Positions 1 to 61,660 are shown, numbered from the stretch's first letter. The stretch is DNA of 61,660 nt from Bacteroidota bacterium (GCA_947456185.1 CANGPW010000004.1:1-61660), one strand, 5' to 3'. Notes: generated from the sequence alone by a model not told the origin. Translations and numbers: made by a program.

Positions 1-976
1 CATTGCTACTGCCAATAATTTAGATGCTATTCAACCTGCTTTATTAGATAGGATGGAAATTATAGAAATTAACGGTTATACTTTGGAAGATAAAATAGAA
101 ATTGCTAAAAAATATTTGATTCCAAAGCAAGAAAAGAACCATGGTTTGAAGTTAAATAGTTTTGAATTAGGCAATGAAGTTTTAGAGAAAATAATTGACG
201 GATATACCCGTGAGAGTGGTGTTCGTGGATTAGAAAAACAAATTGCTTCCGTAGCTCGTCACGTGGCGATGCAAAAGGTAATGTTCAAGAAAAATTTAAA
301 GAAAATTGATTTGGACTATTTACCAACTATTTTAGGAGTGGAGCGTGGTGAAAAAGAAATGTATCAAGGAAATGATGTGGCTGGTGTAGTTACAGGTTTG
401 GCTTGGACAAGTGTAGGTGGGGAAATATTATTTATAGAAAGTAGCTTAACGCAAGGAACTGGTAAATTACAATTGACTGGTCAGTTAGGCGATGTGATGA
501 AAGAATCGGCTATTACAGCACTTACGTTTTTAAAATCACATTGCGATTATTTAGGTATAAATCCAAAAGTATTTAACCAATTTGATGTGCATATCCATGT
601 GCCTGCAGGTGCCGTTCCAAAAGATGGTCCATCGGCTGGAGTTACCATGCTTACTTCATTGGCAAGCTTATTTACCCAAAGAAAAGTAAAACCTCAATTG
701 GCTATGACAGGCGAAATTACTTTACGCGGAAAAGTATTGCCAATTGGTGGCGTAAAAGAAAAAATATTGGCCGCTAAACGTGCTGGAATTACAACCATTT
801 TGTTATGTGAAACCAATAAAAAAGATGTAGAAGAAATTAGCAAAAACTACTTAAAAGATGTGAATTTTTATTATGTAAAAAACATGTTGGAGGTTATTGA
901 CTTTGCGCTATTAGACGAAAAAGTAGCTAACCCAGTTAACATGGAAATAGTGGAAATAAAACCTGCTGTTAAATAA
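1..976 (+). CDS. lon: ATP-dependent Lon protease, 3' part (gene starts before window)
   Basis: Frame is open from base 2 ([19 protein letters not shown]); catalytic Ser motif [18 protein letters not shown] and [10 protein letters not shown]. Confidence 0.97.
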
Positions 977-991
977 AAAATAACGATAAAT

Positions 992-1034
992 AAAAAAGTT
1001 CCTCTTGAGAATGATTCAAGAGGAACTTTTTTTT
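992..1034 (+). terminator. Intrinsic terminator after lon (possibly bidirectional)
   Basis: AAAAAAGTTCCTCTTGA-7nt-TCAAGAGGAACTTTTTTTT. Confidence 0.85.
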
Positions 1035-1074
1035 GTATTGATTTTTAAAATTCAATGATATTAAATAATTATTC

Positions 1075-1106
1075 AAAAAAAAACTACAAATTGCTATGTG
1101 GTTTTT
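1075..1106 (-). terminator. Weak terminator-like hairpin after TPR gene
   Basis: AAAAACTACA...TGTGGTTTTT imperfect stem; A-run gives a U-tract on the minus strand. Confidence 0.45.
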
Positions 1107-1123
1107 GATAAAATATAATTAAA

Positions 1124-2758
1124 CTATTTCTTAAAACTTTTCAATACTTCAATTGCATTTTTATTTGTTGGATCGTATTCTAAAGCTTTTTTATACATTG
1201 CTTTGCATTCAATTTCCATGTCTTTTTGTAAAAAATAATAGCCTAAATAATCAAATGAAGTAGCTAAGTTTTTTGAAAGTGTAGCTTTTTGTTTATTAAA
1301 ACTAGCTGTATCAGCTAAAGTAAGTTCTATGTATTTTTCATATAAATCTTTTGCTACAGTAGTTGTTAATAAAGAATCTATTGAGGTATTTACATTAGCT
1401 CTTTGGAACCAAGCATCAGCATAATCAGGTTTTGCTGAGTTTATTTTTGAAAATGCAGTATCAGCTTTCAAATACATTTTAGCACTGTTATAATATTTAC
1501 CAATGGTATAATTATCTATCAAAGTTACTTTTCTGGCAGTATTCAAATACTCTTCATATGTTAAAGCTGCTTCAGCATATCTTTTTTGTTTAAAATATAT
1601 TTTAGCAATTTCAATTTTTATTTCAGTTTTAGTAGCATTAATTGACAAAGCTTTATTTAAATTTATCAAAGCTAAACTATCGTTTCCAGGTATTTTTGAT
1701 TGTAATTTACCAGTATATTCATAATCACTTTCAGTAATTTTATCAGCAGCTATTTTACTCATTAAAGTTTCCAATGCAGCAAGACCTTTTTTAAAACCTT
1801 CTTGATCGTTTTTTAAATTACTGGCTTCATAACAAGCATAGGCATATAATCTGTTTAAATAAATATTGTTAGTTTTATCCGATTTTTTCGCCTCTTCAAT
1901 ATTCACTAAGGCTTCTGCATATTCTTTAGCCCTGAATAAAATAATGGCAAAACGCATTTGGTTAGCAGAACTTACTTCCGAGTTTTTTAGGTAGTTTTTA
2001 TATGACTCTTTAGCTAAAGCAAATTTGCGTTGAACTGAATAAAATTCCGCTTGATTTTTAAATGCTGTAGCATAATTAGGATCTTTTGAAAATGCTGTAT
2101 CTAATGCTTCCTTAGCTACTTGCAAGTTTTTTACTCTTATCCAAATTAATGCAATTTTAGCAAAAGCTTTTGGTCTATTTGGATCTAAAACTGTGGCTCT
2201 ATTATAAAAAGTAGCCGCTTTACTTCCATCGGCCATTTCTAAATACACATCGCCAGCAGTGGTAAGTACATCATAGTCATCTTTGGTAATTTTATAAGCT
2301 TCTTCCATTAAAGCAGATGCCTGAGCCAATAACTTATTTTCACCAGCAATCATTCCACTAGCAATAGCCACTAAACCTTTGGCATTATTATAATCGCCAT
2401 ATTTGTCCTTGCATATTGCCAATGCTTTATCAAATTGAATTTGTGCTTCCGCTGTTTTTCCTTCTTCTAATAGCAATTCGCCTAAACCAGCATATAATTG
2501 AGGAGTTTTTGGTGCTGCCGCAATTCCTAAGTTGTAAATTATAAAAGCTGAATCAGCCTTAAATAAGTTATTATAAGCTTGTCCTAAATAATAGTAAGCC
2601 TCACCATAAGCAGGTTCTTTTTGAATTGATATAGTGAAAATATTTCTTGCACTTTCATATTTTTCAAAATCCAATGCTTTTAAACCATCGTTTAAAAGTT
2701 GCGCTTTTAAAGACACACTTACTATAAAAATTTGTAGTAATAAAACCAGTCGTTTCAT
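1124..2758 (-). CDS. Exported tetratricopeptide-repeat protein
   Basis: Start re-placed at MKRLVLLLQIFIVSVSLKA (signal peptide); many TPR-like helices (AYYYLGQAY, YKKALEYDPTN). Confidence 0.85.
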   Translation of the reverse strand: MKRLVLLLQIFIVSVSLKAQLLNDGLKALDFEKYESARNIFTISIQKEPAYGEAYYYLGQAYNNLFKADSAFIIYNLGIAAAPKTPQLYAGLGELLLEEGKTAEAQIQFDKALAICKDKYGDYNNAKGLVAIASGMIAGENKLLAQASALMEEAYKITKDDYDVLTTAGDVYLEMADGSKAATFYNRATVLDPNRPKAFAKIALIWIRVKNLQVAKEALDTAFSKDPNYATAFKNQAEFYSVQRKFALAKESYKNYLKNSEVSSANQMRFAIILFRAKEYAEALVNIEEAKKSDKTNNIYLNRLYAYACYEASNLKNDQEGFKKGLAALETLMSKIAADKITESDYEYTGKLQSKIPGNDSLALINLNKALSINATKTEIKIEIAKIYFKQKRYAEAALTYEEYLNTARKVTLIDNYTIGKYYNSAKMYLKADTAFSKINSAKPDYADAWFQRANVNTSIDSLLTTTVAKDLYEKYIELTLADTASFNKQKATLSKNLATSFDYLGYYFLQKDMEIECKAMYKKALEYDPTNKNAIEVLKSFKK

Positions 2759-2796
2759 GTTTGTTATTTTTGTTTGTAAAATTATATATTTTCTGG

Positions 2797-2811
2797 GCAA
2801 TAAATATGCCA
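2797..2811 (-). promoter_or_regulatory. Sigma54-type -24/-12 promoter candidate for TPR gene
   Basis: Minus strand TGGCATATTTATTGC = GG-N10-GC, about 40 nt upstream of the ATG. Confidence 0.6.
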
Positions 2812-2873
2812 CAAGGCACTGTATAGTTAAATAAAAGTGAATAGTAACTAAAATTTAACATTCAATTGTTATT

Positions 2874-3878
2874 TTATATTTTTAAACCTAACCATTCTTT
2901 AGCTGTTTTGTATAAAACTTGTTCTTTCTGTTCCGTGGTTAGTTCCTTCATTTCTTCTATAAATTTTCCATGTTCTAAATCGCCAAGCGGAAACGGAAAA
3001 TCGCTGCCCAATGCAATTTTATTTACACCAAACATTTTTATCAAAAACCTAAAAGTTTCATCATCGTGCACCAAACTATCAATGTAAAACTTATCGATAT
3101 AAGTTTTTGGATCACTAATTTTATTTACGTTACATAAATCAGGGCGCGCATGAAAAGCATGACTAATTCGTCCTAATGTTTGTGGAAAGCAACCACCACC
3201 ATGCGCAAATAAGACACGTAATTTTGGAAATTTATCAAAAATTCCACCAAAAATTAAGCTACAAATGGCCAAACTTGTTTCGGCTGGCATACCTATTAGC
3301 CAAGGTAAAAAATAGTTAGGCATTTTTTCCTGACCCATCATATCCCAGGGATGAATAAAAATTGGCATATCAGCTTTTTCGGCTGCAGCAAAAAAAGGAT
3401 GATAATATTCATCATCTAAATTTCGGTGTTCTATATGTGTTCCAATTTCTACACCTGCTAAATTCAATTCGTATTTGCAACGCATTAATTCTTCAATGGC
3501 CAAGTTCACATCTTGCATGGGCAAAGTGGCCAAGCCTAATAAACGTGTTGGATTTTCTTCCTGAATTTTTGCTAGATAATTGTTATAATATTTTGCCCAA
3601 TCGAGGGTATGTTCTGGCTTTGCCCAATAATAAAATAAAACCGGAATTGGCGAAAGTGCCATGATGTCAATGCCATGTTCATCCATGTGGGCTATGATGC
3701 GTTTTGGATCCCAACACAAATCGTCAATGGTTCTAAAAAAAGTGCCATCCGCTTTCATCATATTTGCCTGTCCTAGCTGAAAATGATCGAGGTAAATAAA
3801 CTCATCGCCATAACCATATTTATCTTTTAGGTTTGGCATAAATTCAGGTAAAATATGTGCGTGAACGTCTATTTTCAT
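2874..3878 (-). CDS. Amidohydrolase_2 family, ACMSD-like (aminocarboxymuconate-semialdehyde decarboxylase)
   Basis: Start at MKIDVHAH (HxH); FIHPWDM, WLIGMPAET, AHGGG and LGSDFPFPLG closely follow ACMSD motifs. Confidence 0.8.
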   Translation of the reverse strand: MKIDVHAHILPEFMPNLKDKYGYGDEFIYLDHFQLGQANMMKADGTFFRTIDDLCWDPKRIIAHMDEHGIDIMALSPIPVLFYYWAKPEHTLDWAKYYNNYLAKIQEENPTRLLGLATLPMQDVNLAIEELMRCKYELNLAGVEIGTHIEHRNLDDEYYHPFFAAAEKADMPIFIHPWDMMGQEKMPNYFLPWLIGMPAETSLAICSLIFGGIFDKFPKLRVLFAHGGGCFPQTLGRISHAFHARPDLCNVNKISDPKTYIDKFYIDSLVHDDETFRFLIKMFGVNKIALGSDFPFPLGDLEHGKFIEEMKELTTEQKEQVLYKTAKEWLGLKI

Positions 3879-3904
3879 TGGTTTTTTTGAATGTTTCAAT
3901 TATC

Positions 3905-4268
3905 TTTTACCTGTATGACGCCTTTCGAGCGCAATGGCCTTTTAATCGTCTGACAGGGTAGTTCAATCGATAAATTCCCGCAATAATAAGTTTATATCAG
4001 TAAATATTTGAATGATTTTTAGCTTTTTAAAAAGCAACTGGCTTCTGGCGGCTTACGTTTGGCTGTTCATCTCTCAAAAAGTAGTTATGAAATTTTTGAA
4101 ATTCAATTTCTAGACATAATTATTTTTCCATTTTTCTTCATACTTTTTTCATTTCTACTTCGATTACGCCCAGTATCAATTACAAAGTATGAAAAAGCTA
4201 GATAAAATAAGCTATCTCCCCGCCAGGCATGAAGCACGGCCGACATTTTTGTTGGGCCAACCCTCGAC
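3905..4268. other. GC-enriched non-coding spacer with hairpins; probable degenerate dispersed repeat or structured element
   Basis: No long ORF; stem TTCATACTTT(4137-46)/AAAGTATGAA(4184-93) encloses a REP-like unit; GC-rich blocks at 3911-3960, 4035-4066 and 4217-4268. Confidence 0.4.
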
Positions 4269-4368
4269 TAATTTTAAAATTTACAAAAAATGTATACTTA
4301 AGTTTTTCTATTAATAACTATTTCAAACTTATTTTCAAATAAATGTTATTGTGTAATATTTATTTATA

Positions 4369-5919
4369 CTACAAAGCCAAAGTCTCTGTATTTCTATTTA
4401 TCAAGCAAATACCATCCATTTCCATAGGTTGTTCTATGCCAATTAATGCTAAAATGGTTGGTGCTAAATCGGCTAATTTCCCATTGTTTAAATGATGCGT
4501 GTGTTCTGGTTCTACCAATATACAAGGCACTTCGTTGGTGGTATGCGCAGTATTGGCAGAGCCATCATCGTTCAGCATAAATTCACCATTGCCATGGTCG
4601 GCAGTAATTAAAAACGAGTAGCCATTTTTTAAACCTTCAGGAACGATGCGTCCCAAACATTCATCTACTTTTTCTACTGCTTTTATTTCAGCACTAATTA
4701 CACCTGTATGTCCAACCATATCGGGGTTTGCAAAATTCACCACCATGAAATCAGCTTCATTATTGGCAATTTCGTCCAATGTAAATTGGCAAACACCCTC
4801 GGCATTCATTTCAGGTTTAAAATCGTAGGTAGGAACATCCTTTGGCGATGGCGCCATGTGGCGTGTTTCACCAGTAAATTCCTTTTCTTGTCCGCCACTA
4901 AAAAAGAAAGTTACATGCGGATATTTTTCTGTTTCGGCTATGCGCACTTGCTTTTTATTATGAGTTTCCAACAATTCGCCTAAAGTATTATTCAACTCAA
5001 TATCGACAAACATGACTTCTACATCTTTAAAATTTTTATCGTAAGCAGTAAGGGTAATGTATTTTAATGGCAATTTCTTCATTTGCTGTTCAGCAAAATC
5101 TTCTTGCGTTAAAACCTGCGTAATTTCACGGCCTCTGTCTGTTCTAAAGTTAAAACAAATTACCACATCATTAGGGTTCAAGGTGGCTAATGCATTATTA
5201 TTTTCATCTACACAAACCAATGGTTTTAAAAATTCATCGGTTTCACCAACATCATATTTTTGCTGAATAGAGGCTAAAATACCGTTGGTTTTTTCGCCAG
5301 TTCCATTTACCAATAAATCGTAAGCTAGTTTTACCCTATCCCAACGTTTATCACGGTCCATAGCATAATAACGCCCAATTACACTTGCTAATTTACCATC
5401 AGTTTTTTGTAAATGATCAAGTGTGTCTTTTAAATATTTTATACCATTATTTGGGTCTGTATCACGACCATCAGTAAAGGCATGAAGGTAAAAATTATTG
5501 AAGTTGTTTTCTTTAAAAATATTACATAATCCATTTAAATGATTCAAACTGCTATGTACGCCACCATCGCTTAATAAACCCATTAAATGAATTTTTTTGT
5601 TATTAGTTTTGGCGTATTCAATGGCATTTTTCAGCACAGCAATTTCAGCTACTTTATTTTCACGAAACAATTTATCAATTAAAATCAATTGCTGATAAAC
5701 CACTCTGCCCGCACCAATATTCATGTGGCCAACTTCGCTGTTACCCATTTGCCCGCTGGGCAATCCAACCCATTCGCCACAGGTATGTAACAAGCAATGC
5801 GGATTGTTTTTTATTAAATGATCAAAATTAGGAGTATTGGCTAATTCAATGGCATTTCCAGGGTATTTGGTTCCTTGTCCCCAACCATCCAATATCAAAA
5901 GTATTACACGTTTGTTCAT
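4369..5919 (-). CDS. gpmI: 2,3-bisphosphoglycerate-independent phosphoglycerate mutase
   Basis: LILDGWG, GQMGNSEVGH, HAFTDGRD, AETEKYPHVT, NPDMVGHTG, TADHGN; start re-placed at MNKRV. Confidence 0.97.
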   Translation of the reverse strand: MNKRVILLILDGWGQGTKYPGNAIELANTPNFDHLIKNNPHCLLHTCGEWVGLPSGQMGNSEVGHMNIGAGRVVYQQLILIDKLFRENKVAEIAVLKNAIEYAKTNNKKIHLMGLLSDGGVHSSLNHLNGLCNIFKENNFNNFYLHAFTDGRDTDPNNGIKYLKDTLDHLQKTDGKLASVIGRYYAMDRDKRWDRVKLAYDLLVNGTGEKTNGILASIQQKYDVGETDEFLKPLVCVDENNNALATLNPNDVVICFNFRTDRGREITQVLTQEDFAEQQMKKLPLKYITLTAYDKNFKDVEVMFVDIELNNTLGELLETHNKKQVRIAETEKYPHVTFFFSGGQEKEFTGETRHMAPSPKDVPTYDFKPEMNAEGVCQFTLDEIANNEADFMVVNFANPDMVGHTGVISAEIKAVEKVDECLGRIVPEGLKNGYSFLITADHGNGEFMLNDDGSANTAHTTNEVPCILVEPEHTHHLNNGKLADLAPTILALIGIEQPMEMDGICLINRNTETLAL

Positions 5920-5976
5920 GCTGCAATTAATCATAATTTTAGTTATTGAACAAGAATATATGTTACATATTTATTT

Positions 5977-6048
5977 GATTGTTGAATTGTTAGATTGTTG
6001 AATTGATGAATTGATGAATTGATGAATTGATGAATTGATGAATTGATG
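5977..6048. repeat. 8-mer tandem repeat (AATTGATG x6 perfect plus 3 degenerate units)
   Basis: Read directly; no spacers between units. Confidence 0.95.
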
Positions 6049-6111
6049 AAAAAATAATAAATATACTTATTGCAAAAAAACTTTAACTTTATCTTTTTGG
6101 TAATTTTCAGG

Positions 6112-6148
6112 AAAAAAAAAGAGGAAAAAGCCAAAGCAATTTCCTCTT
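6112..6148 (-). terminator. Intrinsic terminator after M43 protease gene
   Basis: AAGAGGAAA...TTTCCTCTT stem with a 9-A run (U-tract on minus strand). Confidence 0.65.
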
Positions 6149-6165
6149 ATTGTTTATACTATTTT

Positions 6166-6193
6166 TTGTCAATTTCTTATTGCCAATTGCCAA
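6166..6193. repeat. 7-mer array (TTGCCAA-type x4) abutting the M43 stop codon
   Basis: ttgtcaa tttctta ttgccaa ttgccaa then tta (stop). Confidence 0.7.
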
Positions 6194-8041
6194 TTAATTC
6201 ACCATCCACTTGCTGGTAAATGTTTGTTCGTTTTGTTGTAATTTAATAACATAAATTCCTTTTGCAAATTCAGCTGAATTTAATTCAATATTATGTTCAC
6301 CGGTTGAATAGATATCGTTCGAAATATTTTTTACTAATTTACCCGTCATATCAAATAAATTTATGTTGATATTTGATTTAGAAACATTGGTAAATACTAA
6401 GTTTGAAATTCCATTAGTAGGATTTGGATTGATTGAAATATAAATTCCGTTATTTGCTTCATTTATTGCGTTAACAAACTCTCCAATTTGAATATTATCA
6501 ATATAAGTGTTATTTCCTCTGCGGGCTTGTAATTCAAAACGAACCCTGAAATTATTATATGTTTTATAATCGGTAAGATCTAAACTTAATTGTTTCCATT
6601 GATTACTTGTTGGAATAAAAGCTGAATCACTTTTTGCAGGAGCAGTTTCGATATCTGCAATTGTAAAAACTTTTGCCAAAACTTCTGTTCTTCCATAACT
6701 ATTAGAAACAAACATATTTATTTGGTCACTTGAACCACTTACCCTTTTAGCGTGTGCAATTTGAAAAGTTAAAGTTGGTTTGGTTAAATTAGTAATATCA
6801 ATATTACTTGTATGGAATTCATCACGAGTGTTCAAAATACTGTTGGCTCCATTATCGTAAGCATTAAAACGCATGCTTGTATTGTCTTTATAACCAACTT
6901 GGTTATTGGCTTTCCAACCATTGATAGGATTCATGAAATTTTCAATCTCAAAACGATTAACTTGTTCGTTAAAATCTATCAAAACTGGCGCTTTAATTAC
7001 TGCAGAAGTCAAAGGCTTATAAGTTCCATCAGCATTGATACCAGCTGCACTTAAATTAGCAGTTGAATATATATTGGCTCTATATGTGTTCATTAAACTT
7101 TTCATTCTTACAGATTGTCCAGCGGTATACATATCCATGCAAGTTCCATCAGCATAATCCATATAATTTTTAATATTATCAGCTAAATCTGGAACATCAT
7201 TTGAGCAAGAATTTTGAGAAGTAGGACACCCACTTGTAGAAACAGCCACTGGAGGAGTATCACAAACTTGATCACCTTGAGATGAACAATTACTTGAGGT
7301 TCCACCTACACATCCACCTTGAAAAGGATGATATAAACCACACCAATGGCCTGATTCATGGGTTACAGTTCTACCAGCTTGACCAGTTTGACCCAATCCA
7401 ATATTTCCAACTTGATCAGCTCTTACAATAATTCCATCAGTGGTAGGTCTTGAATTACGAGAATTAGGAAATTGTGCATATCCAAGTATAATAGAACCAG
7501 CAGGAGCGCTTGAGCTATTAATTATATTTACTACCCAAATATTAAAATATTTGTTACTATCCCAATAACTTAATTTTTTGGTGTTATCAGTTCCATCAAT
7601 TGTTTCAGTTGCATTATAGATTCTATTGACTCCATCAGTTGGATTTCCACTTGGGTCAATTTGAGCTAATCTGAATTCTATTTCGGCATCTACCGATTTG
7701 GTATCAGTGCTTGAACCACCATTAGTTCCAACTTTTTTTCTGAAATCTTCATTCATTACACGAATACAATCATTGATTTGAGCTTGAGTGATATTCTCTG
7801 ACGAATTTTTATGAATTATGTGAAAAACTACTGGAATATAAATTACTGTTCCTGCTTTAGCTAAACTAAATTTACTAGCATAATCACGGGCAATTTGATT
7901 ACCACGTTCTTCTTCTATTTTTAAAAGTGGATTTTCACGAACAGCCTTAACATACAATTCATCGGTAAAACATGGTATTACAGATTGGGCAAAACTTTGA
8001 AGTGAAAACAATAAAACTAATAAACTACAAACTTTCTTCAT
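6194..8041 (-). CDS. M43 (pappalysin/ulilysin-like) zinc metalloprotease with T9SS type-A CTD
   Basis: Signal peptide; IPVVFHII; HESGHWCGLYH zinc motif; CDTP; NYMDY Met-turn; CTD INPNP...GIYVIKL. Confidence 0.92.
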   Translation of the reverse strand: MKKVCSLLVLLFSLQSFAQSVIPCFTDELYVKAVRENPLLKIEEERGNQIARDYASKFSLAKAGTVIYIPVVFHIIHKNSSENITQAQINDCIRVMNEDFRKKVGTNGGSSTDTKSVDAEIEFRLAQIDPSGNPTDGVNRIYNATETIDGTDNTKKLSYWDSNKYFNIWVVNIINSSSAPAGSIILGYAQFPNSRNSRPTTDGIIVRADQVGNIGLGQTGQAGRTVTHESGHWCGLYHPFQGGCVGGTSSNCSSQGDQVCDTPPVAVSTSGCPTSQNSCSNDVPDLADNIKNYMDYADGTCMDMYTAGQSVRMKSLMNTYRANIYSTANLSAAGINADGTYKPLTSAVIKAPVLIDFNEQVNRFEIENFMNPINGWKANNQVGYKDNTSMRFNAYDNGANSILNTRDEFHTSNIDITNLTKPTLTFQIAHAKRVSGSSDQINMFVSNSYGRTEVLAKVFTIADIETAPAKSDSAFIPTSNQWKQLSLDLTDYKTYNNFRVRFELQARRGNNTYIDNIQIGEFVNAINEANNGIYISINPNPTNGISNLVFTNVSKSNININLFDMTGKLVKNISNDIYSTGEHNIELNSAEFAKGIYVIKLQQNEQTFTSKWMVN

Positions 8042-8131
8042 TTAAAAAATATTTAAGTTTACAAATAAAGTCCATTTTCGGAAAAATGTAAATAAACGTT
8101 TGTATGACTTATGTAAAATAAATTAGGTTTT

Positions 8132-8195
8132 TAAGTGTTGGAGAGTTTATGTGTTGGAGGGTTTAAGTTTTAAAGTGATGGAATGTTGATGTATT
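8132..8195. repeat. Degenerate 8-mer array with 16-mer higher order
   Basis: taagtgtt ggagagtt tatgtgtt ggagggtt taagtttt aaagtgat ggaatgtt. Confidence 0.65.
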
Positions 8196-8220
8196 TAGCA
8201 AATAGTAAGATGTTTCAAAT

Positions 8221-9300
8221 TTACTTGTAAATTTTATTCATTAAAAAATAATCAACCAAAACAATGGCAGCCATGGCCTCTACAATTGGAACTGCTCTTG
8301 GAACTACGCAAGGATCGTGGCGACCTTCCGCTTTAAATTCAATGTTTTCGAGAGAAGTATTTAACGTATTTTGATTTTGCTTGATGGTAGAAACTGGTTT
8401 GAAAGCAGCTTTAAAAACAATATCCATTCCATTGCTAATACCACCTTGAATGCCACCACTGTGGTTGGTTTGCGTTTCAATTTGTTGGTTGTTGTTTATT
8501 TCAAAAACATCATTATGTTCACTTCCTTTCATGGAAACACAATCAAAACCGCTACCAATTTCAAATCCTTTGCAAGCATTGATACTTAAAATAGCCTTTC
8601 CCAATTCTGCATGTAATTTATTAAAAACTGGCTCGCCAAAACCAACCGGAACACCTTTACAAACACAAGTAATAATTCCTCCAACTGAGTCACCTTCAGC
8701 TTTTACTTGTTCAATTAATGCAATCATTTTGTTGGCTGTTTCAGCATCTGGACAACGAACTATGTTATTTTCAATTTCAGAAAAATCAAAATTTTCAATG
8801 GCTTTTTCTAATTTAATAGAATGAATTTGTGAAACAAAAGCATTTATAAAAATTCCAATATTATTTAACACCATTTTAGCAACCGAACCGGCTAAAACCC
8901 TTGCCACTGTTTCGCGGGCCGATTGGCGTCCACCACCTCTATAATCTCTTATTCCGTATTTTTGTTCAAAGGTATAATCGGCATGGGAAGGACGAAATAC
9001 ATTTTTCAAATGTTCATAATCTGCCGGATTTTGGTTTTTGTTTTTAACAATTAATGTAATTGGTGCACCCGTTGTTTTTCCATCAAAAATTCCACTTAAT
9101 ACCTCAAAACTTTCGTCTTCATGTCGTTCAGAGGTAATTTTGGATTGTCCTGGCTTGCGCCTATTTAAATCAGTTTGTACCAAATCAAAATCAAACAAAA
9201 TATTGGGCATCATACCATCAATCACAACGCCTAAGGCATTGCCATGACTTTCGCCAAAAGTGCTTATTTTAAAAATATTTCCGAACGAATTTCCTGCCAT
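8221..9300 (-). CDS. aroC: Chorismate synthase
   Basis: TFGESHG, RPSHAD, GGGRQSARET, GGIQGGISNG, GRHDPCVVPRAVP. Confidence 0.98.
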   Translation of the reverse strand: MAGNSFGNIFKISTFGESHGNALGVVIDGMMPNILFDFDLVQTDLNRRKPGQSKITSERHEDESFEVLSGIFDGKTTGAPITLIVKNKNQNPADYEHLKNVFRPSHADYTFEQKYGIRDYRGGGRQSARETVARVLAGSVAKMVLNNIGIFINAFVSQIHSIKLEKAIENFDFSEIENNIVRCPDAETANKMIALIEQVKAEGDSVGGIITCVCKGVPVGFGEPVFNKLHAELGKAILSINACKGFEIGSGFDCVSMKGSEHNDVFEINNNQQIETQTNHSGGIQGGISNGMDIVFKAAFKPVSTIKQNQNTLNTSLENIEFKAEGRHDPCVVPRAVPIVEAMAAIVLVDYFLMNKIYK

Positions 9301-9332
9301 AATAATTGAGCAATAATAAAGATTTATTGCAT

Positions 9333-9366
9333 AAAAAAAGCGACTGTTTACACAATCGCTTTTTTT
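9333..9366 (-). terminator. Intrinsic terminator after lipoprotein gene
   Basis: AAAAAAAGCGACTGT-TTAC-ACAATCGCTTTTTTT. Confidence 0.8.
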
Positions 9367-9383
9367 ATAAATATATAATTAGC

Positions 9384-9959
9384 CTATTTATTTTCGTCTA
9401 ATTTTTTCATTTCTTGATTGTAAATTTGCTCAAACTTCATTTTATCGTAGTCAACTGCAACTTTAGCTTTGTCAGAAAGCTTGTTTTCCATAGCTACTTT
9501 CAATGCGTCTTTGTTCATTTCTACTGCTACGTATGAAGTATAAGAGCCATCTTTTTCTTTCACTGTTTTTTCGCAAAGAATTTTCACATCATTTAATTGT
9601 TGGCTAATAATTTCACGGGTTAAATTGTTAAATTTACCTTTCATTTCTAAACCAGCATTTGTTTGATATTCATCTACGTATCTATCAGTTACAGAAGTAA
9701 TTTTAGTTTGAATTAAACCTGCTAATCTTTGCTTTGCAACAACTAATGCTTTTTCTCTTGAAAGAGATAAGTCAGAGCTTTTTTGAGATTGAGTAGATCT
9801 AAATGCTTGTTCAGTTGATGTTCTAAATTCATCGCAAGGTAAGTTTAAAACTTCCATACCTGAATCTTTGTCTTTAGTAGTTAAAGTTCCTTTTTTCGAT
9901 TTACATGATACTGCTGCTATTACTAAGAAAGCTGCAAATACATAAACTAATTTTTTCAT
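9384..9959 (-). CDS. Lipoprotein (LPP20-like)
   Basis: MKKLVYVFAAFLVIAAVS-C lipobox; helical segment KALVVAKQRLAGLIQTKI; C-terminal YTSYVAVEM. Confidence 0.7.
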   Translation of the reverse strand: MKKLVYVFAAFLVIAAVSCKSKKGTLTTKDKDSGMEVLNLPCDEFRTSTEQAFRSTQSQKSSDLSLSREKALVVAKQRLAGLIQTKITSVTDRYVDEYQTNAGLEMKGKFNNLTREIISQQLNDVKILCEKTVKEKDGSYTSYVAVEMNKDALKVAMENKLSDKAKVAVDYDKMKFEQIYNQEMKKLDENK

Positions 9960-10042
9960 GATTTTTTTTATTTTAGTGTGCAATTAATAAAACTTATTAC
10001 GAATAAAAAAGGTTTTTATAATTATTCGATAAATTCCACTTT

Positions 10043-10058
10043 TCAATATTTGTGCCAA
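10043..10058 (-). promoter_or_regulatory. Sigma54-like promoter candidate (GG-N10-GA variant)
   Basis: Minus strand TTGGCACAAATATTGA. Confidence 0.4.
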
Positions 10059-10133
10059 AAGTAAATTTTAACAATTTCAAGATTTCCAATTATGAAAAAT
10101 GTATTTACTTTTGAAGAAAAAAATAATTCCAAA

Positions 10134-11066
10134 ATGAATTCCAACTTGCAAATAATTTTTTTGAAAAATACGCTATTCATTTTATTGCTCACTTTTATAC
10201 ATTTTCCTCAAAGTGCATTTTCACAAACATCAGATTCTAATGCTAACCCTATTAATAAAAAGAAGTTTAAAACCATTTTAGCCGCTGAATTAGTGGCATA
10301 CTCCTCAACTATGATAGGTTTAAACCAATTGTGGTATGCAAATTATGAAAAAGAAGCCTTTCATTTTTTTGATGATGATGCTGAGTGGAATCAAATGGAT
10401 AAAATTGGTCATTTGGGTTCAGCATATTATTTAGGATATATGCAAATAAAAATATTAAAAAACTGCGGATATACCAGTAAAAAATCAATGTTATTAGGAG
10501 GAGCCACCGGTTTTATTTTCCTTACATCAGTTGAAATATTAGATGGATTTTCGGCTGCTTGGGGCGCATCACTTGGCGATGTAATTGCAAATTCTGCTGG
10601 CTATGTTTTTCTTACAGCTCAGGAATTAACATGGAAAGAGCAACGAGTGATGCTAAAGTTTTCTATGACTCCATCACCTTACGCTAAATACAGACCCGAT
10701 TTATTAGGCAAAAATTTTCAAGAGCAATTGCTAAAAGATTATAACGCACAAACTTATTGGCTTTCGTTAAATGTTGGTTCATTTATGAAAATCCATCCAC
10801 AATTTCCAAAATGGTTAAATGTGGCAGTGGGATATGGAGCAGATGGAATGATAAGTGCCGAAGCTGATAAAAGCGGAAAAATGAATCAAAGTTTTAGCCG
10901 TTCTCGACAGTTTTATTTAAGTTTAGACTTAGATTTACATCACATAAAAACAAAAAAGGTTTGGTTAAATACCATATTGCAAACGGTAGGTTTTATAAAA
11001 ATACCTTTTCCAACTCTGGAATATAACACTGATAAAGGATTTGATTTCCATCCATTAATGTTTTAA
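10134..11066 (+). CDS. DUF2279/YfiM-like membrane-associated protein
   Basis: WNQMDKIGH, EILDGFSAAWGAS, LKDYNAQTYWLS, RQFYLSLDLD, KIPFPTLE; TACTTTTG at 10106-13 favours ATG 10134 over 10092. Confidence 0.75.
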   Translation: MNSNLQIIFLKNTLFILLLTFIHFPQSAFSQTSDSNANPINKKKFKTILAAELVAYSSTMIGLNQLWYANYEKEAFHFFDDDAEWNQMDKIGHLGSAYYLGYMQIKILKNCGYTSKKSMLLGGATGFIFLTSVEILDGFSAAWGASLGDVIANSAGYVFLTAQELTWKEQRVMLKFSMTPSPYAKYRPDLLGKNFQEQLLKDYNAQTYWLSLNVGSFMKIHPQFPKWLNVAVGYGADGMISAEADKSGKMNQSFSRSRQFYLSLDLDLHHIKTKKVWLNTILQTVGFIKIPFPTLEYNTDKGFDFHPLMF

Positions 11067-11093
11067 AAATTTCTAATAATATCACTCATTAAC

Positions 11094-11131
11094 AAAAAAG
11101 CCTTGCAGAACTATAGTTCTACAAGGCTTTT
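11094..11131. terminator. Bidirectional terminator between DUF2279 gene and ftsZ
   Basis: AAAAGCCTTGCAGAACT-AT-AGTTCTACAAGGCTTTT. Confidence 0.85.
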
Positions 11132-11149
11132 CAATAATTATAAAATCTA

Positions 11150-12847
11150 CTAATCTACATTATCGTGTAAAAAAGAGTTATTGGTTTTTATTTCTGATTT
11201 TCCACTTACTAAGTCTTCAAATAAACTTAAACGCGAAATTTGTTTTTCGGAACTATGTGGTACATCATCTAATTTTTTATTTCTTCTAACATAAGCTGGT
11301 TCCTTTTCTAAGTCTCTTAAACCTTGTGGATTATTGATGGTAATATTTAAGTTTTTCAACTCTTTAATTCTTTGAATTTGGCGTTCTATTTTTTTATCTT
11401 GGTCAATAGAATTGCTTTCCATTTCATCAGATATTTGATTTGTTTTTGGAACTATAGCATTATTAATTGTTTCAATTTTATCAATAAAAACATCTTCGTT
11501 TACTTCCAAATAATCATCTTCTATTAACTCCTCATTTGTGTTTATAAAATATGATTCCTCCATTTTTGCATCAAAGGAATTAAAATCAAAGGATTCTTCT
11601 TCTTTGATTTCATCAATACGTAAACCAAAACCCAAATCATTTTCCAATTCTATTTCTTGCTTAGCTAATTCATCTTCAATTAAATTAATTCTGATTGTAT
11701 CATCAACTTTTTTTTCAACAGGTTTGGTTTCAAAAACATTATTAACACTAGTATTTGGTGTAGTTTGAACAACTTGAACTATTTCTGACTTGGTATCAAT
11801 AACGATTGAATTATTGTTATTTGTTTGAACATCATTGTCAGAAATAGTAGAGCCAATAATTACTTTATTTTCGCGAGGTTTACTTTCAAAACCTGTAGCA
11901 ATTAAAGTTACAGAAATTTTATTTCCTAACGATTCGTCAAAACTAGTTCCTAAAATTAACTCAGCCGATAAGCCACTTTCATTTTGAATATACGCTGATA
12001 TTTGTTCAAATTCTTCCATTAATATTTCTTCAGTTCCCGATGAAATATTCAATAATATATTCTTAGCCCCAACTATTTGATTATCGTTTAATAAAGGTGA
12101 TGCCAATGCAGCTTTAACAGCTACTAATGCACGGTCTTCACCTTCTGCCATTGCGCTACCCATTAGTGCCACACCGCTAGCTTTCATTACTGTTTTTACA
12201 TCTTCAAAATCTACATTAATATAACCAGGTTGAGTAATAATTTCAGCAATACCTTTAGCAGCGGTAGTTAATATATTATTGGCATGGCCAAAAGCTTCGC
12301 GCAATGCTAAGTTTCCGTACATATCTTTAATTTTATCGTTGCTAATAATAAGCAAACAATCAACAGAACGTTTTAAGTTTTCTAAACCTTCATCTGCAAA
12401 AGTTTTTCTTTTCTTACCTTCAAAATTAAATGGAGTAGTAACTATACCAACAGTTAAAATATCCATTTCCTTAGCTGTTTTGGCAATGATAGGAGCAGCA
12501 CCAGTTCCAGTTCCACCCCCCATTCCAGCAGTAATAAATAACATTTTGGTATTTACACCAAGCATGTCAATTATATCTTCAATGGCTTCCATAGCAGCTT
12601 TTTTTCCAACTTCAGGATTTGCTCCAGCGCCCAAACCTTGAGTTAAACTAGCGCCTAACTGAATTTTATTTGGAATAGCACTTGCTTCTAAAGCCTGCAA
12701 ATCGGTATTGCAAATAATAAAATCTACCCCTTTGATTCCTTGTTCGTGCATGTGATTTACAGCATTTCCACCTCCTCCACCAACACCTATTACTTTAATA
12801 ATAGAGGATTTTTCCTTTGGCAAATTAAATTTTATTCTTGTTTCCAT
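11150..12847 (-). CDS. ftsZ: Cell division protein FtsZ
   Basis: GVGGGGGNA, GMGGGTGTG, INVDFEDV; long acidic linker; C-terminal PAYVRR...NNSFLHDNVD. Confidence 0.99.
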   Translation of the reverse strand: METRIKFNLPKEKSSIIKVIGVGGGGGNAVNHMHEQGIKGVDFIICNTDLQALEASAIPNKIQLGASLTQGLGAGANPEVGKKAAMEAIEDIIDMLGVNTKMLFITAGMGGGTGTGAAPIIAKTAKEMDILTVGIVTTPFNFEGKKRKTFADEGLENLKRSVDCLLIISNDKIKDMYGNLALREAFGHANNILTTAAKGIAEIITQPGYINVDFEDVKTVMKASGVALMGSAMAEGEDRALVAVKAALASPLLNDNQIVGAKNILLNISSGTEEILMEEFEQISAYIQNESGLSAELILGTSFDESLGNKISVTLIATGFESKPRENKVIIGSTISDNDVQTNNNNSIVIDTKSEIVQVVQTTPNTSVNNVFETKPVEKKVDDTIRINLIEDELAKQEIELENDLGFGLRIDEIKEEESFDFNSFDAKMEESYFINTNEELIEDDYLEVNEDVFIDKIETINNAIVPKTNQISDEMESNSIDQDKKIERQIQRIKELKNLNITINNPQGLRDLEKEPAYVRRNKKLDDVPHSSEKQISRLSLFEDLVSGKSEIKTNNSFLHDNVD

Positions 12848-12918
12848 GGTCTTGTTATTTATGCCTTTGCTTAATTGTAAACTTTTGCGATATAATATTT
12901 TTTTATTGATTTTTTATA

Positions 12919-14238
12919 CTAAAAGTCTTTCATGTCGTCAGCACTGAACATCCAGTTATTATATTTTTTCATTAAACCTCTAAAAATACTTTTACCTTCT
13001 TTTACTTCTTTTATATCAAGTAATTCATCATTTAATTCTTCATTACTTATGTCAATTCCTTCAAAGCCTTTAATTACTAAACCAACTGCAGTAGCATACA
13101 TTGGACTTTTAATTTCATCAATATGTGATTTGCCTAAATGCTCATTGGCATAACCAATTCTAGTATCCATTCCGGTAACTAATTCAACAGTCATGGTTAA
13201 ATGCTTTAATTGTGAGCCACCACCAGTAATAACGATACCTGCATTTAATTTCTTTTCTAATCCAGATGATTTTATTTGAAACAATACTTCTTCAAAAATT
13301 TCTTCTATACGAGATTGAATTACTTTGGCTAAATTTTTAATAGAAACTTCTTTAGGAGAACGACCTCTAAAACTTGGAATAGTAACAATTTCATTTTCCT
13401 TATTTTGTTCTTCTAAAGCTGAGCCAAATTTTACTTTTAATAATTCTGCTTGATTTCTTAAAACTTGACAACCATCAATAATATCATCAGTAATTACATT
13501 ACCTCCAAAAGGAATAACTGAAGTGTGACGAATGATACCATTTTTAAAAATAGCCACATCGGTAGTTCCACCACCTATATCAACTAAGCAAACACCAGCT
13601 TCTAATTCTTCCTGAGCTAAAACAGCATCAGCACTTGAAAGTGGTTCAAGTATTAAACCAGCTATAGATAAATTTGCTCTCTTTACCGATTTATCAATAT
13701 TTTTAATGGCTTCAATGTGACCAGTTATTATATGAAAATTACTCGATAAGCGAATTCCAGTCATACCAATTGGTTCAATTACATCAACTTCATCATCTAC
13801 AGTATATTCTTGTGGTAAAACATGAATAATTTTATCGCCAGGAGGCAGAGCTAAATTATAAGTATCTTTAATTAAACGTTCCACATCATCTTTACTAATC
13901 TCCTCTTCAGTATTGGTTCTGCTAATACTGTTTTTGTGTTGCAAACTTTTAATATGTTGCCCAGCAATACCAACATGTACAGATGAAATTTCAATACCTT
14001 TAATATTTGTATTTGGGTTTTTACTAACGCTTTCTTTTGCTTTTGCAATGGCTTCGTTAATGGCGTTAACAGTTTTGTCAATGTTTCTAACTTCTCCACG
14101 AATTACGCCTAAACTTTCCGCTTTTCCCATGCCAAGAATATCTATTTTGCCATGTTCATTTTTAGTGCCTACAATGGCACAAACCTTAGTTGTTCCAATA
14201 TCTAAGCCTACTACAATTTTTAATTCTTGAGGTTGCAT
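12919..14238 (-). CDS. ftsA: Cell division protein FtsA
   Basis: GLDIGTTK, VDIGGGTTD, ITGGGSQL; position upstream of ftsZ. Confidence 0.98.
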   Translation of the reverse strand: MQPQELKIVVGLDIGTTKVCAIVGTKNEHGKIDILGMGKAESLGVIRGEVRNIDKTVNAINEAIAKAKESVSKNPNTNIKGIEISSVHVGIAGQHIKSLQHKNSISRTNTEEEISKDDVERLIKDTYNLALPPGDKIIHVLPQEYTVDDEVDVIEPIGMTGIRLSSNFHIITGHIEAIKNIDKSVKRANLSIAGLILEPLSSADAVLAQEELEAGVCLVDIGGGTTDVAIFKNGIIRHTSVIPFGGNVITDDIIDGCQVLRNQAELLKVKFGSALEEQNKENEIVTIPSFRGRSPKEVSIKNLAKVIQSRIEEIFEEVLFQIKSSGLEKKLNAGIVITGGGSQLKHLTMTVELVTGMDTRIGYANEHLGKSHIDEIKSPMYATAVGLVIKGFEGIDISNEELNDELLDIKEVKEGKSIFRGLMKKYNNWMFSADDMKDF

Positions 14239-14273
14239 TTTTATATGTTTTATTTTATAAAATTTATTTATTT

Positions 14274-15062
14274 CTATTTACAAACAACTTGTTTATCAAA
14301 CCTAATATCTATGGTTTTATACTTATTCCATCCTACTCTACTTAACCCCTCTTTATAAAACACAAAAAGCTTTTCAAATTTGGTTTCCAAATTATTAGCA
14401 TCACCAAATAAAATTAAATGGTTTCCAATTTTTGGTATTAAAATAAACTCATTATCCCTTGTTACAAATATCTGTTCTATCTGTGCTTTCCAGAATATTT
14501 GTTTATCAACATAAGAGGCAATAGTATACAACTGTTTTGCTACAAAACTATACACTGTATCTCCAGGTATATTTCTTTCAAATATATTGCCGTTGGCAAT
14601 GGGAACATGTGCGGTGAACTTATTGGAGGTTTGAAATTTTACTCCAAATTTATCAATGTAATAATTAACACCATTAAACCTATAAACCCTAATTATTGGT
14701 TCGCGTTGGTTAATTTTTACATATACATTTCCGTTTAAATCATTATATACTTTTGCCTCTTTCAAAAAAGTATTTTCCGATAATTTATTTTCTAAATAAC
14801 TTGTATTAATTTCATCGATCTTTGCATTTGAAAAATCGTATATATTTCCATTTTCGGAAATAGTTTTAATAACTGCCTTTCTACTAAAAAAGGCTACATT
14901 TTCGGGAAAAATTTGAATGATTACTTTTTTAGCTGATAAATTTTCTTCTAGTTTATTTGTTAAGATTATAGTAAACACAAGCCCACAGCAAAGCATAATC
15001 CATAAGAGGAGAATGCCTAGCTTTTTTAAAGCATTTTTGTTTCTGTCATTTAACCATTTCAT
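14274..15062 (-). CDS. ftsQ: Cell division protein FtsQ/DivIB
   Basis: Single N-terminal TM helix, QREPIIRV, GWNKYKTIDIRFDKQVVC; between murC and ftsA. Confidence 0.85.
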   Translation of the reverse strand: MKWLNDRNKNALKKLGILLLWIMLCCGLVFTIILTNKLEENLSAKKVIIQIFPENVAFFSRKAVIKTISENGNIYDFSNAKIDEINTSYLENKLSENTFLKEAKVYNDLNGNVYVKINQREPIIRVYRFNGVNYYIDKFGVKFQTSNKFTAHVPIANGNIFERNIPGDTVYSFVAKQLYTIASYVDKQIFWKAQIEQIFVTRDNEFILIPKIGNHLILFGDANNLETKFEKLFVFYKEGLSRVGWNKYKTIDIRFDKQVVCK

Positions 15063-15069
15063 ATCTTAA

Positions 15070-16455
15070 TTATTTTTCTAAAATTTCTTTGATAGGATTT
15101 ATCAATAAATCAATGTCTCCAGCACCCAATGTTAAAAATACTTTTGGCTGATTTTTTTTTACAGCTTCTAACAATTCATTTCTACTTACCAAATGTTTTT
15201 TTGAAGTAATTTTATCAAAAATTATTTTAGAAGTTATGCCTTCAATTGGTAATTCACGAGCTGGATAAATATCTAACAAAAATACTTCATTTGCTAATGA
15301 CAAACTTTCGGCAAATCCATCTACAAAATCACGTGTACGAGAAAACAAATGTGGTTGAAATGCCAATACAATTTCATTTGCAGGAAACATGTTTTTTACA
15401 GACGAAATAATAGCACGCAACTCTTCAGGATGGTGCGCATAATCGTCAATATAAATTTGATTTTCTTCTTTTATAATATATTCAAACCTACGCTTAACCC
15501 CTTTAAATCCATACAATGCGGAACGCAATTCGTTTTCAGTAACGCCACTTATTAAGCATGCTGCACATGCTGCTACAGCATTTTCCACATTATGTAATCC
15601 TGGAATTCCTAATTGCAAATTGTTAATTTCCGTTCCTTTATAAACTAAATCAAATGTATAATCGCCTTTGGTTATTAATATGTTTTTTGCATACACATCC
15701 GCTTCCGATTCTATGGAATAAGTAATGTAATTTACAGTAATATCATGGATTAAATCAAGTTCTTTTTTAATAATTAGTGTACCACCATTTACCAAACGAT
15801 TGGTATAATCTAAAAACGATTTTTTTAATTCGTTATGTTCACCATAAATATCCAAATGATCAGCATCTGTTGAAGTGATAATGGAAATTGTTGGATATAA
15901 AGTAAGAAACGATCTATCAAATTCATCGGCTTCTATCACCACAATTTGTTGATTGGTTGATTGGTTGATTGGTTGATTGGCTAATAATAAATTGGTATTA
16001 TAATTTGTAGAAATACCCCCTAAAAAAGCGCTACAATCAACTGAACTTTGTTTTAAAATATGAGCAATTAAAGTAGATGTGGTGGTTTTTCCATGTGTGC
16101 CAGCTACACCAATTGTTTGATGATTTTTACTTATTAAACCTAAAACTTGTGAACGTTTTAAAATTTCAAATCCGTTGTTTTTTAACCAAGCCCACTCTTG
16201 GTGGTTGGGAGGAATAGCGGGGGTTAAAACAACTAGTAAATTCGAATTATTAAATTCAAAATTCGAAACAGTATCGCCTAAATCTTCAAAGTGAATATCA
16301 ATTCCTTCTTTGATTAATTCATTGGTTAAAGAAGTAGGAGTTTTGTCGTAACCCATTACTTTAATTCCCAAATGGTTAAAATAGCGGGCAATGGCACTCA
16401 TGCCAATACCGCCAATGCCAAGAAAATAAGCTGTCTTTATATTTTTGATGTCCAT
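15070..16455 (-). CDS. murC: UDP-N-acetylmuramate--L-alanine ligase
   Basis: GIGGIGMS, AGTHGKTTT, EADEFDRSFL, DDYAHHP, FQPHLFSRT. Confidence 0.98.
   Translation of the reverse strand: MDIKNIKTAYFLGIGGIGMSAIARYFNHLGIKVMGYDKTPTSLTNELIKEGIDIHFEDLGDTVSNFEFNNSNLLVVLTPAIPPNHQEWAWLKNNGFEILKRSQVLGLISKNHQTIGVAGTHGKTTTSTLIAHILKQSSVDCSAFLGGISTNYNTNLLLANQPINQSTNQQIVVIEADEFDRSFLTLYPTISIITSTDADHLDIYGEHNELKKSFLDYTNRLVNGGTLIIKKELDLIHDITVNYITYSIESEADVYAKNILITKGDYTFDLVYKGTEINNLQLGIPGLHNVENAVAACAACLISGVTENELRSALYGFKGVKRRFEYIIKEENQIYIDDYAHHPEELRAIISSVKNMFPANEIVLAFQPHLFSRTRDFVDGFAESLSLANEVFLLDIYPARELPIEGITSKIIFDKITSKKHLVSRNELLEAVKKNQPKVFLTLGAGDIDLLINPIKEILEK
15949..15980. repeat. Four perfect TTGATTGG copies inside murC
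   Basis: Encodes (A)NQPINQSTNQQ just before VVIEADE. Confidence 0.95.
16239..16266. repeat. Degenerate 7-mer array inside murC
   Basis: aattcga attatta aattcaa aattcga; encodes SNFEFNNSN. Confidence 0.6.
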
Positions 16456-16458
16456 TTT

Positions 16459-17550
16459 TTATTTCATCAATTTTATTACTTCATCTACAATTAACTCAGC
16501 CGCATTTGGTAGGGCAAAATTGCTAATGTTTTTTACTAAATCTACTTGTTTATTTGAATCGTTTATTAAGTTTAACGTTTCAGTTATCAAGTTATTTTTA
16601 GCATCTATGTCTTTTACTAAAATAGCTGCATTTACATTTACCAAAGCCATCGCATTTTTTGTCTGATGGTCTTCTGCTACATTTGGCGAAGGCACTAAAA
16701 TGATAGGTTTGGCCACTTGAGCTAATTCGGCAATTGACAATGCTCCGGCTCTTGAAATTACTACATCGGCTGCTGCATAAGCTAAGTCCATCTCGTAAAT
16801 AAAATGTTGGACGTTGAATGTTGGATGTTGGATTTTATTAGCTTTATCAAAGTTTTTACCCGTTTGCCAAATCAAGTTAATATTTGCTTCTTTTAATTGA
16901 TCAAACCCATCAAAAATACTTTCATTGATGGTTCTTGCACCTAAACTCCCCCCTATTACTAAAACAGTTTTTTTAGCTGAGTCCAATTTAAAAAAATCAA
17001 TGGCTTCGTTTCTTTTACTAGAAACATCCATCAAATCTTGTCGTATTGGATTTCCAGTTTTTACCAACTTATTTGCTGGAAAAAACTTTTCCATGTGATC
17101 ATATGCCACACAAATTTTATTGACTTTATCTTTTAATATTTTATTTGTTATACCCGCATACGAATTTTGTTCATGAATTAAAGTTGGAAGTTTTTTTAAT
17201 GAAGCTGCATAAAGCACCGCACTACTTGCATAACCTCCAAAACCAATCACAACATCTGGTTTGAATTTATTGATTATTCCAAATGATTTAATAATACTTG
17301 AAATTACTTTTATAGGAAATAATAAATTTTTATAAGTTATTCTGCGTTGCAAACCGCTAATCCATAAGCCAACAATTTTAAAACCAGCCTTAGGAACTTT
17401 CTCCATTTCCATTCTATCGCTAGCACCAACAAATAAAAATTCTACTTCATTATTCAACCTTTTTTGTAAAGCTTGTGCAACCGCAATAGCTGGATAAATA
17501 TGTCCGCCAGTACCGCCTGCGCTTATAATAACTTTCTTTTTAGTTTTCAT
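16459..17550 (-). CDS. murG: Lipid II GlcNAc transferase MurG
   Basis: GGTGGHIYP, HEQNS, TGNPIR, GGSLGA, SRAGA, EDHQTKNA. Confidence 0.98.
   Translation of the reverse strand: MKTKKKVIISAGGTGGHIYPAIAVAQALQKRLNNEVEFLFVGASDRMEMEKVPKAGFKIVGLWISGLQRRITYKNLLFPIKVISSIIKSFGIINKFKPDVVIGFGGYASSAVLYAASLKKLPTLIHEQNSYAGITNKILKDKVNKICVAYDHMEKFFPANKLVKTGNPIRQDLMDVSSKRNEAIDFFKLDSAKKTVLVIGGSLGARTINESIFDGFDQLKEANINLIWQTGKNFDKANKIQHPTFNVQHFIYEMDLAYAAADVVISRAGALSIAELAQVAKPIILVPSPNVAEDHQTKNAMALVNVNAAILVKDIDAKNNLITETLNLINDSNKQVDLVKNISNFALPNAAELIVDEVIKLMK
16804..16831. repeat. 7-mer array (ATGTTGG x4, one variant) inside murG
   Basis: atgttgg acgttga atgttgg atgttgg; encodes IQHPTFNVQH. Confidence 0.8.
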
Positions 17551-17580
17551 ATTGGTTAAAACTATATTATTACAATTTGA

Positions 17581-18810
17581 TTAAGTGCTTATAAAATTAT
17601 TATTTTTTGAATCTATGTTATCGTTTTCTTCTTCTTTGTTTTCTACTTCTATAAATCGGCTTACACTCATAATTAAACCCAAAGTTATGAATGTAAAAAT
17701 CAATGAAGTTCCACCTTTACTTACCAATGGTAATGTTAAACCAGTAACAGGAAGTAAACCAACTGCTACTGCCATATTTATTAATGCCTGTAACACAAAC
17801 TGAAATGACAACCCTACTGCTATTAATGCTCCAAAAGCCTTAGGAGCTTTCTTAATAATATTAACTGTTCTATACATAAATATGAGGTATAATATCAACA
17901 TAATTATTCCTAAAATCATTCCATATTCTTCTATAATAATTGCAAAAATAAAATCAGCATAAGCTTCAGGTAAAAAATTTCGTTCAATACTTTGTCCGGG
18001 GCCAATTCCAAAAAGTCCACCAGATGCAATTGCAATTTTTGCATGATCGGCTTGAAAATTATTTTCGTTTCTTACTTCAATATTAGCTCCGGTTTTTTTA
18101 CTAGTATCGGTTTTAGCAACAAAAGTTTTAATTCGTCCTTGCCAGGTTTCCATTCTGCCCATTTTACTAATAATGGTAACTGGGGTTAAAAACAAAAACA
18201 ATCCAAATAACACTCCAATAAAGATTGAAACACCTCCTATTTTTAACAAGTAAATTACCTTTACTCTGCCCAAAAAAAGCATTAAAAAACAAGTTACAAA
18301 TAGCATCAAAGCCGTACTTAAATTATCTTTACCAATAAGCACACAAGTGACAGTAATATGTCCAAGTAAAGGATAAATTACGCCTTTCATATCGTCTAAA
18401 TTATCTTTATGTTTTGCTAAAGTTCTGATGGTATAAAGCAAAATAGCTACTTTAGAAAAATCGGAAGATTGAAAAGTAAAAATGCCAAATGAAATCCACC
18501 GTTTAGCTCCGTTAATAGTAACGCCAAAAAGTATGGTTGCTATTAATAATGCATAAGAAATATAGAGCAGAAACTTTGCAATTCCCATAAAATTTTTATA
18601 GTGAATGGTATGCAAATATAGCATGATGACAAAACCAATAAATATATAAAAACCATGCTGTAATAAATATAAAAATGCACTGCTTTGGTTTTTGTAAGCT
18701 AACCAACTTACCGAACTATAAACCGCCAACAAACCCCATAGCGACAGCATCATAATGATGAGCCACATGGCCTTATCGCCTTTAGGTTTTAAAAATTGGG
18801 TAATGGTCAT
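17581..18810 (-). CDS. ftsW: SEDS peptidoglycan polymerase FtsW
   Basis: NGAKRWI, FQSSDFSK, DFIFAIIIEEYG, PVTGLTLPLVSKGGTS; dcw position. Confidence 0.93.
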   Translation of the reverse strand: MTITQFLKPKGDKAMWLIIMMLSLWGLLAVYSSVSWLAYKNQSSAFLYLLQHGFYIFIGFVIMLYLHTIHYKNFMGIAKFLLYISYALLIATILFGVTINGAKRWISFGIFTFQSSDFSKVAILLYTIRTLAKHKDNLDDMKGVIYPLLGHITVTCVLIGKDNLSTALMLFVTCFLMLFLGRVKVIYLLKIGGVSIFIGVLFGLFLFLTPVTIISKMGRMETWQGRIKTFVAKTDTSKKTGANIEVRNENNFQADHAKIAIASGGLFGIGPGQSIERNFLPEAYADFIFAIIIEEYGMILGIIMLILYLIFMYRTVNIIKKAPKAFGALIAVGLSFQFVLQALINMAVAVGLLPVTGLTLPLVSKGGTSLIFTFITLGLIMSVSRFIEVENKEEENDNIDSKNNNFIST

Positions 18811-18836
18811 ATTTTATTTTATTTCTTAGCATTTCA

Positions 18837-18854
18837 GTTGGTGATAACACCAAC
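18837..18854. repeat. REP-like short palindrome
   Basis: GTTGGTG-ATAA-CACCAAC. Confidence 0.55.
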
Positions 18855-18881
18855 CGAGGGCAGATTTATATATTTTGGAAT

Positions 18882-18907
18882 AAAAAGTCTGTGCAAGCAG
18901 ACTTTTT
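18882..18907 (-). terminator. Terminator-like hairpin inside dcw cluster (after murD)
   Basis: AAAAAGTCTG-TGCAAG-CAGACTTTTT. Confidence 0.55.
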
Positions 18908-18938
18908 AAAAATCCGATTTGATTGATTTTTATTTTTA

Positions 18939-20282
18939 CTATAAACTTTTAACTGCATTTTTGAACATGCGTCCACGTTCTTCATAGTTTTTAAACAAAT
19001 CGAATGAAGCGCACGCTGGCGATAACAATACACATTCGCCAGTTTTTGCAAATTGCTTTGCAACCAAAACTGCTTCATTAGCACTGGTAGTATTAACTAT
19101 AAAATCTACGTCTTTAGCAAAGGCCTCATGAATTTTTGAATTGTCTAATCCCATGCATACTATCATTCTCACTTTGTCTTTCACTAATTCTTTCAGCATG
19201 GAATAATCATTGCCTTTGTCGGTTCCACCTGCAATCCAAACTACTGGCTTATCCATACATTCTAATGCATACCAAGCAGCATTTACATTGGTTGCTTTTG
19301 AATCGTTAATAAATTGGATTCCATCTACAGTAGCTACATTTTCTAATCTATGTTCTACATTTTTAAAATCAGTTAACGCTTCGCGAATAACTTCATTTTT
19401 AATTTCTAGCGCTTTACCAATTAGGGCAGCAGCCAATGAGTTGTAGGTATTGTGTTTACCTCTTAATGCAAGTTGTGTTGTTGACATGGTGAATGGGTTT
19501 AATTGATTGTTTGAAATTTGCACGTATATGTTTCCATCCATTACAGTTGCACCAGCTGCAAGACTGGGATTAAACGAGAATGGAAGCATTTGTGCTTTTG
19601 TTATTGATTGTTGCAAGTTTTTTGTTGTTAATTCATCATCGGCACAATAAATAAAATAGTCAGCTTTAGTTTGATTCTGTGTGATTCTGAATTTTGAGTT
19701 GATATAATTTTGTATATCGTAATTGTATCTGTCTAAATGATCGGGAGTAATGTTGGTGAGCACCGCAACATTTGCATGAAATGCATACATATCATCTAAT
19801 TGAAAGCTACTAATTTCTAATACAAAATAGTCGTATTTTTTTTCAGCAACTAAGCGTGCAAAACCCACGCCTATATTGCCTCCGCAAGCCACATTTAGTC
19901 CTGCTTTTTGTAATAAATGATACACCAATGATGTTACTGTTGTTTTGCCATTTGTGCCAGTTATGGCAATGATAAATGCGTTGGTATATCGCGAAGCAAA
20001 TTCTATTTCACTAATAATAGAAATATTCAAAGAACGTAGCTTTTGAATCAGCTCATTTTTTTCGGGAATTCCCGGACTTTTTATGATTTCATCAGCATTT
20101 AAAATAAGTGTTTCTGTATGTTGTAATTCTTCAAAAGCAATGGTATGCTGTTGCAATTCCTCTTTGTATTTTTGAGGAATAGCACCTTTGTCTGACACAA
20201 ACACATCAAAGCCAAATTTCTTAGCTAAAATTGCTGCACCAGTTCCGCTTTCACCGCTTCCAAGTATTACTATTCGTTTCAT
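18939..20282 (-). CDS. murD: UDP-MurNAc-L-Ala--D-glutamate ligase
   Basis: GSGESG, KSPGIP, TGTNGKTT, EISSFQL, NDSKATN, LSPACASFD. Confidence 0.98.
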   Translation of the reverse strand: MKRIVILGSGESGTGAAILAKKFGFDVFVSDKGAIPQKYKEELQQHTIAFEELQHTETLILNADEIIKSPGIPEKNELIQKLRSLNISIISEIEFASRYTNAFIIAITGTNGKTTVTSLVYHLLQKAGLNVACGGNIGVGFARLVAEKKYDYFVLEISSFQLDDMYAFHANVAVLTNITPDHLDRYNYDIQNYINSKFRITQNQTKADYFIYCADDELTTKNLQQSITKAQMLPFSFNPSLAAGATVMDGNIYVQISNNQLNPFTMSTTQLALRGKHNTYNSLAAALIGKALEIKNEVIREALTDFKNVEHRLENVATVDGIQFINDSKATNVNAAWYALECMDKPVVWIAGGTDKGNDYSMLKELVKDKVRMIVCMGLDNSKIHEAFAKDVDFIVNTTSANEAVLVAKQFAKTGECVLLSPACASFDLFKNYEERGRMFKNAVKSL

Positions 20283-20293
20283 TTTTTAGATTA

Positions 20294-20375
20294 TAGTACT
20301 TAGTTTTTAGTACTTAGTTATTGTTTGTTACTGTTTAAATAAATCACAATTCAAAAATCCTAAATCAAAAATCAG
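20294..20375. repeat. Two different 7-mer arrays in the mraY-murD spacer
   Basis: TAGTACT/TAGTTTT x4 (20294-321) and AAATCAA-type x5 (20341-375). Confidence 0.8.
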
Positions 20376-20378
20376 TTG

Positions 20379-21647
20379 CTATCTAACCTTTAAAGTAATT
20401 ATTGTGATTATGGCTAACATGATTCCGATAATCCAAAAACGGGTTACTATTTTTGACTCATGGAAACCTAATTTCTGATAATGATGATGCAAAGGTGACA
20501 TTTTAAAAAGTCGGTTTGCTTTGGCAAACTCAATTCCGTGTTTACGCTTTTGATATTTGAAATAATAAACTTGTAAAATCACTGATAAATTTTCTACTAA
20601 AAACACGCCACATAATATTGGAATCAATAATTCTTTGCGAACCATGATAGCGAATACTGCAATTATTCCGCCTAATGACAATGAACCAGTATCGCCCATG
20701 AACACTTGAGCGGGAAATGCATTGTACCATAAAAAACCAACACAAGCTCCTACCAATGCACCACCAAAAATTACCATTTCGCCAAGGTTAGGAATGTACA
20801 TTACACCTAAATAATCAGAAAAAACTAAGTTGCCACTTACATAAGCAAAAAGACTTAATACCAATGCAATAATTGCGGTAATTCCCGCAGCCAAACCGTC
20901 AATTCCATCGGTTATATTTGCTCCATTTGAAACCGCGGTGATAATGAAAGTTACTACTACTAAAAACAATAAATAATTATACTCTTCAAAGCCATTCCAA
21001 ATCCAACTTAACAAATATTTATAATCAAACTCAGTAGATTTAAAGAATGGAATAGTCGTGGTTGTAGCTTTCTCGTCTTGCGAGTACATAATTTGTCCGT
21101 CAATCACAGTTTGAGTTAAATGATTGGCTTGAATAAATTCTGTTGTTACATCTTGCGGCTTAAAAAATTCTTTGGTTTTTACATGTTGGTTATAATACAA
21201 AGTAGTAGCTACAATTACACTTATTCCAACTTGACCTACAATTTTAAATCTGCCCGCAAGTCCTTCTTTGTTCTTTTTAAATACTTTTATATAATCGTCT
21301 AAAAAGCCTACTAAACCTAACCAAATGGTAGTTATTACTGCTAAAATTATATATACATTATTGATTCGAGCAAATAATAATGTAGGCAATAAAATAGCAG
21401 CCAAAATTATTAAACCACCCATGGTTGGTGTTCCAACTTTTGCTTTTTCGCCTGCTAATCCTAAATCACGAATTTCATCAGCTACTTGTAAACTACGTAA
21501 TTTTGCAATTAAAGTTTTACCATAAACCATAGAAATAGTTAACGATAAAATAATGGCAATAGCTGCTCTGAATGAAATGTATTGAAACATTCCCGCTCCA
21601 GGGAAATTAAAGGTTTTATCTAAGTAATCAAATAAGTAATACAGCAT
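20379..21647 (-). CDS. mraY: Phospho-N-acetylmuramoyl-pentapeptide transferase
   Basis: [37 protein letters not shown]. Confidence 0.98.
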
Positions 21648-21693
21648 AATCTTGTTGTTTATTTGTGTTTATTTTTTAGTTTTAAAATTCTAT

Positions 21694-23157
21694 TTATTGC
21701 ATTAATTCAAACATTTCTTTCAATATTTCTTTATCATCAAAATGATGTTTTACGCCATTTATTTCTTGATAAGTTTCGTGGCCTTTTCCTGCTACCAAAA
21801 TAATATCGCCTTTATTGGCCATGCCAACAGCTGCTTTTATTGCTTCTTTTCTGTTGGTGATTCTCAATGTTTTTTTATAATGAACAGGATCAACACCTTT
21901 TTGCATTTCGTTTATAATAATTTCAGGATCTTCATTTCTAGGATTATCAGAAGTGAAAATTACTTTGTTACTCAACTTAGTGGCAACATCTGCCATTAAA
22001 GGTCTTTTGGTAGCATCTCTATTGCCACCGCAACCAACTACAGTTATTAATTGTTCATTATTTGTTCTAACGCCATTAATAGTTGCAAGTACATTTTTTA
22101 ATGCATCTGGTGTGTGCGCATAATCAACAATTGCAACAATTCCATTAGTAGATTTTATTAAATCAAAACGTCCATTTACCGAACTTAAACTCGATAAAAG
22201 TGTAATGATTTCCTTTTTTTCTTTTCCTAATAAAAATGCTGCACCATAAACAGCTAATAAATTATACGCATTAAACTCCCCTACTAATCTAAACCAAGCC
22301 TCGTCACCATTCATGTTTAAAAGCATTCCATCAAAATCGGCTTCCATAATTTTTACTTTAAAATCGGCCATCGATTTTAAAGAATAAGTGTAACGAGTAG
22401 CTTTGGTATTTTGAAGCATGACCATGCCATTTTTATCATCTTTATTGGTCAATGCAAATGCATCATCATTTACATCGTCAAATAGTTTTTTCTTAGCTTT
22501 TATGTAATTATCAAATGTTACATGATAATCCAAATGGTCGTGGGTGATATTGGTAAATAATACCCCTGTAAAATGCAATCCTTTTATTCTATTTTGGTCA
22601 ATGGCATGTGAGCTAGCTTCCATAAAACAATATTCACAACCAGATTCCAACATTTGTTGTAAAAGTTCATTTATTCTTATAGAATCAGGCGTAGTGTGTG
22701 TACTTGGAATAACTGTTTCATTGATTTGATTTTGAACAGTAGAAAGCAAACCAACATGATGTCCAAACTTGCGAAACAAACTAAATAACAAACTAGCAAC
22801 GGTGGTTTTTCCATTGGTTCCAGTTACTGCTACTAATATTAATTTTTTAGAAGGATGATTATAAAATTCTGCTGCCATTAAAGCCATAGCTTCACTGGTA
22901 TTTGTAACTTGAATAAATGCAATTTCTGAATTTATCTCAGCTGGTAAAACCTGACAAACAATGGCTTTACATCCTTTTTCAATTACATTAGCAATATAAT
23001 TATGTCCGTCAACTTGCGTTCCTTTTATAGCAAAAAATACAGCATCAGTAGTTACATTTCTAGAATCATAAGTAAGCAAAGAAATTTCATTCTCCATGTT
23101 TCCATGAACTGAAATTGTTTGAACTGATTGAATAAGATGTGCTAATTTTTTTGCCAT
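21694..23157 (-). CDS. murE: UDP-MurNAc-dipeptide--meso-DAP ligase
   Basis: TGTNGKTT, HTTPD, MEASSHA, DYAHTPDAL, SDNPR (DAP specificity), AGKGHE. Confidence 0.98.
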   Translation of the reverse strand: MAKKLAHLIQSVQTISVHGNMENEISLLTYDSRNVTTDAVFFAIKGTQVDGHNYIANVIEKGCKAIVCQVLPAEINSEIAFIQVTNTSEAMALMAAEFYNHPSKKLILVAVTGTNGKTTVASLLFSLFRKFGHHVGLLSTVQNQINETVIPSTHTTPDSIRINELLQQMLESGCEYCFMEASSHAIDQNRIKGLHFTGVLFTNITHDHLDYHVTFDNYIKAKKKLFDDVNDDAFALTNKDDKNGMVMLQNTKATRYTYSLKSMADFKVKIMEADFDGMLLNMNGDEAWFRLVGEFNAYNLLAVYGAAFLLGKEKKEIITLLSSLSSVNGRFDLIKSTNGIVAIVDYAHTPDALKNVLATINGVRTNNEQLITVVGCGGNRDATKRPLMADVATKLSNKVIFTSDNPRNEDPEIIINEMQKGVDPVHYKKTLRITNRKEAIKAAVGMANKGDIILVAGKGHETYQEINGVKHHFDDKEILKEMFELMQ

Positions 23158-23161
23158 AAAA

Positions 23162-25297
23162 CTATCCTAAAATTAAATTTACTTTTGAACCTTTGCTTAA
23201 AACTGAACCTGCTTTTAGAGATTGTTGTTTTACTCTTCCAAATCCATTGATACTTACTTTTAAACCTTTACTTTCTAATAAGTACGTGGCATCTTTTGCC
23301 GACATTCCTTTAACGTCTGGCATTTGCTTGGCAACATTTATTACAGGAAATAGTGATAAAGCATTGTCTTTTTGTTGAATTTTCAACCAATTTGTTTCCA
23401 TGTCATTGATGGAATCATTTTCTAAATGCGATGAAATTCCAACTTCATCTAAAATGGTTTTTACATTTTCTTTATACGCCTTGCTTACTTGTGGCAAATC
23501 GCTTGAAAAAGAAGTGTAAGTTTCTCTTACATCCTTATGAATATTGGTAGTGGTTGCATATATTTTATTTGCTAAATCTTTAAAAACCGGCAAAGCCAAT
23601 TGTGCGCCATAAATCATGCTTCCTTGCGGACGAATAACTACTACGTAACAACTGTATTTTGGTTTTTCGGCAGGAAAATAGCCACACCAAGAAGCTCTAT
23701 AAACCTTGGCTCCACCTTGAAAAAAATCTTCCCCTTTTTGAATAATTGCAGTGCCTGTTTTACCCGCAAATGTGTATGGTAAATTAGCATTTTCTTTATT
23801 GTAACCAGTACCATTTTTTACCACACCTTCCATCATGTTTTTTAATTGAGTAACGGTACTGTTTTTACAAATTTGTTTATTTATTACTTGCGTTTTAAAT
23901 TCCTTTTCAACCTTTCCCGCTTTCATAATTGTTTTAACAAAATATGGATTTACCATGACTCCATTATTTGCAATGGCATTATAAACAGTAAGTATTTGTA
24001 ATGGTGTTAATGAAATTCCATAACCTCTGCTAATGGCCGACAAATCACTCTTACTCCATTCCTTACTTTTTGGTTTTAAAAATATTGGAGCTTGCGCACC
24101 TAACATTTGTAAATTCAAATTTTTGTTCAAACCAATTTTATCTAAAAATTCATAATGCATACTTGGGTTTCTATCGTAGTATTTTGCTATTTGCTTTGCA
24201 AAAGCCACATTCGATGACATTTCAAAAGCTTGTTGCATATTTAATTCTAGGTAACTGTGAGAGTCTTCCACCAACCTGCCATAAACCATTGCTTTACCAC
24301 CTTCTACATTTACTGTACTTGCGGGAGTAACAAAACCATTGTCTAACAAACTCATCATGGTTACTAATTTAAAGGTAGAACCTGGCTGCATTCTGGTTCT
24401 AATAGCATCGTTTAAACTTTCCTCATAAGTACCATCAGCTTTTCTAGTAAGGTTAGCAATGGCCTTAATTTCACCCGTTTCCACTTCCATTAAAATGGCT
24501 GTTCCACGCATTGCCATGTTATTTTGCAAAACCTTTAAAAGCGATTGTTGTGCCACATCTTGTAAGTTGATGTCTATAGTTGAAATAATATCGCAACCAT
24601 TTTCAGCTTCTTCTTTTTCTTCATTATTGATTGGAACATATACGCCACCAGAAACTCTTTGGGTTAATTGAACTCCATTTTTTCCGGATAAATAATCATT
24701 GAAAAAACCTTCTAAACCTACAAACTTTTTGGCCTCTTCATTTACAAAACCAATTGTTCTAAATGCCAATGATTGAAATGGTTTTACTCTTGTTGATCTA
24801 TCTTTTATAATTAAGCCGCCAGTAATTTTTCCTATTCTAAATAACGGAAATTTTTTTACGCGTAAAATCTGTTGGTGACTTACTCTTTTCTTTAAAAAAT
24901 AATATCCATTTCTACTGCTTCTTACATTTTTAAAAATGGTTTTATATTCACCTGCTGTTTTATCATTAAACTCATTGCTAAAGCAATACGACAATGAATC
25001 AATGTATTTATCAAAAGTATCTTTTACCGAAAATGATGGTGCGGTGGCATCTATAATAATATCGTAAATAGGTAATGAAGTAGAAAGTAATGAACCATTA
25101 CAATCAAAAATATTTCCTCTAATGGCATCTATTTTTTGTTTTTTTATTGAATATTCAGTGGCTTCTTTTTTCCATTTTTTAGCTTCATTGAATTGAATAT
25201 TATAAACATAATAAATAATTGCGCAAGCAAATACAAGCATAAATCCAAATATGGTTAATGTGCGAAATAGTATTGTTTTACGTGCGTTAATTGCCAT
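23162..25297 (-). CDS. ftsI: Class B penicillin-binding protein (FtsI/PBP3) with PASTA domain
   Basis: RGNIFD, PGSTFK (SxxK), SSN, KTGTA, C-terminal MPDVKGMS PASTA. Confidence 0.92.
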   Translation of the reverse strand: MAINARKTILFRTLTIFGFMLVFACAIIYYVYNIQFNEAKKWKKEATEYSIKKQKIDAIRGNIFDCNGSLLSTSLPIYDIIIDATAPSFSVKDTFDKYIDSLSYCFSNEFNDKTAGEYKTIFKNVRSSRNGYYFLKKRVSHQQILRVKKFPLFRIGKITGGLIIKDRSTRVKPFQSLAFRTIGFVNEEAKKFVGLEGFFNDYLSGKNGVQLTQRVSGGVYVPINNEEKEEAENGCDIISTIDINLQDVAQQSLLKVLQNNMAMRGTAILMEVETGEIKAIANLTRKADGTYEESLNDAIRTRMQPGSTFKLVTMMSLLDNGFVTPASTVNVEGGKAMVYGRLVEDSHSYLELNMQQAFEMSSNVAFAKQIAKYYDRNPSMHYEFLDKIGLNKNLNLQMLGAQAPIFLKPKSKEWSKSDLSAISRGYGISLTPLQILTVYNAIANNGVMVNPYFVKTIMKAGKVEKEFKTQVINKQICKNSTVTQLKNMMEGVVKNGTGYNKENANLPYTFAGKTGTAIIQKGEDFFQGGAKVYRASWCGYFPAEKPKYSCYVVVIRPQGSMIYGAQLALPVFKDLANKIYATTTNIHKDVRETYTSFSSDLPQVSKAYKENVKTILDEVGISSHLENDSINDMETNWLKIQQKDNALSLFPVINVAKQMPDVKGMSAKDATYLLESKGLKVSINGFGRVKQQSLKAGSVLSKGSKVNLILG

Positions 25298-25300
25298 TTT

Positions 25301-25714
25301 TTACTCTATTGTAATTTTTGTTGGAGGAACAACTGCTTCCTTCACATAATTTGTATCTTTTCCTATTCTGTTTTGAATACTGTATTCTTTTAATTTTTCA
25401 GCAATATTTGATTGCCTGCTGGCATTCATTATTTCACTTAAAATAATGATGTATTCATTCCTTAATTCTTTATTTTCTTTTGATAATTTATCAATTTTTT
25501 TATTCAATATATCATTGTTATGACTACTAAAAATAAGCACTCCTATTAAACAAAAACAAAATATTATAAATGGCAATTGATTGTAAAACATGTTTACATT
25601 CAGCTTGAAATCAATTTCAGACAAACGCTTCACGGCACCTTCAATTTGTGAAGTGTCGGGCTTTTTCTCTTCTTTAATTTCAGGCTCATCGCCAGTTATT
25701 ATTTTATTGCTCAC
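25301..25714 (-). CDS. ftsL: FtsL-like cell division protein
   Basis: TM helix plus coiled coil (KIDKLSKENKELRNEY) between rsmH and ftsI; GTG start. Confidence 0.75.
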   Translation of the reverse strand: MSNKIITGDEPEIKEEKKPDTSQIEGAVKRLSEIDFKLNVNMFYNQLPFIIFCFCLIGVLIFSSHNNDILNKKIDKLSKENKELRNEYIIILSEIMNASRQSNIAEKLKEYSIQNRIGKDTNYVKEAVVPPTKITIE

Positions 25715-25729
25715 TTATCATTTAGCTTT

Positions 25730-26629
25730 TTATAATCGTTCGGCAACTCTTAATTTTGCACTTCGCGACCTGTTATTTTCTTCTTGTTCTTTATCGGTGG
25801 CCACAGCTGCTTTTTTGTTCAATGGATTAAATGGACGATTGATATTTCCAAAGAAATCTTTTTCTAATTCACCCATTAAATTACCGCTGTTCATGTAGTT
25901 TTTTACCAATCTATCTTCTAACGAATGGTAACTCATGAACACCAGTCTTCCTTTTGGTTTCAGCAAACTGTCACATTGCAAAAGCATTTTTTCTAATACA
26001 TCTAACTCTTGGTTCACTTCTATTCTGATGGCTTGAAAAACTTGCGCATAAAACTTAAAGTCTTTAAACTTTGGCGCTGAACTTTTCAAAGCATCTTTTA
26101 ATTCACCTACAGTTTCAATGTCTTTTCCGGTGCGTGCCGCAATAATTTCGGCTGCTAATTTGCGCGATTGGTGCAACTCGCCATACTTATAAAATACATT
26201 TGCCAAAGCATCTGCTTTGTATTCATTAATTACTTTATGCGCACTTAATCGCTGACTTTGGCTCATGCGCATATCTAAAACTGCATCATCAAAACGAATA
26301 GAAAAACCGCGTTCTCCAATGTCAAATTGATGAGAAGAAACACCTAAATCGGCCAATAAACCATCTACTTTATCAAAGCCTTGGTATTGTACATGATTTT
26401 TCAAAAACTCAAAATTTTGATCTATAAAAATCAAACGATCATCCTTTATCAAATTACGTTTTGCATCTTCATCTTGATCAAAAGCTATCAATCTTCCTTT
26501 TTTACTTAACCTATCTAAAATAGCTTTACTATGTCCACCTCCACCATAAGTTACATCCACATAAATACCATCAGGATTGATGTTTAATCCTTCAAGGCAT
26601 TCGTTTAACATGACTGGGTTGTGGTACAT
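25730..26629 (-). CDS. rsmH: 16S rRNA m4C1402 methyltransferase
   Basis: HNPVML, DVTYGGGGH, DLGVSSHQ, FQAIRIEVN, SYHSLEDR, RSRSAKLR. Confidence 0.98.
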   Translation of the reverse strand: MYHNPVMLNECLEGLNINPDGIYVDVTYGGGGHSKAILDRLSKKGRLIAFDQDEDAKRNLIKDDRLIFIDQNFEFLKNHVQYQGFDKVDGLLADLGVSSHQFDIGERGFSIRFDDAVLDMRMSQSQRLSAHKVINEYKADALANVFYKYGELHQSRKLAAEIIAARTGKDIETVGELKDALKSSAPKFKDFKFYAQVFQAIRIEVNQELDVLEKMLLQCDSLLKPKGRLVFMSYHSLEDRLVKNYMNSGNLMGELEKDFFGNINRPFNPLNKKAAVATDKEQEENNRSRSAKLRVAERL

Positions 26630-26631
26630 TT

Positions 26632-26688
26632 TAGTTGATAGTTGTTAGTTTTTAGTTTCTTAGTTTTTAGTACTTAGTACTTAGTTGC
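26632..26688. repeat. 7-mer array TAGTNNN x8 immediately upstream of the rsmH start
   Basis: tagttga tagttgt tagtttt tagtttct tagtttt tagtact tagtact tagttgc. Confidence 0.85.
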
Positions 26689-26726
26689 ATTTAATTCAAA
26701 ATTTTATTGGTCATTGTTACTTTTTT

Positions 26727-26747
26727 CCGTTGGCTAAAGCCAAACGG
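26727..26747. repeat. REP-like hairpin
   Basis: CCGTTGGCT-AA-AGCCAAACGG. Confidence 0.5.
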
Positions 26748-26775
26748 CTATTCATCTTTTGCTCATTGCACATGC

Positions 26776-26793
26776 CTCCCGATGCATCGGGAG
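26776..26793. repeat. Perfect 18-bp palindrome embedded in a GCNCATT 7-mer array
   Basis: CTCCCGATGCATCGGGAG is its own reverse complement. Confidence 0.85.
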
Positions 26794-26801
26794 CACATTG
26801 C

Positions 26802-27263
26802 CTATTGCTCATTGTTACTCCTTTTGCTCATTACTTCTTCGGCTAAAGCACTAAAGTCTTCTGGTTCGGCATTCAGCATGGTTTCATACTCTGTTTTACT
26901 CCATATTTCTACTTTATTGCCGTAGGCTAACAAAACAATTTCGCCTTTTAAGTTTGCATACTCTTGTAATGGTTTTGGTAATAAAACACGACTTGCAGTA
27001 TCCATGTCTAATTTACTTGCACCACGCAAAAAGTAGCGTTTAAATTCTCTTTCCTTTTTTATATAATCACTTAGTTTATTTATTTCTCCTGCTATGTTAT
27101 CCCATTCGTTTGCGGGATACATGACACAGCATTTTTCAAAACCACGATTGATAAAAAAAGAATCCTTAGCCTCCACAGGAAGTTGCTTTTTCAATGCTGC
27201 AGGAATTATCAACCTGCCTTTAGCATCTATTTTACATTCATATTCTCCGTGTAGGTTTATCAT
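26802..27263 (-). CDS. mraZ: Division/cell-wall cluster transcriptional regulator MraZ
   Basis: IDAKGRLIIP, DTASRVLLP, VEIWS; first gene of dcw. Confidence 0.96.
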   Translation of the reverse strand: MINLHGEYECKIDAKGRLIIPAALKKQLPVEAKDSFFINRGFEKCCVMYPANEWDNIAGEINKLSDYIKKEREFKRYFLRGASKLDMDTASRVLLPKPLQEYANLKGEIVLLAYGNKVEIWSKTEYETMLNAEPEDFSALAEEVMSKRSNNEQ

Positions 27264-27300
27264 TTTTTTTTCTTACAACGCTGTAAAAATAAAACAAAAA

Positions 27301-27326
27301 TCCACTTTTCTCCACTTTCCTCCACT
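27301..27326 (-). promoter_or_regulatory. MraZ-binding direct repeats
   Basis: Three AGTGGA copies with exact 10-bp period upstream of mraZ. Confidence 0.8.
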
Positions 27327-27328
27327 TT

Positions 27329-27439
27329 TGTGCATAAATGAGCTTTTTTTATATTCACATTTTGCTTAAAAGAAATTAACAATGTCGCAGTTACCTAAGG
27401 CGCAAACCGTGAATAACCCATTTTGTAAAGTTTTCAACA
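27329..27439. promoter_or_regulatory. Cluster of DnaA-box-like 9-mers
   Basis: TTATGCACA (rc, 27329-37, matches TTWTNCACA); one-mismatch copies at 27351, 27408 (rc) and 27431. Confidence 0.45.
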
Positions 27440-27676
27440 AAAACCACTTTAAAATCTTGATATTGGAAATAAACCTCGTTTTTGGAATTTAAAATTGGTT
27501 TATGGAGCTAAAAATACACGTTAAAAAACAGTATTTTTAACGAATAATTTTTTGTGCTTTTTTATAAATAATTGGAAAGGTTTTTCGAAAAAAAATTCTA
27601 GAAAAAAAACTAACAATTAGACCTAATATGTTTTTAAATTTTTAATTTTTTACGAAAATATTAATAAATACATCTT

Positions 27677-27684
27677 TACATTTG
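27677..27684 (+). promoter_or_regulatory. Bacteroidota sigma70 -7 element
   Basis: TACATTTG = TAnnTTTG, 25 nt before ATG 27710. Confidence 0.6.
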
Positions 27685-27709
27685 CTGTAGTATTTGAATA
27701 AAAATATTT

Positions 27710-28954
27710 ATGAAAACTAAAATTACTATCAGCATTTTGTTCATAGCTATAAGCCTTGGATTATTTGCACAAAGTTTAACCGTTAGTCCAAACAAAGCCT
27801 CGGCTGGTCAAACATTTGCGGTTACTATTTCAGGAAAAAACACCGCATTTTTAACGGGTATAAACACCATTGATTTTGTATATAATAGTGCTATTACAAA
27901 AGATGCTATTTTTTCAAATCAAAATGTAGTGAATGATTCTTTGATTTCAGGTACGATATCTATTTCAAGTACAATTCCTAACCCTTATTATTTTTCTTTA
28001 CGTATTTCAAATACCATAAACCCACCAATTAATTTATTAAGCGGCATATCAATTCCAGATGCTGATACCATTATTCCAAGATTATATTCAACAGATAATT
28101 CTAGAGGATTTAATATTGGGCAATCCAATTATTTAAGAATACGTGGCAAAAACACTCACTTAACAACTACCAAAAACAATATTATAAAGTTTTATAAATA
28201 CGGAATTGAAAGTAAAAGTATCAGCATTTCCAATATTAGAGTTTATTCATCTCCATATCCTTATGAATTATGGATTGATTTAATTGTTGATATAAAATCT
28301 AAACTTGGCTTTTATTCAATGAGCGTTGAAAACGAAATTGATGGCATCGTTTTTAAAGATAGCATTTTTGAAGTATTAAATCCATATCCAATGCTTATCA
28401 ATTCAATTGATAATAGATACGCAAAAAGAAATGAGATGAAAGATGTTTATATGGCTGGTTCGCAATACGCTAAATTTTTAACCAATCCTCCAACCATTTT
28501 ATTTACAAAAAATAATACAGTTTCAAAAGAAATTGAAGTTGTAAGTATTACTGCACAAAATGATTTAAACGCAACGGTTCGATTAAATGTAAAACCAACT
28601 GCTGAATTGGGAATATATACTATTGCTTATTTTTATCCTGCAGATTTAGATACCATGTTTTTAAAAAATTATTTTATAATTGGTGCGGCTGCGGGAACCA
28701 ATGAAACAAATGAAATTCAAACTAAGATATTCCCTAATCCTGCTAAAAACTTAATGAATATTGAAAGTAAAAATGATATTACAAGCCTTCAAATTTTTGA
28801 TATAATGGGCAAAGAAATTTTGAGTAAAATACCAGAAAAGTTAACCCAAAACCTACAAATTAATCTTTCAGAAATACTGATTCCAAAAGGAATTTACTTT
28901 ATAAAAATTCAAAGTTTGGAAGGTTTTATTACACAGAAATTAATTATTGAATAA
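27710..28954 (+). CDS. T9SS type-A substrate with about three Ig/IPT-like beta repeats
   Basis: Signal peptide; repeats VTISGKNTAF / LRIRGKNTHL; CTD IFPNPAK...GIYFIKI...KLIIE. Confidence 0.8.
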   Translation: MKTKITISILFIAISLGLFAQSLTVSPNKASAGQTFAVTISGKNTAFLTGINTIDFVYNSAITKDAIFSNQNVVNDSLISGTISISSTIPNPYYFSLRISNTINPPINLLSGISIPDADTIIPRLYSTDNSRGFNIGQSNYLRIRGKNTHLTTTKNNIIKFYKYGIESKSISISNIRVYSSPYPYELWIDLIVDIKSKLGFYSMSVENEIDGIVFKDSIFEVLNPYPMLINSIDNRYAKRNEMKDVYMAGSQYAKFLTNPPTILFTKNNTVSKEIEVVSITAQNDLNATVRLNVKPTAELGIYTIAYFYPADLDTMFLKNYFIIGAAAGTNETNEIQTKIFPNPAKNLMNIESKNDITSLQIFDIMGKEILSKIPEKLTQNLQINLSEILIPKGIYFIKIQSLEGFITQKLIIE

Positions 28955-28965
28955 CTACAGACAAT

Positions 28966-28997
28966 AGACCTGAAAGGTTTTGAAAAATGTCAGGTCT
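28966..28997. repeat. REP-like inverted repeat
   Basis: AGACCTGA-AAGGTTTTGAAAAATG-TCAGGTCT. Confidence 0.55.
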
Positions 28998-29003
28998 TGT
29001 TGC

Positions 29004-29037
29004 AAAAAAGTCTCTTATAAACATAAGGGACTTTTTT
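29004..29037 (+). terminator. Intrinsic terminator
   Basis: AAAAAAGTCTCTTAT-AAAC-ATAAGGGACTTTTTT. Confidence 0.8.
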
Positions 29038-29093
29038 GTTGTAAATGAAACCAACCTTTTTCTTACTTTCGCTGTCCTTTGTAAAACAAAAGC

Positions 29094-29993
29094 ATGACGA
29101 TTAAAGTAACTAATTTATCAAAAATATATGGCAGCCAAAAAGCCCTAGACAGCATTAGTTTTGAAGCGCATAAAGGCGAAATACTAGGTTTTTTAGGACC
29201 AAATGGTGCGGGAAAATCTACTACCATGAAAATTCTAACGGGCTATATTCCTGCTACTAGCGGACAAGCTTTTATCAATGGAATTGAAATTAACGAAAAC
29301 AGCATCGCCATTAGAAAAGAAGTAGGTTATTTACCTGAATTGAATCCACTTTACACCGACATGTATGTAAAAGAGTTTTTACTTTTTATAGCCAATAGTT
29401 ATGGAATTACCACAGGAGCTAACCAAGCTGCTGAAGAAATGATTTCCAAAACAGGTTTGAGCTTGGAACGCAAAAAGAAAATTAGTCAGTTAAGCAAAGG
29501 TTACAAACAACGTGTTGGCTTAGCAGCAGCCATGATTCACAACCCAAGTGTATTGATTTTAGATGAACCAACCAGTGGTTTAGATCCAAATCAAGTAAGT
29601 GAAATAAGAAATTTAATTAAGGAAATTGGCAAAAATAAAACAGTAATACTTTCGAGTCATATTATGCAAGAAGTTGAAGCCATGTGCGATAGAGTAATTA
29701 TTATCAATCGAGGTAAAATAGTGGCAGATGATAAAATTGAAAAACTGCAACAATCGTTTAGCAAAGAATATTTGATTTCGGTTCAATTTAAAAATAGTCC
29801 AACTATTGAAAGTATCAAAGCCATTGACAAAAACATAAAAGTATTGGCTACTAAAGATGGTTTTACCATTAATGCAAAAGAAGATATTAGAGAAAAAATT
29901 GCACAAAAAGCTGCTGAAAATAATTGGTTAATTTTAAGTATGAATTTGGAAGAAAGCTCGTTGGAACAAGTGTTTCAGAGTTTAACTAAATAG
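29094..29993 (+). CDS. gldA: Gliding-motility ABC transporter ATPase GldA
   Basis: GPNGAGKS, LSKGYKQRVG, LDEPTSGLDPNQ, SSHIMQEV; upstream of gldF/gldG. Confidence 0.88.
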   Translation: MTIKVTNLSKIYGSQKALDSISFEAHKGEILGFLGPNGAGKSTTMKILTGYIPATSGQAFINGIEINENSIAIRKEVGYLPELNPLYTDMYVKEFLLFIANSYGITTGANQAAEEMISKTGLSLERKKKISQLSKGYKQRVGLAAAMIHNPSVLILDEPTSGLDPNQVSEIRNLIKEIGKNKTVILSSHIMQEVEAMCDRVIIINRGKIVADDKIEKLQQSFSKEYLISVQFKNSPTIESIKAIDKNIKVLATKDGFTINAKEDIREKIAQKAAENNWLILSMNLEESSLEQVFQSLTK

Positions 29994-30077
29994 GCAATAG
30001 GCAATAGAAAATTGGCAAAAGGCAAATAATAAAATGTTTTAAAAAACTGAGTACTGAAAACTATGTACTAAAAACTA
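29991..30077. repeat. Two 7-mer arrays in the gldA-gldF spacer
   Basis: TAGGCAA-type x5 starting at the gldA stop (29991-30025); AAAACTA/AGTACTG x5 (30043-77). Confidence 0.85.
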
Positions 30078-30083
30078 AAAAAA

Positions 30084-30812
30084 ATGATATCAATACTTCA
30101 AAAAGAAATACGCAGTTTCCTGAGCTCATTGATTGCTTACGTAGTAATCATTGTGTTTTTAATAGCTACAGGATTATTCATGTGGGTACTGCCCGATAAT
30201 AATGTTTTTGATATGGCTTATGCCAATTTAGATACTTTATTTACATTGGCTCCTTGGTTATTTTTATTCCTGATTTCGGCCATTACCATGCGCACATTTA
30301 GCGAGGAAAAAAAGAACGGAACCATTGAAATTTTAACCACTAAACCTATTAGTGATTTAAAAATTATTTTAGCAAAATATTTTGCTGGGGTGGTATTGGT
30401 TTTATTTTCATTGATTCCTAGTTTGATTTACTTTTACACGGTTTACCAATTAGGCGCACCCATAGGAAATATGGACGTTGGCGCTACTTGGGGTTCTTAT
30501 ATTGGATTGTTCTTTTTGGCTAGTTGTTTTGTAAGTATTGGATTATTTTCATCGGTAATTACAGATAACCAAATTGTATCTTTCATTGTCAGCATGATTT
30601 TATGTTACTTGTTTTACAATTTATTTGAACTCATTGCCGATTTTAAATTATTTGGTTCGTGGGATAGTTTAGTTGCAGGATTGGGAATCAATGCGCATTA
30701 CCAAAGCATAAGCAGAGGCGTAATTGACAGCCGCGATATTCTTTATTTTATCAGTTTTATAGTGGTATTTATTTATGCTACAAAAACTGTTTTTAGCTCA
30801 CGAAAATTTTAA
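30084..30812 (+). CDS. gldF: Gliding-motility ABC permease GldF
   Basis: KEIRSFLSS, ITMRTFSEEKKNGTIE, NQIVSF, HYQSISRGVIDSRD. Confidence 0.93.
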   Translation: MISILQKEIRSFLSSLIAYVVIIVFLIATGLFMWVLPDNNVFDMAYANLDTLFTLAPWLFLFLISAITMRTFSEEKKNGTIEILTTKPISDLKIILAKYFAGVVLVLFSLIPSLIYFYTVYQLGAPIGNMDVGATWGSYIGLFFLASCFVSIGLFSSVITDNQIVSFIVSMILCYLFYNLFELIADFKLFGSWDSLVAGLGINAHYQSISRGVIDSRDILYFISFIVVFIYATKTVFSSRKF

Positions 30813-30841
30813 TCAAGGATTTCCTTTTTTCAACCATATAT

Positions 30842-32521
30842 ATGAACAAAAAGAAACAATCATACTTACAACTCATCATTGTTTTAGCAGTTATTATTTT
30901 GCTAAACGCCATATTTAGCAATTTCTTTTTCAGGATAGATTTAACAAAAGAAAAACGTTACACATTGGACAAAGCCAGCAAAAATTTAGCTGCAAAAGTA
31001 AAAGATGGCATGTTAATAAAAGTTTATTTGGAAGGCGATTTCCCTGCAGGTTTCAAGCGTTTGCAAAAAGCTACCAAAGAAATGTTGGATGAATTTAAAA
31101 TTCTTTCAAACAATAATATTCAGTATGAATTCATTGATCCTTTGCTTAATACTACTGCTAAACAAAGCACCGATATTTTACAGGAGTTAACTGAAATTGG
31201 CTTACAAGCCACCAGCATTCAATTAAAAAAAGAAGATGGTTTTAGTCAAAAAATAATTGTGCCCGGTGCAGTAGTTTATTATGGTGGTAGAAAAGTTCCT
31301 GTCAATTTATTGAAAAGTCAATTTGGACAAGCACCAGAAGCAGTTTTAAATACTTCCATTGAACAATTAGAATATGAAATAGCGAATGCTTTGCGATTAG
31401 TTACTATTGATTCAGTGAAACAAATTGCATTTATAAAAGGCAATGGTGAATTAGATAAATGGAATATCATAGATGGCAAAACGGAACTAAAAAAATATTA
31501 TGAAATAGATGACGTAGATTTAACTGCAGTTCCTCCTTCAGAATTGAATAAATACGATGGAATTATTGTTCCAAAACCAACTTTGCCTTTCAGTGATTTT
31601 GATAAATTTAAACTTGACCAATATGTAATGCATGGCGGAAAAGTGCTGTGGTTAGTGGAAAATCAGTTAGCCGAAATGGATAGCTTACGCAATTCGCCAC
31701 AATATTATTCCATTGCATATAACTTAGGTTTAGACGATTTGTTTTACAAATTTGGAGTGCGAATTAACAACAATATTATTCAGGATATTCAGTGTAATAC
31801 CATTCCGGTTTTAAGTGGAATGAAAAACGGAACTCCAGAACAAAAATTGCTTCCTTGGATGTATTTTCCGGTAGTTCCTCCTACTAGCTCGCACCCAATA
31901 GTTCGGGGCGTGGATCCCATTTGGTTTCAGTTCACAGCAAGTATTGATACCATTCCGAATAAAAAAATTAACAAAACGGTTTTGTTGGCTTCTTCTCAAT
32001 ATTCTCGTTCGGTGCCTGCACCTGCCAGGGTTGATATAGAAATGGCAAGATTAGAGCCAGATCCGAATTTATTTAGAACAGGAGGGAACAAAATTTTAGC
32101 AGTGCTTTTAGAAGGTGAATTTTCTTCCAGTTTTGAATATACTTTCGATCAAACTAAAAATCCTGCATTGGATTTTAAAAGCAAAGTTGAAAACAATAAA
32201 ATGATTGTAATAGCCGATGGTGATGTAATCAGGAATCAATATAGCGCAAGCAAAGGACAAGTATTTCCGCTTGGTTACGACCGTTTTGCAAATCAAGAAT
32301 TTGGCAACAAACGCTTTATTTTAAACTGCGTAGATTACCTATGCGATGACAGTGGAATTATAGAAGTGCGAAGCAAAGAAGTTACTTTACGATTGCTTGA
32401 TAAAGCTAAAATAAAAAAAGAAAAACTGTTTTGGCAATTCATCAATATTGGTTTACCCATTGTGTTGATCATTGTTTTTGCAATGGCCAATAATTATTAC
32501 AGAAAAAGAAAATACGCTTAA
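30842..32521 (+). CDS. gldG: Gliding-motility ABC auxiliary protein GldG
   Basis: RIDLTKEKRYTL, VYLEGDFPAGFKRL, DQYVMHGGK, LGYDRF...FGNK, C-terminal TM. Confidence 0.93.
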   Translation: MNKKKQSYLQLIIVLAVIILLNAIFSNFFFRIDLTKEKRYTLDKASKNLAAKVKDGMLIKVYLEGDFPAGFKRLQKATKEMLDEFKILSNNNIQYEFIDPLLNTTAKQSTDILQELTEIGLQATSIQLKKEDGFSQKIIVPGAVVYYGGRKVPVNLLKSQFGQAPEAVLNTSIEQLEYEIANALRLVTIDSVKQIAFIKGNGELDKWNIIDGKTELKKYYEIDDVDLTAVPPSELNKYDGIIVPKPTLPFSDFDKFKLDQYVMHGGKVLWLVENQLAEMDSLRNSPQYYSIAYNLGLDDLFYKFGVRINNNIIQDIQCNTIPVLSGMKNGTPEQKLLPWMYFPVVPPTSSHPIVRGVDPIWFQFTASIDTIPNKKINKTVLLASSQYSRSVPAPARVDIEMARLEPDPNLFRTGGNKILAVLLEGEFSSSFEYTFDQTKNPALDFKSKVENNKMIVIADGDVIRNQYSASKGQVFPLGYDRFANQEFGNKRFILNCVDYLCDDSGIIEVRSKEVTLRLLDKAKIKKEKLFWQFINIGLPIVLIIVFAMANNYYRKRKYA

Positions 32522-32543
32522 TTTAAATTCGTTCCGTCCAATA

Positions 32544-32602
32544 GCGTTTCGACAAGCTCTACGACCGCAAACTTAGAATGGTCTTTGAGCTTGTCGAAAC
32601 GC
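32544..32602. repeat. REP doublet (inverted pair)
   Basis: 16-bp perfect stem GCGTTTCGACAAGCTC / GAGCTTGTCGAAACGC, no U-tract. Confidence 0.8.
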
Positions 32603-32645
32603 TTTCAAAACAATAACATTCATAAAGCCCTAAAATTCTGATACC

Positions 32646-33653
32646 ATGAACAAAAAAACATATTTAGCCATTTTAGTTTTGTTGCTTGTAGCAATATCAT
32701 ATTATTTAATTAATAAAAAACCTTGGGGCATTAACTATAAAGACATTGCAGATTTTGCCATTGCTGACACCTCAGCAATTGACAAAATATTTATTGCAGA
32801 CAGAAATGGGAATACCGTAATTTTAGAAAAAAAAGGGCCACAAACTTGGACCATTAACAATAATAAAATGGCTGATTTTAGTAAAATAGAATTGCTTTTA
32901 TCAACGGTTAAAAACCTAGCGGTATTACGACCAGTTCCTCAAAGTGAACATAATTCGGCTGTTGGCGACTTAGCAACAACAGGAATAAAAGCTCAGTTTT
33001 ACTCAAAAGATGAAACAGTAAAAACCCTTTATATTGGTTCGGCTACGCAAGAACAAAATGGAACTTATATGTTAATTGAAGGTTCATCAAAACCATATGC
33101 GGTTCATATACCCGGCTTTTTTGGTTACTTAACTCCACGGTTTATTAGTGACAGTTTAACTTGGCGAGATAGAACAGTTTTTAACTATCAACCAGAAGTT
33201 ATAAAAAGCATTGAGTTTAACTATGAAAATGCAGCCAATAGTTTTTTTATTGACAATAGTAATGTGCAAGCACCCCTGATTTTTGATACAAACAAAAAAG
33301 TAAAAGCCATTTCAGACATACAGTTTTTAAGGTTTTATATTGCTTCATTTAAGCAATTAAATTTTGATGGATACGATGAAAATCAAAGTCAAAAATTGGT
33401 TGATAGCCTGATTCAAAACAATCCAATTTGTACCATAAATATTATTAATAAAAATGGTACAATTCAAAATTTAAAACTATACACCAAAGCCATTGACAAA
33501 CACACCAAACAAGCCATTAATGAAGAAACTGGCGAGTATTTGAAATCTGATCCAGAGCGCTTTTGGGCTTTTTTAAATAACGATAAAAGTTTAATGCTTA
33601 TTCAGCAATATAACTTTGGAAAAGTAATGATTACCATTGATGGTTTTAAATAA
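32646..33653 (+). CDS. DUF4340-like membrane-anchored protein
   Basis: N-terminal TM; DFAIADTSAIDKIFI, IPGFFGYLTPRF, WRDRTVF; follows gldG. Confidence 0.65.
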   Translation: MNKKTYLAILVLLLVAISYYLINKKPWGINYKDIADFAIADTSAIDKIFIADRNGNTVILEKKGPQTWTINNNKMADFSKIELLLSTVKNLAVLRPVPQSEHNSAVGDLATTGIKAQFYSKDETVKTLYIGSATQEQNGTYMLIEGSSKPYAVHIPGFFGYLTPRFISDSLTWRDRTVFNYQPEVIKSIEFNYENAANSFFIDNSNVQAPLIFDTNKKVKAISDIQFLRFYIASFKQLNFDGYDENQSQKLVDSLIQNNPICTINIINKNGTIQNLKLYTKAIDKHTKQAINEETGEYLKSDPERFWAFLNNDKSLMLIQQYNFGKVMITIDGFK

Positions 33654-33684
33654 AATAATCAACAGTTTTTTATATCAAATTTTC

Positions 33685-33723
33685 AAAAAAAACGAGACAA
33701 GTATAACTTGGCTCGTTTTTTTT
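33685..33723. terminator. Bidirectional terminator
   Basis: A8-CGAGACAAGT-ATA-ACTTGGCTCG-T8 between convergent genes. Confidence 0.85.
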
Positions 33724-33739
33724 AGAATAAATTGAAAGA

Positions 33740-36232
33740 TTATTCAACAATTAATTTTTTAGTCAATGTGGTTTCATTGCTATTGATTTGAACAAAATAC
33801 ATTCCTTTTGGCAAATCAGTTAATGATAAATCTATTGTGTTAATTCCTGTTACTAATTTAGTATTTATTGATTTTATCAAAGCGCCTTTCATATCGAATA
33901 AATTTGCATTTCCTTCTGATTTTTGATTGACATTTAATACAATGGAAACATTTTCTTTAGCAGGATTTGGATACATCATAAAATTATTGTTTTCAAAAAT
34001 TTCTTTTGTGCCTGTTCTGAATTTAACACTTTCAAATGAATCAACGATTCCATTGCTCCATGCAATATAAAAACCTAATGCAAAATTAGGATTCGCTTTA
34101 TTGAATATAGAATCTGATTTATTATACGCTGAATCTTTTCTTACGTATTTACCGGCAACTAAACTTGAGTCAATATAATTTCTTAAATCTAATAAAAATC
34201 CTGATGCAAACATTACACCTGCTAAACCAGTTCTACCAACAAAATTTATGTTTGAAGACAATAAACCTTTACCTGTTACAGCATCATTTACATTATAAGA
34301 AGCACCTGCATTTCCTTTGGTAGGACTGTATTTATATAAAGAACCATAAGATGTGTTTTTAGCTACAAATAATGCTTCTTGATCAGCTTGAATGTTTAGT
34401 TTACCTAAATTTACACCACCATGGAAAAATATAACTTCGTTGGAGGGAGTTGGAAATGTTGAAACTATTTTACCTGGAGTAATCATTTTTACACCAAACG
34501 CTGTTGAAATTCCTTCAGGATTTGCGCGGTAAGAAGCACCTGTGAATCCATAAGCTATAGCAACATTAAAGTTAGAATCTGGCAACATACTGATAGACCA
34601 AAGTGCGTTTGAAGTATCTACTGCATTTCCTTTTGTTAAGTTAATTCTTACTGGCACATATGCATCAGTTCCATTAGCAATTCCAGTAGCAGTTCTAAAT
34701 CCTAAATCATTTACTATTTTTATTCCATTTGCGTAAATATCTACATTGCGAATTGATGTATCAGGTGAGTTATGTATAAACTGTAATTTGTTTTGCAAAC
34801 GAGTTAATTCTACCACTGTTCCATTACTTAAAGCCAACATCACTTTAAAAGAAGCGGCATTAGCAGGATTGCCAGCGGCACGGTAAAAACCTGAAGTAAA
34901 AACTACACCAGATTGATTTAAATAAGCAGCTGCATTCAATGAATAAGCACCATTAAATTCCGATTTTGAACCATTACTAATATTAAATATATAACCGGTA
35001 TTATCCGTTCTCAATGCTGTAAAATCACCATATTTCAAATTAGAAATTACACTAATTTGTGAAGGAACTTTGTTAAACGATATTTGAGGTGCATCGGTAT
35101 TACCGTTGGCTACCAAATATTGGAAACTACCCGCTAACAATGAACTTTCAGGCATGCTATCAAATCCATTTATATTCAATAATCTGTCAGTGCCATCAGG
35201 ATTAGCAGCAAACGTTGAAGAATCTTTTAAACCCATTGCCATCGCTAAATATGATTTACCAGTTACTAAATTTATTGAAGGCCTAAAAAACAATGTGTCA
35301 TTAACATTTGCAGTTGAAACTCTAATTTGAGTATTACCACTATTTACAGTTAAAAATGGACTTGCCTCTCTGAAATTTAATGCTGAAATTACTTTGTTAT
35401 TATTAAAATATACATCAAAACTTTGCAAAGCTACATCAGCTGCATTATGAATAAATTGTAAGCGAGTTGCTTCTTGTAATTCTACCACAATTCCATTGGT
35501 ATCAACGGCAAACACACCAAAGTTTTTTCCATTTTGATTGGTCGTTGGATTTACAAATCCAGAAGCAAAAACGGTAATCATTTTTTGATTAAATGAAGTT
35601 AAATTTGCACTGTAAGCCTTTAAAACAGAATTTGTACCTGTATTGCGCATTTCTATAAAAGTAGGAACATTGTTAAAAAACAAATTTGAAGCATTTGCCT
35701 GTGCAAAGTTTAAATTTGTAGGTAATGTTCCAGTTGAAATTGCTGGCTTAACAACTATATCAACTCCAGGAGCATCTGTTACTCCATGAAAAACATTTAC
35801 TTGTACTTTTCCTGAACCTGCAGCAAAAGTTGTAATGTTTTTATTTATTAAAGTAATTCCAGTATTTATACTATTGGGATTAGCGCTAAAATTAGCTATG
35901 TTATCAACGCCAGTAATCATTATTACTGTATTAGAGTTAGCCGCTAAAGTTGAAGTCAAACGTTTTAAAACTAAATCATTGCTATCAATGCTATTTCTAT
36001 TATTAATATTAAATTTTACAGCACCAGAATTGGTAGATAATAATGTAGTTGCTTGTCTGAAAGCTACATTGTCATATTTGAATCCATTTACATATACATC
36101 CACTGTATCCATTGAAGGATCGGAAGCATTATGAATTAACTGGAAACGCGCAGTTTGAGCATTTGCAGTATAAAAAAATGCACTAGCTACTAATGCAAAT
36201 AATGATTTTTTTAAAATTGTAAAGTGTTTCAT
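33740..36232 (-). CDS. T9SS type-A substrate with tandem DUF4397-like repeats
   Basis: Signal peptide; repeats ARFQLIHNASD / RLQFIHNAAD / KLQFIHNSPD alternate with VFHGVTDAP-type units; CTD MYPNPAK...GMYFVQI...KKLIVE. Confidence 0.82.
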   Translation of the reverse strand: MKHFTILKKSLFALVASAFFYTANAQTARFQLIHNASDPSMDTVDVYVNGFKYDNVAFRQATTLLSTNSGAVKFNINNRNSIDSNDLVLKRLTSTLAANSNTVIMITGVDNIANFSANPNSINTGITLINKNITTFAAGSGKVQVNVFHGVTDAPGVDIVVKPAISTGTLPTNLNFAQANASNLFFNNVPTFIEMRNTGTNSVLKAYSANLTSFNQKMITVFASGFVNPTTNQNGKNFGVFAVDTNGIVVELQEATRLQFIHNAADVALQSFDVYFNNNKVISALNFREASPFLTVNSGNTQIRVSTANVNDTLFFRPSINLVTGKSYLAMAMGLKDSSTFAANPDGTDRLLNINGFDSMPESSLLAGSFQYLVANGNTDAPQISFNKVPSQISVISNLKYGDFTALRTDNTGYIFNISNGSKSEFNGAYSLNAAAYLNQSGVVFTSGFYRAAGNPANAASFKVMLALSNGTVVELTRLQNKLQFIHNSPDTSIRNVDIYANGIKIVNDLGFRTATGIANGTDAYVPVRINLTKGNAVDTSNALWSISMLPDSNFNVAIAYGFTGASYRANPEGISTAFGVKMITPGKIVSTFPTPSNEVIFFHGGVNLGKLNIQADQEALFVAKNTSYGSLYKYSPTKGNAGASYNVNDAVTGKGLLSSNINFVGRTGLAGVMFASGFLLDLRNYIDSSLVAGKYVRKDSAYNKSDSIFNKANPNFALGFYIAWSNGIVDSFESVKFRTGTKEIFENNNFMMYPNPAKENVSIVLNVNQKSEGNANLFDMKGALIKSINTKLVTGINTIDLSLTDLPKGMYFVQINSNETTLTKKLIVE

Positions 36233-36297
36233 CTAATATATTTTAATATGTTAATTTAATAATTACTTGTTTTTTCACAAATAAAGTTACTTAATGG

Positions 36298-36305
36298 CAA
36301 ATATA
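36298..36305 (-). promoter_or_regulatory. Bacteroidota -7 element
   Basis: Minus strand TATATTTG. Confidence 0.5.
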
Positions 36306-36424
36306 ATCTTTGCTTCAATAAATCAAATAGTAATATAAAAACACAAAAAGGTTGCTTTAAATTTTTTATTTATTTAATGTATATTTAAAACTTAAAACAT
36401 TGCTAACCTTTTGAAATTTTGGAC

Positions 36425-36462
36425 AAAAAAAAGTCTTAGTTTAAACTAAGACTTTTTTTTTT
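36425..36462 (-). terminator. Intrinsic terminator after acyl-CoA dehydrogenase
   Basis: Perfect palindrome AAGTCTTAGTTTAAACTAAGACTT flanked by A and T runs. Confidence 0.85.
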
Positions 36463-36482
36463 AATATTATATTTTAAAATAA

Positions 36483-37622
36483 TTATTTTAAAATTTCTCT
36501 AGAAATTACAATTTTCTGAACTTCACTTGTTCCTTCATAAATTTGAGTAATTTTAGCATCACGCATTAAACGTTCTACGTGATATTCTTTTACAAATCCG
36601 TAACCACCATGAATTTGAACTGCTTCAATGGTTGTGTCCATTGCAACTTGCGAAGCATATAATTTAGCCATAGAACTTGCCAAAGCATAATCGCCATGAG
36701 AATCTTTTAAATATGCTGCTTTTAAGCAAAGTAAACGAGCTGCTTCAATATTGGTGGCCATATCGGCTAATTTAAATTGAATAGCTTGATGGTTCATAAT
36801 TTCAGTACCAAATGCTTTGCGTTGTTTTGAATATGCTAAAGCTAATTCGTATGCGCCACTTGCTATTCCTAATGCTTGCGCAGCAATACCAATTCGACCA
36901 CCAGCAAGCGTTTTCATGGCAAATTTAAAACCAAAACCATCTTCTCCAATGCGGTTTTCCTTAGGAACTTTCACATCGGTAAACATAATTGAATGTGTAT
37001 CACTACCTCTAATTCCTAACTTGTTTTCCTTGTTACCAATAACAACACCCGCACTGTCCTTTTCAACTATAAAAGCATTGATACCTTTGTGTTTTAACTC
37101 TACATGGGTTTGTGCAATTACTATATAATATTTTGCTGTACTACCATTGGTAATCCAGTTTTTGGTACCGTTTAATAAATAATAATCACCTTTATCTTCG
37201 GCAGTAGTTCTTTGACTTGTTGCATCGCTACCAGCTTCTGGTTCCGATAACAAGAAAGCTCCCCAACATTTGCCACTTGCCATTGGTACTAAATATTTTT
37301 GTTTTTGTTCTTCGTTAGCAAAAGTTTCCAATCCCCAACAAACCAATGAATTATTAACCGAAACTACTACAGAAGCTGAAGCATCAATTTTTGAGAACTC
37401 TTCCATCGCCAAAACATAACTTACAGAATCCATTCCACTACCGCCATATTTTGGATCAACCATCATTCCTAAAAAACCAAGTTCTCCTAGTTTTAACATT
37501 TGTTCCATAGGAAATTTTTGATGTTCATCGCGCTCAATTACACCCGGTAATAATTCGGTTTGTGCAAAGTCACGAGCGGCTTGTTGTACGTTTAAATGTT
37601 CTTCGGTATATTGGAAATTCAT
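36483..37622 (-). CDS. Short-chain acyl-CoA (butyryl-CoA-like) dehydrogenase
   Basis: LSEPEAGSD, NGTKNWITNG, KLGIRGS, GRIGIAAQALG, QIHGGYG, RDAKITQIYEGTSE. Confidence 0.95.
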   Translation of the reverse strand: MNFQYTEEHLNVQQAARDFAQTELLPGVIERDEHQKFPMEQMLKLGELGFLGMMVDPKYGGSGMDSVSYVLAMEEFSKIDASASVVVSVNNSLVCWGLETFANEEQKQKYLVPMASGKCWGAFLLSEPEAGSDATSQRTTAEDKGDYYLLNGTKNWITNGSTAKYYIVIAQTHVELKHKGINAFIVEKDSAGVVIGNKENKLGIRGSDTHSIMFTDVKVPKENRIGEDGFGFKFAMKTLAGGRIGIAAQALGIASGAYELALAYSKQRKAFGTEIMNHQAIQFKLADMATNIEAARLLCLKAAYLKDSHGDYALASSMAKLYASQVAMDTTIEAVQIHGGYGFVKEYHVERLMRDAKITQIYEGTSEVQKIVISREILK

Positions 37623-37761
37623 ATCTGTGAAATAGTTTTTGCGAATATATATTTTTATAAGTTACTTTAATAAACACCAATAAAAATCAATTGTTTTGAG
37701 AAATAAAAAAGAAAAGATGGATACGAATGTTACTTGATTTGTTAAACCTATAAAATTAATT

Positions 37762-37797
37762 CATTCCGCATTTTGTCATTCCGCAATTCGCATTTTA
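37762..37797. repeat. 7-mer array (CATTCCG-type x5) just after the lipoprotein stop
   Basis: cattccg cattttg (t) cattccg caattcg catttta. Confidence 0.7.
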
Positions 37798-37804
37798 AAT
37801 GCTG

Positions 37805-39043
37805 TTACTCCAAATCAGTGTTCAACTTGTACCTACAAATTCTGTTATTGCCTTTATCGGCTACATAAATCATTTTGCGGTTATAGCAAATTCCCATTGG
37901 ATCTAAAAAATTAAATGGACCATCAAGTGGTTTTCCATCTATTGCTTTTCCTCCAAATGATACATTTATTTGCTTTTTTATGGTGGAATTTGCTGGAGGA
38001 TTTACCCCTTCAAAGCCTTGGTTAGTAAATACATAAACTGAATCAGTTTCACTGTCAACTACAAAAAAGTAATTGGTAGCATCAGGCGCTATGAAACAAT
38101 CTTCAGGTTTTTTGAATTTAAAAGGTTCATACATAAAGCTGCTGGCTTTGCCAATATCAAAATTTAACAAACTAGCAGTTTCTGAATATTGAGGACCTAA
38201 ATCTGGATCATCAATAACTGTTATCATTAAAGTTTTATACTCTAAATTATTGGTTTGATTATTTGAAGTAATCATAAAGTTTTTTGAAGTACTCATTCCT
38301 TGCAAACGTTGAGGTGGTGCTGAAAAGGTAGCTATACTAGAAATATCTACAGCAGTTTTTAATCCGGATTCAGTTGGATTTAATCCAACTCCATATCCAA
38401 TATTTAATCCATCTTGGTTAAAAACCAACACAGCATTATCAGGTCTAACAAAAGTATTTGCTTGGTTTCTTGGACCTTTGCGAGTAACATACAAAGTATT
38501 GTCTGACAAACATGCCAAACCAGTATACGTTACTTCTAAATCTGCAGCACCTCTAAACTGAGTACTTTGACGCGAAGCATCACAAAATGGATGAATTAAA
38601 GTATCAATAAATGTGTAGTTTCCTTGACCTGTTCCTTCTAAATGATACACGCAAGTTACAGTTTCATTAACTGTTGCATCAAAAACTTTTCCAATTACAT
38701 AAGTATGCAAACGCCTGTCTTGTGTAACTTCAGTAGCTCCCGGAATAGCTATAGTATAAGCCAAAGTTCCTTTTTGATCTAAAATATTTAAACCTTTATC
38801 ATCTACCACATAAATCATTTCATCGAAACCAACGAACACATCTACTGGATTTTGAAAACCTTTAAAAAACGGAAAAATTGGCACGTAACTTACCGCTTTT
38901 GGAACTAAGTTTGGATCTATTTGTCCTTGCTTTAACACATCATCTACGGTATCATTTTGCTTGCTTCCAAATATGGAACACGAAGAAAAGAAACCAATCA
39001 TTGACATAAATAAAACGATTATTTTTATATTTTTAAGATTCAT
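37805..39043 (-). CDS. Lipoprotein with NHL-like beta-propeller
   Basis: Lipobox FFSS-C; FQNPVDVFVG..IYVVD, FKKPEDCFI..FFVVD, FLDPMGI..IYVADKGNNRI. Confidence 0.75.
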   Translation of the reverse strand: MNLKNIKIIVLFMSMIGFFSSCSIFGSKQNDTVDDVLKQGQIDPNLVPKAVSYVPIFPFFKGFQNPVDVFVGFDEMIYVVDDKGLNILDQKGTLAYTIAIPGATEVTQDRRLHTYVIGKVFDATVNETVTCVYHLEGTGQGNYTFIDTLIHPFCDASRQSTQFRGAADLEVTYTGLACLSDNTLYVTRKGPRNQANTFVRPDNAVLVFNQDGLNIGYGVGLNPTESGLKTAVDISSIATFSAPPQRLQGMSTSKNFMITSNNQTNNLEYKTLMITVIDDPDLGPQYSETASLLNFDIGKASSFMYEPFKFKKPEDCFIAPDATNYFFVVDSETDSVYVFTNQGFEGVNPPANSTIKKQINVSFGGKAIDGKPLDGPFNFLDPMGICYNRKMIYVADKGNNRICRYKLNTDLE

Positions 39044-39052
39044 ATTGTTCTT

Positions 39053-40060
39053 TTATTTAATGGTAAATAATAAACCTATTCTGTGAATATTTCCTATTCG
39101 TGATTTGCTTATTAGGCCATAATCTATACCAAAATTCCCAAAGCTGCGAGGTAATTTTACCCCAAAACCTAAAGTAGGAAAATTATTATCTTCATCTAAT
39201 CCAAACTCCCAACCAGTGCGCGCAAATAATATTTTCTTCCAACTATATTCTAAAGCCGAAGCTAAAGTTTCGTTATTATCAGTTGGGTGATTTAATTGCG
39301 CAGCAATAGTTAAAATATTAGTGCCATCGCATATGGGATCAATGGCAAAACCTAATCTAAAAATTGCTGGAGCAGAAACAGGAGTAAAATCGCTTTTAGC
39401 ACTTTCATTGTTCATTTTTAAAATGGTAACATCGCCTGTTGGCGCCACATTTAAACCAAAATTAGTAAATGTAACTCCAAATCTTGCATTTTTTATTCCA
39501 ATATTATAAGTCAGTCCTAAATCAAATAACATATTATTTACAGATACATTTGCTATGACTTCTTGAGCAAATTTGGCTTGCAATCCAAAACTAAAATTAT
39601 TGGTTAATATTTTTGCAAAAGATATACCTATAGATGTGCTGCCCATTAAAACATTTCGGCCAGTACCGTTTGGTTCAAATTCGGTTGTTTCTTTGTTATC
39701 GCCAAAACCCAAACTAATTACATTAACTCCAACATAACTTAATTTACCAGCTTTAAAAGCTACTGCTCCATAATTTACTTGGCTATTTCCAAACCAACGA
39801 GTATTTGAAAATTGGGCAGTAACTTTTCCTGTATCAATACTGGTAATTCCCGCAGGATTCCAATACATTGCAGAAGCATCGTTTACTAATCCAACCACTG
39901 CACCACTCATAGCTGCTGAACGTGCATCGGGTGCAATTTTTAAAAACTGCATACCACTTCCACCTGTACGACTATTGCCAAAAGTAGGCAATATTTGAGC
40001 TTGCGCAATAGAAATTGCAACAAGAAATAGGTATAAAAGTATTATTTTAAACTTCATCAT
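39053..40060 (-). CDS. PorV/PorQ (UPF0164)-family outer-membrane beta-barrel
   Basis: Signal peptide; QFLKIAPDARSAAMS, DASAMYWNPAG, FDLGLTY, IHRIGL. Confidence 0.8.
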   Translation of the reverse strand: MMKFKIILLYLFLVAISIAQAQILPTFGNSRTGGSGMQFLKIAPDARSAAMSGAVVGLVNDASAMYWNPAGITSIDTGKVTAQFSNTRWFGNSQVNYGAVAFKAGKLSYVGVNVISLGFGDNKETTEFEPNGTGRNVLMGSTSIGISFAKILTNNFSFGLQAKFAQEVIANVSVNNMLFDLGLTYNIGIKNARFGVTFTNFGLNVAPTGDVTILKMNNESAKSDFTPVSAPAIFRLGFAIDPICDGTNILTIAAQLNHPTDNNETLASALEYSWKKILFARTGWEFGLDEDNNFPTLGFGVKLPRSFGNFGIDYGLISKSRIGNIHRIGLLFTIK

Positions 40061-40128
40061 TTTTATAAAAGCTTCGCAAAATAAACAATATTTTATAATC
40101 TATAAGTTATTTGTTTGTAAAGAGGTTT

Positions 40129-40281
40129 ATGGACGATAGACCATGGATGATGGACGAACATTAATTTTGGGGAGTGAAACAAACTTCATCCAATTATTAC
40201 CTTTTAATATTTCAAACAAAAAAAGGTCAGCTTTCGCCAACCTTTTCCATTAAAAACTATCGTCTATAGTCCATTTACTAT
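40129..40281. repeat. Oppositely oriented 7-mer arrays flanking a terminator
   Basis: ATGGACG-type x4 (40129-56) and CGTCTAT/AGTCCAT-type x4 (40254-81). Confidence 0.8.
40218..40246 (-). terminator. Intrinsic terminator after nfu
   Basis: Minus strand AAAAGGTTGGC-GAAA-GCTGACCTTTTTTT. Confidence 0.75.
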
Positions 40282-40287
40282 AAACTT

Positions 40288-40524
40288 CTAACTTACCGCA
40301 ATCACCCGAGTTATTTCAGGAATGGCATTTTTTATACCATTTTCAATTCCTGCTTTCATGGTAATATGGCTTATGTTACAACTGCTACAATTTCCAGTTA
40401 AACGCAATTGAACTTCCATATCATCAGTAATATCAACCAATTCTACATCGCCTCCATCGGCTTGTAAAAATGGACGCATGCTGTTTAAAGCTATCTCCAC
40501 TTTTTCTCTCATCAATTCATTCAT
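40288..40524 (-). CDS. Nfu (NifU C-terminal) Fe-S carrier
   Basis: MRPFLQADGGDVELV, LTGNCSSC, TMKAGIE. Confidence 0.93.
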   Translation of the reverse strand: MNELMREKVEIALNSMRPFLQADGGDVELVDITDDMEVQLRLTGNCSSCNISHITMKAGIENGIKNAIPEITRVIAVS

Positions 40525-40566
40525 CTTTTAGTTTCTGCTTTTTTTTTCAAATATAACTTTTTGAAA

Positions 40567-41649
40567 TTATTCAGCGCTAACAGTTTTTTCAGTTGAATTT
40601 ATAATTGAAACTAACTGAGCCACATTCTGAGCTATTTTTTCATATGCTTTAAATGCTGGTTTGGTTTGATCTAATGCAGCAGGAATTCCAGCATCCCCAC
40701 CTTCACGAATACTCATATAAATTGGCACTTGACCTAATAAACTTACATTTAATTCACTTGCCATATTTCTGCCACCATCTTTACCAAAAATATAATATTT
40801 GTTATCGGGTAATTCATCAGGATTAAAATATGCCATGTTTTCAACCAATCCTAAAATTGGTACTTTAACTGGTGTCATGCTGAACATAGTGGCGGCTTTA
40901 TAAGCATCTGCTAATGCAATGGCCTGTGGAGTTGTAACCATTACCACGCCCGTTAATGGAACAATTTGCAACATGGTTAAATGAATATCGCCAGTTCCGG
41001 GAGGTAAATCCAAAATCAAATAATCCAATTCACCCCAATCGCAATCGCTTACAAATTGGCGCAATGCGGAAGAAACCATAGGTCCGCGCCATACTACAGC
41101 CTGCTCCGGTTTAATTAAAAAACCTATCGATAATAATTTGATTCCAAATTTTTCAATTGGAACCATTAATTGTTTTCCATCTACATCGCGCATTAAAGGT
41201 TGCGTATCCATTTCGCCAAACATCATTGGAATGCTTGGACCGTAAATATCGGCATCTAACAAACCAACTTTGGCGCCAGTGGCTGCTAACGCAATGGCTA
41301 AATTACTTGAAACTGAGCTTTTTCCAACTCCACCTTTTCCGCTTGCTACCGCAATAATATTTTTAACACCTGGAAGTGTCAATTTATCACTACGATTGGT
41401 TGAAACATTAGCAGTCATGGTAACTTTAACTACTGCTTGATCATTTACCAATTGATGAATGGCATCTACACAATCTTTCTCAATTTTTTCTTTTAAAGGA
41501 CAAGCCGGTGTAGTTAAAACTACAACAAAACTAACCGTTAACCCATCAATTACAATATCTTGAATCATGTTCAATGTAATCAAATCCTTGTGTAAATCGG
41601 GCTCTTGAACAGTGCTTAAAGCTTTTAAAACATCTTCTTTATTTATCAT
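40567..41649 (-). CDS. mrp: Mrp/ApbC/NBP35 Fe-S carrier ATPase with N-terminal DUF59 domain
   Basis: VQEPDL..LTTPACPLK, SGKGGVGKS, DADIYGPS, WRGPM, DLPPGTGD, VENM. Confidence 0.93.
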   Translation of the reverse strand: MINKEDVLKALSTVQEPDLHKDLITLNMIQDIVIDGLTVSFVVVLTTPACPLKEKIEKDCVDAIHQLVNDQAVVKVTMTANVSTNRSDKLTLPGVKNIIAVASGKGGVGKSSVSSNLAIALAATGAKVGLLDADIYGPSIPMMFGEMDTQPLMRDVDGKQLMVPIEKFGIKLLSIGFLIKPEQAVVWRGPMVSSALRQFVSDCDWGELDYLILDLPPGTGDIHLTMLQIVPLTGVVMVTTPQAIALADAYKAATMFSMTPVKVPILGLVENMAYFNPDELPDNKYYIFGKDGGRNMASELNVSLLGQVPIYMSIREGGDAGIPAALDQTKPAFKAYEKIAQNVAQLVSIINSTEKTVSAE

Positions 41650-41809
41650 TTTTCTAAACTTAATTGGTGCAAATAAATGCTTTTTATTGGCTAATTTTTT
41701 TGTGATTTTTACAGTAAATAATAATGACTTGGTTGTAAAAATTATTTAATAGTTTATTTATTACAATTGTTGTATATTTTTTTTTAAATTATCTATAAAA
41801 TGACGTTGG

Positions 41810-41898
41810 GTCATTCCGTAGGAATCTCATTTGAGTGGTAACCATGTTAGTTAATGGCAAGTAATCATCTAAAGCCAAGTAGATGCTTACAGCATGAC
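41810..41898. repeat. Inverted pair of REP-like 18-mers
   Basis: GTCATTCCGTAGGAATCT (41810-27) and rc GTCATGCTGTAAGCATCT (41881-98). Confidence 0.7.
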
Positions 41899-41992
41899 TG
41901 ATTCTGTTTTTATATCTATTTTTTAGTTAATGATTTTAAGAAAAACGTCCATCGTAGATAAGAAGAAATTGGATTTTTCTTGCAGACACTAT

Positions 41993-43270
41993 CTACAAAA
42001 ATTCAAAACCTATATCCGTTCTAAAATACTTCCCTTCAAAACTAATATTTTCAGCTGTTTTCATTGATTTTGAAACTGCTTCGCTCAATGAATTCCCCAA
42101 CGATGTAACAGCTAAAACTCGTCCACCATTCGTTACTATTTCGTTATTATTATTCAATGCCGTTCCTGCATGAAACAACATGGAATTATTTGAAGGCTCC
42201 AAGTTTGTCATGAGTTTTCCTTTTTCGTAATCACCAGGATAACCAGCTGACACCAACATCACTGTAGCAGCATGTTGAGTGCTAATTTTTAAATCCGTTT
42301 CATGTAATTTTCCTTTGGCAGTAGCCACCATTAATTCCACAAAATCTGATTCAATTAAAGGCAAAACAGTTTCCGTTTCAGGATCACCCATACGGCAGTT
42401 ATACTCAATAACCACAGGCTCTTCGCCTACTTTTATTAAGCCAATAAATATAAAACCTACATATTTTATGTTTTCGTTATTAAGTCCGATTATGGTTGGT
42501 TCAATAATTTTGATTATTACCTTTTGCATAAACTCATGGTTAGCAAAAGGAACTGGAGAAATAGCGCCCATTCCACCCGTGTTTAAACCGGTTTCGCCCA
42601 CTCCTATTCGTTTATAATCTTTTGCTGTTGGCAATATTTTATAAGAATTTCCGTCACTTAAAACAAAAACAGATAATTCAATTCCAGTTAAAAATTCTTC
42701 AATCACCACTTTGCTGCTTGCTGCACCAAACTTTTTATCGCTTATCATCTGTTGCAATTCACTGGTGGCTTCTTCCAAAGTTTGGCATATCAAAACGCCT
42801 TTTCCAGCAGCCAATCCATCGGCTTTTAGCACAATTGGCATTTTTTGAGTTTTTAAATATGCTATGCCTTCATTTAAATTATCGCTGGTAAAAGTTTGAT
42901 AAGCTGCTGTTGGAATATTGTTTTTATACATAAAAGCTTTGCTCCAATCTTTGCTAGCTTCCATGGTTGCTCCCATTTTATCGGGGCCAATAAATAGCAT
43001 ATTTTTTAAGTTTTCATTGGCTTCAAAGTAATCGCGCATACCCAAAACCAATGGTTCTTCCGGACCAACGATTAATAATTCAACATTATTTTCTAAGCAA
43101 AATATTCCAACCGTTTCAAAATCATTTGGATTCATTTTTACGTTTTTTCCAAATTCGGATGTTCCAGCATTGCCAGGGGCAATAAAAAGTTGGGTACACA
43201 AAGGGCTTTGCGACAGTTTATAAGCAAAAGCATGCTCACGTCCGCCAGCACCAATCAATAAAATATTCAT
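41993..43270 (-). CDS. purD: Phosphoribosylamine--glycine ligase
   Basis: GAGGREHA, APGNAG, KADGLAAGKGV, NTGGMGA, EYNCRMGDPET, TNGGRVL. Confidence 0.98.
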   Translation of the reverse strand: MNILLIGAGGREHAFAYKLSQSPLCTQLFIAPGNAGTSEFGKNVKMNPNDFETVGIFCLENNVELLIVGPEEPLVLGMRDYFEANENLKNMLFIGPDKMGATMEASKDWSKAFMYKNNIPTAAYQTFTSDNLNEGIAYLKTQKMPIVLKADGLAAGKGVLICQTLEEATSELQQMISDKKFGAASSKVVIEEFLTGIELSVFVLSDGNSYKILPTAKDYKRIGVGETGLNTGGMGAISPVPFANHEFMQKVIIKIIEPTIIGLNNENIKYVGFIFIGLIKVGEEPVVIEYNCRMGDPETETVLPLIESDFVELMVATAKGKLHETDLKISTQHAATVMLVSAGYPGDYEKGKLMTNLEPSNNSMLFHAGTALNNNNEIVTNGGRVLAVTSLGNSLSEAVSKSMKTAENISFEGKYFRTDIGFEFL

Positions 43271-43274
43271 GAGG

Positions 43275-43282
43275 CAAATATA
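43275..43282 (-). promoter_or_regulatory. -7 element 4 nt upstream of the purD ATG
   Basis: Minus strand TATATTTG-CCTC-ATG. Confidence 0.55.
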
Positions 43283-43356
43283 TCATTTCAAAAATGTTTT
43301 TAAGAATAAACACTTTTGAAATGATGAATATTAGGAAGGAATGATTATTTTATTTT

Positions 43357-45099
43357 TTACCTACTCACCATATCAAAGGCTTCATCAGGAATATCATTGA
43401 TGTTAAGAACCAAAAATCCATCTAATGAATTATTGAATTTTGGATCTACATTGAAAGCAATAATTTTTCCTTTTAGCTTCAAATATTTTTTTACTAATAC
43501 CGGAATTTTTGAATGATTGGTTTCAATTTCACCAATAAAATTATCCAATGTTTTTATATCGTCTCTGTGCTTTTCGAGCAATAACTTTTTGTCTTCGCCA
43601 GTGTATTGATACTTGAATTTTTTGCGTGGCTTTACCATTTTCGACATTGCTTTATCGTAATGATTATGGCGAATATAAGCCACCAATAAATCTTTTGATA
43701 AGTTAGAAAACTCGCCACTGATACTTACCGGACCAATCATGTAATTATAACGACCATGGTGTTGTTTCAAAAACTCATTGATGCCTTTCCAAAGTAGCAT
43801 TAAGCTTAATGGTTTACGTTGATATTCCAATGTTACAAATGATCTTCCCAATTCTATGCTATCTTTTAAAATGGGTGCAAACTCTTTTTTTAGTTTGAAT
43901 AATTGGTTTAAGTAAAATCCTTTTTTGCCAAATTGTTTGTACAATTCATCGCCTAAACCAATGCGATACGCACCCACTATTTTTTGAGCTAATGAATCCC
44001 AAATGAACAAATGTTTGTAGTACAAATCGAATTCATCGGTATCAAAACTTCGGTTTGTACCCTCACCAACTGCTCTAAAAGTTATTTCGCGCAAGCGAGT
44101 AATTTCCTTTAAAACATTGGGAATATTAAATGCATTACTAATATAAACTTCAAAATTTTCATGTTTATAAACTTGGTCGTTTTGAATATTATCAATGTCG
44201 TTTTGAATGACAATATTTAACGTTTCTGCAATAATTGGTTTAGCTTTAACTAGCTTGCTTAAATTTATTTTGAAAAACTTTTTTACTTCAATTCCTGAAC
44301 CTAAGGCATAAGTTTTAGCCCTCACAAAACGCAATAATTCATCACTATTTTCAAACTCGCTGAGTACTTTTGGTAAAATTGGTTTTCCAATTCTAACAAT
44401 TACTTTTTGTTTTTTGTTAAATAATTCAGAAGGTAATTTTACAGTTCTTAAATTAGGACTTATTAAACCCAATAAATTAAAGACTAAACTATTATGTCCG
44501 CTAAAATAAATAGGTAAAACTTTCACATTGGCTTTTTGTATAATTTTACCTATGGTTGGATCCCATTTTTTATCGGTAATTTTCAAAGTATTTAATTGCA
44601 AAGCAGAAACCTCTCCAGCGGGAAAAATTCCAATTGGATGTTCCTTTATATGACCCAAAACTTCTTTTAATCCTTGCATATTCATGCTGCTTTTTTTAGC
44701 ATTATCAAAAGGATTTACAGCAATAATATGATCTTTTAAAGGGGGAATTTGTTGCAATAAATAATTAGCCAAAAACTTGGTATCTGGTCTTATTTTATTT
44801 AAAATAGACAAACTTATTAATCCATCAATTCCGCCATAAGGATGATTGGAAATAGCTATAAAAGGTTCCGTTCTTGGAATATTTTTCAAATCCTCCGCAT
44901 CAATTTCGTATTCAATGCCTAATTCCTCCAACATTTTATCGGTAAAATCAAAACCTTGAAGCTCAGAAAAAGGACTGTAAGCTTCATTTAATTTATCAAG
45001 CTTTAGCAGTTTCATAATTGCTGGAGCTAGCACACTAACATGCAATTTTTGTAACTTTAAGGCTTTAGCTACATCTTTTTCGTTGATTAAATTGCTCAT
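43357..45099 (-). CDS. Bifunctional PlsC-like O-acyltransferase / GNAT N-acyltransferase (OlsF-like)
   Basis: N-terminal NHPYGGID (HxxxxD), FPAGEVS; C-terminal RLREITFRAVGEG, DEFD, GAYR, ELGRSFV, LLWKGI; start MSNLIN. Confidence 0.8.
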   Translation of the reverse strand: MSNLINEKDVAKALKLQKLHVSVLAPAIMKLLKLDKLNEAYSPFSELQGFDFTDKMLEELGIEYEIDAEDLKNIPRTEPFIAISNHPYGGIDGLISLSILNKIRPDTKFLANYLLQQIPPLKDHIIAVNPFDNAKKSSMNMQGLKEVLGHIKEHPIGIFPAGEVSALQLNTLKITDKKWDPTIGKIIQKANVKVLPIYFSGHNSLVFNLLGLISPNLRTVKLPSELFNKKQKVIVRIGKPILPKVLSEFENSDELLRFVRAKTYALGSGIEVKKFFKINLSKLVKAKPIIAETLNIVIQNDIDNIQNDQVYKHENFEVYISNAFNIPNVLKEITRLREITFRAVGEGTNRSFDTDEFDLYYKHLFIWDSLAQKIVGAYRIGLGDELYKQFGKKGFYLNQLFKLKKEFAPILKDSIELGRSFVTLEYQRKPLSLMLLWKGINEFLKQHHGRYNYMIGPVSISGEFSNLSKDLLVAYIRHNHYDKAMSKMVKPRKKFKYQYTGEDKKLLLEKHRDDIKTLDNFIGEIETNHSKIPVLVKKYLKLKGKIIAFNVDPKFNNSLDGFLVLNINDIPDEAFDMVSR

Positions 45100-45339
45100 T
45101 TTACTTATATTTAAAAAACCAAAAATAGGCATTTAAAAACTAGCGTATATAAAGTTATTGTTAAATGTAAAGATTAAAAAAATTGGGCAAAACCTATTTT
45201 AAAACTTTCAATACTTCAAAACGAATTACAATGATTATTAGTAGTTTAATATTTAGCAAAAGTAAATTGTGGAAATAAAAATGCAATAGTTGAAAAATTG
45301 TATAGATAATTTGCATTCATAAGTTGATTTTCGCATTTC

Positions 45340-45978
45340 TTGATTTTTAAAACTCCATATCAATTCATCGCCATTGAAGGCAATATAGGTGCAGGTAAAA
45401 GCACTTTAGTAAACATGCTTTCTGATGTTTTAAAAGCAAAAAAAATATTGGAAGAGTTTGAAGACAATTCATTTCTTCCAAAATTTTACGAAAACAGAAG
45501 CCGGTATGCTTTTCCATTAGAAATGAGTTTTTTGGCAGCTCGATTTAACCAATTAAAAAAACAATTGGTGGAAGATAAATTGTTTGGCGAGCCAATTATT
45601 AGCGATTATATTTTTGCAAAATGTTTGTTGTTTTCTCAAAACACATTAGACCATGACGAGTATAAATTATACCGTCAAATGTTTGAAATTATTAATTTTC
45701 AAATTCCACAACCCGATTTATTAGTATATTTACATGCGCCCGTTGAAAAATTGCAATGGAATATTTCGAACCGAGGTAGGGTTTATGAAAAAAAAATAGA
45801 CGATAATTATTTACAAAGTCTGCAAGAAACTTATTTTAAATACATGAATAGCCAAACAAATACAAGGGTTTTGGTGGTTAATTGTGCGGGATTAGATTTT
45901 GTAAATAATACCAATGATTTTGATTTTTTATTGCAGGCCATTTGCAAAGACTTTCCTTTTGGAATGAACTATTTATAA
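45340..45978 (+). CDS. Deoxynucleoside kinase
   Basis: IEGNIGAGKST P-loop, FLPKFY, FLAARF, PDLLVYL, RGR.YE; start uncertain (TTG). Confidence 0.9.
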   Translation: MIFKTPYQFIAIEGNIGAGKSTLVNMLSDVLKAKKILEEFEDNSFLPKFYENRSRYAFPLEMSFLAARFNQLKKQLVEDKLFGEPIISDYIFAKCLLFSQNTLDHDEYKLYRQMFEIINFQIPQPDLLVYLHAPVEKLQWNISNRGRVYEKKIDDNYLQSLQETYFKYMNSQTNTRVLVVNCAGLDFVNNTNDFDFLLQAICKDFPFGMNYL

Positions 45979-46623
45979 AAAAGTTGGCATTTCGGTTTCA
46001 ATTAAAATTGGCTCCTTTTTTACCGGATGAACAAAACTTAAACTGAACGAATGCAAACAAATACTTCCATTTCTATTTGGTGTTTGTGCGCCATATTTTA
46101 CATCGCCAACTATGCTGCAACCAATATATGCCAGCTGTGCCCTAATTTGATGTTTCCGGCCCGTTAATAATTTTATTTTTAGCCAACTGTATCGTCCTTC
46201 TTTTTTCAAAACAGTATATTCCAATTGTGCTTTAATGGCTTTGGTAACTTCTTCATCAAATGCTTTGGTCATGTTTTTGGTTTCATCTCTGCGCAACCAA
46301 TGTGTGAGCAATCCGGTGGCACTTGGCGGACAATTATGAACTTTGGCTATGTAATGTTTTTCTACTTCACGCTTTTGAAAAATTTCATTCATGCGCACCA
46401 AAGCTTTACTGCTTTTAGCAAATAATACCAAACCACTAACAGGCATGTCAATTCTATGAATAACGCCTAAAAAAACATCACCAGGTTTTTGTTCATTCAC
46501 TTTGATGTATTGTTTCACCTCGTCCTCCAAACTTTTAGGCTTGTGAGGTTCCGGCTGCACCGTTTGTCCGCTTTGTTTTAAAGCAGCTATTAAGTGATTG
46601 TCTTCGTATAGGATTTGAACCAT
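45973..46623 (-). CDS. RluA-family pseudouridine synthase
   Basis: ILYEDNH, HRIDMPVSG (catalytic D), TGRKHQIRAQL, IVGDVKYG, LHS; start MVQIL. Confidence 0.93.
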   Translation of the reverse strand: MVQILYEDNHLIAALKQSGQTVQPEPHKPKSLEDEVKQYIKVNEQKPGDVFLGVIHRIDMPVSGLVLFAKSSKALVRMNEIFQKREVEKHYIAKVHNCPPSATGLLTHWLRRDETKNMTKAFDEEVTKAIKAQLEYTVLKKEGRYSWLKIKLLTGRKHQIRAQLAYIGCSIVGDVKYGAQTPNRNGSICLHSFSLSFVHPVKKEPILIETEMPTFL

Positions 46624-46628
46624 TTGGC

Positions 46629-46675
46629 GATTGAAAGATTTAGGGATTTTTGATTGAAAGATTGAAAGATTACAA
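46629..46675. repeat. 8-mer array (GATTGAAA-type x6) just upstream of the RluA start
   Basis: gattgaaa gatttagg gattttt gattgaaa gattgaaa gattacaa. Confidence 0.8.
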
Positions 46676-46736
46676 AAATTAAAAGATAACAAAGTTGGAA
46701 TTGCTTTTTTTGTTATTGACCATATACAAGTTGCCT

Positions 46737-46760
46737 CCTTCGACTCCGCTCAGGATGACA
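46737..46760. repeat. REP-like unit
   Basis: CCTTCGACTCCGCTCAGGATGACA; related to 4158-78 and 32547-66. Confidence 0.7.
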
Positions 46761-46780
46761 ACGTGAGCTTTCAGCATTTT

Positions 46781-46816
46781 ACTTCGCAATTTTGTCACTT
46801 CGAACTTCGCACTTTT
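46781..46816. repeat. 7-mer array (ACTTCGC-type) abutting the panB stop
   Basis: acttcgc aattttg tc acttcga acttcgc actttt. Confidence 0.65.
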
Positions 46817-47632
46817 TTAGTATTGTTCTTTTTCGTTCGGAAAATCTACTGATTTTACATCGGATACATATTGTTCCACTGCACCTTTTATTTCGTCAAA
46901 TAAATTTAAATACCTGCGTAAAAATTTGGGTGAAAAATCTTTGTTGATGCCTAACAAATCGTGGCTTACCAATACTTGTCCGTCAACATCTGAACCGGCA
47001 CCAATGCCTATCACCGGAATTTTTACTAACTCAGTAACTTGCTTGGCTAACTTCGATGGAATTTTTTCTAATACTATTGCAAAGCAACCTGCTTCTTCTA
47101 ATAATTTGGCATCGTGTAATAATTTTTGAGCTTCTAAATCTTCTTTTGCTCTTACTTCATAAGTGCCAAATTTATAAATGCTTTGAGGTGTTAAACCCAA
47201 ATGGCCCATTACAGGAATTCCAGCTGTTAAAATTCTTTTGATAGATTCCACCACTTCTTCGCCACCTTCTAATTTAACAGCGTGAGCTTCGGCTTCTTTC
47301 ATAATTCTAATAGAAGAATTCAATGCCTCTTTTGAATTACCTTGATAACTTCCAAATGGTAAATCAACCACCACCAAACAACGATTTACAGCTTTTATTA
47401 CCGAAGCCGCATGGCTAATCATTTGATCTAAAGTAATTGGCAAAGTTGTTTCATGACCGTGCATCACATTGCTTGCACTATCGCCAACAAGCAATACATC
47501 AATTTTTGCCTCATCAAAAATTTTTGCCATGCTGAAATCGTAAGCGGTAAGCATGCTTATTTTTTCGCCACGCATTTTCATTTCTTGTATGCTATGTGTG
47601 GTAATTTTTTTATACTCTTTATGAACGCTCAT
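46817..47632 (-). CDS. panB: 3-methyl-2-oxobutanoate hydroxymethyltransferase
   Basis: [43 protein letters not shown]; start MSVHK, with TACATTTG at 47651-58 upstream. Confidence 0.98.
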
Positions 47633-47736
47633 GGTCTTTTTATTTTTTTTCAAATGTAGAAATAAAACCTTTAATCAAAATTATTTGTCATATAATTAAA
47701 TCAATTAAATTTCAAAAGCTATATTGCCGGCCCAAA

Positions 47737-48702
47737 ATGAAGAAAAATATCATCATATTCCTAGTATTGCTAAGCGTAATGGCTTGCGATAATTCGTTAG
47801 AAATAAATGCACCTTACCGAGAAATACCGGTAGTTTATGGCTTTATAGATAAAAATGAAACTATTCAATATTTAAGAATTCAAAAAGTTTTTCAAAATTC
47901 CATTGAAATTAAAGCAAGTGAAGCCGCTAAAATTACCGACTCACTTTACCTGAATAATTTATTAGTTCAATTAATTGTAAATAAAGACACCATCAATTGT
48001 ATTAGAACAAATAATATTCCTAAAAATGCTGGCTTATTTGCCAATGATTCAAATTATATTTACCAAACAAATCCTTATAATTGGTTAGGTGTAGGTTTGG
48101 CAAAAGTTAATTTATTAATCAGAGACACTGTTAATGGAAATATTTTTACTTCCAGTTGTAATTTAATTGGTGACCAAATCATTGAGCAAAGAAATATTAC
48201 AATTTCAGAAAACACAAATAACCTTTTTACATTTAGGTATTTTGTAAATAAATCGGCATATATAATAGATGCAGCAGTTAGGCTAAAATACATGGAAGCA
48301 CTCAATAGCAATCCGAGTTTTTATGTTGAAAAATATTACGATTATTATGTTCAATCGGGAAAAGAAACAGTTAATTACAATGCAAATGACCCAGTTTCAG
48401 AGCGAATTAAATCAGTAGATTTATTAAACAATTGGAGACAATTTTTTGCAACGCAATCAAAAAATGTAATCAGAAAATATATTGGCGTAGAGTATGTTAC
48501 CTGGGGTGCAGGCCCCGATTTTTTAGACATTCAAGAACAAAACAAACCTAATATTTCATTTGTACAAAAACACACAGATTATACCAATATAAAAGGTGGT
48601 TTGGGTATTTTTACCTCAAGAACATTTAATAGACAACCATTAATTTCATTAGATTCAAATTCTATTGTATTAATTAATACATTGCCTCAATTTCAGAGAT
48701 AA
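47737..48702 (+). CDS. Lipoprotein, DUF4249-like
   Basis: Lipobox VMA-C; EIPVVYGFID...YLRIQKVF; C-terminal YTNIKGGLGIFTSR. Confidence 0.65.
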   Translation: MKKNIIIFLVLLSVMACDNSLEINAPYREIPVVYGFIDKNETIQYLRIQKVFQNSIEIKASEAAKITDSLYLNNLLVQLIVNKDTINCIRTNNIPKNAGLFANDSNYIYQTNPYNWLGVGLAKVNLLIRDTVNGNIFTSSCNLIGDQIIEQRNITISENTNNLFTFRYFVNKSAYIIDAAVRLKYMEALNSNPSFYVEKYYDYYVQSGKETVNYNANDPVSERIKSVDLLNNWRQFFATQSKNVIRKYIGVEYVTWGAGPDFLDIQEQNKPNISFVQKHTDYTNIKGGLGIFTSRTFNRQPLISLDSNSIVLINTLPQFQR

Positions 48703-48733
48703 ACTTTATATCAAAAATCAAAAATTCTGTCAT

Positions 48734-48762
48734 AATAGCTGCCAAAAGGCAGCTATTTTTTT
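48734..48762 (+). terminator. Intrinsic terminator after lipoprotein gene
   Basis: AATAGCTGCC-AAAA-GGCAGCTATTTTTTT. Confidence 0.75.
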
Positions 48763-48814
48763 GTTGTTTTTAAAAAAATAAGCCATTTTTTTTGTGTTCT
48801 TGTAAAAAATTGCC

Positions 48815-48830
48815 TTGGCATTATGATTGA
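48815..48830 (+). promoter_or_regulatory. Sigma54-like promoter candidate for dnaK (GG-N10-GA)
   Basis: TTGGCATTATGATTGA, 27 nt before the ATG. Confidence 0.45.
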
Positions 48831-48857
48831 CAATATTTGTAAAAAATTACAAAGATT

Positions 48858-50765
48858 ATGAGTAAAATAATAGGCATAGATTTAGGAACAACAAACTCTT
48901 GCGTTGCAGTAATGGAAGGCAACGAACCAGTAGTTATTGCTAACAGCGAAGGACGTAGAACAACTCCATCGATTGTAGCATTTATTAAAGATGGTGAACG
49001 TAAAATTGGAGACCCTGCAAAACGTCAGGCAGTTACTAATCCAAAAAACACCATTTCATCCATCAAACGTTTCATGGGTAACACCTACGACCAAGTTTCA
49101 AAAGAAATTAGTCGCATGTCGTACACGGTAAAAAAAGGTGATAACAACACACCTCGTGTAGAAATTGATGGTAGATTATATACACCTCAAGAACTTTCAG
49201 CAATGATTTTGCAAAAAATGAAAAAAACTGCTGAAGATTATTTAGGGTATGAAGTAAAAGAAGCTGTAATTACCGTTCCTGCATACTTTAACGATGCACA
49301 ACGCCAAGCTACTAAAGAAGCTGGAGAAATAGCTGGTTTAACTGTAAAACGTATCATTAACGAACCAACTGCAGCTGCTTTGGCTTATGGTTTAGACAAA
49401 ACTTCAAAGAAAGATACTAAAGTAGTAGTTTTCGATTGTGGTGGTGGAACGCATGACGTTTCGGTTTTAGAAATGTATGATGTGGATGGAACTGGAACTT
49501 TTGAGGTTAAAAGTACTGATGGCGATACGCACTTAGGTGGTGACGATTTTGATCACGTATTAATTGATTATTTAGCTGACGAATTTAAAAACGATGAAGG
49601 CATAGATTTACGCAAAGACCCAATGGCTTTACAACGTTTGAAAGAAGCTGCTGAAAAAGCAAAAATTGAACTTTCAAGTTCAACTCAAACTGAAGTAAAT
49701 TTACCTTATATTATTCCTGTAGACGGAATTCCTAAGCATTTAGTAAAAACAATTACCCGTGCTAAATTTGAACAATTAGCTGATAGTTTGATTAAACGTA
49801 CCATTGAGCCATGTAAAACTGCTTTGAAAAATGCAGGTTACAGCATTAGTGATATCGATGAAATTATATTAGTAGGTGGTTCCACTCGTATCCCTGCCAT
49901 TCAAGAAGCAGTAGAAAAATTCTTTGGAAAAGCTGCATCTAAAGGAGTAAATCCTGATGAAGTAGTGGCCATTGGTGCTGCCATTCAAGGTGGAGTTTTA
50001 ACAGGAGAAGTAAAAGATGTATTGTTATTAGATGTAACTCCTTTAAGTTTAGGAATTGAAACTATGGGTGGTGTGTTTACTAAATTAATAGATGCAAACA
50101 CCACTATTCCAACTAAAAAATCGGAATCATTTAGTACTGCTAGCGATAACCAACCAAGTGTTGAAATACATGTATTACAAGGCGAACGCCCGATGGCAGC
50201 TCAAAACAGAAGTTTAGGTCGTTTCCATTTAGATGGTATTCCTCCTGCACCTCGTGGAGTTCCTCAGGTAGAAGTTATATTTGACATTGATGCCAATGGT
50301 ATATTGCACGTAAGTGCAAAAGATAAAGGCACAGGAAAAGAACAAAAAATTAGAATTGAAGCATCATCGGGATTAAGTGATGACGATATTAAACGCATGA
50401 GAGCTGAAGCTGAAGCAAATGCTGACGCGGATAAACTAGCAAAAGAAGAAGCAGAAAAAATTAACATGGCTGATAGCTTAATATTCCAAACTGAAAAACA
50501 GATCAAAGAATATGGCGAAAAAATTCCTGTTGAGAAAAAAGAAGCAATCGAAAAAGGTTTAGAAGAATTGAAAGCTGCTCACACAGCAAAAGATTTACCT
50601 AGAATAGATGCTGCTTTAGAAGCACTAAATACTGCTTGGGCTGCTGCTAGTGAAGATATGTACAAAGCTACTCAAAACGAGCAACCAACAGAAGGCGAAC
50701 CAAATGCTGATGCTGGTGCAACTGATAGCAATACAGAAGATGCTACTTTTGAAGAAGTAAAATAA
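48858..50765 (+). CDS. dnaK: Chaperone DnaK (Hsp70)
   Basis: [55 protein letters not shown]. Confidence 0.99.
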
Positions 50766-50785
50766 TCAATAGTTTTATTAAGTAT

Positions 50786-50821
50786 AAAAAACCAAGAGTT
50801 TAATTACTCTTGGTTTTTTTT
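50786..50821 (+). terminator. Intrinsic terminator after dnaK
   Basis: AAAAAACCAAGAGT-TTAATT-ACTCTTGGTTTTTTTT. Confidence 0.9.
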
Positions 50822-50931
50822 GTTCTTAACAAAAGTACATCCTCCATTGTTGGAACTATCATAGGCGAATTGATTAAAACAATTAGTAATTTGAAAATTA
50901 CTTTTACTATATTTGAATTTTAAAAATAAAC

Positions 50932-51168
50932 ATGACCATTACCGCGCTCAAAAAAGAACTTTATAAAACAATAGATGCTATTGAAGACAATGCTATCTTG
51001 GAGGCTGTTTACACCATTTTAAAACCAAAAAGTGTAACAAAAAAAGTGATGGTTCCAATGAGCAAAACAGAATTTTTAAATAGAAATGCAGCATCTCAAA
51101 AAGACATAGAAAACGGAAACTTAATTAGTCATAAAGCTTTAAAAAAGCAATTTGCTAAAACAAAGTGA
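50932..51168 (+). CDS. Putative antitoxin
   Basis: 78 aa; C-terminal SQKDIENGNLISH addiction-module-like motif; 4-nt GTGA overlap with toxin; TATATTTG at 50908-15. Confidence 0.7.
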   Translation: MTITALKKELYKTIDAIEDNAILEAVYTILKPKSVTKKVMVPMSKTEFLNRNAASQKDIENGNLISHKALKKQFAKTK

Positions 51169-51488
51169 AAAAGTTAAACATTTTATGGACTGCATTTGCA
51201 TCTAATTGCCTATTGGAAATTCATGAATATTTATTGGAAGAAACTAAATCAGAGACTATAGCTAATAATTATTGCAATAAATTAATAGAAAGTGTTGAGT
51301 ATTTATCTACTCAACCTGAAGCTGGTCAAATAGAACATTTATTACATAAATTAGGTCAAAACAGTAGGTATATTATTGAAGGAAATTATAAAATAATATA
51401 TGAATATAATGAAAAACAAATTATCATTACTGACCTATTTCATACCAAGCAAAATCCTTCAAAAATATTTACACGAAATAAAAAATGA
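51165..51488 (+). CDS. RelE/ParE-family type II toxin
   Basis: ILWTAFA..L.EI.EYL, L.TQPEAG, YKIIYE, I.DLFHTKQNP. Confidence 0.85.
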   Translation: MKKLNILWTAFASNCLLEIHEYLLEETKSETIANNYCNKLIESVEYLSTQPEAGQIEHLLHKLGQNSRYIIEGNYKIIYEYNEKQIIITDLFHTKQNPSKIFTRNKK

Positions 51489-51554
51489 GGTTTAAAAAAA
51501 CTTCTATAATAAAAGCCAATCGTAAACTTATCTTTGTTGTTTAACAAAACATCC

Positions 51555-52697
51555 ATGTCATTTAATTCCCTCGGTTTATCTCGCGATTTATTATATGCTT
51601 TAGAAAAGCAATTTTATACCCAACCATACCCTATTCAAGAACAAGCAATTCCTGAAATTTTAAAAGGGAATGATATTCTTGGAATAGCTCAAACAGGATC
51701 AGGAAAAACAGCCAGTTTTGTAGTGCCTATTTTACAGTTATTGCAAAGCAAACCAATTCCTAAAAATAGACATATTAATACGCTGGTGCTTGTTCCTACA
51801 AGAGAATTAGCCATTCAAGTTGAAAAAGTTTTTAAGGCATTTAGTAGTTTAATGGAACAAAAAATTAAATCGTTAGCGGTTTATGGTGGCGTGTCTATTA
51901 ATCCTCAAATGATACAATTACAAGGTGTAGAAATATTAGTGGCCACACCAGGCAGATTATTAGAATTAGTAGCTAACAATTCAGTATTTTTAACTGATGT
52001 TTCAGTTTTGGTTTTAGACGAAGCAGATAAAATGTTAAATCTAGGTTTTAAAGAAGAAATGGGAAATATTTTAAAATTACTTCCTAAAAAGCGCCAAAAC
52101 CTTTTATTTTCTGCCACCTTAGGAAGTGATATTACTTCATTTACCGATGTACTTTTAAATAACCCTGTAAAAATTGTAATAGAACAAGAATCCCAAAACT
52201 TAGATTTAATTACTCAATTAGCTTATTCAGTGGAAGAAAATAGAAAAGGTCCATTATTGCGATATTTAATAAACACGCATGAAATGAAACAAGTATTGGT
52301 TTTTACGTCATCAGTATTTAGGTCAGATGCGGTGGTTAATAAACTAATTGATAACGGCTATACAGCAACAGCAATGCACAGTAAAAAAAGCCAAGGAGGA
52401 AGAGAAGATGCCTTACGTAAATTTAAAAATGGTGAAGTACAAATTTTAGTAGCCACCGATTTAATGAGCCGAGGTATTGATATTCCTTTTTTGCCTTTTG
52501 TTATAAACTATGAATTACCCCGATCACCAAAGGATTATATTCATAGGATAGGAAGAACTGGAAGAGCTGAAAACGCGGGAACTGCTATTAGTTTAGTGAA
52601 TGAAGAAGAAAAGCATCATTTTGGAGTAATACAAAAAAAGATGAAGAAACAAGTAGCATTGATTCCTTCAGATGAAATTGACCTGAAAGGTTATTAA
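51555..52697 (+). CDS. DEAD-box RNA helicase (RhlE-like)
   Basis: Q motif, AQTGSGKT, PTRELA, TPGRL, DEAD, SAT, HRIGRTGRA; start MSFNS, TATCTTTG at 51529-36. Confidence 0.95.
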   Translation: MSFNSLGLSRDLLYALEKQFYTQPYPIQEQAIPEILKGNDILGIAQTGSGKTASFVVPILQLLQSKPIPKNRHINTLVLVPTRELAIQVEKVFKAFSSLMEQKIKSLAVYGGVSINPQMIQLQGVEILVATPGRLLELVANNSVFLTDVSVLVLDEADKMLNLGFKEEMGNILKLLPKKRQNLLFSATLGSDITSFTDVLLNNPVKIVIEQESQNLDLITQLAYSVEENRKGPLLRYLINTHEMKQVLVFTSSVFRSDAVVNKLIDNGYTATAMHSKKSQGGREDALRKFKNGEVQILVATDLMSRGIDIPFLPFVINYELPRSPKDYIHRIGRTGRAENAGTAISLVNEEEKHHFGVIQKKMKKQVALIPSDEIDLKGY

Positions 52698-52699
52698 AC

Positions 52700-52736
52700 A
52701 AAAAAACGGCAAGTAAAATATATTACTTGCCGTTTT
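52700..52736. terminator. Bidirectional terminator between helicase and atpG
   Basis: AAAACGGCAAGTAA-AATATA-TTACTTGCCGTTTT. Confidence 0.85.
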
Positions 52737-52759
52737 ATTATATTATTATTGTATAAAAA

Positions 52760-53641
52760 CTAAGAACTTAAAGCCGCTGCACCACCAACAATTTCTGAAA
52801 TTTCAGTGGTAATGGCTGCTTGACGAACTCGGTTATATTCTACTTTTAATGATTTTAATAATTCACCAGCATTATCAGTAGCTTTGTCCATTGCAATCAT
52901 CCTTGCACCATGTTCTGAAGCTAAAGAATCTAACATTGATTTTAAAACTTGTGTTTTTAAAATTCTAGGTATTAATTCCAATAATATTTCTTCTTTGTTT
53001 GGTTCAAACAAATAGTCATTTTTTACACCTGAATTTGCAGTTAAACTAGTTGTATCAATTGGTAAGAATTGCTCTGCACTTAAAATTTGTGTAGCGGCAT
53101 TTTTAAACTGATTATAAACTATTTCTACAGCGTCAAATTTTCCTGCTTTAAAATTACTCAAAATGTATTCACCAATGGCAAATCCAGTTTCAGCATTTGC
53201 GGTAAGCAATGATTCTTTGAAATTATCAATGTAATTTACTGGTTGTTTTGAGAAATATTCATGGCCTTTTTTACCAATTCCCATTACACTGATTCCGCCA
53301 TTAGCTTTTTGAGTTGGGTATTTGTCTGCAATGGTTTTGTTTGCCATTTTTATTACATTGGCATTAAACGAACCACACAAACCTCTATCGCTAGTAATTA
53401 CTACTATTAATACATTTTTTATTGGCCTAGCATCAAAATATACTTTTAATGAATCAACATCAATGCTATCAGACAAATTGCTTAAAATACCATTTAACTT
53501 AGCTGCATAAGGGCGCATTAAGGTAATGGCATTTTGGGCTCTTCTTAACTTAGTAGCCGAAACCAATTTCATGGCTTTGGTTATCTGTTGTGTGGAAGTA
53601 ACCGATGCTATTCTTATTCTAACTTCTTTTAAATTTGCCAT
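52760..53641 (-). CDS. atpG: F1 ATP synthase gamma subunit
   Basis: QITKAMKLVS, SDRGLCGSFN, SEHGARMIAMDKATDNA, RQAAITTEISEIVGG. Confidence 0.98.
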   Translation of the reverse strand: MANLKEVRIRIASVTSTQQITKAMKLVSATKLRRAQNAITLMRPYAAKLNGILSNLSDSIDVDSLKVYFDARPIKNVLIVVITSDRGLCGSFNANVIKMANKTIADKYPTQKANGGISVMGIGKKGHEYFSKQPVNYIDNFKESLLTANAETGFAIGEYILSNFKAGKFDAVEIVYNQFKNAATQILSAEQFLPIDTTSLTANSGVKNDYLFEPNKEEILLELIPRILKTQVLKSMLDSLASEHGARMIAMDKATDNAGELLKSLKVEYNRVRQAAITTEISEIVGGAAALSS

Positions 53642-53644
53642 TTT

Positions 53645-53715
53645 TCAATTAGGTGATTGGTTAATAAGTTGATTGGTTAATAAAGTAAAAACCTATTAAC
53701 AAATCAACCTATCAA
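53645..53715. repeat. Head-to-head 8-mer arrays (TTGATTGG-type) in the atpA-atpG spacer
   Basis: tcaattag gtgattgg ttaataag ttgattgg ttaataaa ... cctattaa caaatcaa cctatcaa. Confidence 0.8.
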
Positions 53716-53728
53716 CTTTTTACTATTA

Positions 53729-55306
53729 TTAACCTACGTATTTTGCTGATAATTCTTTACAAACTTTTTCAAGAACTGCAGAAGCATCATCTGATAAACC
53801 TTTTTTCAAATCGTCTAAAGTGTTTTTATGTTTATTTTCCATATAACTTAAAAACTCTGCTTCAAACTCACGAACTTTATTTACAGGAACATTTGATAAC
53901 AAACCTTTAGTTCCTAAATAAATAATTGCAACTTGTTGATCTACGCGTAAAGGAGAAAACTGACCTTGTTTCAAAATTTCAACATTACGAGCACCTTTTG
54001 CTAAAACAGCTTTAGTTGCAGCGTCTAAGTCAGAACCAAATTTAGAGAAAGCTTCTAACTCGCGGTATTGCGCTTGATCTAATTTTAAAGTTCCGGCAAC
54101 TTTTTTCATTGATTTAATTTGAGCATTACCACCCACACGCGATACCGAAATACCTACGTTAATAGCTGGACGAATTCCTGAGTTAAATAAATTTGACTCT
54201 AAGAAAATTTGTCCGTCAGTAATAGAAATTACGTTAGTTGGAATGTATGCAGATACGTCACCAGCTTGCGTTTCAATAATTGGTAAAGCAGTTAATGAAC
54301 CACCACCTTTAACCAAATGCTTAATTGAATCTGGAATATCATTCATTGCTTGTGCAATAGAATCAGTAGCGTTAATTTTAGCAGCACGCTCTAATAAACG
54401 AGAGTGAAGATAAAACACATCACCAGGATAAGCTTCACGTCCTGGCGGTCTACGTAATAACAATGAAACTTCGCGGTAAGCTACAGCTTGTTTCGATAAA
54501 TCGTCATAGACTACTAAGGCTGGATTTCCTAAATCACGGAAAAACTCACCAATTGCAGCACCAGCCATTGGAGCATAAAACTGCATTGGAGCTGGATCTG
54601 CAGAAGTTGCAGATACAATAGTGGTATATTTCATTGCTCCATTAGCTTCTAAAGTACTTACAATTTGTGCAACTGTAGATGCTTTTTGACCAATAGCAAC
54701 GTATATACAATATACAGGGTTACCTGCTTCAAAAAATTCTTTTTGATTGATAATGGCATCAATACAAACGGCAGTTTTACCAGTTTGACGATCACCAATA
54801 ACTAATTCACGTTGACCACGTCCAATAGGAATCATTGCATCAATAGCTTTGATACCAGTTTGTAAAGGTTCTTTTACAGGCTCACGATAAATAACCCCAG
54901 GAGCTTTACGTTCCAAAGGCATTTCGTATAAATCACCAGCAATAGGTCCTTTACCATCAATAGGCAAACCTAATGTATTCACTACACGACCAACCATTCC
55001 TGGTCCTACTTTAATAGAAGCAATTCTACCAGTTCTTTTAACTGTATCACCTTCTATAATTGAATCGCTTGAGCCTAATAATACAGCTCCAACGTTATCT
55101 TCTTCCAAATTTAATACAATTGCTTGTACTCCATTTGCAAATTCAATTAACTCTCCAGATTGAACTTTAGTTAATCCATAAATGCGGGCAATTCCATCGC
55201 CCACTTGAAGTACTGTTCCTACTTCTTGTAATTCTGCATCTGTTTTAAAGTTGCTTAATTGCTCTCTGATAATTGCTGATACTTCGTCAGGTCTAATCTC
55301 TACCAT
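53729..55306 (-). CDS. atpA: F1 ATP synthase alpha subunit
   Basis: [46 protein letters not shown]. Confidence 0.99.
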
Positions 55307-55319
55307 AATAATTTTTTGT

Positions 55320-55871
55320 TTATTTTGAGATATATGTGTTTAATAACTGTTGTTTAGCTTTACGTAATTTACCAGAAATACTTGCATCATACAAACGGTC
55401 TTCCATTTGAATCATTAATCCACCAATTAAAGATGAATCTACAAGCATTTTTAGTTCTACGTTTTTACCGCTTTGATGTTGTAAAAAGTTTTGAATTTCA
55501 GCTTTAATTTCAGCTGATGCTGCTGTAGCAGTTTTTACTGTTGCAGTAGCAATTTTATTAATTTCGTTATATTGAGCAATGAAAGCTTCACAAATAGTAA
55601 CTAAAACCATTTCACGTTGTTTACGTGTAATGATAGCTACAAATGAAATAGTTAATTTATTGAACGAACTAGCAAATATTTGAGTAATAACTGCCATTTT
55701 TTTATCGCCTTTAATCACTGGACTTTTAAGCAAGTTTTCTAAAGCATTATTTTCTTCAATAGTATGTTTCAATAATTTAATATCGGCACATATTACATCC
55801 AAAATATTTTGTTCTGTTGCTAAATCAATTAATGATTTGGCATAACGACTGGCTACTCTATAATCTGACAT
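55320..55871 (-). CDS. atpH: ATP synthase delta subunit
   Basis: [31 protein letters not shown]. Confidence 0.95.
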
Positions 55872-55875
55872 ATGA

Positions 55876-56370
55876 TTAGTTCAGTGTTATATTTTTTAAA
55901 CTATCATTTACAAAAACCTCTTGTTGGCTTCTGTCTTCCATTTTCTTACGAAGTATTTTTTCAGCTAAGTCAACTGTAAGCACAGCAACTTGAGTTTTCA
56001 ACTGATTCATGGCGTTTACTTTTTCCATTTCAATTGCTTCTTTGGCTGCAGCTATCATCTTGTCACCTTCACTTTTGGCATCACCTTTAGCTTTCGCTAA
56101 AATTTGATCCTTAATTTCGTTGGCTTCTTTCAATAACTTATCACGTTCAACACGTGCTTCATTTAAAAGACGTTGATTGTCATTTTTTAAACTTTCTAAT
56201 TGTTTACGAGCAATTTCGGCAGACTTTAAAGCCTCATCAATGCTATCTTCTCTTTCTTTTAAAGCCTGTGTAATTGGTTTCCAAGCAAATTTACCTAATA
56301 CAAATAATAGGATAAAAAAAGCCAAAGCACTCCAAAATAACAAACCAATACTTGGGGTTACTAATTCCAT
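55876..56370 (-). CDS. atpF: ATP synthase b subunit
   Basis: PSIGLLFW, KFAWKPI, ERE..I; long coiled coil. Confidence 0.95.
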   Translation of the reverse strand: MELVTPSIGLLFWSALAFFILLFVLGKFAWKPITQALKEREDSIDEALKSAEIARKQLESLKNDNQRLLNEARVERDKLLKEANEIKDQILAKAKGDAKSEGDKMIAAAKEAIEMEKVNAMNQLKTQVAVLTVDLAEKILRKKMEDRSQQEVFVNDSLKNITLN

Positions 56371-56451
56371 TGTATGATAATTTTTTTTAGTTTTTAAATA
56401 AAATAAAGCCCGATTTTTTATTTAACCGGGCTTCTTGTAGAAAATGGAAAA

Positions 56452-56673
<222 letters not shown>

Positions 56674-56712
56674 TTAGTTTAGTTTAAAATTTTAAAATTT
56701 ATTTATTGTTTA

Positions 56713-57858
56713 TTAGTGATGTGCTTCTTCTGATTCAATATTTACAGCCATTCCGATAAATAATGCCGATAAGATTGTAAATATAAAAGCTTGTAAAAAA
56801 GCAACCAATAATTCAATAGCACTGATAAATACAATAAGCGGTGTAGTTGCAAAACCAACAGCAAACGATTTAAATAATATAGCTAAGCATACTAAGCTTA
56901 ATACCAAAATGTGACCTGCAGTAATATTCGCAAATAAACGAATCATTAGTGCAAAAGGTTTTGTAAATATTCCAATTATTTCAACAGGTATCATTAATGG
57001 ATATAACCACAATGGTACATGAGGAAGAAAAATATGTTTCCAATAAGCTTTTTTAGCATTGATATTAGTTAAAACAAATGTAATAACAGAAAGAATCATG
57101 GTTACTGCAATATTTCCCGTAACATTTGCTCCACCTGGAAAGAACGGTATTAAACCCAACATATTATTAAACCATATAAAGAAAAATACTGTTAATAAAT
57201 AAGGCATGTATTTATTGGTATGTTTTCCTAAGTTAGGTGCAGCTATGTCATCTCTAACAAATAAAATTATTGGTTCTAACCAACTTTGAATTCCTTTTGG
57301 AGCGCCAATTCCTCTTTTAGCATAACCGTTGGCAACTGTTAAAAAAATTAACATTAAACCAAATACACTGATTAATAAAGTTGCAACATTTTTGGTAATT
57401 GAAAAATCTAATACTTTAATATCAGATAAAACATTTCCATTTTCATCCACTGCATGAATTTTTTCATGTTCAATTTTGTATGAATATTTTCCAATATAAA
57501 TATCATGCCCATGATTAAATTTTCCACTTGAAAAAACATCTAAACCTTTATCTGTATATAATATAACTGGTAAATGAATGCTTGTATGACCCCACAAATG
57601 CCAATCATGCGCATCTGCAACGTGTTCCATGATGGTTTTATTGATATCAAATTTTTCTTCCCCATGATTTTCAGGTGAAATATTTTCTGAAGCTTCTGAT
57701 GAATGGATTGTTGCTGTTTCTATTTTAGAAGAATCAGTTGCTGAAGAACTAGTGGTGTGATTTGCAAATGAAAATATTGAAACGAATGAAAATACAATCG
57801 TTAAAATTAGTGTTTTTAGGCTATAGTATGTTGATTTAAAATTATTTATATGAGTCAT
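56713..57858 (-). CDS. atpB: ATP synthase a subunit with N-terminal extracytoplasmic extension
   Basis: HVADAHDWH, DFSITKNV, NNMLGLIP, RLFANITAGH, ELLVAFLQAFIF; start 57858 or 57870. Confidence 0.95.
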   Translation of the reverse strand: MTHINNFKSTYYSLKTLILTIVFSFVSIFSFANHTTSSSATDSSKIETATIHSSEASENISPENHGEEKFDINKTIMEHVADAHDWHLWGHTSIHLPVILYTDKGLDVFSSGKFNHGHDIYIGKYSYKIEHEKIHAVDENGNVLSDIKVLDFSITKNVATLLISVFGLMLIFLTVANGYAKRGIGAPKGIQSWLEPIILFVRDDIAAPNLGKHTNKYMPYLLTVFFFIWFNNMLGLIPFFPGGANVTGNIAVTMILSVITFVLTNINAKKAYWKHIFLPHVPLWLYPLMIPVEIIGIFTKPFALMIRLFANITAGHILVLSLVCLAILFKSFAVGFATTPLIVFISAIELLVAFLQAFIFTILSALFIGMAVNIESEEAHH

Positions 57859-58258
57859 TTGGTTCTTCATTTCTTGCTGAATCGGTGCGCAATTTAGTAG
57901 TAAGATTATAAATTTCAAACACAATAAATAAAATAAAAAGCAACATAAAGTAAAAAATGAAAGTTATTTGATAATTTTTATGTGTTAAAGCATAATACAA
58001 AACATAAATTAAACCACTTAAAAACCTGATTGCTAAGGCAGCATACGAGTAAATTACAAATTGTTGTGGTCCCCTTTTCAATCCCAAATAACTGATATAA
58101 AACACTAAACAAGTTAGTATGCAAAAAAAACAAATCGTTTTAACTACATCTGATTTGTTCAGATCAAGTTTGAAATAATCAATGGCATAAAAAGTTCCTA
58201 AGCCTATAAAAATACTTAAACCTATACTTAGTAAAAAAAAAGGGAGCACTATCTTCAT
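57842..58258 (-). CDS. Four-TM membrane protein, AtpI-like
   Basis: Four hydrophobic helices; directly upstream of and overlapping atpB. Confidence 0.65.
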   Translation of the reverse strand: MKIVLPFFLLSIGLSIFIGLGTFYAIDYFKLDLNKSDVVKTICFFCILTCLVFYISYLGLKRGPQQFVIYSYAALAIRFLSGLIYVLYYALTHKNYQITFIFYFMLLFILFIVFEIYNLTTKLRTDSARNEEPNDSYK

Positions 58259-58264
58259 TTTGAA

Positions 58265-58495
58265 TTATTTATCTTGAGTAAAGTTTTTTATTAAATTGTA
58301 AAATCCTATAGCCATTCCTATAAATACACCAATGATGGTTAAATATGGAACTTTATGAATGTAATGCTTATCGGCCCAATTTCCCAAATAAGTAAAAATT
58401 AGCATAAAAAGGATTATCTGAATTAGCAAGCCTATTATTTTGGAATATTTAGCATACCCATTTTTTAAGTCATTATTTGGTTCAGAATTTGTCAT
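58265..58495 (-). CDS. AtpZ/AtpI (ATPase_gene1) family protein
   Basis: YAKYS..G.QI, YLGNWADK, two TM helices; first gene of operon; TACTTTTG at 58507-14 on minus strand. Confidence 0.8.
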   Translation of the reverse strand: MTNSEPNNDLKNGYAKYSKIIGLLIQIILFMLIFTYLGNWADKHYIHKVPYLTIIGVFIGMAIGFYNLIKNFTQDK

Positions 58496-58553
58496 ATTTG
58501 AATTTGCAAAAGTAATTATTATGGTAAAACAATTATTTATTTAATTTGCGAAC

Positions 58554-58676
58554 ATGAAAATAAATAGAATCCTCATTTATTGTTTACTATCAATGGTACT
58601 TTTAAGTACTGTAACATCATGTTCAAGTAAAAAAGGAATTGCAAGAAATAAAAAATGTAATTGTCCTAAGTTTTAG
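58554..58676 (+). CDS. Small 40-aa lipoprotein with C-terminal CxCP motif (absent from ORF track)
   Basis: MKINRILIYCLLSMVLLSTVTS-CSSKKGIARNKKCNCPKF*; basic N-region, h-region, lipobox; TTAATTTG 5 nt upstream. Confidence 0.75.
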   Translation: MKINRILIYCLLSMVLLSTVTSCSSKKGIARNKKCNCPKF

Positions 58677-58716
58677 CAAAAGGATTTACTATTTATTAAT
58701 ATTTTAAACCTCAAAC

Positions 58717-59526
58717 ATGTCGAATCCATTAATAAGTTTAATAACAGTAACTTTTAACGCTGAGCAATTACTGTCTCAAACTTGGCAATCGGCCATTGAT
58801 CAAACTTACCAAAACTTTGAACTCATATTGATAGATGGAGGTTCAAAAGACAATACCTTACAAGTTGCAAAACAGTTTGAAAATAAAATAGGAACGGTTA
58901 TTTCTGAACCTGATAATGGTATTTACGATGCAATGAACAAAGGAATAAAAGCTGCAAAAGGTGAATGGGTTTACTTTTTAAATGCTGGTGACTCCTTTTA
59001 TAATAAAGAAGTGTTAGCAAGTATTTTTGACAACAAAAATCAGGAGAGTTATGAGCTCATTTATGGAAAAGTACAAACAGTAAATGAACCAACTGGGGTT
59101 AATTATATTAATGGTAAACAGGTAACATTTTCTGATTTTTACTCCCATTATCCTATTTGCCATCAAGCTACATTTACAAATATAAAAGCCTTTGAAAAAA
59201 TTGGTTTTTACAATATTAATTATAAATTGGTATCTGACAATACTTGGTTTGCTTTGTTTTTTAAAAACCAAGCTAATAAAGCCATTTTTATTGATAAAAT
59301 TATTGCCTTTTACGATATTCAAGGGGCTACTTATCATAAGCGAATGAAAGGTTATAAAGAATATATTCATTTTGGATGGGGTAATTTTCCTTTATCTGTG
59401 GCAATAAAAAACTGGATGAAATATCCACTTTTATGGTTAAAAGTAAAATTGATCAGAACTTTTACCAATACTACAATTTTTAAAATCTATAGGAAACTTA
59501 AGTTTGGAAAAAAAGTGGCTGTTTAA
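58717..59526 (+). CDS. Family 2 glycosyltransferase (WcaE/WfgS-like)
   Basis: ISLITVTFN, IDGGSKD, SEPDNGIYDAMNKG, FLNAGD, HQA. Confidence 0.92.
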   Translation: MSNPLISLITVTFNAEQLLSQTWQSAIDQTYQNFELILIDGGSKDNTLQVAKQFENKIGTVISEPDNGIYDAMNKGIKAAKGEWVYFLNAGDSFYNKEVLASIFDNKNQESYELIYGKVQTVNEPTGVNYINGKQVTFSDFYSHYPICHQATFTNIKAFEKIGFYNINYKLVSDNTWFALFFKNQANKAIFIDKIIAFYDIQGATYHKRMKGYKEYIHFGWGNFPLSVAIKNWMKYPLLWLKVKLIRTFTNTTIFKIYRKLKFGKKVAV

Positions 59527-59572
59527 ATTCAATTTCCGAATTTCAAAAAAATTTATTCAATTATATTATCAC

Positions 59573-59609
59573 AAAAAAAGGGCAATTGAAATATGATCAA
59601 TTGCCCTTT
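59573..59609. terminator. Terminator after nusA (convergent with GT2)
   Basis: AAAAAAAGGGCAATTGA-7nt-TCAATTGCCCTTT. Confidence 0.85.
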
Positions 59610-59630
59610 CTTACATTATCAATTTTAAAT

Positions 59631-60866
59631 TTACTCGAATTCAGCTTCAAGAATACGTTTAATTTCAACTATTGTATCTTCCTCTAAATCAGTTCTACGC
59701 ACTAAATCTTCGTTTGAAACCGCTAAAACCGCTTTGGCTGTATCTAAACCTGTATTTTTTAACTCATCAATAATCCAACTATCAATTTCGTCTGTAAATT
59801 CATCTAAATCTATGTCATCTCCTTCACTTTCACCATCACGATAAACATCTATTTCATAACCTACCATTTTTCCAGCAAGTTTTATATTATTACCACCATT
59901 ACCAATGGCTAAGCTCACTTGGTCTGGTTTTAAGAACACGGAAACGCGTTTGTCAGCTTCTTCGACTTTAATGCTCGTAATTTTAGCAGGACTTAAAGCA
60001 CGAGTAACTAATAATTGTAAGTTATTGGTATAGTTAATTACGTCAATATTTTCGTTACGTAATTCACGAACAATTCCATGAATACGACTACCTTTCATAC
60101 CAACACATGCTCCTACTGGATCAATTCTATCATCATAACTTTCTACAGCTACTTTAGCACGTTTACCTGGTTCACGAACAATTTTTTTGATGTTAATTAA
60201 ACCATCAATTATTTCTGGAACTTCAAGTTCAAATAATCTTTCTAAGAATAATGGAGAAGTACGAGATAATATAATTCTAGGGCTACCATTATGCATTTCT
60301 ACTCTTAAAACAATTGCTTTAATTGATTCGCCTTTTTTATAATGATCAGCAGGAATCATTTCAATTTTTGGAAGTAATAATTCATTGCCTTCTTCATCCA
60401 GCACCATGATTTCTTTTTTCCAAATTTGATATACTTCACCACTAACTATTTCGCCAACTTTATCTTTATATTTCTTGTATAGTTCGTCTTTCTCTAATTC
60501 CAAAACTTTTCCTAATAAGGTTTGACGAGCTGATAAAATTGCTCTTCTACCAAATACGGCCATTCCAACTTCTTCAGTTACATCTTCTCCAATTTCAAAA
60601 TCGGGTTCAATTTTAACTGCATCACTGTATGAAATTTGTGCTCTTGGATTTTCTACTTCACCATCATGAACAATGTTTCTATTTTGCCAAATTTCTAAGT
60701 CACCACTTTTATCATTTATAATAACATCAAAGTTATCATCGGTAACAAATTTTTTGCGTAACATGGTTCTAAATACATCTTCAAGCACGCGCTGAAGTGT
60801 TGCTCTGTCAATGTTTTTAAATTCTTTAAACTCATCAAATGAGCTTATCAGTCCTTCACTATGCAT
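59631..60866 (-). CDS. nusA: Transcription termination/antitermination factor NusA
   Basis: FGRRAI, ILSRT, EVPEI, REPGKRAKVAV, DPVGACVG.KGSRI, SLAIG.GG.NIKLA. Confidence 0.98.
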   Translation of the reverse strand: MHSEGLISSFDEFKEFKNIDRATLQRVLEDVFRTMLRKKFVTDDNFDVIINDKSGDLEIWQNRNIVHDGEVENPRAQISYSDAVKIEPDFEIGEDVTEEVGMAVFGRRAILSARQTLLGKVLELEKDELYKKYKDKVGEIVSGEVYQIWKKEIMVLDEEGNELLLPKIEMIPADHYKKGESIKAIVLRVEMHNGSPRIILSRTSPLFLERLFELEVPEIIDGLINIKKIVREPGKRAKVAVESYDDRIDPVGACVGMKGSRIHGIVRELRNENIDVINYTNNLQLLVTRALSPAKITSIKVEEADKRVSVFLKPDQVSLAIGNGGNNIKLAGKMVGYEIDVYRDGESEGDDIDLDEFTDEIDSWIIDELKNTGLDTAKAVLAVSNEDLVRRTDLEEDTIVEIKRILEAEFE

Positions 60867-60921
60867 ATTCTATTTTGTTGTTTTTATTTTAATTCTTAAA
60901 TTATTTTCTAAATACTTAAAA

Positions 60922-61386
60922 CTATTTAAAGCTTATTTGAACAGTACTTTCTTTTATATCGTTAATATTTATATCCTTTAAAATGGTATCTTTTGCTTTA
61001 TAATCCTTCTTGGTATCTTTTAAATGAAGTGTAATAATATCACCTTCTATTTTTACTAATTTGCCTAATAATTCAGTATTTTGCAATAAAACAACTTTCA
61101 ATTCACGTCCAATATGTTTTGGATATTGTCTAAAAAGTGTCAATGGGTTTTCAGCACCTGGTGATGAAACTTCCATTGTATAAGGCTCTTCTCCATACTC
61201 CATGGCATCTAAATGGCCTGACAAATGTTTACTTAACATTCTGCATTCATCTATGCTTACTCCATTATCTCCATCAATAAAAATACTTACTTTTTTACTG
61301 CCAACTTTCCATTCTATATTTACTAAAAACAAATGTGATGATAAATACTCATTTGTCCAAATTGTTAATTGCTCTATTATATCCAT
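60922..61386 (-). CDS. rimP: Ribosome maturation factor RimP
   Basis: IDGDNGVSIDEC, YTMEVSSPG, RQYPKHIGR; start re-placed at MDIIE. Confidence 0.95.
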   Translation of the reverse strand: MDIIEQLTIWTNEYLSSHLFLVNIEWKVGSKKVSIFIDGDNGVSIDECRMLSKHLSGHLDAMEYGEEPYTMEVSSPGAENPLTLFRQYPKHIGRELKVVLLQNTELLGKLVKIEGDIITLHLKDTKKDYKAKDTILKDININDIKESTVQISFK

Positions 61387-61395
61387 TTTAAAAAT

Positions 61396-61423
61396 AAAAG
61401 AGGGGACTTTTGTCCCCTCTTTT
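61396..61423 (-). promoter_or_regulatory. Leader hairpin / attenuating terminator of rimP-nusA
   Basis: AAAAGAGGGGAC-AAAA-GTCCCCTCTTTT(ATTTTT) between TACTTTTG (-7, 61441-48) and ATG 61386. Confidence 0.75.
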
Positions 61424-61512
61424 TCATAACTAATACGTTTCAAAAGTAAACATATTTTCTAATAAAGCAAACTTTTTAAAAATAAGTTTCTAGAGTTAGT
61501 TGTTTTAAACCA

Positions 61513-61660
61513 TTATCTTAACAAAGTAACAGAACCAGAATATTGGTATTTTTTACCACTAAAACTGCTTGCAAATATTTGGTAAACGTATGCATCTTGC
61601 TGACATTCGCCTCCTGATTTCATGTCTGTTCCATCCCAACCTGTATTTTTTGGCCAAGTA
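61513..61660 (-). CDS. 3' end of a T9SS type-B (gliding-motility-associated CTD) substrate; gene starts beyond window
   Basis: Own translation: ...GWDGTDMKSGGECQQDAYVYQIFASSFSGKKYQYSGSVTLLR*. Confidence 0.85.
   Translation of the reverse strand, partial: TWPKNTGWDGTDMKSGGECQQDAYVYQIFASSFSGKKYQYSGSVTLLR

Follow-up and report, generated by a model that had tools for sequence, protein, structure and literature searches.

Introduction

Several tandem families of heptanucleotide repeats, the STRR sequences, are dispersed in the intergenic DNA of heterocystous cyanobacteria such as Calothrix, where they have no known function, and they differ in phylum and in repeat unit from the arrays described here. 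Reports of heptamer repeats in bacterial genomes go back to at least 2007, when the unit size was proposed to match the polymerase footprint (Mrazek et al., 2007, as cited in Rehm et al., 2015, PMC4692102). The G-rich heptamers GGGAATC of Xanthomonas and GGGGAYT of Nostoc PCC 7120 are intergenic and over-represented, with the G-rich strand being sense within 50 bp after stop codons, which the repeats often overlap, and antisense within 50 bp before start codons; they are rare between divergent genes, about four units are preferred and their length varies among relatives (Rehm et al., 2015). TAACTGA and other heptamer direct repeats have been described in Beggiatoaceae, cyanobacteria and five Bacteroidetes, with other heptamers in spacers of Gramella, Aequorivita and Elizabethkingia; contigs frequently end within the repeats, and binding proteins of the S1, cold-shock or CsrA type have been proposed (MacGregor, 2015, PMC4679880).

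The 23S rRNA of Coxiella burnetii contains an intervening sequence (IVS) with an ORF for S23p, a PF05635 protein (Warrier et al., 2016, PMC4990558). Terminal inverted repeats enclose the ORF and form a long stem, with three tandem heptamers, variable among strains, between the RNase III site of the stem and the ORF start. The element is viewed as selfish and the protein is probably not made in Coxiella, while the introduction of the same paper describes homopentameric rings formed by these proteins in Xanthomonas (Warrier et al., 2016).

In a window of 61,660 nt from a lake Bacteroidota bacterium (GCA_947456185.1), short arrays of 7- or 8-nt units lie at gene boundaries with a marked polarity, which an earlier note had regarded as the best candidate for an undescribed system. 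The polarity rule was in fact published in 2015 (Rehm et al., 2015), and the arrays belong to this known class of heptamer/octamer microsatellites, here AT-rich and with many unit families. Period 7, intergenic excess, scarcity in coding and divergent DNA, polarity and variation in length among relatives are common to both, while the present arrays comprise dozens of AT-rich families whose units contain one or two G but never a G-tract and also favour period 8; the sections of Rehm et al. (2015) on the repeats draw no link to PF05635. The repeats of MacGregor (2015) resemble the present ones as tandem heptamers, mostly intergenic and just 5' of starts in one orientation, whose placement is restricted by forward-frame stop codons; in contrast, that account, in its repeat sections, deals with one unit in which G and C both occur, and with neither a stop-side class nor a cassette. 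Like the Coxiella IVS, the cassettes discussed below hold a PF05635 gene within paired inverted arms containing tandem heptamers, but the IVS lies inside an rRNA gene, whereas the cassettes here lie between protein-coding genes and most arrays are free of any ORF; the RNase III-cut stem is a feature described for the IVS (Warrier et al., 2016).

Arrays in the window

Arrays were located by TRF (period 7 or 8), to which shorter degenerate runs of two to four units were added by reading of the sequence (8130-8168, 26760-26805, 37724-37783, 40097-40156, 40257-40274, 46751-46810 and 53642-53689). All arrays that had been reported at gene boundaries were recovered in this way, the one given as ATAGACG beside nfu, however, as three imperfect units only:

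5974..6050, minus strand: 8-nt array upstream of iPGM, sense unit CATCAATT, 9 copies, G 0 and C 18, 43 nt 5' of the iPGM start (gene 4369-5934); TRF
6179..6195, minus strand: TTGGCAA, 2.4 copies, touching the M43 peptidase stop (gene 6194-8041); TRF
8130..8168, minus strand: period-16 array of two 8-mers, sense unit CTCTCCAACACTTAAA, 2.4 copies, C-type, about 90 nt 5' of the M43 start
20283..20319, minus strand: AAAAACT/AGTACTA, 5.3 copies, C-type, touching the murD start; TRF
20341..20374, minus strand: TTGATTT, 4.9 copies, G 7 and C 0, 4 nt 3' of the mraY-type stop; TRF
26629..26686, minus strand: ACTAAAA/AGTACTA, 8.1 copies, C-type, touching the rsmH start; TRF
26760..26805, minus strand: degenerate AATGAGC/AATAGGC/AATGTGC run at the mraZ stop; read by eye
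29989..30025, plus strand: AATAGGC, 5.3 copies, G 9 and C 4, overlapping the gldA-type (ABC ATPase) stop; TRF
30042..30081, plus strand: AAAAACT/GAGTACT, 5.7 copies, 2 nt 5' of the gldF-type start; TRF
37724..37783, minus strand: degenerate TGCGGAA-type 7-mers, G-type, 3' of the stop of gene 37805-39043
40097..40156, minus strand: CGTCCAT/CATCCAT/GGTCTAT/CGTCCAT, C-type, 40-70 nt 5' of the start of gene 39053-40060
40257..40274, minus strand: ATGGACT ATAGACG ATAG, G-type, 3' of the nifU-like stop
46652..46694, minus strand: TTTCAATC, 4.4 copies, C-type, at the rluA-type start; TRF
46751..46810, minus strand: GCGAAGT/TCGAAGT, three degenerate units, G-type, 3' of the panB stop
53642..53689, minus strand: AACCAATC-type 8-mers, 4 copies, C-type, 5' of the atpG start, forming the 3' arm of a hairpin
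53690..53716, minus strand: TTGATAGG, 3.4 copies, G 8 and C 0, 3' of the atpA stop; 5' arm of the hairpin; TRF

For the iPGM and rluA-type arrays TRF itself gave the slightly narrower spans 5978-6050 and 46652-46687. The units at 40257..40274 are the reverse complement of the family at 40097-40156. The neighbours of the window arrays are housekeeping genes, for example those of the dcw and atp clusters and panB. Most of the gene names given before agree with Pfam matches (iPGM, M43, MurD, MraY-type GT4, RsmH, MraZ, NifU, RluA-type, PanB, AtpG and AtpA), while gldA and gldF match only as ABC ATPase and ABC-2 permease, and the Pfam search gave no match for the proteins called 'propeller lipoprotein' and 'PorV-like'.

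Abundance and polarity across the genome

With a gene set of 2159 genes from ORF calls made in this analysis, about 280 arrays occur in the 2.6 Mb genome, and the 281 assigned to their nearest gene end comprise 153 at stops and 128 at starts. When intergenic arrays of at least 2.8 copies are set against the average count in 10 dinucleotide-shuffled controls, period 7 is enriched ten-fold (108 versus 10.4), period 8 is enriched 3.5-fold (45 versus 12.7), and periods 14 (17 versus 1.0) and 16 (11 versus 0.5) exceed the shuffles as well, whereas periods 5, 6 and 9-12 are no commoner than in shuffled DNA. Period-7 arrays number 117 in 275 kb of intergenic DNA versus 41 in 2.34 Mb of coding DNA. 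Arrays are present in 198 of 1448 spacers (13.7%), namely 27/288 divergent, 130/916 co-directional and 41/244 convergent ones. The dozens of unit families are AT-rich, and copy number has a median of 4.3, with a plateau at 3-4.5 copies (20-34 nt) and then a drop, the low end being cut by the TRF score threshold. Phase-variation SSRs, which switch surface or restriction genes from their promoter or 5' coding region, do not account for arrays that are more frequent at stops than at starts and that flank housekeeping genes in the window.

On both DNA strands alike, the array on the 5' side of a spacer contains G and little C, and the one on its 3' side contains C and little G. When the polarity noted in the window was examined by a genome-wide repeat scan with the G/C skew of the sense strand, G exceeded C in 92 of 111 arrays within 30 nt of a stop and C exceeded G in 62 of 72 arrays before a start (Fisher odds ratio 30, p 3e-21). 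On the stop side, the ratio of G>C to C>G arrays is most extreme in convergent spacers (34:4) and amounts to 56:15 in co-directional ones, whose start side has 5:49; in divergent spacers it is 5:11; arrays swallowed by the 5' ends of ORFs are also mostly C-type among those listed. The polarity far exceeds unbiased slippage, as had been argued from the window, and also local base composition.

Base composition is rejected as the cause because non-repeat DNA 3' of stops contains G and C equally (10.0% versus 10.5%), non-repeat DNA within 20 nt 5' of starts being mildly G-poor (6-8% G versus 12% C). Promoter elements are rejected for the stop side, as convergent spacers are the most polar on that side, and an ORF-calling artefact because neighbouring arrays on the plus strand, paired independently of gene calls, are ordered G-then-C in 29 cases and C-then-G in 1. 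Stop-side arrays contain 21% G, with G runs absent; since the AT-rich units lack G-tracts, quadruplex folding cannot be the point here, and as AT-rich units, period-8 arrays and every spacer type obey the polarity, G-quadruplexes are not needed for the rule.

Attachment to gene ends, turnover and folding

Throughout the genus, most arrays remain at the end of the gene to which they belong, although their units drift. An array with an ACTA core lies 5' of gldF in 12 of 15 relatives, regardless of the upstream gene, and the 8-mer family at the rluA start is kept in five of the six relatives compared, with or without an inserted upstream gene of 310 aa. Units change quickly between relatives that are 94% identical, and array copy number differs between two of the genomes, G006 and G007. 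The array at the rsmH start has insertions of whole units in other samples, and between natural populations two of the nine indels listed are whole-unit changes, +14 nt at 26666 and, in the gldA-type stop array, one unit (+7 nt) at 30009 (DNA contig, run X3); a third indel, from an RNA-library contig (+8 nt at 26631), does not correspond to a full unit of the period-7 array there. Contigs of two RNA libraries span the mraZ|rsmH spacer, but give neither strand nor ends, with DNA carry-over possible, and those that end near the murD|mraY spacer carry no meaning by their ends.

Half of the stop-side arrays (76/153) abut the stop within 3 nt, and these contain stop codons in all three frames in 45/76 cases on the sense strand versus 12/76 on the opposite strand; TAG is the stop of 41/78 array-abutted genes versus 425/2085 genome-wide. 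Start-side arrays are free of ATG, GTG and TTG in 58/78 cases in sense versus 23/78 in antisense, and short spacers are filled by arrays right up to the stop or start.

Of the four spacers in the window that carry an array at each end, atpA|atpG has two arms that pair (-24.4 kcal/mol, z -3.7), whereas the arrays of gldA|gldF, mraY|murD and mraZ|rsmH do not (z -0.3 to -0.7). Genome-wide, five of the 29 G-then-C pairs are specifically complementary with z below -2, and eight have z below -1. When all 126 array spacers of 50-250 nt were folded alongside 170 sampled array-free spacers, the median z was -1.48 with one array, -0.72 with two or more and -1.04 without arrays, so that hairpins are rejected as a general property, there being no excess of structure. 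REP/BIME or MITE-type palindromes are likewise rejected, as the units stand in direct tandem order, belong to many families and add no structure to their spacers, and so is base pairing of a gene's 5' array with its own 3' array, since only eight genes carry both, three of them PF05635 genes.

PF05635 cassettes

The earlier note linked similar arrays to four-helix-bundle and GxxExxY genes of Bacteroidota, and this genome and its genus bear out the association. The genome has eight PF05635 matches and a single PDDEXK_3 match, none of them on the contig of the window. Flanking 7/8-nt arrays accompany six of the eight PF05635 genes, and 10 of 15 spacers flanking such genes carry arrays versus 198/1448 overall (p 3.5e-6). 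The arm families are those of the window arrays, and those of resident cassettes are the commonest among solo arrays; one cassette folds with its arms as the terminal stem. The leader of a PF05635 gene is its own G-type arm, so leaders do not always avoid G. More than 95% of arrays lack a neighbouring cassette.

The cassettes occupy about eight conserved slots, for example within the pntAA|pntAB|pntB operon, and the slots are polymorphic among genomes 94% identical. At one slot the content is a PF05635 gene in G000, G007 and G002 and a PDDEXK_3 gene of the GxxExxY type in G003 and G006, and this slot is empty in G010; the occupants of the C8 and C5 slots vary among relatives between distinct PF05635 genes, a GxxExxY-type gene and no gene at all. 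The C70 slot is filled in G000 alone among the relatives compared, its gene lying between two AAAACTA arrays in direct order as if inserted into an array, and C62, the only informative slot that is empty in G000 and filled in six relatives, holds an array in G000. Where alleles differ, the arms follow the protein cluster rather than the slot, and arm families stay conserved with their own gene across the genus. None of 11 multi-member protein clusters was found in two mapped slots, which rejects hopping between spacers and gives no sign of a recent spread that would have seeded some 200 spacers.

The proposal that the arrays are flanks or landing pads of a mobile cassette applies to the array-flanked, polymorphic PF05635 slots; with so few slots and no cluster shared between two of them, the roughly 200 array spacers are not established as landing pads or recent relics. 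Extra genes do lie between the arrays in relatives, in the gldA|gldF, rluA|panB and nfu|PorV-like spacers, but none is PF05635 or GxxExxY; cargo is absent from 21 dcw spacers and from 17 of 18 atpA|atpG spacers compared as orthologues, and neither type of gene occurs in the orthologous window spacers examined (21 dcw, 15 gldA|gldF, 17 atpA|atpG, 6 rluA|panB and 6 nfu|PorV-like). Synthesis of the arrays by a reverse transcriptase with an Avd-like partner is rejected, the 94%-complete genome having no RVT_1 match.

Among PF05635 loci from many phyla, 49 of 74 have arrays within 200 nt, mostly of period 7 (27) or 8 (29), with G>C to C>G ratios of 34:1 upstream and C>G to G>C ratios of 29:3 downstream. 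The typical arm has about 4.5 units, and 18 arm pairs have a duplex energy of -38.2 kcal/mol versus -13.9 when permuted. The window arrays share this design: 5' G-type, 3' C-type, period 7-8 and about 4-5 units. In GC-rich phyla 8 of 37 G-arms lack any stop codon, so the supply of stop codons is not a general argument. In 12 related genomes of other genera, of which 26-100 kb each were sampled, array density follows PF05635 matches per Mb (Spearman 0.88, p 1.7e-4), and the polarity there is 12:0 at stops and 0:5 at starts. Arrays are only at chance density in two genomes that have 4 and 6 PF05635 matches, and G019, G023 and G030 have no arrays in the 51-100 kb sampled, their intergenic fractions being similar.

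Discussion

We put forward, with confidence a little short of even, an account that combines the known microsatellite class, the cassette-arm design and a polarity of harmless orientation. The arrays are heptamer/octamer microsatellites as in Xanthomonas, Nostoc, Beggiatoaceae and a few Bacteroidetes, each of about 3-6 units on a gene boundary, and they gain and lose whole units as replication slippage would predict. Their design is that of the paired arms of small cassettes with a PF05635 four-helix-bundle or sometimes a PD-(D/E)XK gene, arms whose predicted pairing gives a long stem that encloses the gene, comparable to the RNase III-cut IVS stem of 23S rRNA. Cargo-bearing arms, cargo-free arms such as the atpA|atpG hairpin and single arrays would then form one class of element, whose polarity may have been kept as the only orientation harmless to the flanking genes: at a stop it would supply a stop-codon-rich tract, and at a start it would leave a G-poor, unstructured leader free of start codons before a start that has no Shine-Dalgarno sequence.

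A simpler reading, which we consider rather unlikely, is that the arrays are pure microsatellites, heptamer slippage being intrinsically favoured and arising anywhere in neutral spacer DNA, with selection on translation signals alone orienting them and PF05635 cassettes merely sharing permissive spacers. The whole-unit indels in populations, the rapid turnover of units between close relatives, the filling of short spacers, the predicted difference in start- and stop-codon content, the distance of most arrays from cassettes and the lack of excess structure all speak for it; yet it leaves unexplained the trend of density with PF05635 copy number, including the array-free samples of three genomes, the G-to-C arm order in GC-rich phyla that use Shine-Dalgarno sequences, the conservation of arm families with their gene, and why period 8 is favoured but 6 and 9 are not. 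The loss of a mobile mini-cassette from the window spacers, whose landing pads or leftover flanks the arrays would be, has the slot polymorphism on its side, as well as the C70 gene between direct-order arrays, the array in the empty C62 slot and the likeness of the atpA|atpG pair to a cargo-free cassette stem, but we give it the least credence, as neither a PF05635 nor a GxxExxY gene lies in the orthologous window spacers examined, the match between cassette protein clusters and slots is one-to-one and arrays stay with a conserved gene end whatever the neighbour.

The copy-number trend can also be read as arrays being cis-acting sites of PF05635 proteins, each paralogue reading its own family at its own gene and at other gene ends in a post-transcriptional or processing network, which seems improbable. 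It would fit the commonness of resident arm families among solo arrays, the tracking of protein cluster rather than slot, and the agreement between arms of about 4.5 units, a median of 4.3 copies here and the preference for four reported for heptamers (Rehm et al., 2015), although the low end of the copy-number histogram is cut by the detection threshold and chance alone would bring common families into arms. Further, G- and C-type arrays are reverse complements, so that a binder of single-stranded RNA could not read both, dozens of unit families face only eight paralogues, and S23p is probably not made in Coxiella (Warrier et al., 2016). A slightly more doubtful extension is that the bacterial heptamer repeats are putative working sites of ring-shaped PF05635 paralogues, each reading about five 7-8-nt units of its own family; the gene of each would be wrapped in such units, the same units at many host gene ends would direct RNA processing or the coupling of neighbouring genes, and the G-then-C order would be part of the mechanism rather than a by-product of selection.

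This genome provides a dense and clean example of the class of bacterial heptamer repeats. The arrays are also of practical concern, as they break assemblies, mislead the calling of start codons and provide the stop codons of many genes. The tie of the class to PF05635 becomes quantitative, with an arm design in many phyla, slot polymorphism in close relatives and an array density that follows gene copy number.

Polarised arrays at gene ends

The metagenome-assembled genome (2.61 Mb, 127 contigs, 31% GC, the window being contig C4), near-identical DNA of which is present in lake-water runs, was searched as a whole with TRF, with 2159 genes called by a simple codon-usage ORF caller. Its 271 kb of intergenic DNA hold 108 arrays of period 7 compared with 10.4 (maximum 12) in dinucleotide shuffles and 45 of period 8 compared with 12.7, with a further excess at periods 14 (17 vs. 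1.0) and 16 (11 vs. 0.5) and no excess over the shuffles at periods 5, 6 and 9-12. Genome-wide, arrays of period 7 or 8 number 352, of which 272 have their midpoint outside genes. As many contigs end in or beside long arrays (C2:3-232, C16:316-412, C108:5493-5714, C94:7670-7838, C76:10696-10797, C77:10446-10502 and C55:16648-17452), assembly probably breaks at the arrays, and the genome probably contains more of them than counted here.

The earlier note had described polarised arrays at the gene boundaries of the window, which holds as first written. TRF and reading of the spacers by eye recover the places it named, the former with period-7/8 arrays at nine gene boundaries, the latter with seven further, shorter and degenerate runs; on the sense strand all stop-adjacent arrays contain G and all start-adjacent arrays contain C, as scored partly by eye, and several arrays consist of only two to four imperfect units. 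Most of the gene names used in that note are backed by Pfam, which supports gldA only as an ABC ATPase and gldF only as an ABC-2 permease and gives no match for the 'propeller lipoprotein' and 'PorV-like' proteins.

The genome-wide scoring of G/C skew by gene end that the note had proposed reveals a bias of strand and position. Among arrays at most 30 nt from a gene end, those after stops have more G than C on the sense strand (G-type) in 92 cases vs. 19, and those before starts more C than G (C-type) in 62 vs. 10, a contrast with an odds ratio of 30 (p = 3e-21). By spacer type, the polarity counts are 34:4 in convergent spacers, 56:15 on the stop side and 5:49 on the start side of co-directional spacers, and 5:11 in divergent spacers; since the polarity is kept in all three, promoter motifs cannot account for the stop side and were ruled out as its source. 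Non-repeat DNA has no G/C skew after stops and a mild G-poverty before starts. The order of adjacent arrays, a test independent of gene calls, agrees with the gene-end test: on the plus strand, 58 pairs include 29 G-then-C, 1 C-then-G, 15 C-C and 5 G-G (p = 6e-8). The simplest statement is a spacer-centred rule: whichever strand is read, a G-type array stands at the 5' side of the spacer and a C-type array at the 3' side.

Called ORFs have 63 arrays well within them, 34 with more C than G and 25 with more G than C on the sense strand. Two clean C-type arrays with no in-frame stops on the sense strand lie within ORFs of essential genes in the window, CAACCAAT (x4.6, 15944-15980) in the murC-type and CCAACAT (x4.3, 16804-16833) in the murG-type ORF. 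Upstream of the atp genes, the small ORF at 56452-56661 contains a perfect 21-nt direct repeat of 1.9 copies (56604-56643).

Relation to PF05635 cassettes

The genome encodes eight PF05635 four-helix-bundle genes and one GxxExxY (PDDEXK_3) gene, with no gene of either kind in the window; such a gene between two arrays, its arms, is referred to as a cassette. Arrays of this kind had been placed around four-helix-bundle and GxxExxY genes of Bacteroidota in the earlier note, and this holds here, with 7/8-nt arrays in the flanking spacers of 6/8 PF05635 genes and in 10 of 15 distinct PF05635-flanking spacers vs. 198 of 1448 overall (p = 3.5e-6). Cassette slots are polymorphic in comparison with five close relatives, the slot on C70 being filled in this genome only. 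Among the genomes compared, the C5 slot is either empty or occupied by a PF05635 or a PDDEXK_3 gene, and two slots in the pntAA/pntAB/pntB operon hold different PF05635 genes or none. At this apparent transhydrogenase operon (C8:41800-46300, genes named by eye) one PF05635 cassette sits in each spacer.

Arms differ by cassette allele, each allele carrying its own. The arm families AGTTGTC/CAACTAT, AATTGGC/TTATTGC, TAGTTT/AAAACTA-AGTACTA, AAGTATG/TTCATAC and AACCAATC-type 8-mers are also those common among solo arrays, window arrays included, and in the predicted fold of one cassette the two arms form a terminal stem of about 25 bp around the ORF. In 17 genomes of the genus, cassettes occupy about eight conserved slots, with one slot per protein cluster and a conserved arm family, which looks like long residence and allele replacement rather than hopping. 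One slot with PF05635 in seven relatives corresponds to the C7/C12 contig break in this genome, beside its only GxxExxY gene.

Beyond the genus, 74 loci from many phyla encoding relatives of one of these PF05635 proteins were collected, and 49 of them have arrays (period 6-9, 14 or 16) at most 200 nt from the ORF, predominantly of period 7 (27) and 8 (29). On the sense strand of the ORF, upstream arms are G>C in a ratio of 34:1 and downstream arms C>G in 29:3, and 18 arm pairs are strongly complementary (-38.2 kcal/mol vs. -13.9 permuted). In 12 other genera of the class, with 26-100 kb sampled per genome, period-7/8 arrays become denser as PF05635 hits per Mb increase (Spearman 0.88, p = 1.7e-4), which is a lead short of proof, given that the genomes are related and the samples small; the same polarity is present in these samples (12:0 and 0:5). 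In another genus (G029:C9:7562-7867), a PF05635 gene lies between dcw murE and mraY matches on the opposite strand.

Persistence of the window arrays

The apparent long residence of cassettes in few slots, the G-type leader of PF05635 genes, and the spacer contents and pairing described next weigh against a simple cassette account. Among the orthologous copies of window spacers examined, some relatives do have extra genes, and none of these is a PF05635 or GxxExxY gene: they comprise a YhcG-type nuclease gene and, as judged by eye, lipoprotein-like ORFs and a toxin-antitoxin-like pair. The latter, encoding 89 and 122 aa and hicA/hicB-like by eye, occupies the nfu/PorV-like slot of the relative G005 (C15:192360-194760) next to a 215-aa lipoprotein-like gene, of which other relatives carry one to three copies. 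Specific complementarity is confined to 5 of 29 G-then-C pairs, array spacers show no excess of structure over other spacers in a folding comparison, and in the window only the atpA/atpG array pair forms a hairpin. At about six intergenic sites, a small, dispersed hairpin element adjoins heptamer arrays, and parts of it match numerous contigs from relatives:

Window 26727-26770: CCGTTGGCTA, variable loop, AACGGC, then attcatcttttg
Also at C12:31299, C23:25666, C27:271, C28:17196 and C78:10279

The arrays of natural populations differ by whole units, as in a DNA contig from another sample that has 14 extra nt at 26666 and 7 extra nt at 30009. Where flanks share about 94% identity, the spacer between them may be nearly unchanged (G010), differ in array copy number (G006 vs. 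G007) or carry quite different units with unchanged polarity. An ACTA-core array directly precedes gldF in 12 of 15 relatives whichever of three genes lies upstream (gldA, one for a YhcG-type nuclease or one encoding 130 aa), the 8-mer family leading rluA is kept with and without a 310-aa gene inserted upstream, and the atpA/atpG spacer is co-linear, with its length within 10 nt, in 17 of 18 genomes of the genus. A 1354-nt stretch of the window (27609-28962), containing a gene (27710-28954) whose product carries a type IX secretion sorting tail, is replaced by CTATCA in a DNA contig from another lake sample (X3).

Arrays in relation to coding signals and possible causes of the polarity

Among 153 stop-side arrays, 76 overlap the stop or begin at most 3 nt from it; 45 of these 76 have stops in all three sense frames vs. 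12 on the other strand, and TAG terminates 41 of 78 array-abutted genes vs. 425 of 2085 genome-wide (p = 3e-10). The stop codon is often supplied by the array. In the gene upstream of the C70 slot, the final ~25 nt differ from those of four close relatives, as does the spacer. On the start side, 58 of 78 arrays are free of ATG, GTG and TTG in the sense direction vs. 23 of 78 in the antisense direction. The PF05635 genes themselves reverse the rule seen at host genes, as their leader is a G-type arm.

The polarity might have arisen because the arm gives the cassette ORF a Shine-Dalgarno sequence, in line with a motif of this type in 17 of 37 upstream arms vs. 2 of 37 in reverse. Other possible causes are avoidance of exposed C-rich RNA and a putative protein reading the array units. 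We prefer to infer that G-then-C is the sole orientation fitting both the stops at one end and the starts, which lack Shine-Dalgarno sequences, at the other.

Relation to known repeats

According to Rehm et al. (2015; PMC4692102), the G-rich strand of the Xanthomonas GGGAATC and Nostoc GGGGAYT heptamers, with about four units and mostly transcribed, is sense up to 50 bp downstream of stops, which it often overlaps, and antisense up to 50 bp upstream of starts; the placement rule found here is the same. Oriented TAACTGA repeats and other heptamers in spacers of Gramella, Aequorivita and Elizabethkingia figure in MacGregor (2015; PMC4679880), and in the S23p intervening sequence of Coxiella, strain-variable tandem heptamers at the stem cut by RNase III were described by Warrier et al. 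(2016; PMC4990558). A full-text literature search found no paper linking heptamer repeats in general to PF05635.

The proposal that the arrays are flanks or landing pads of a small mobile cassette is partly supported, as arrays and PF05635 cassette arms are alike in design, unit families and cross-genome abundance, but the window arrays behave as long-lived gene-end attachments and not as empty landing pads. The pattern is real and strong, yet the arrays are an AT-rich, many-family addition to a published class of repeats.
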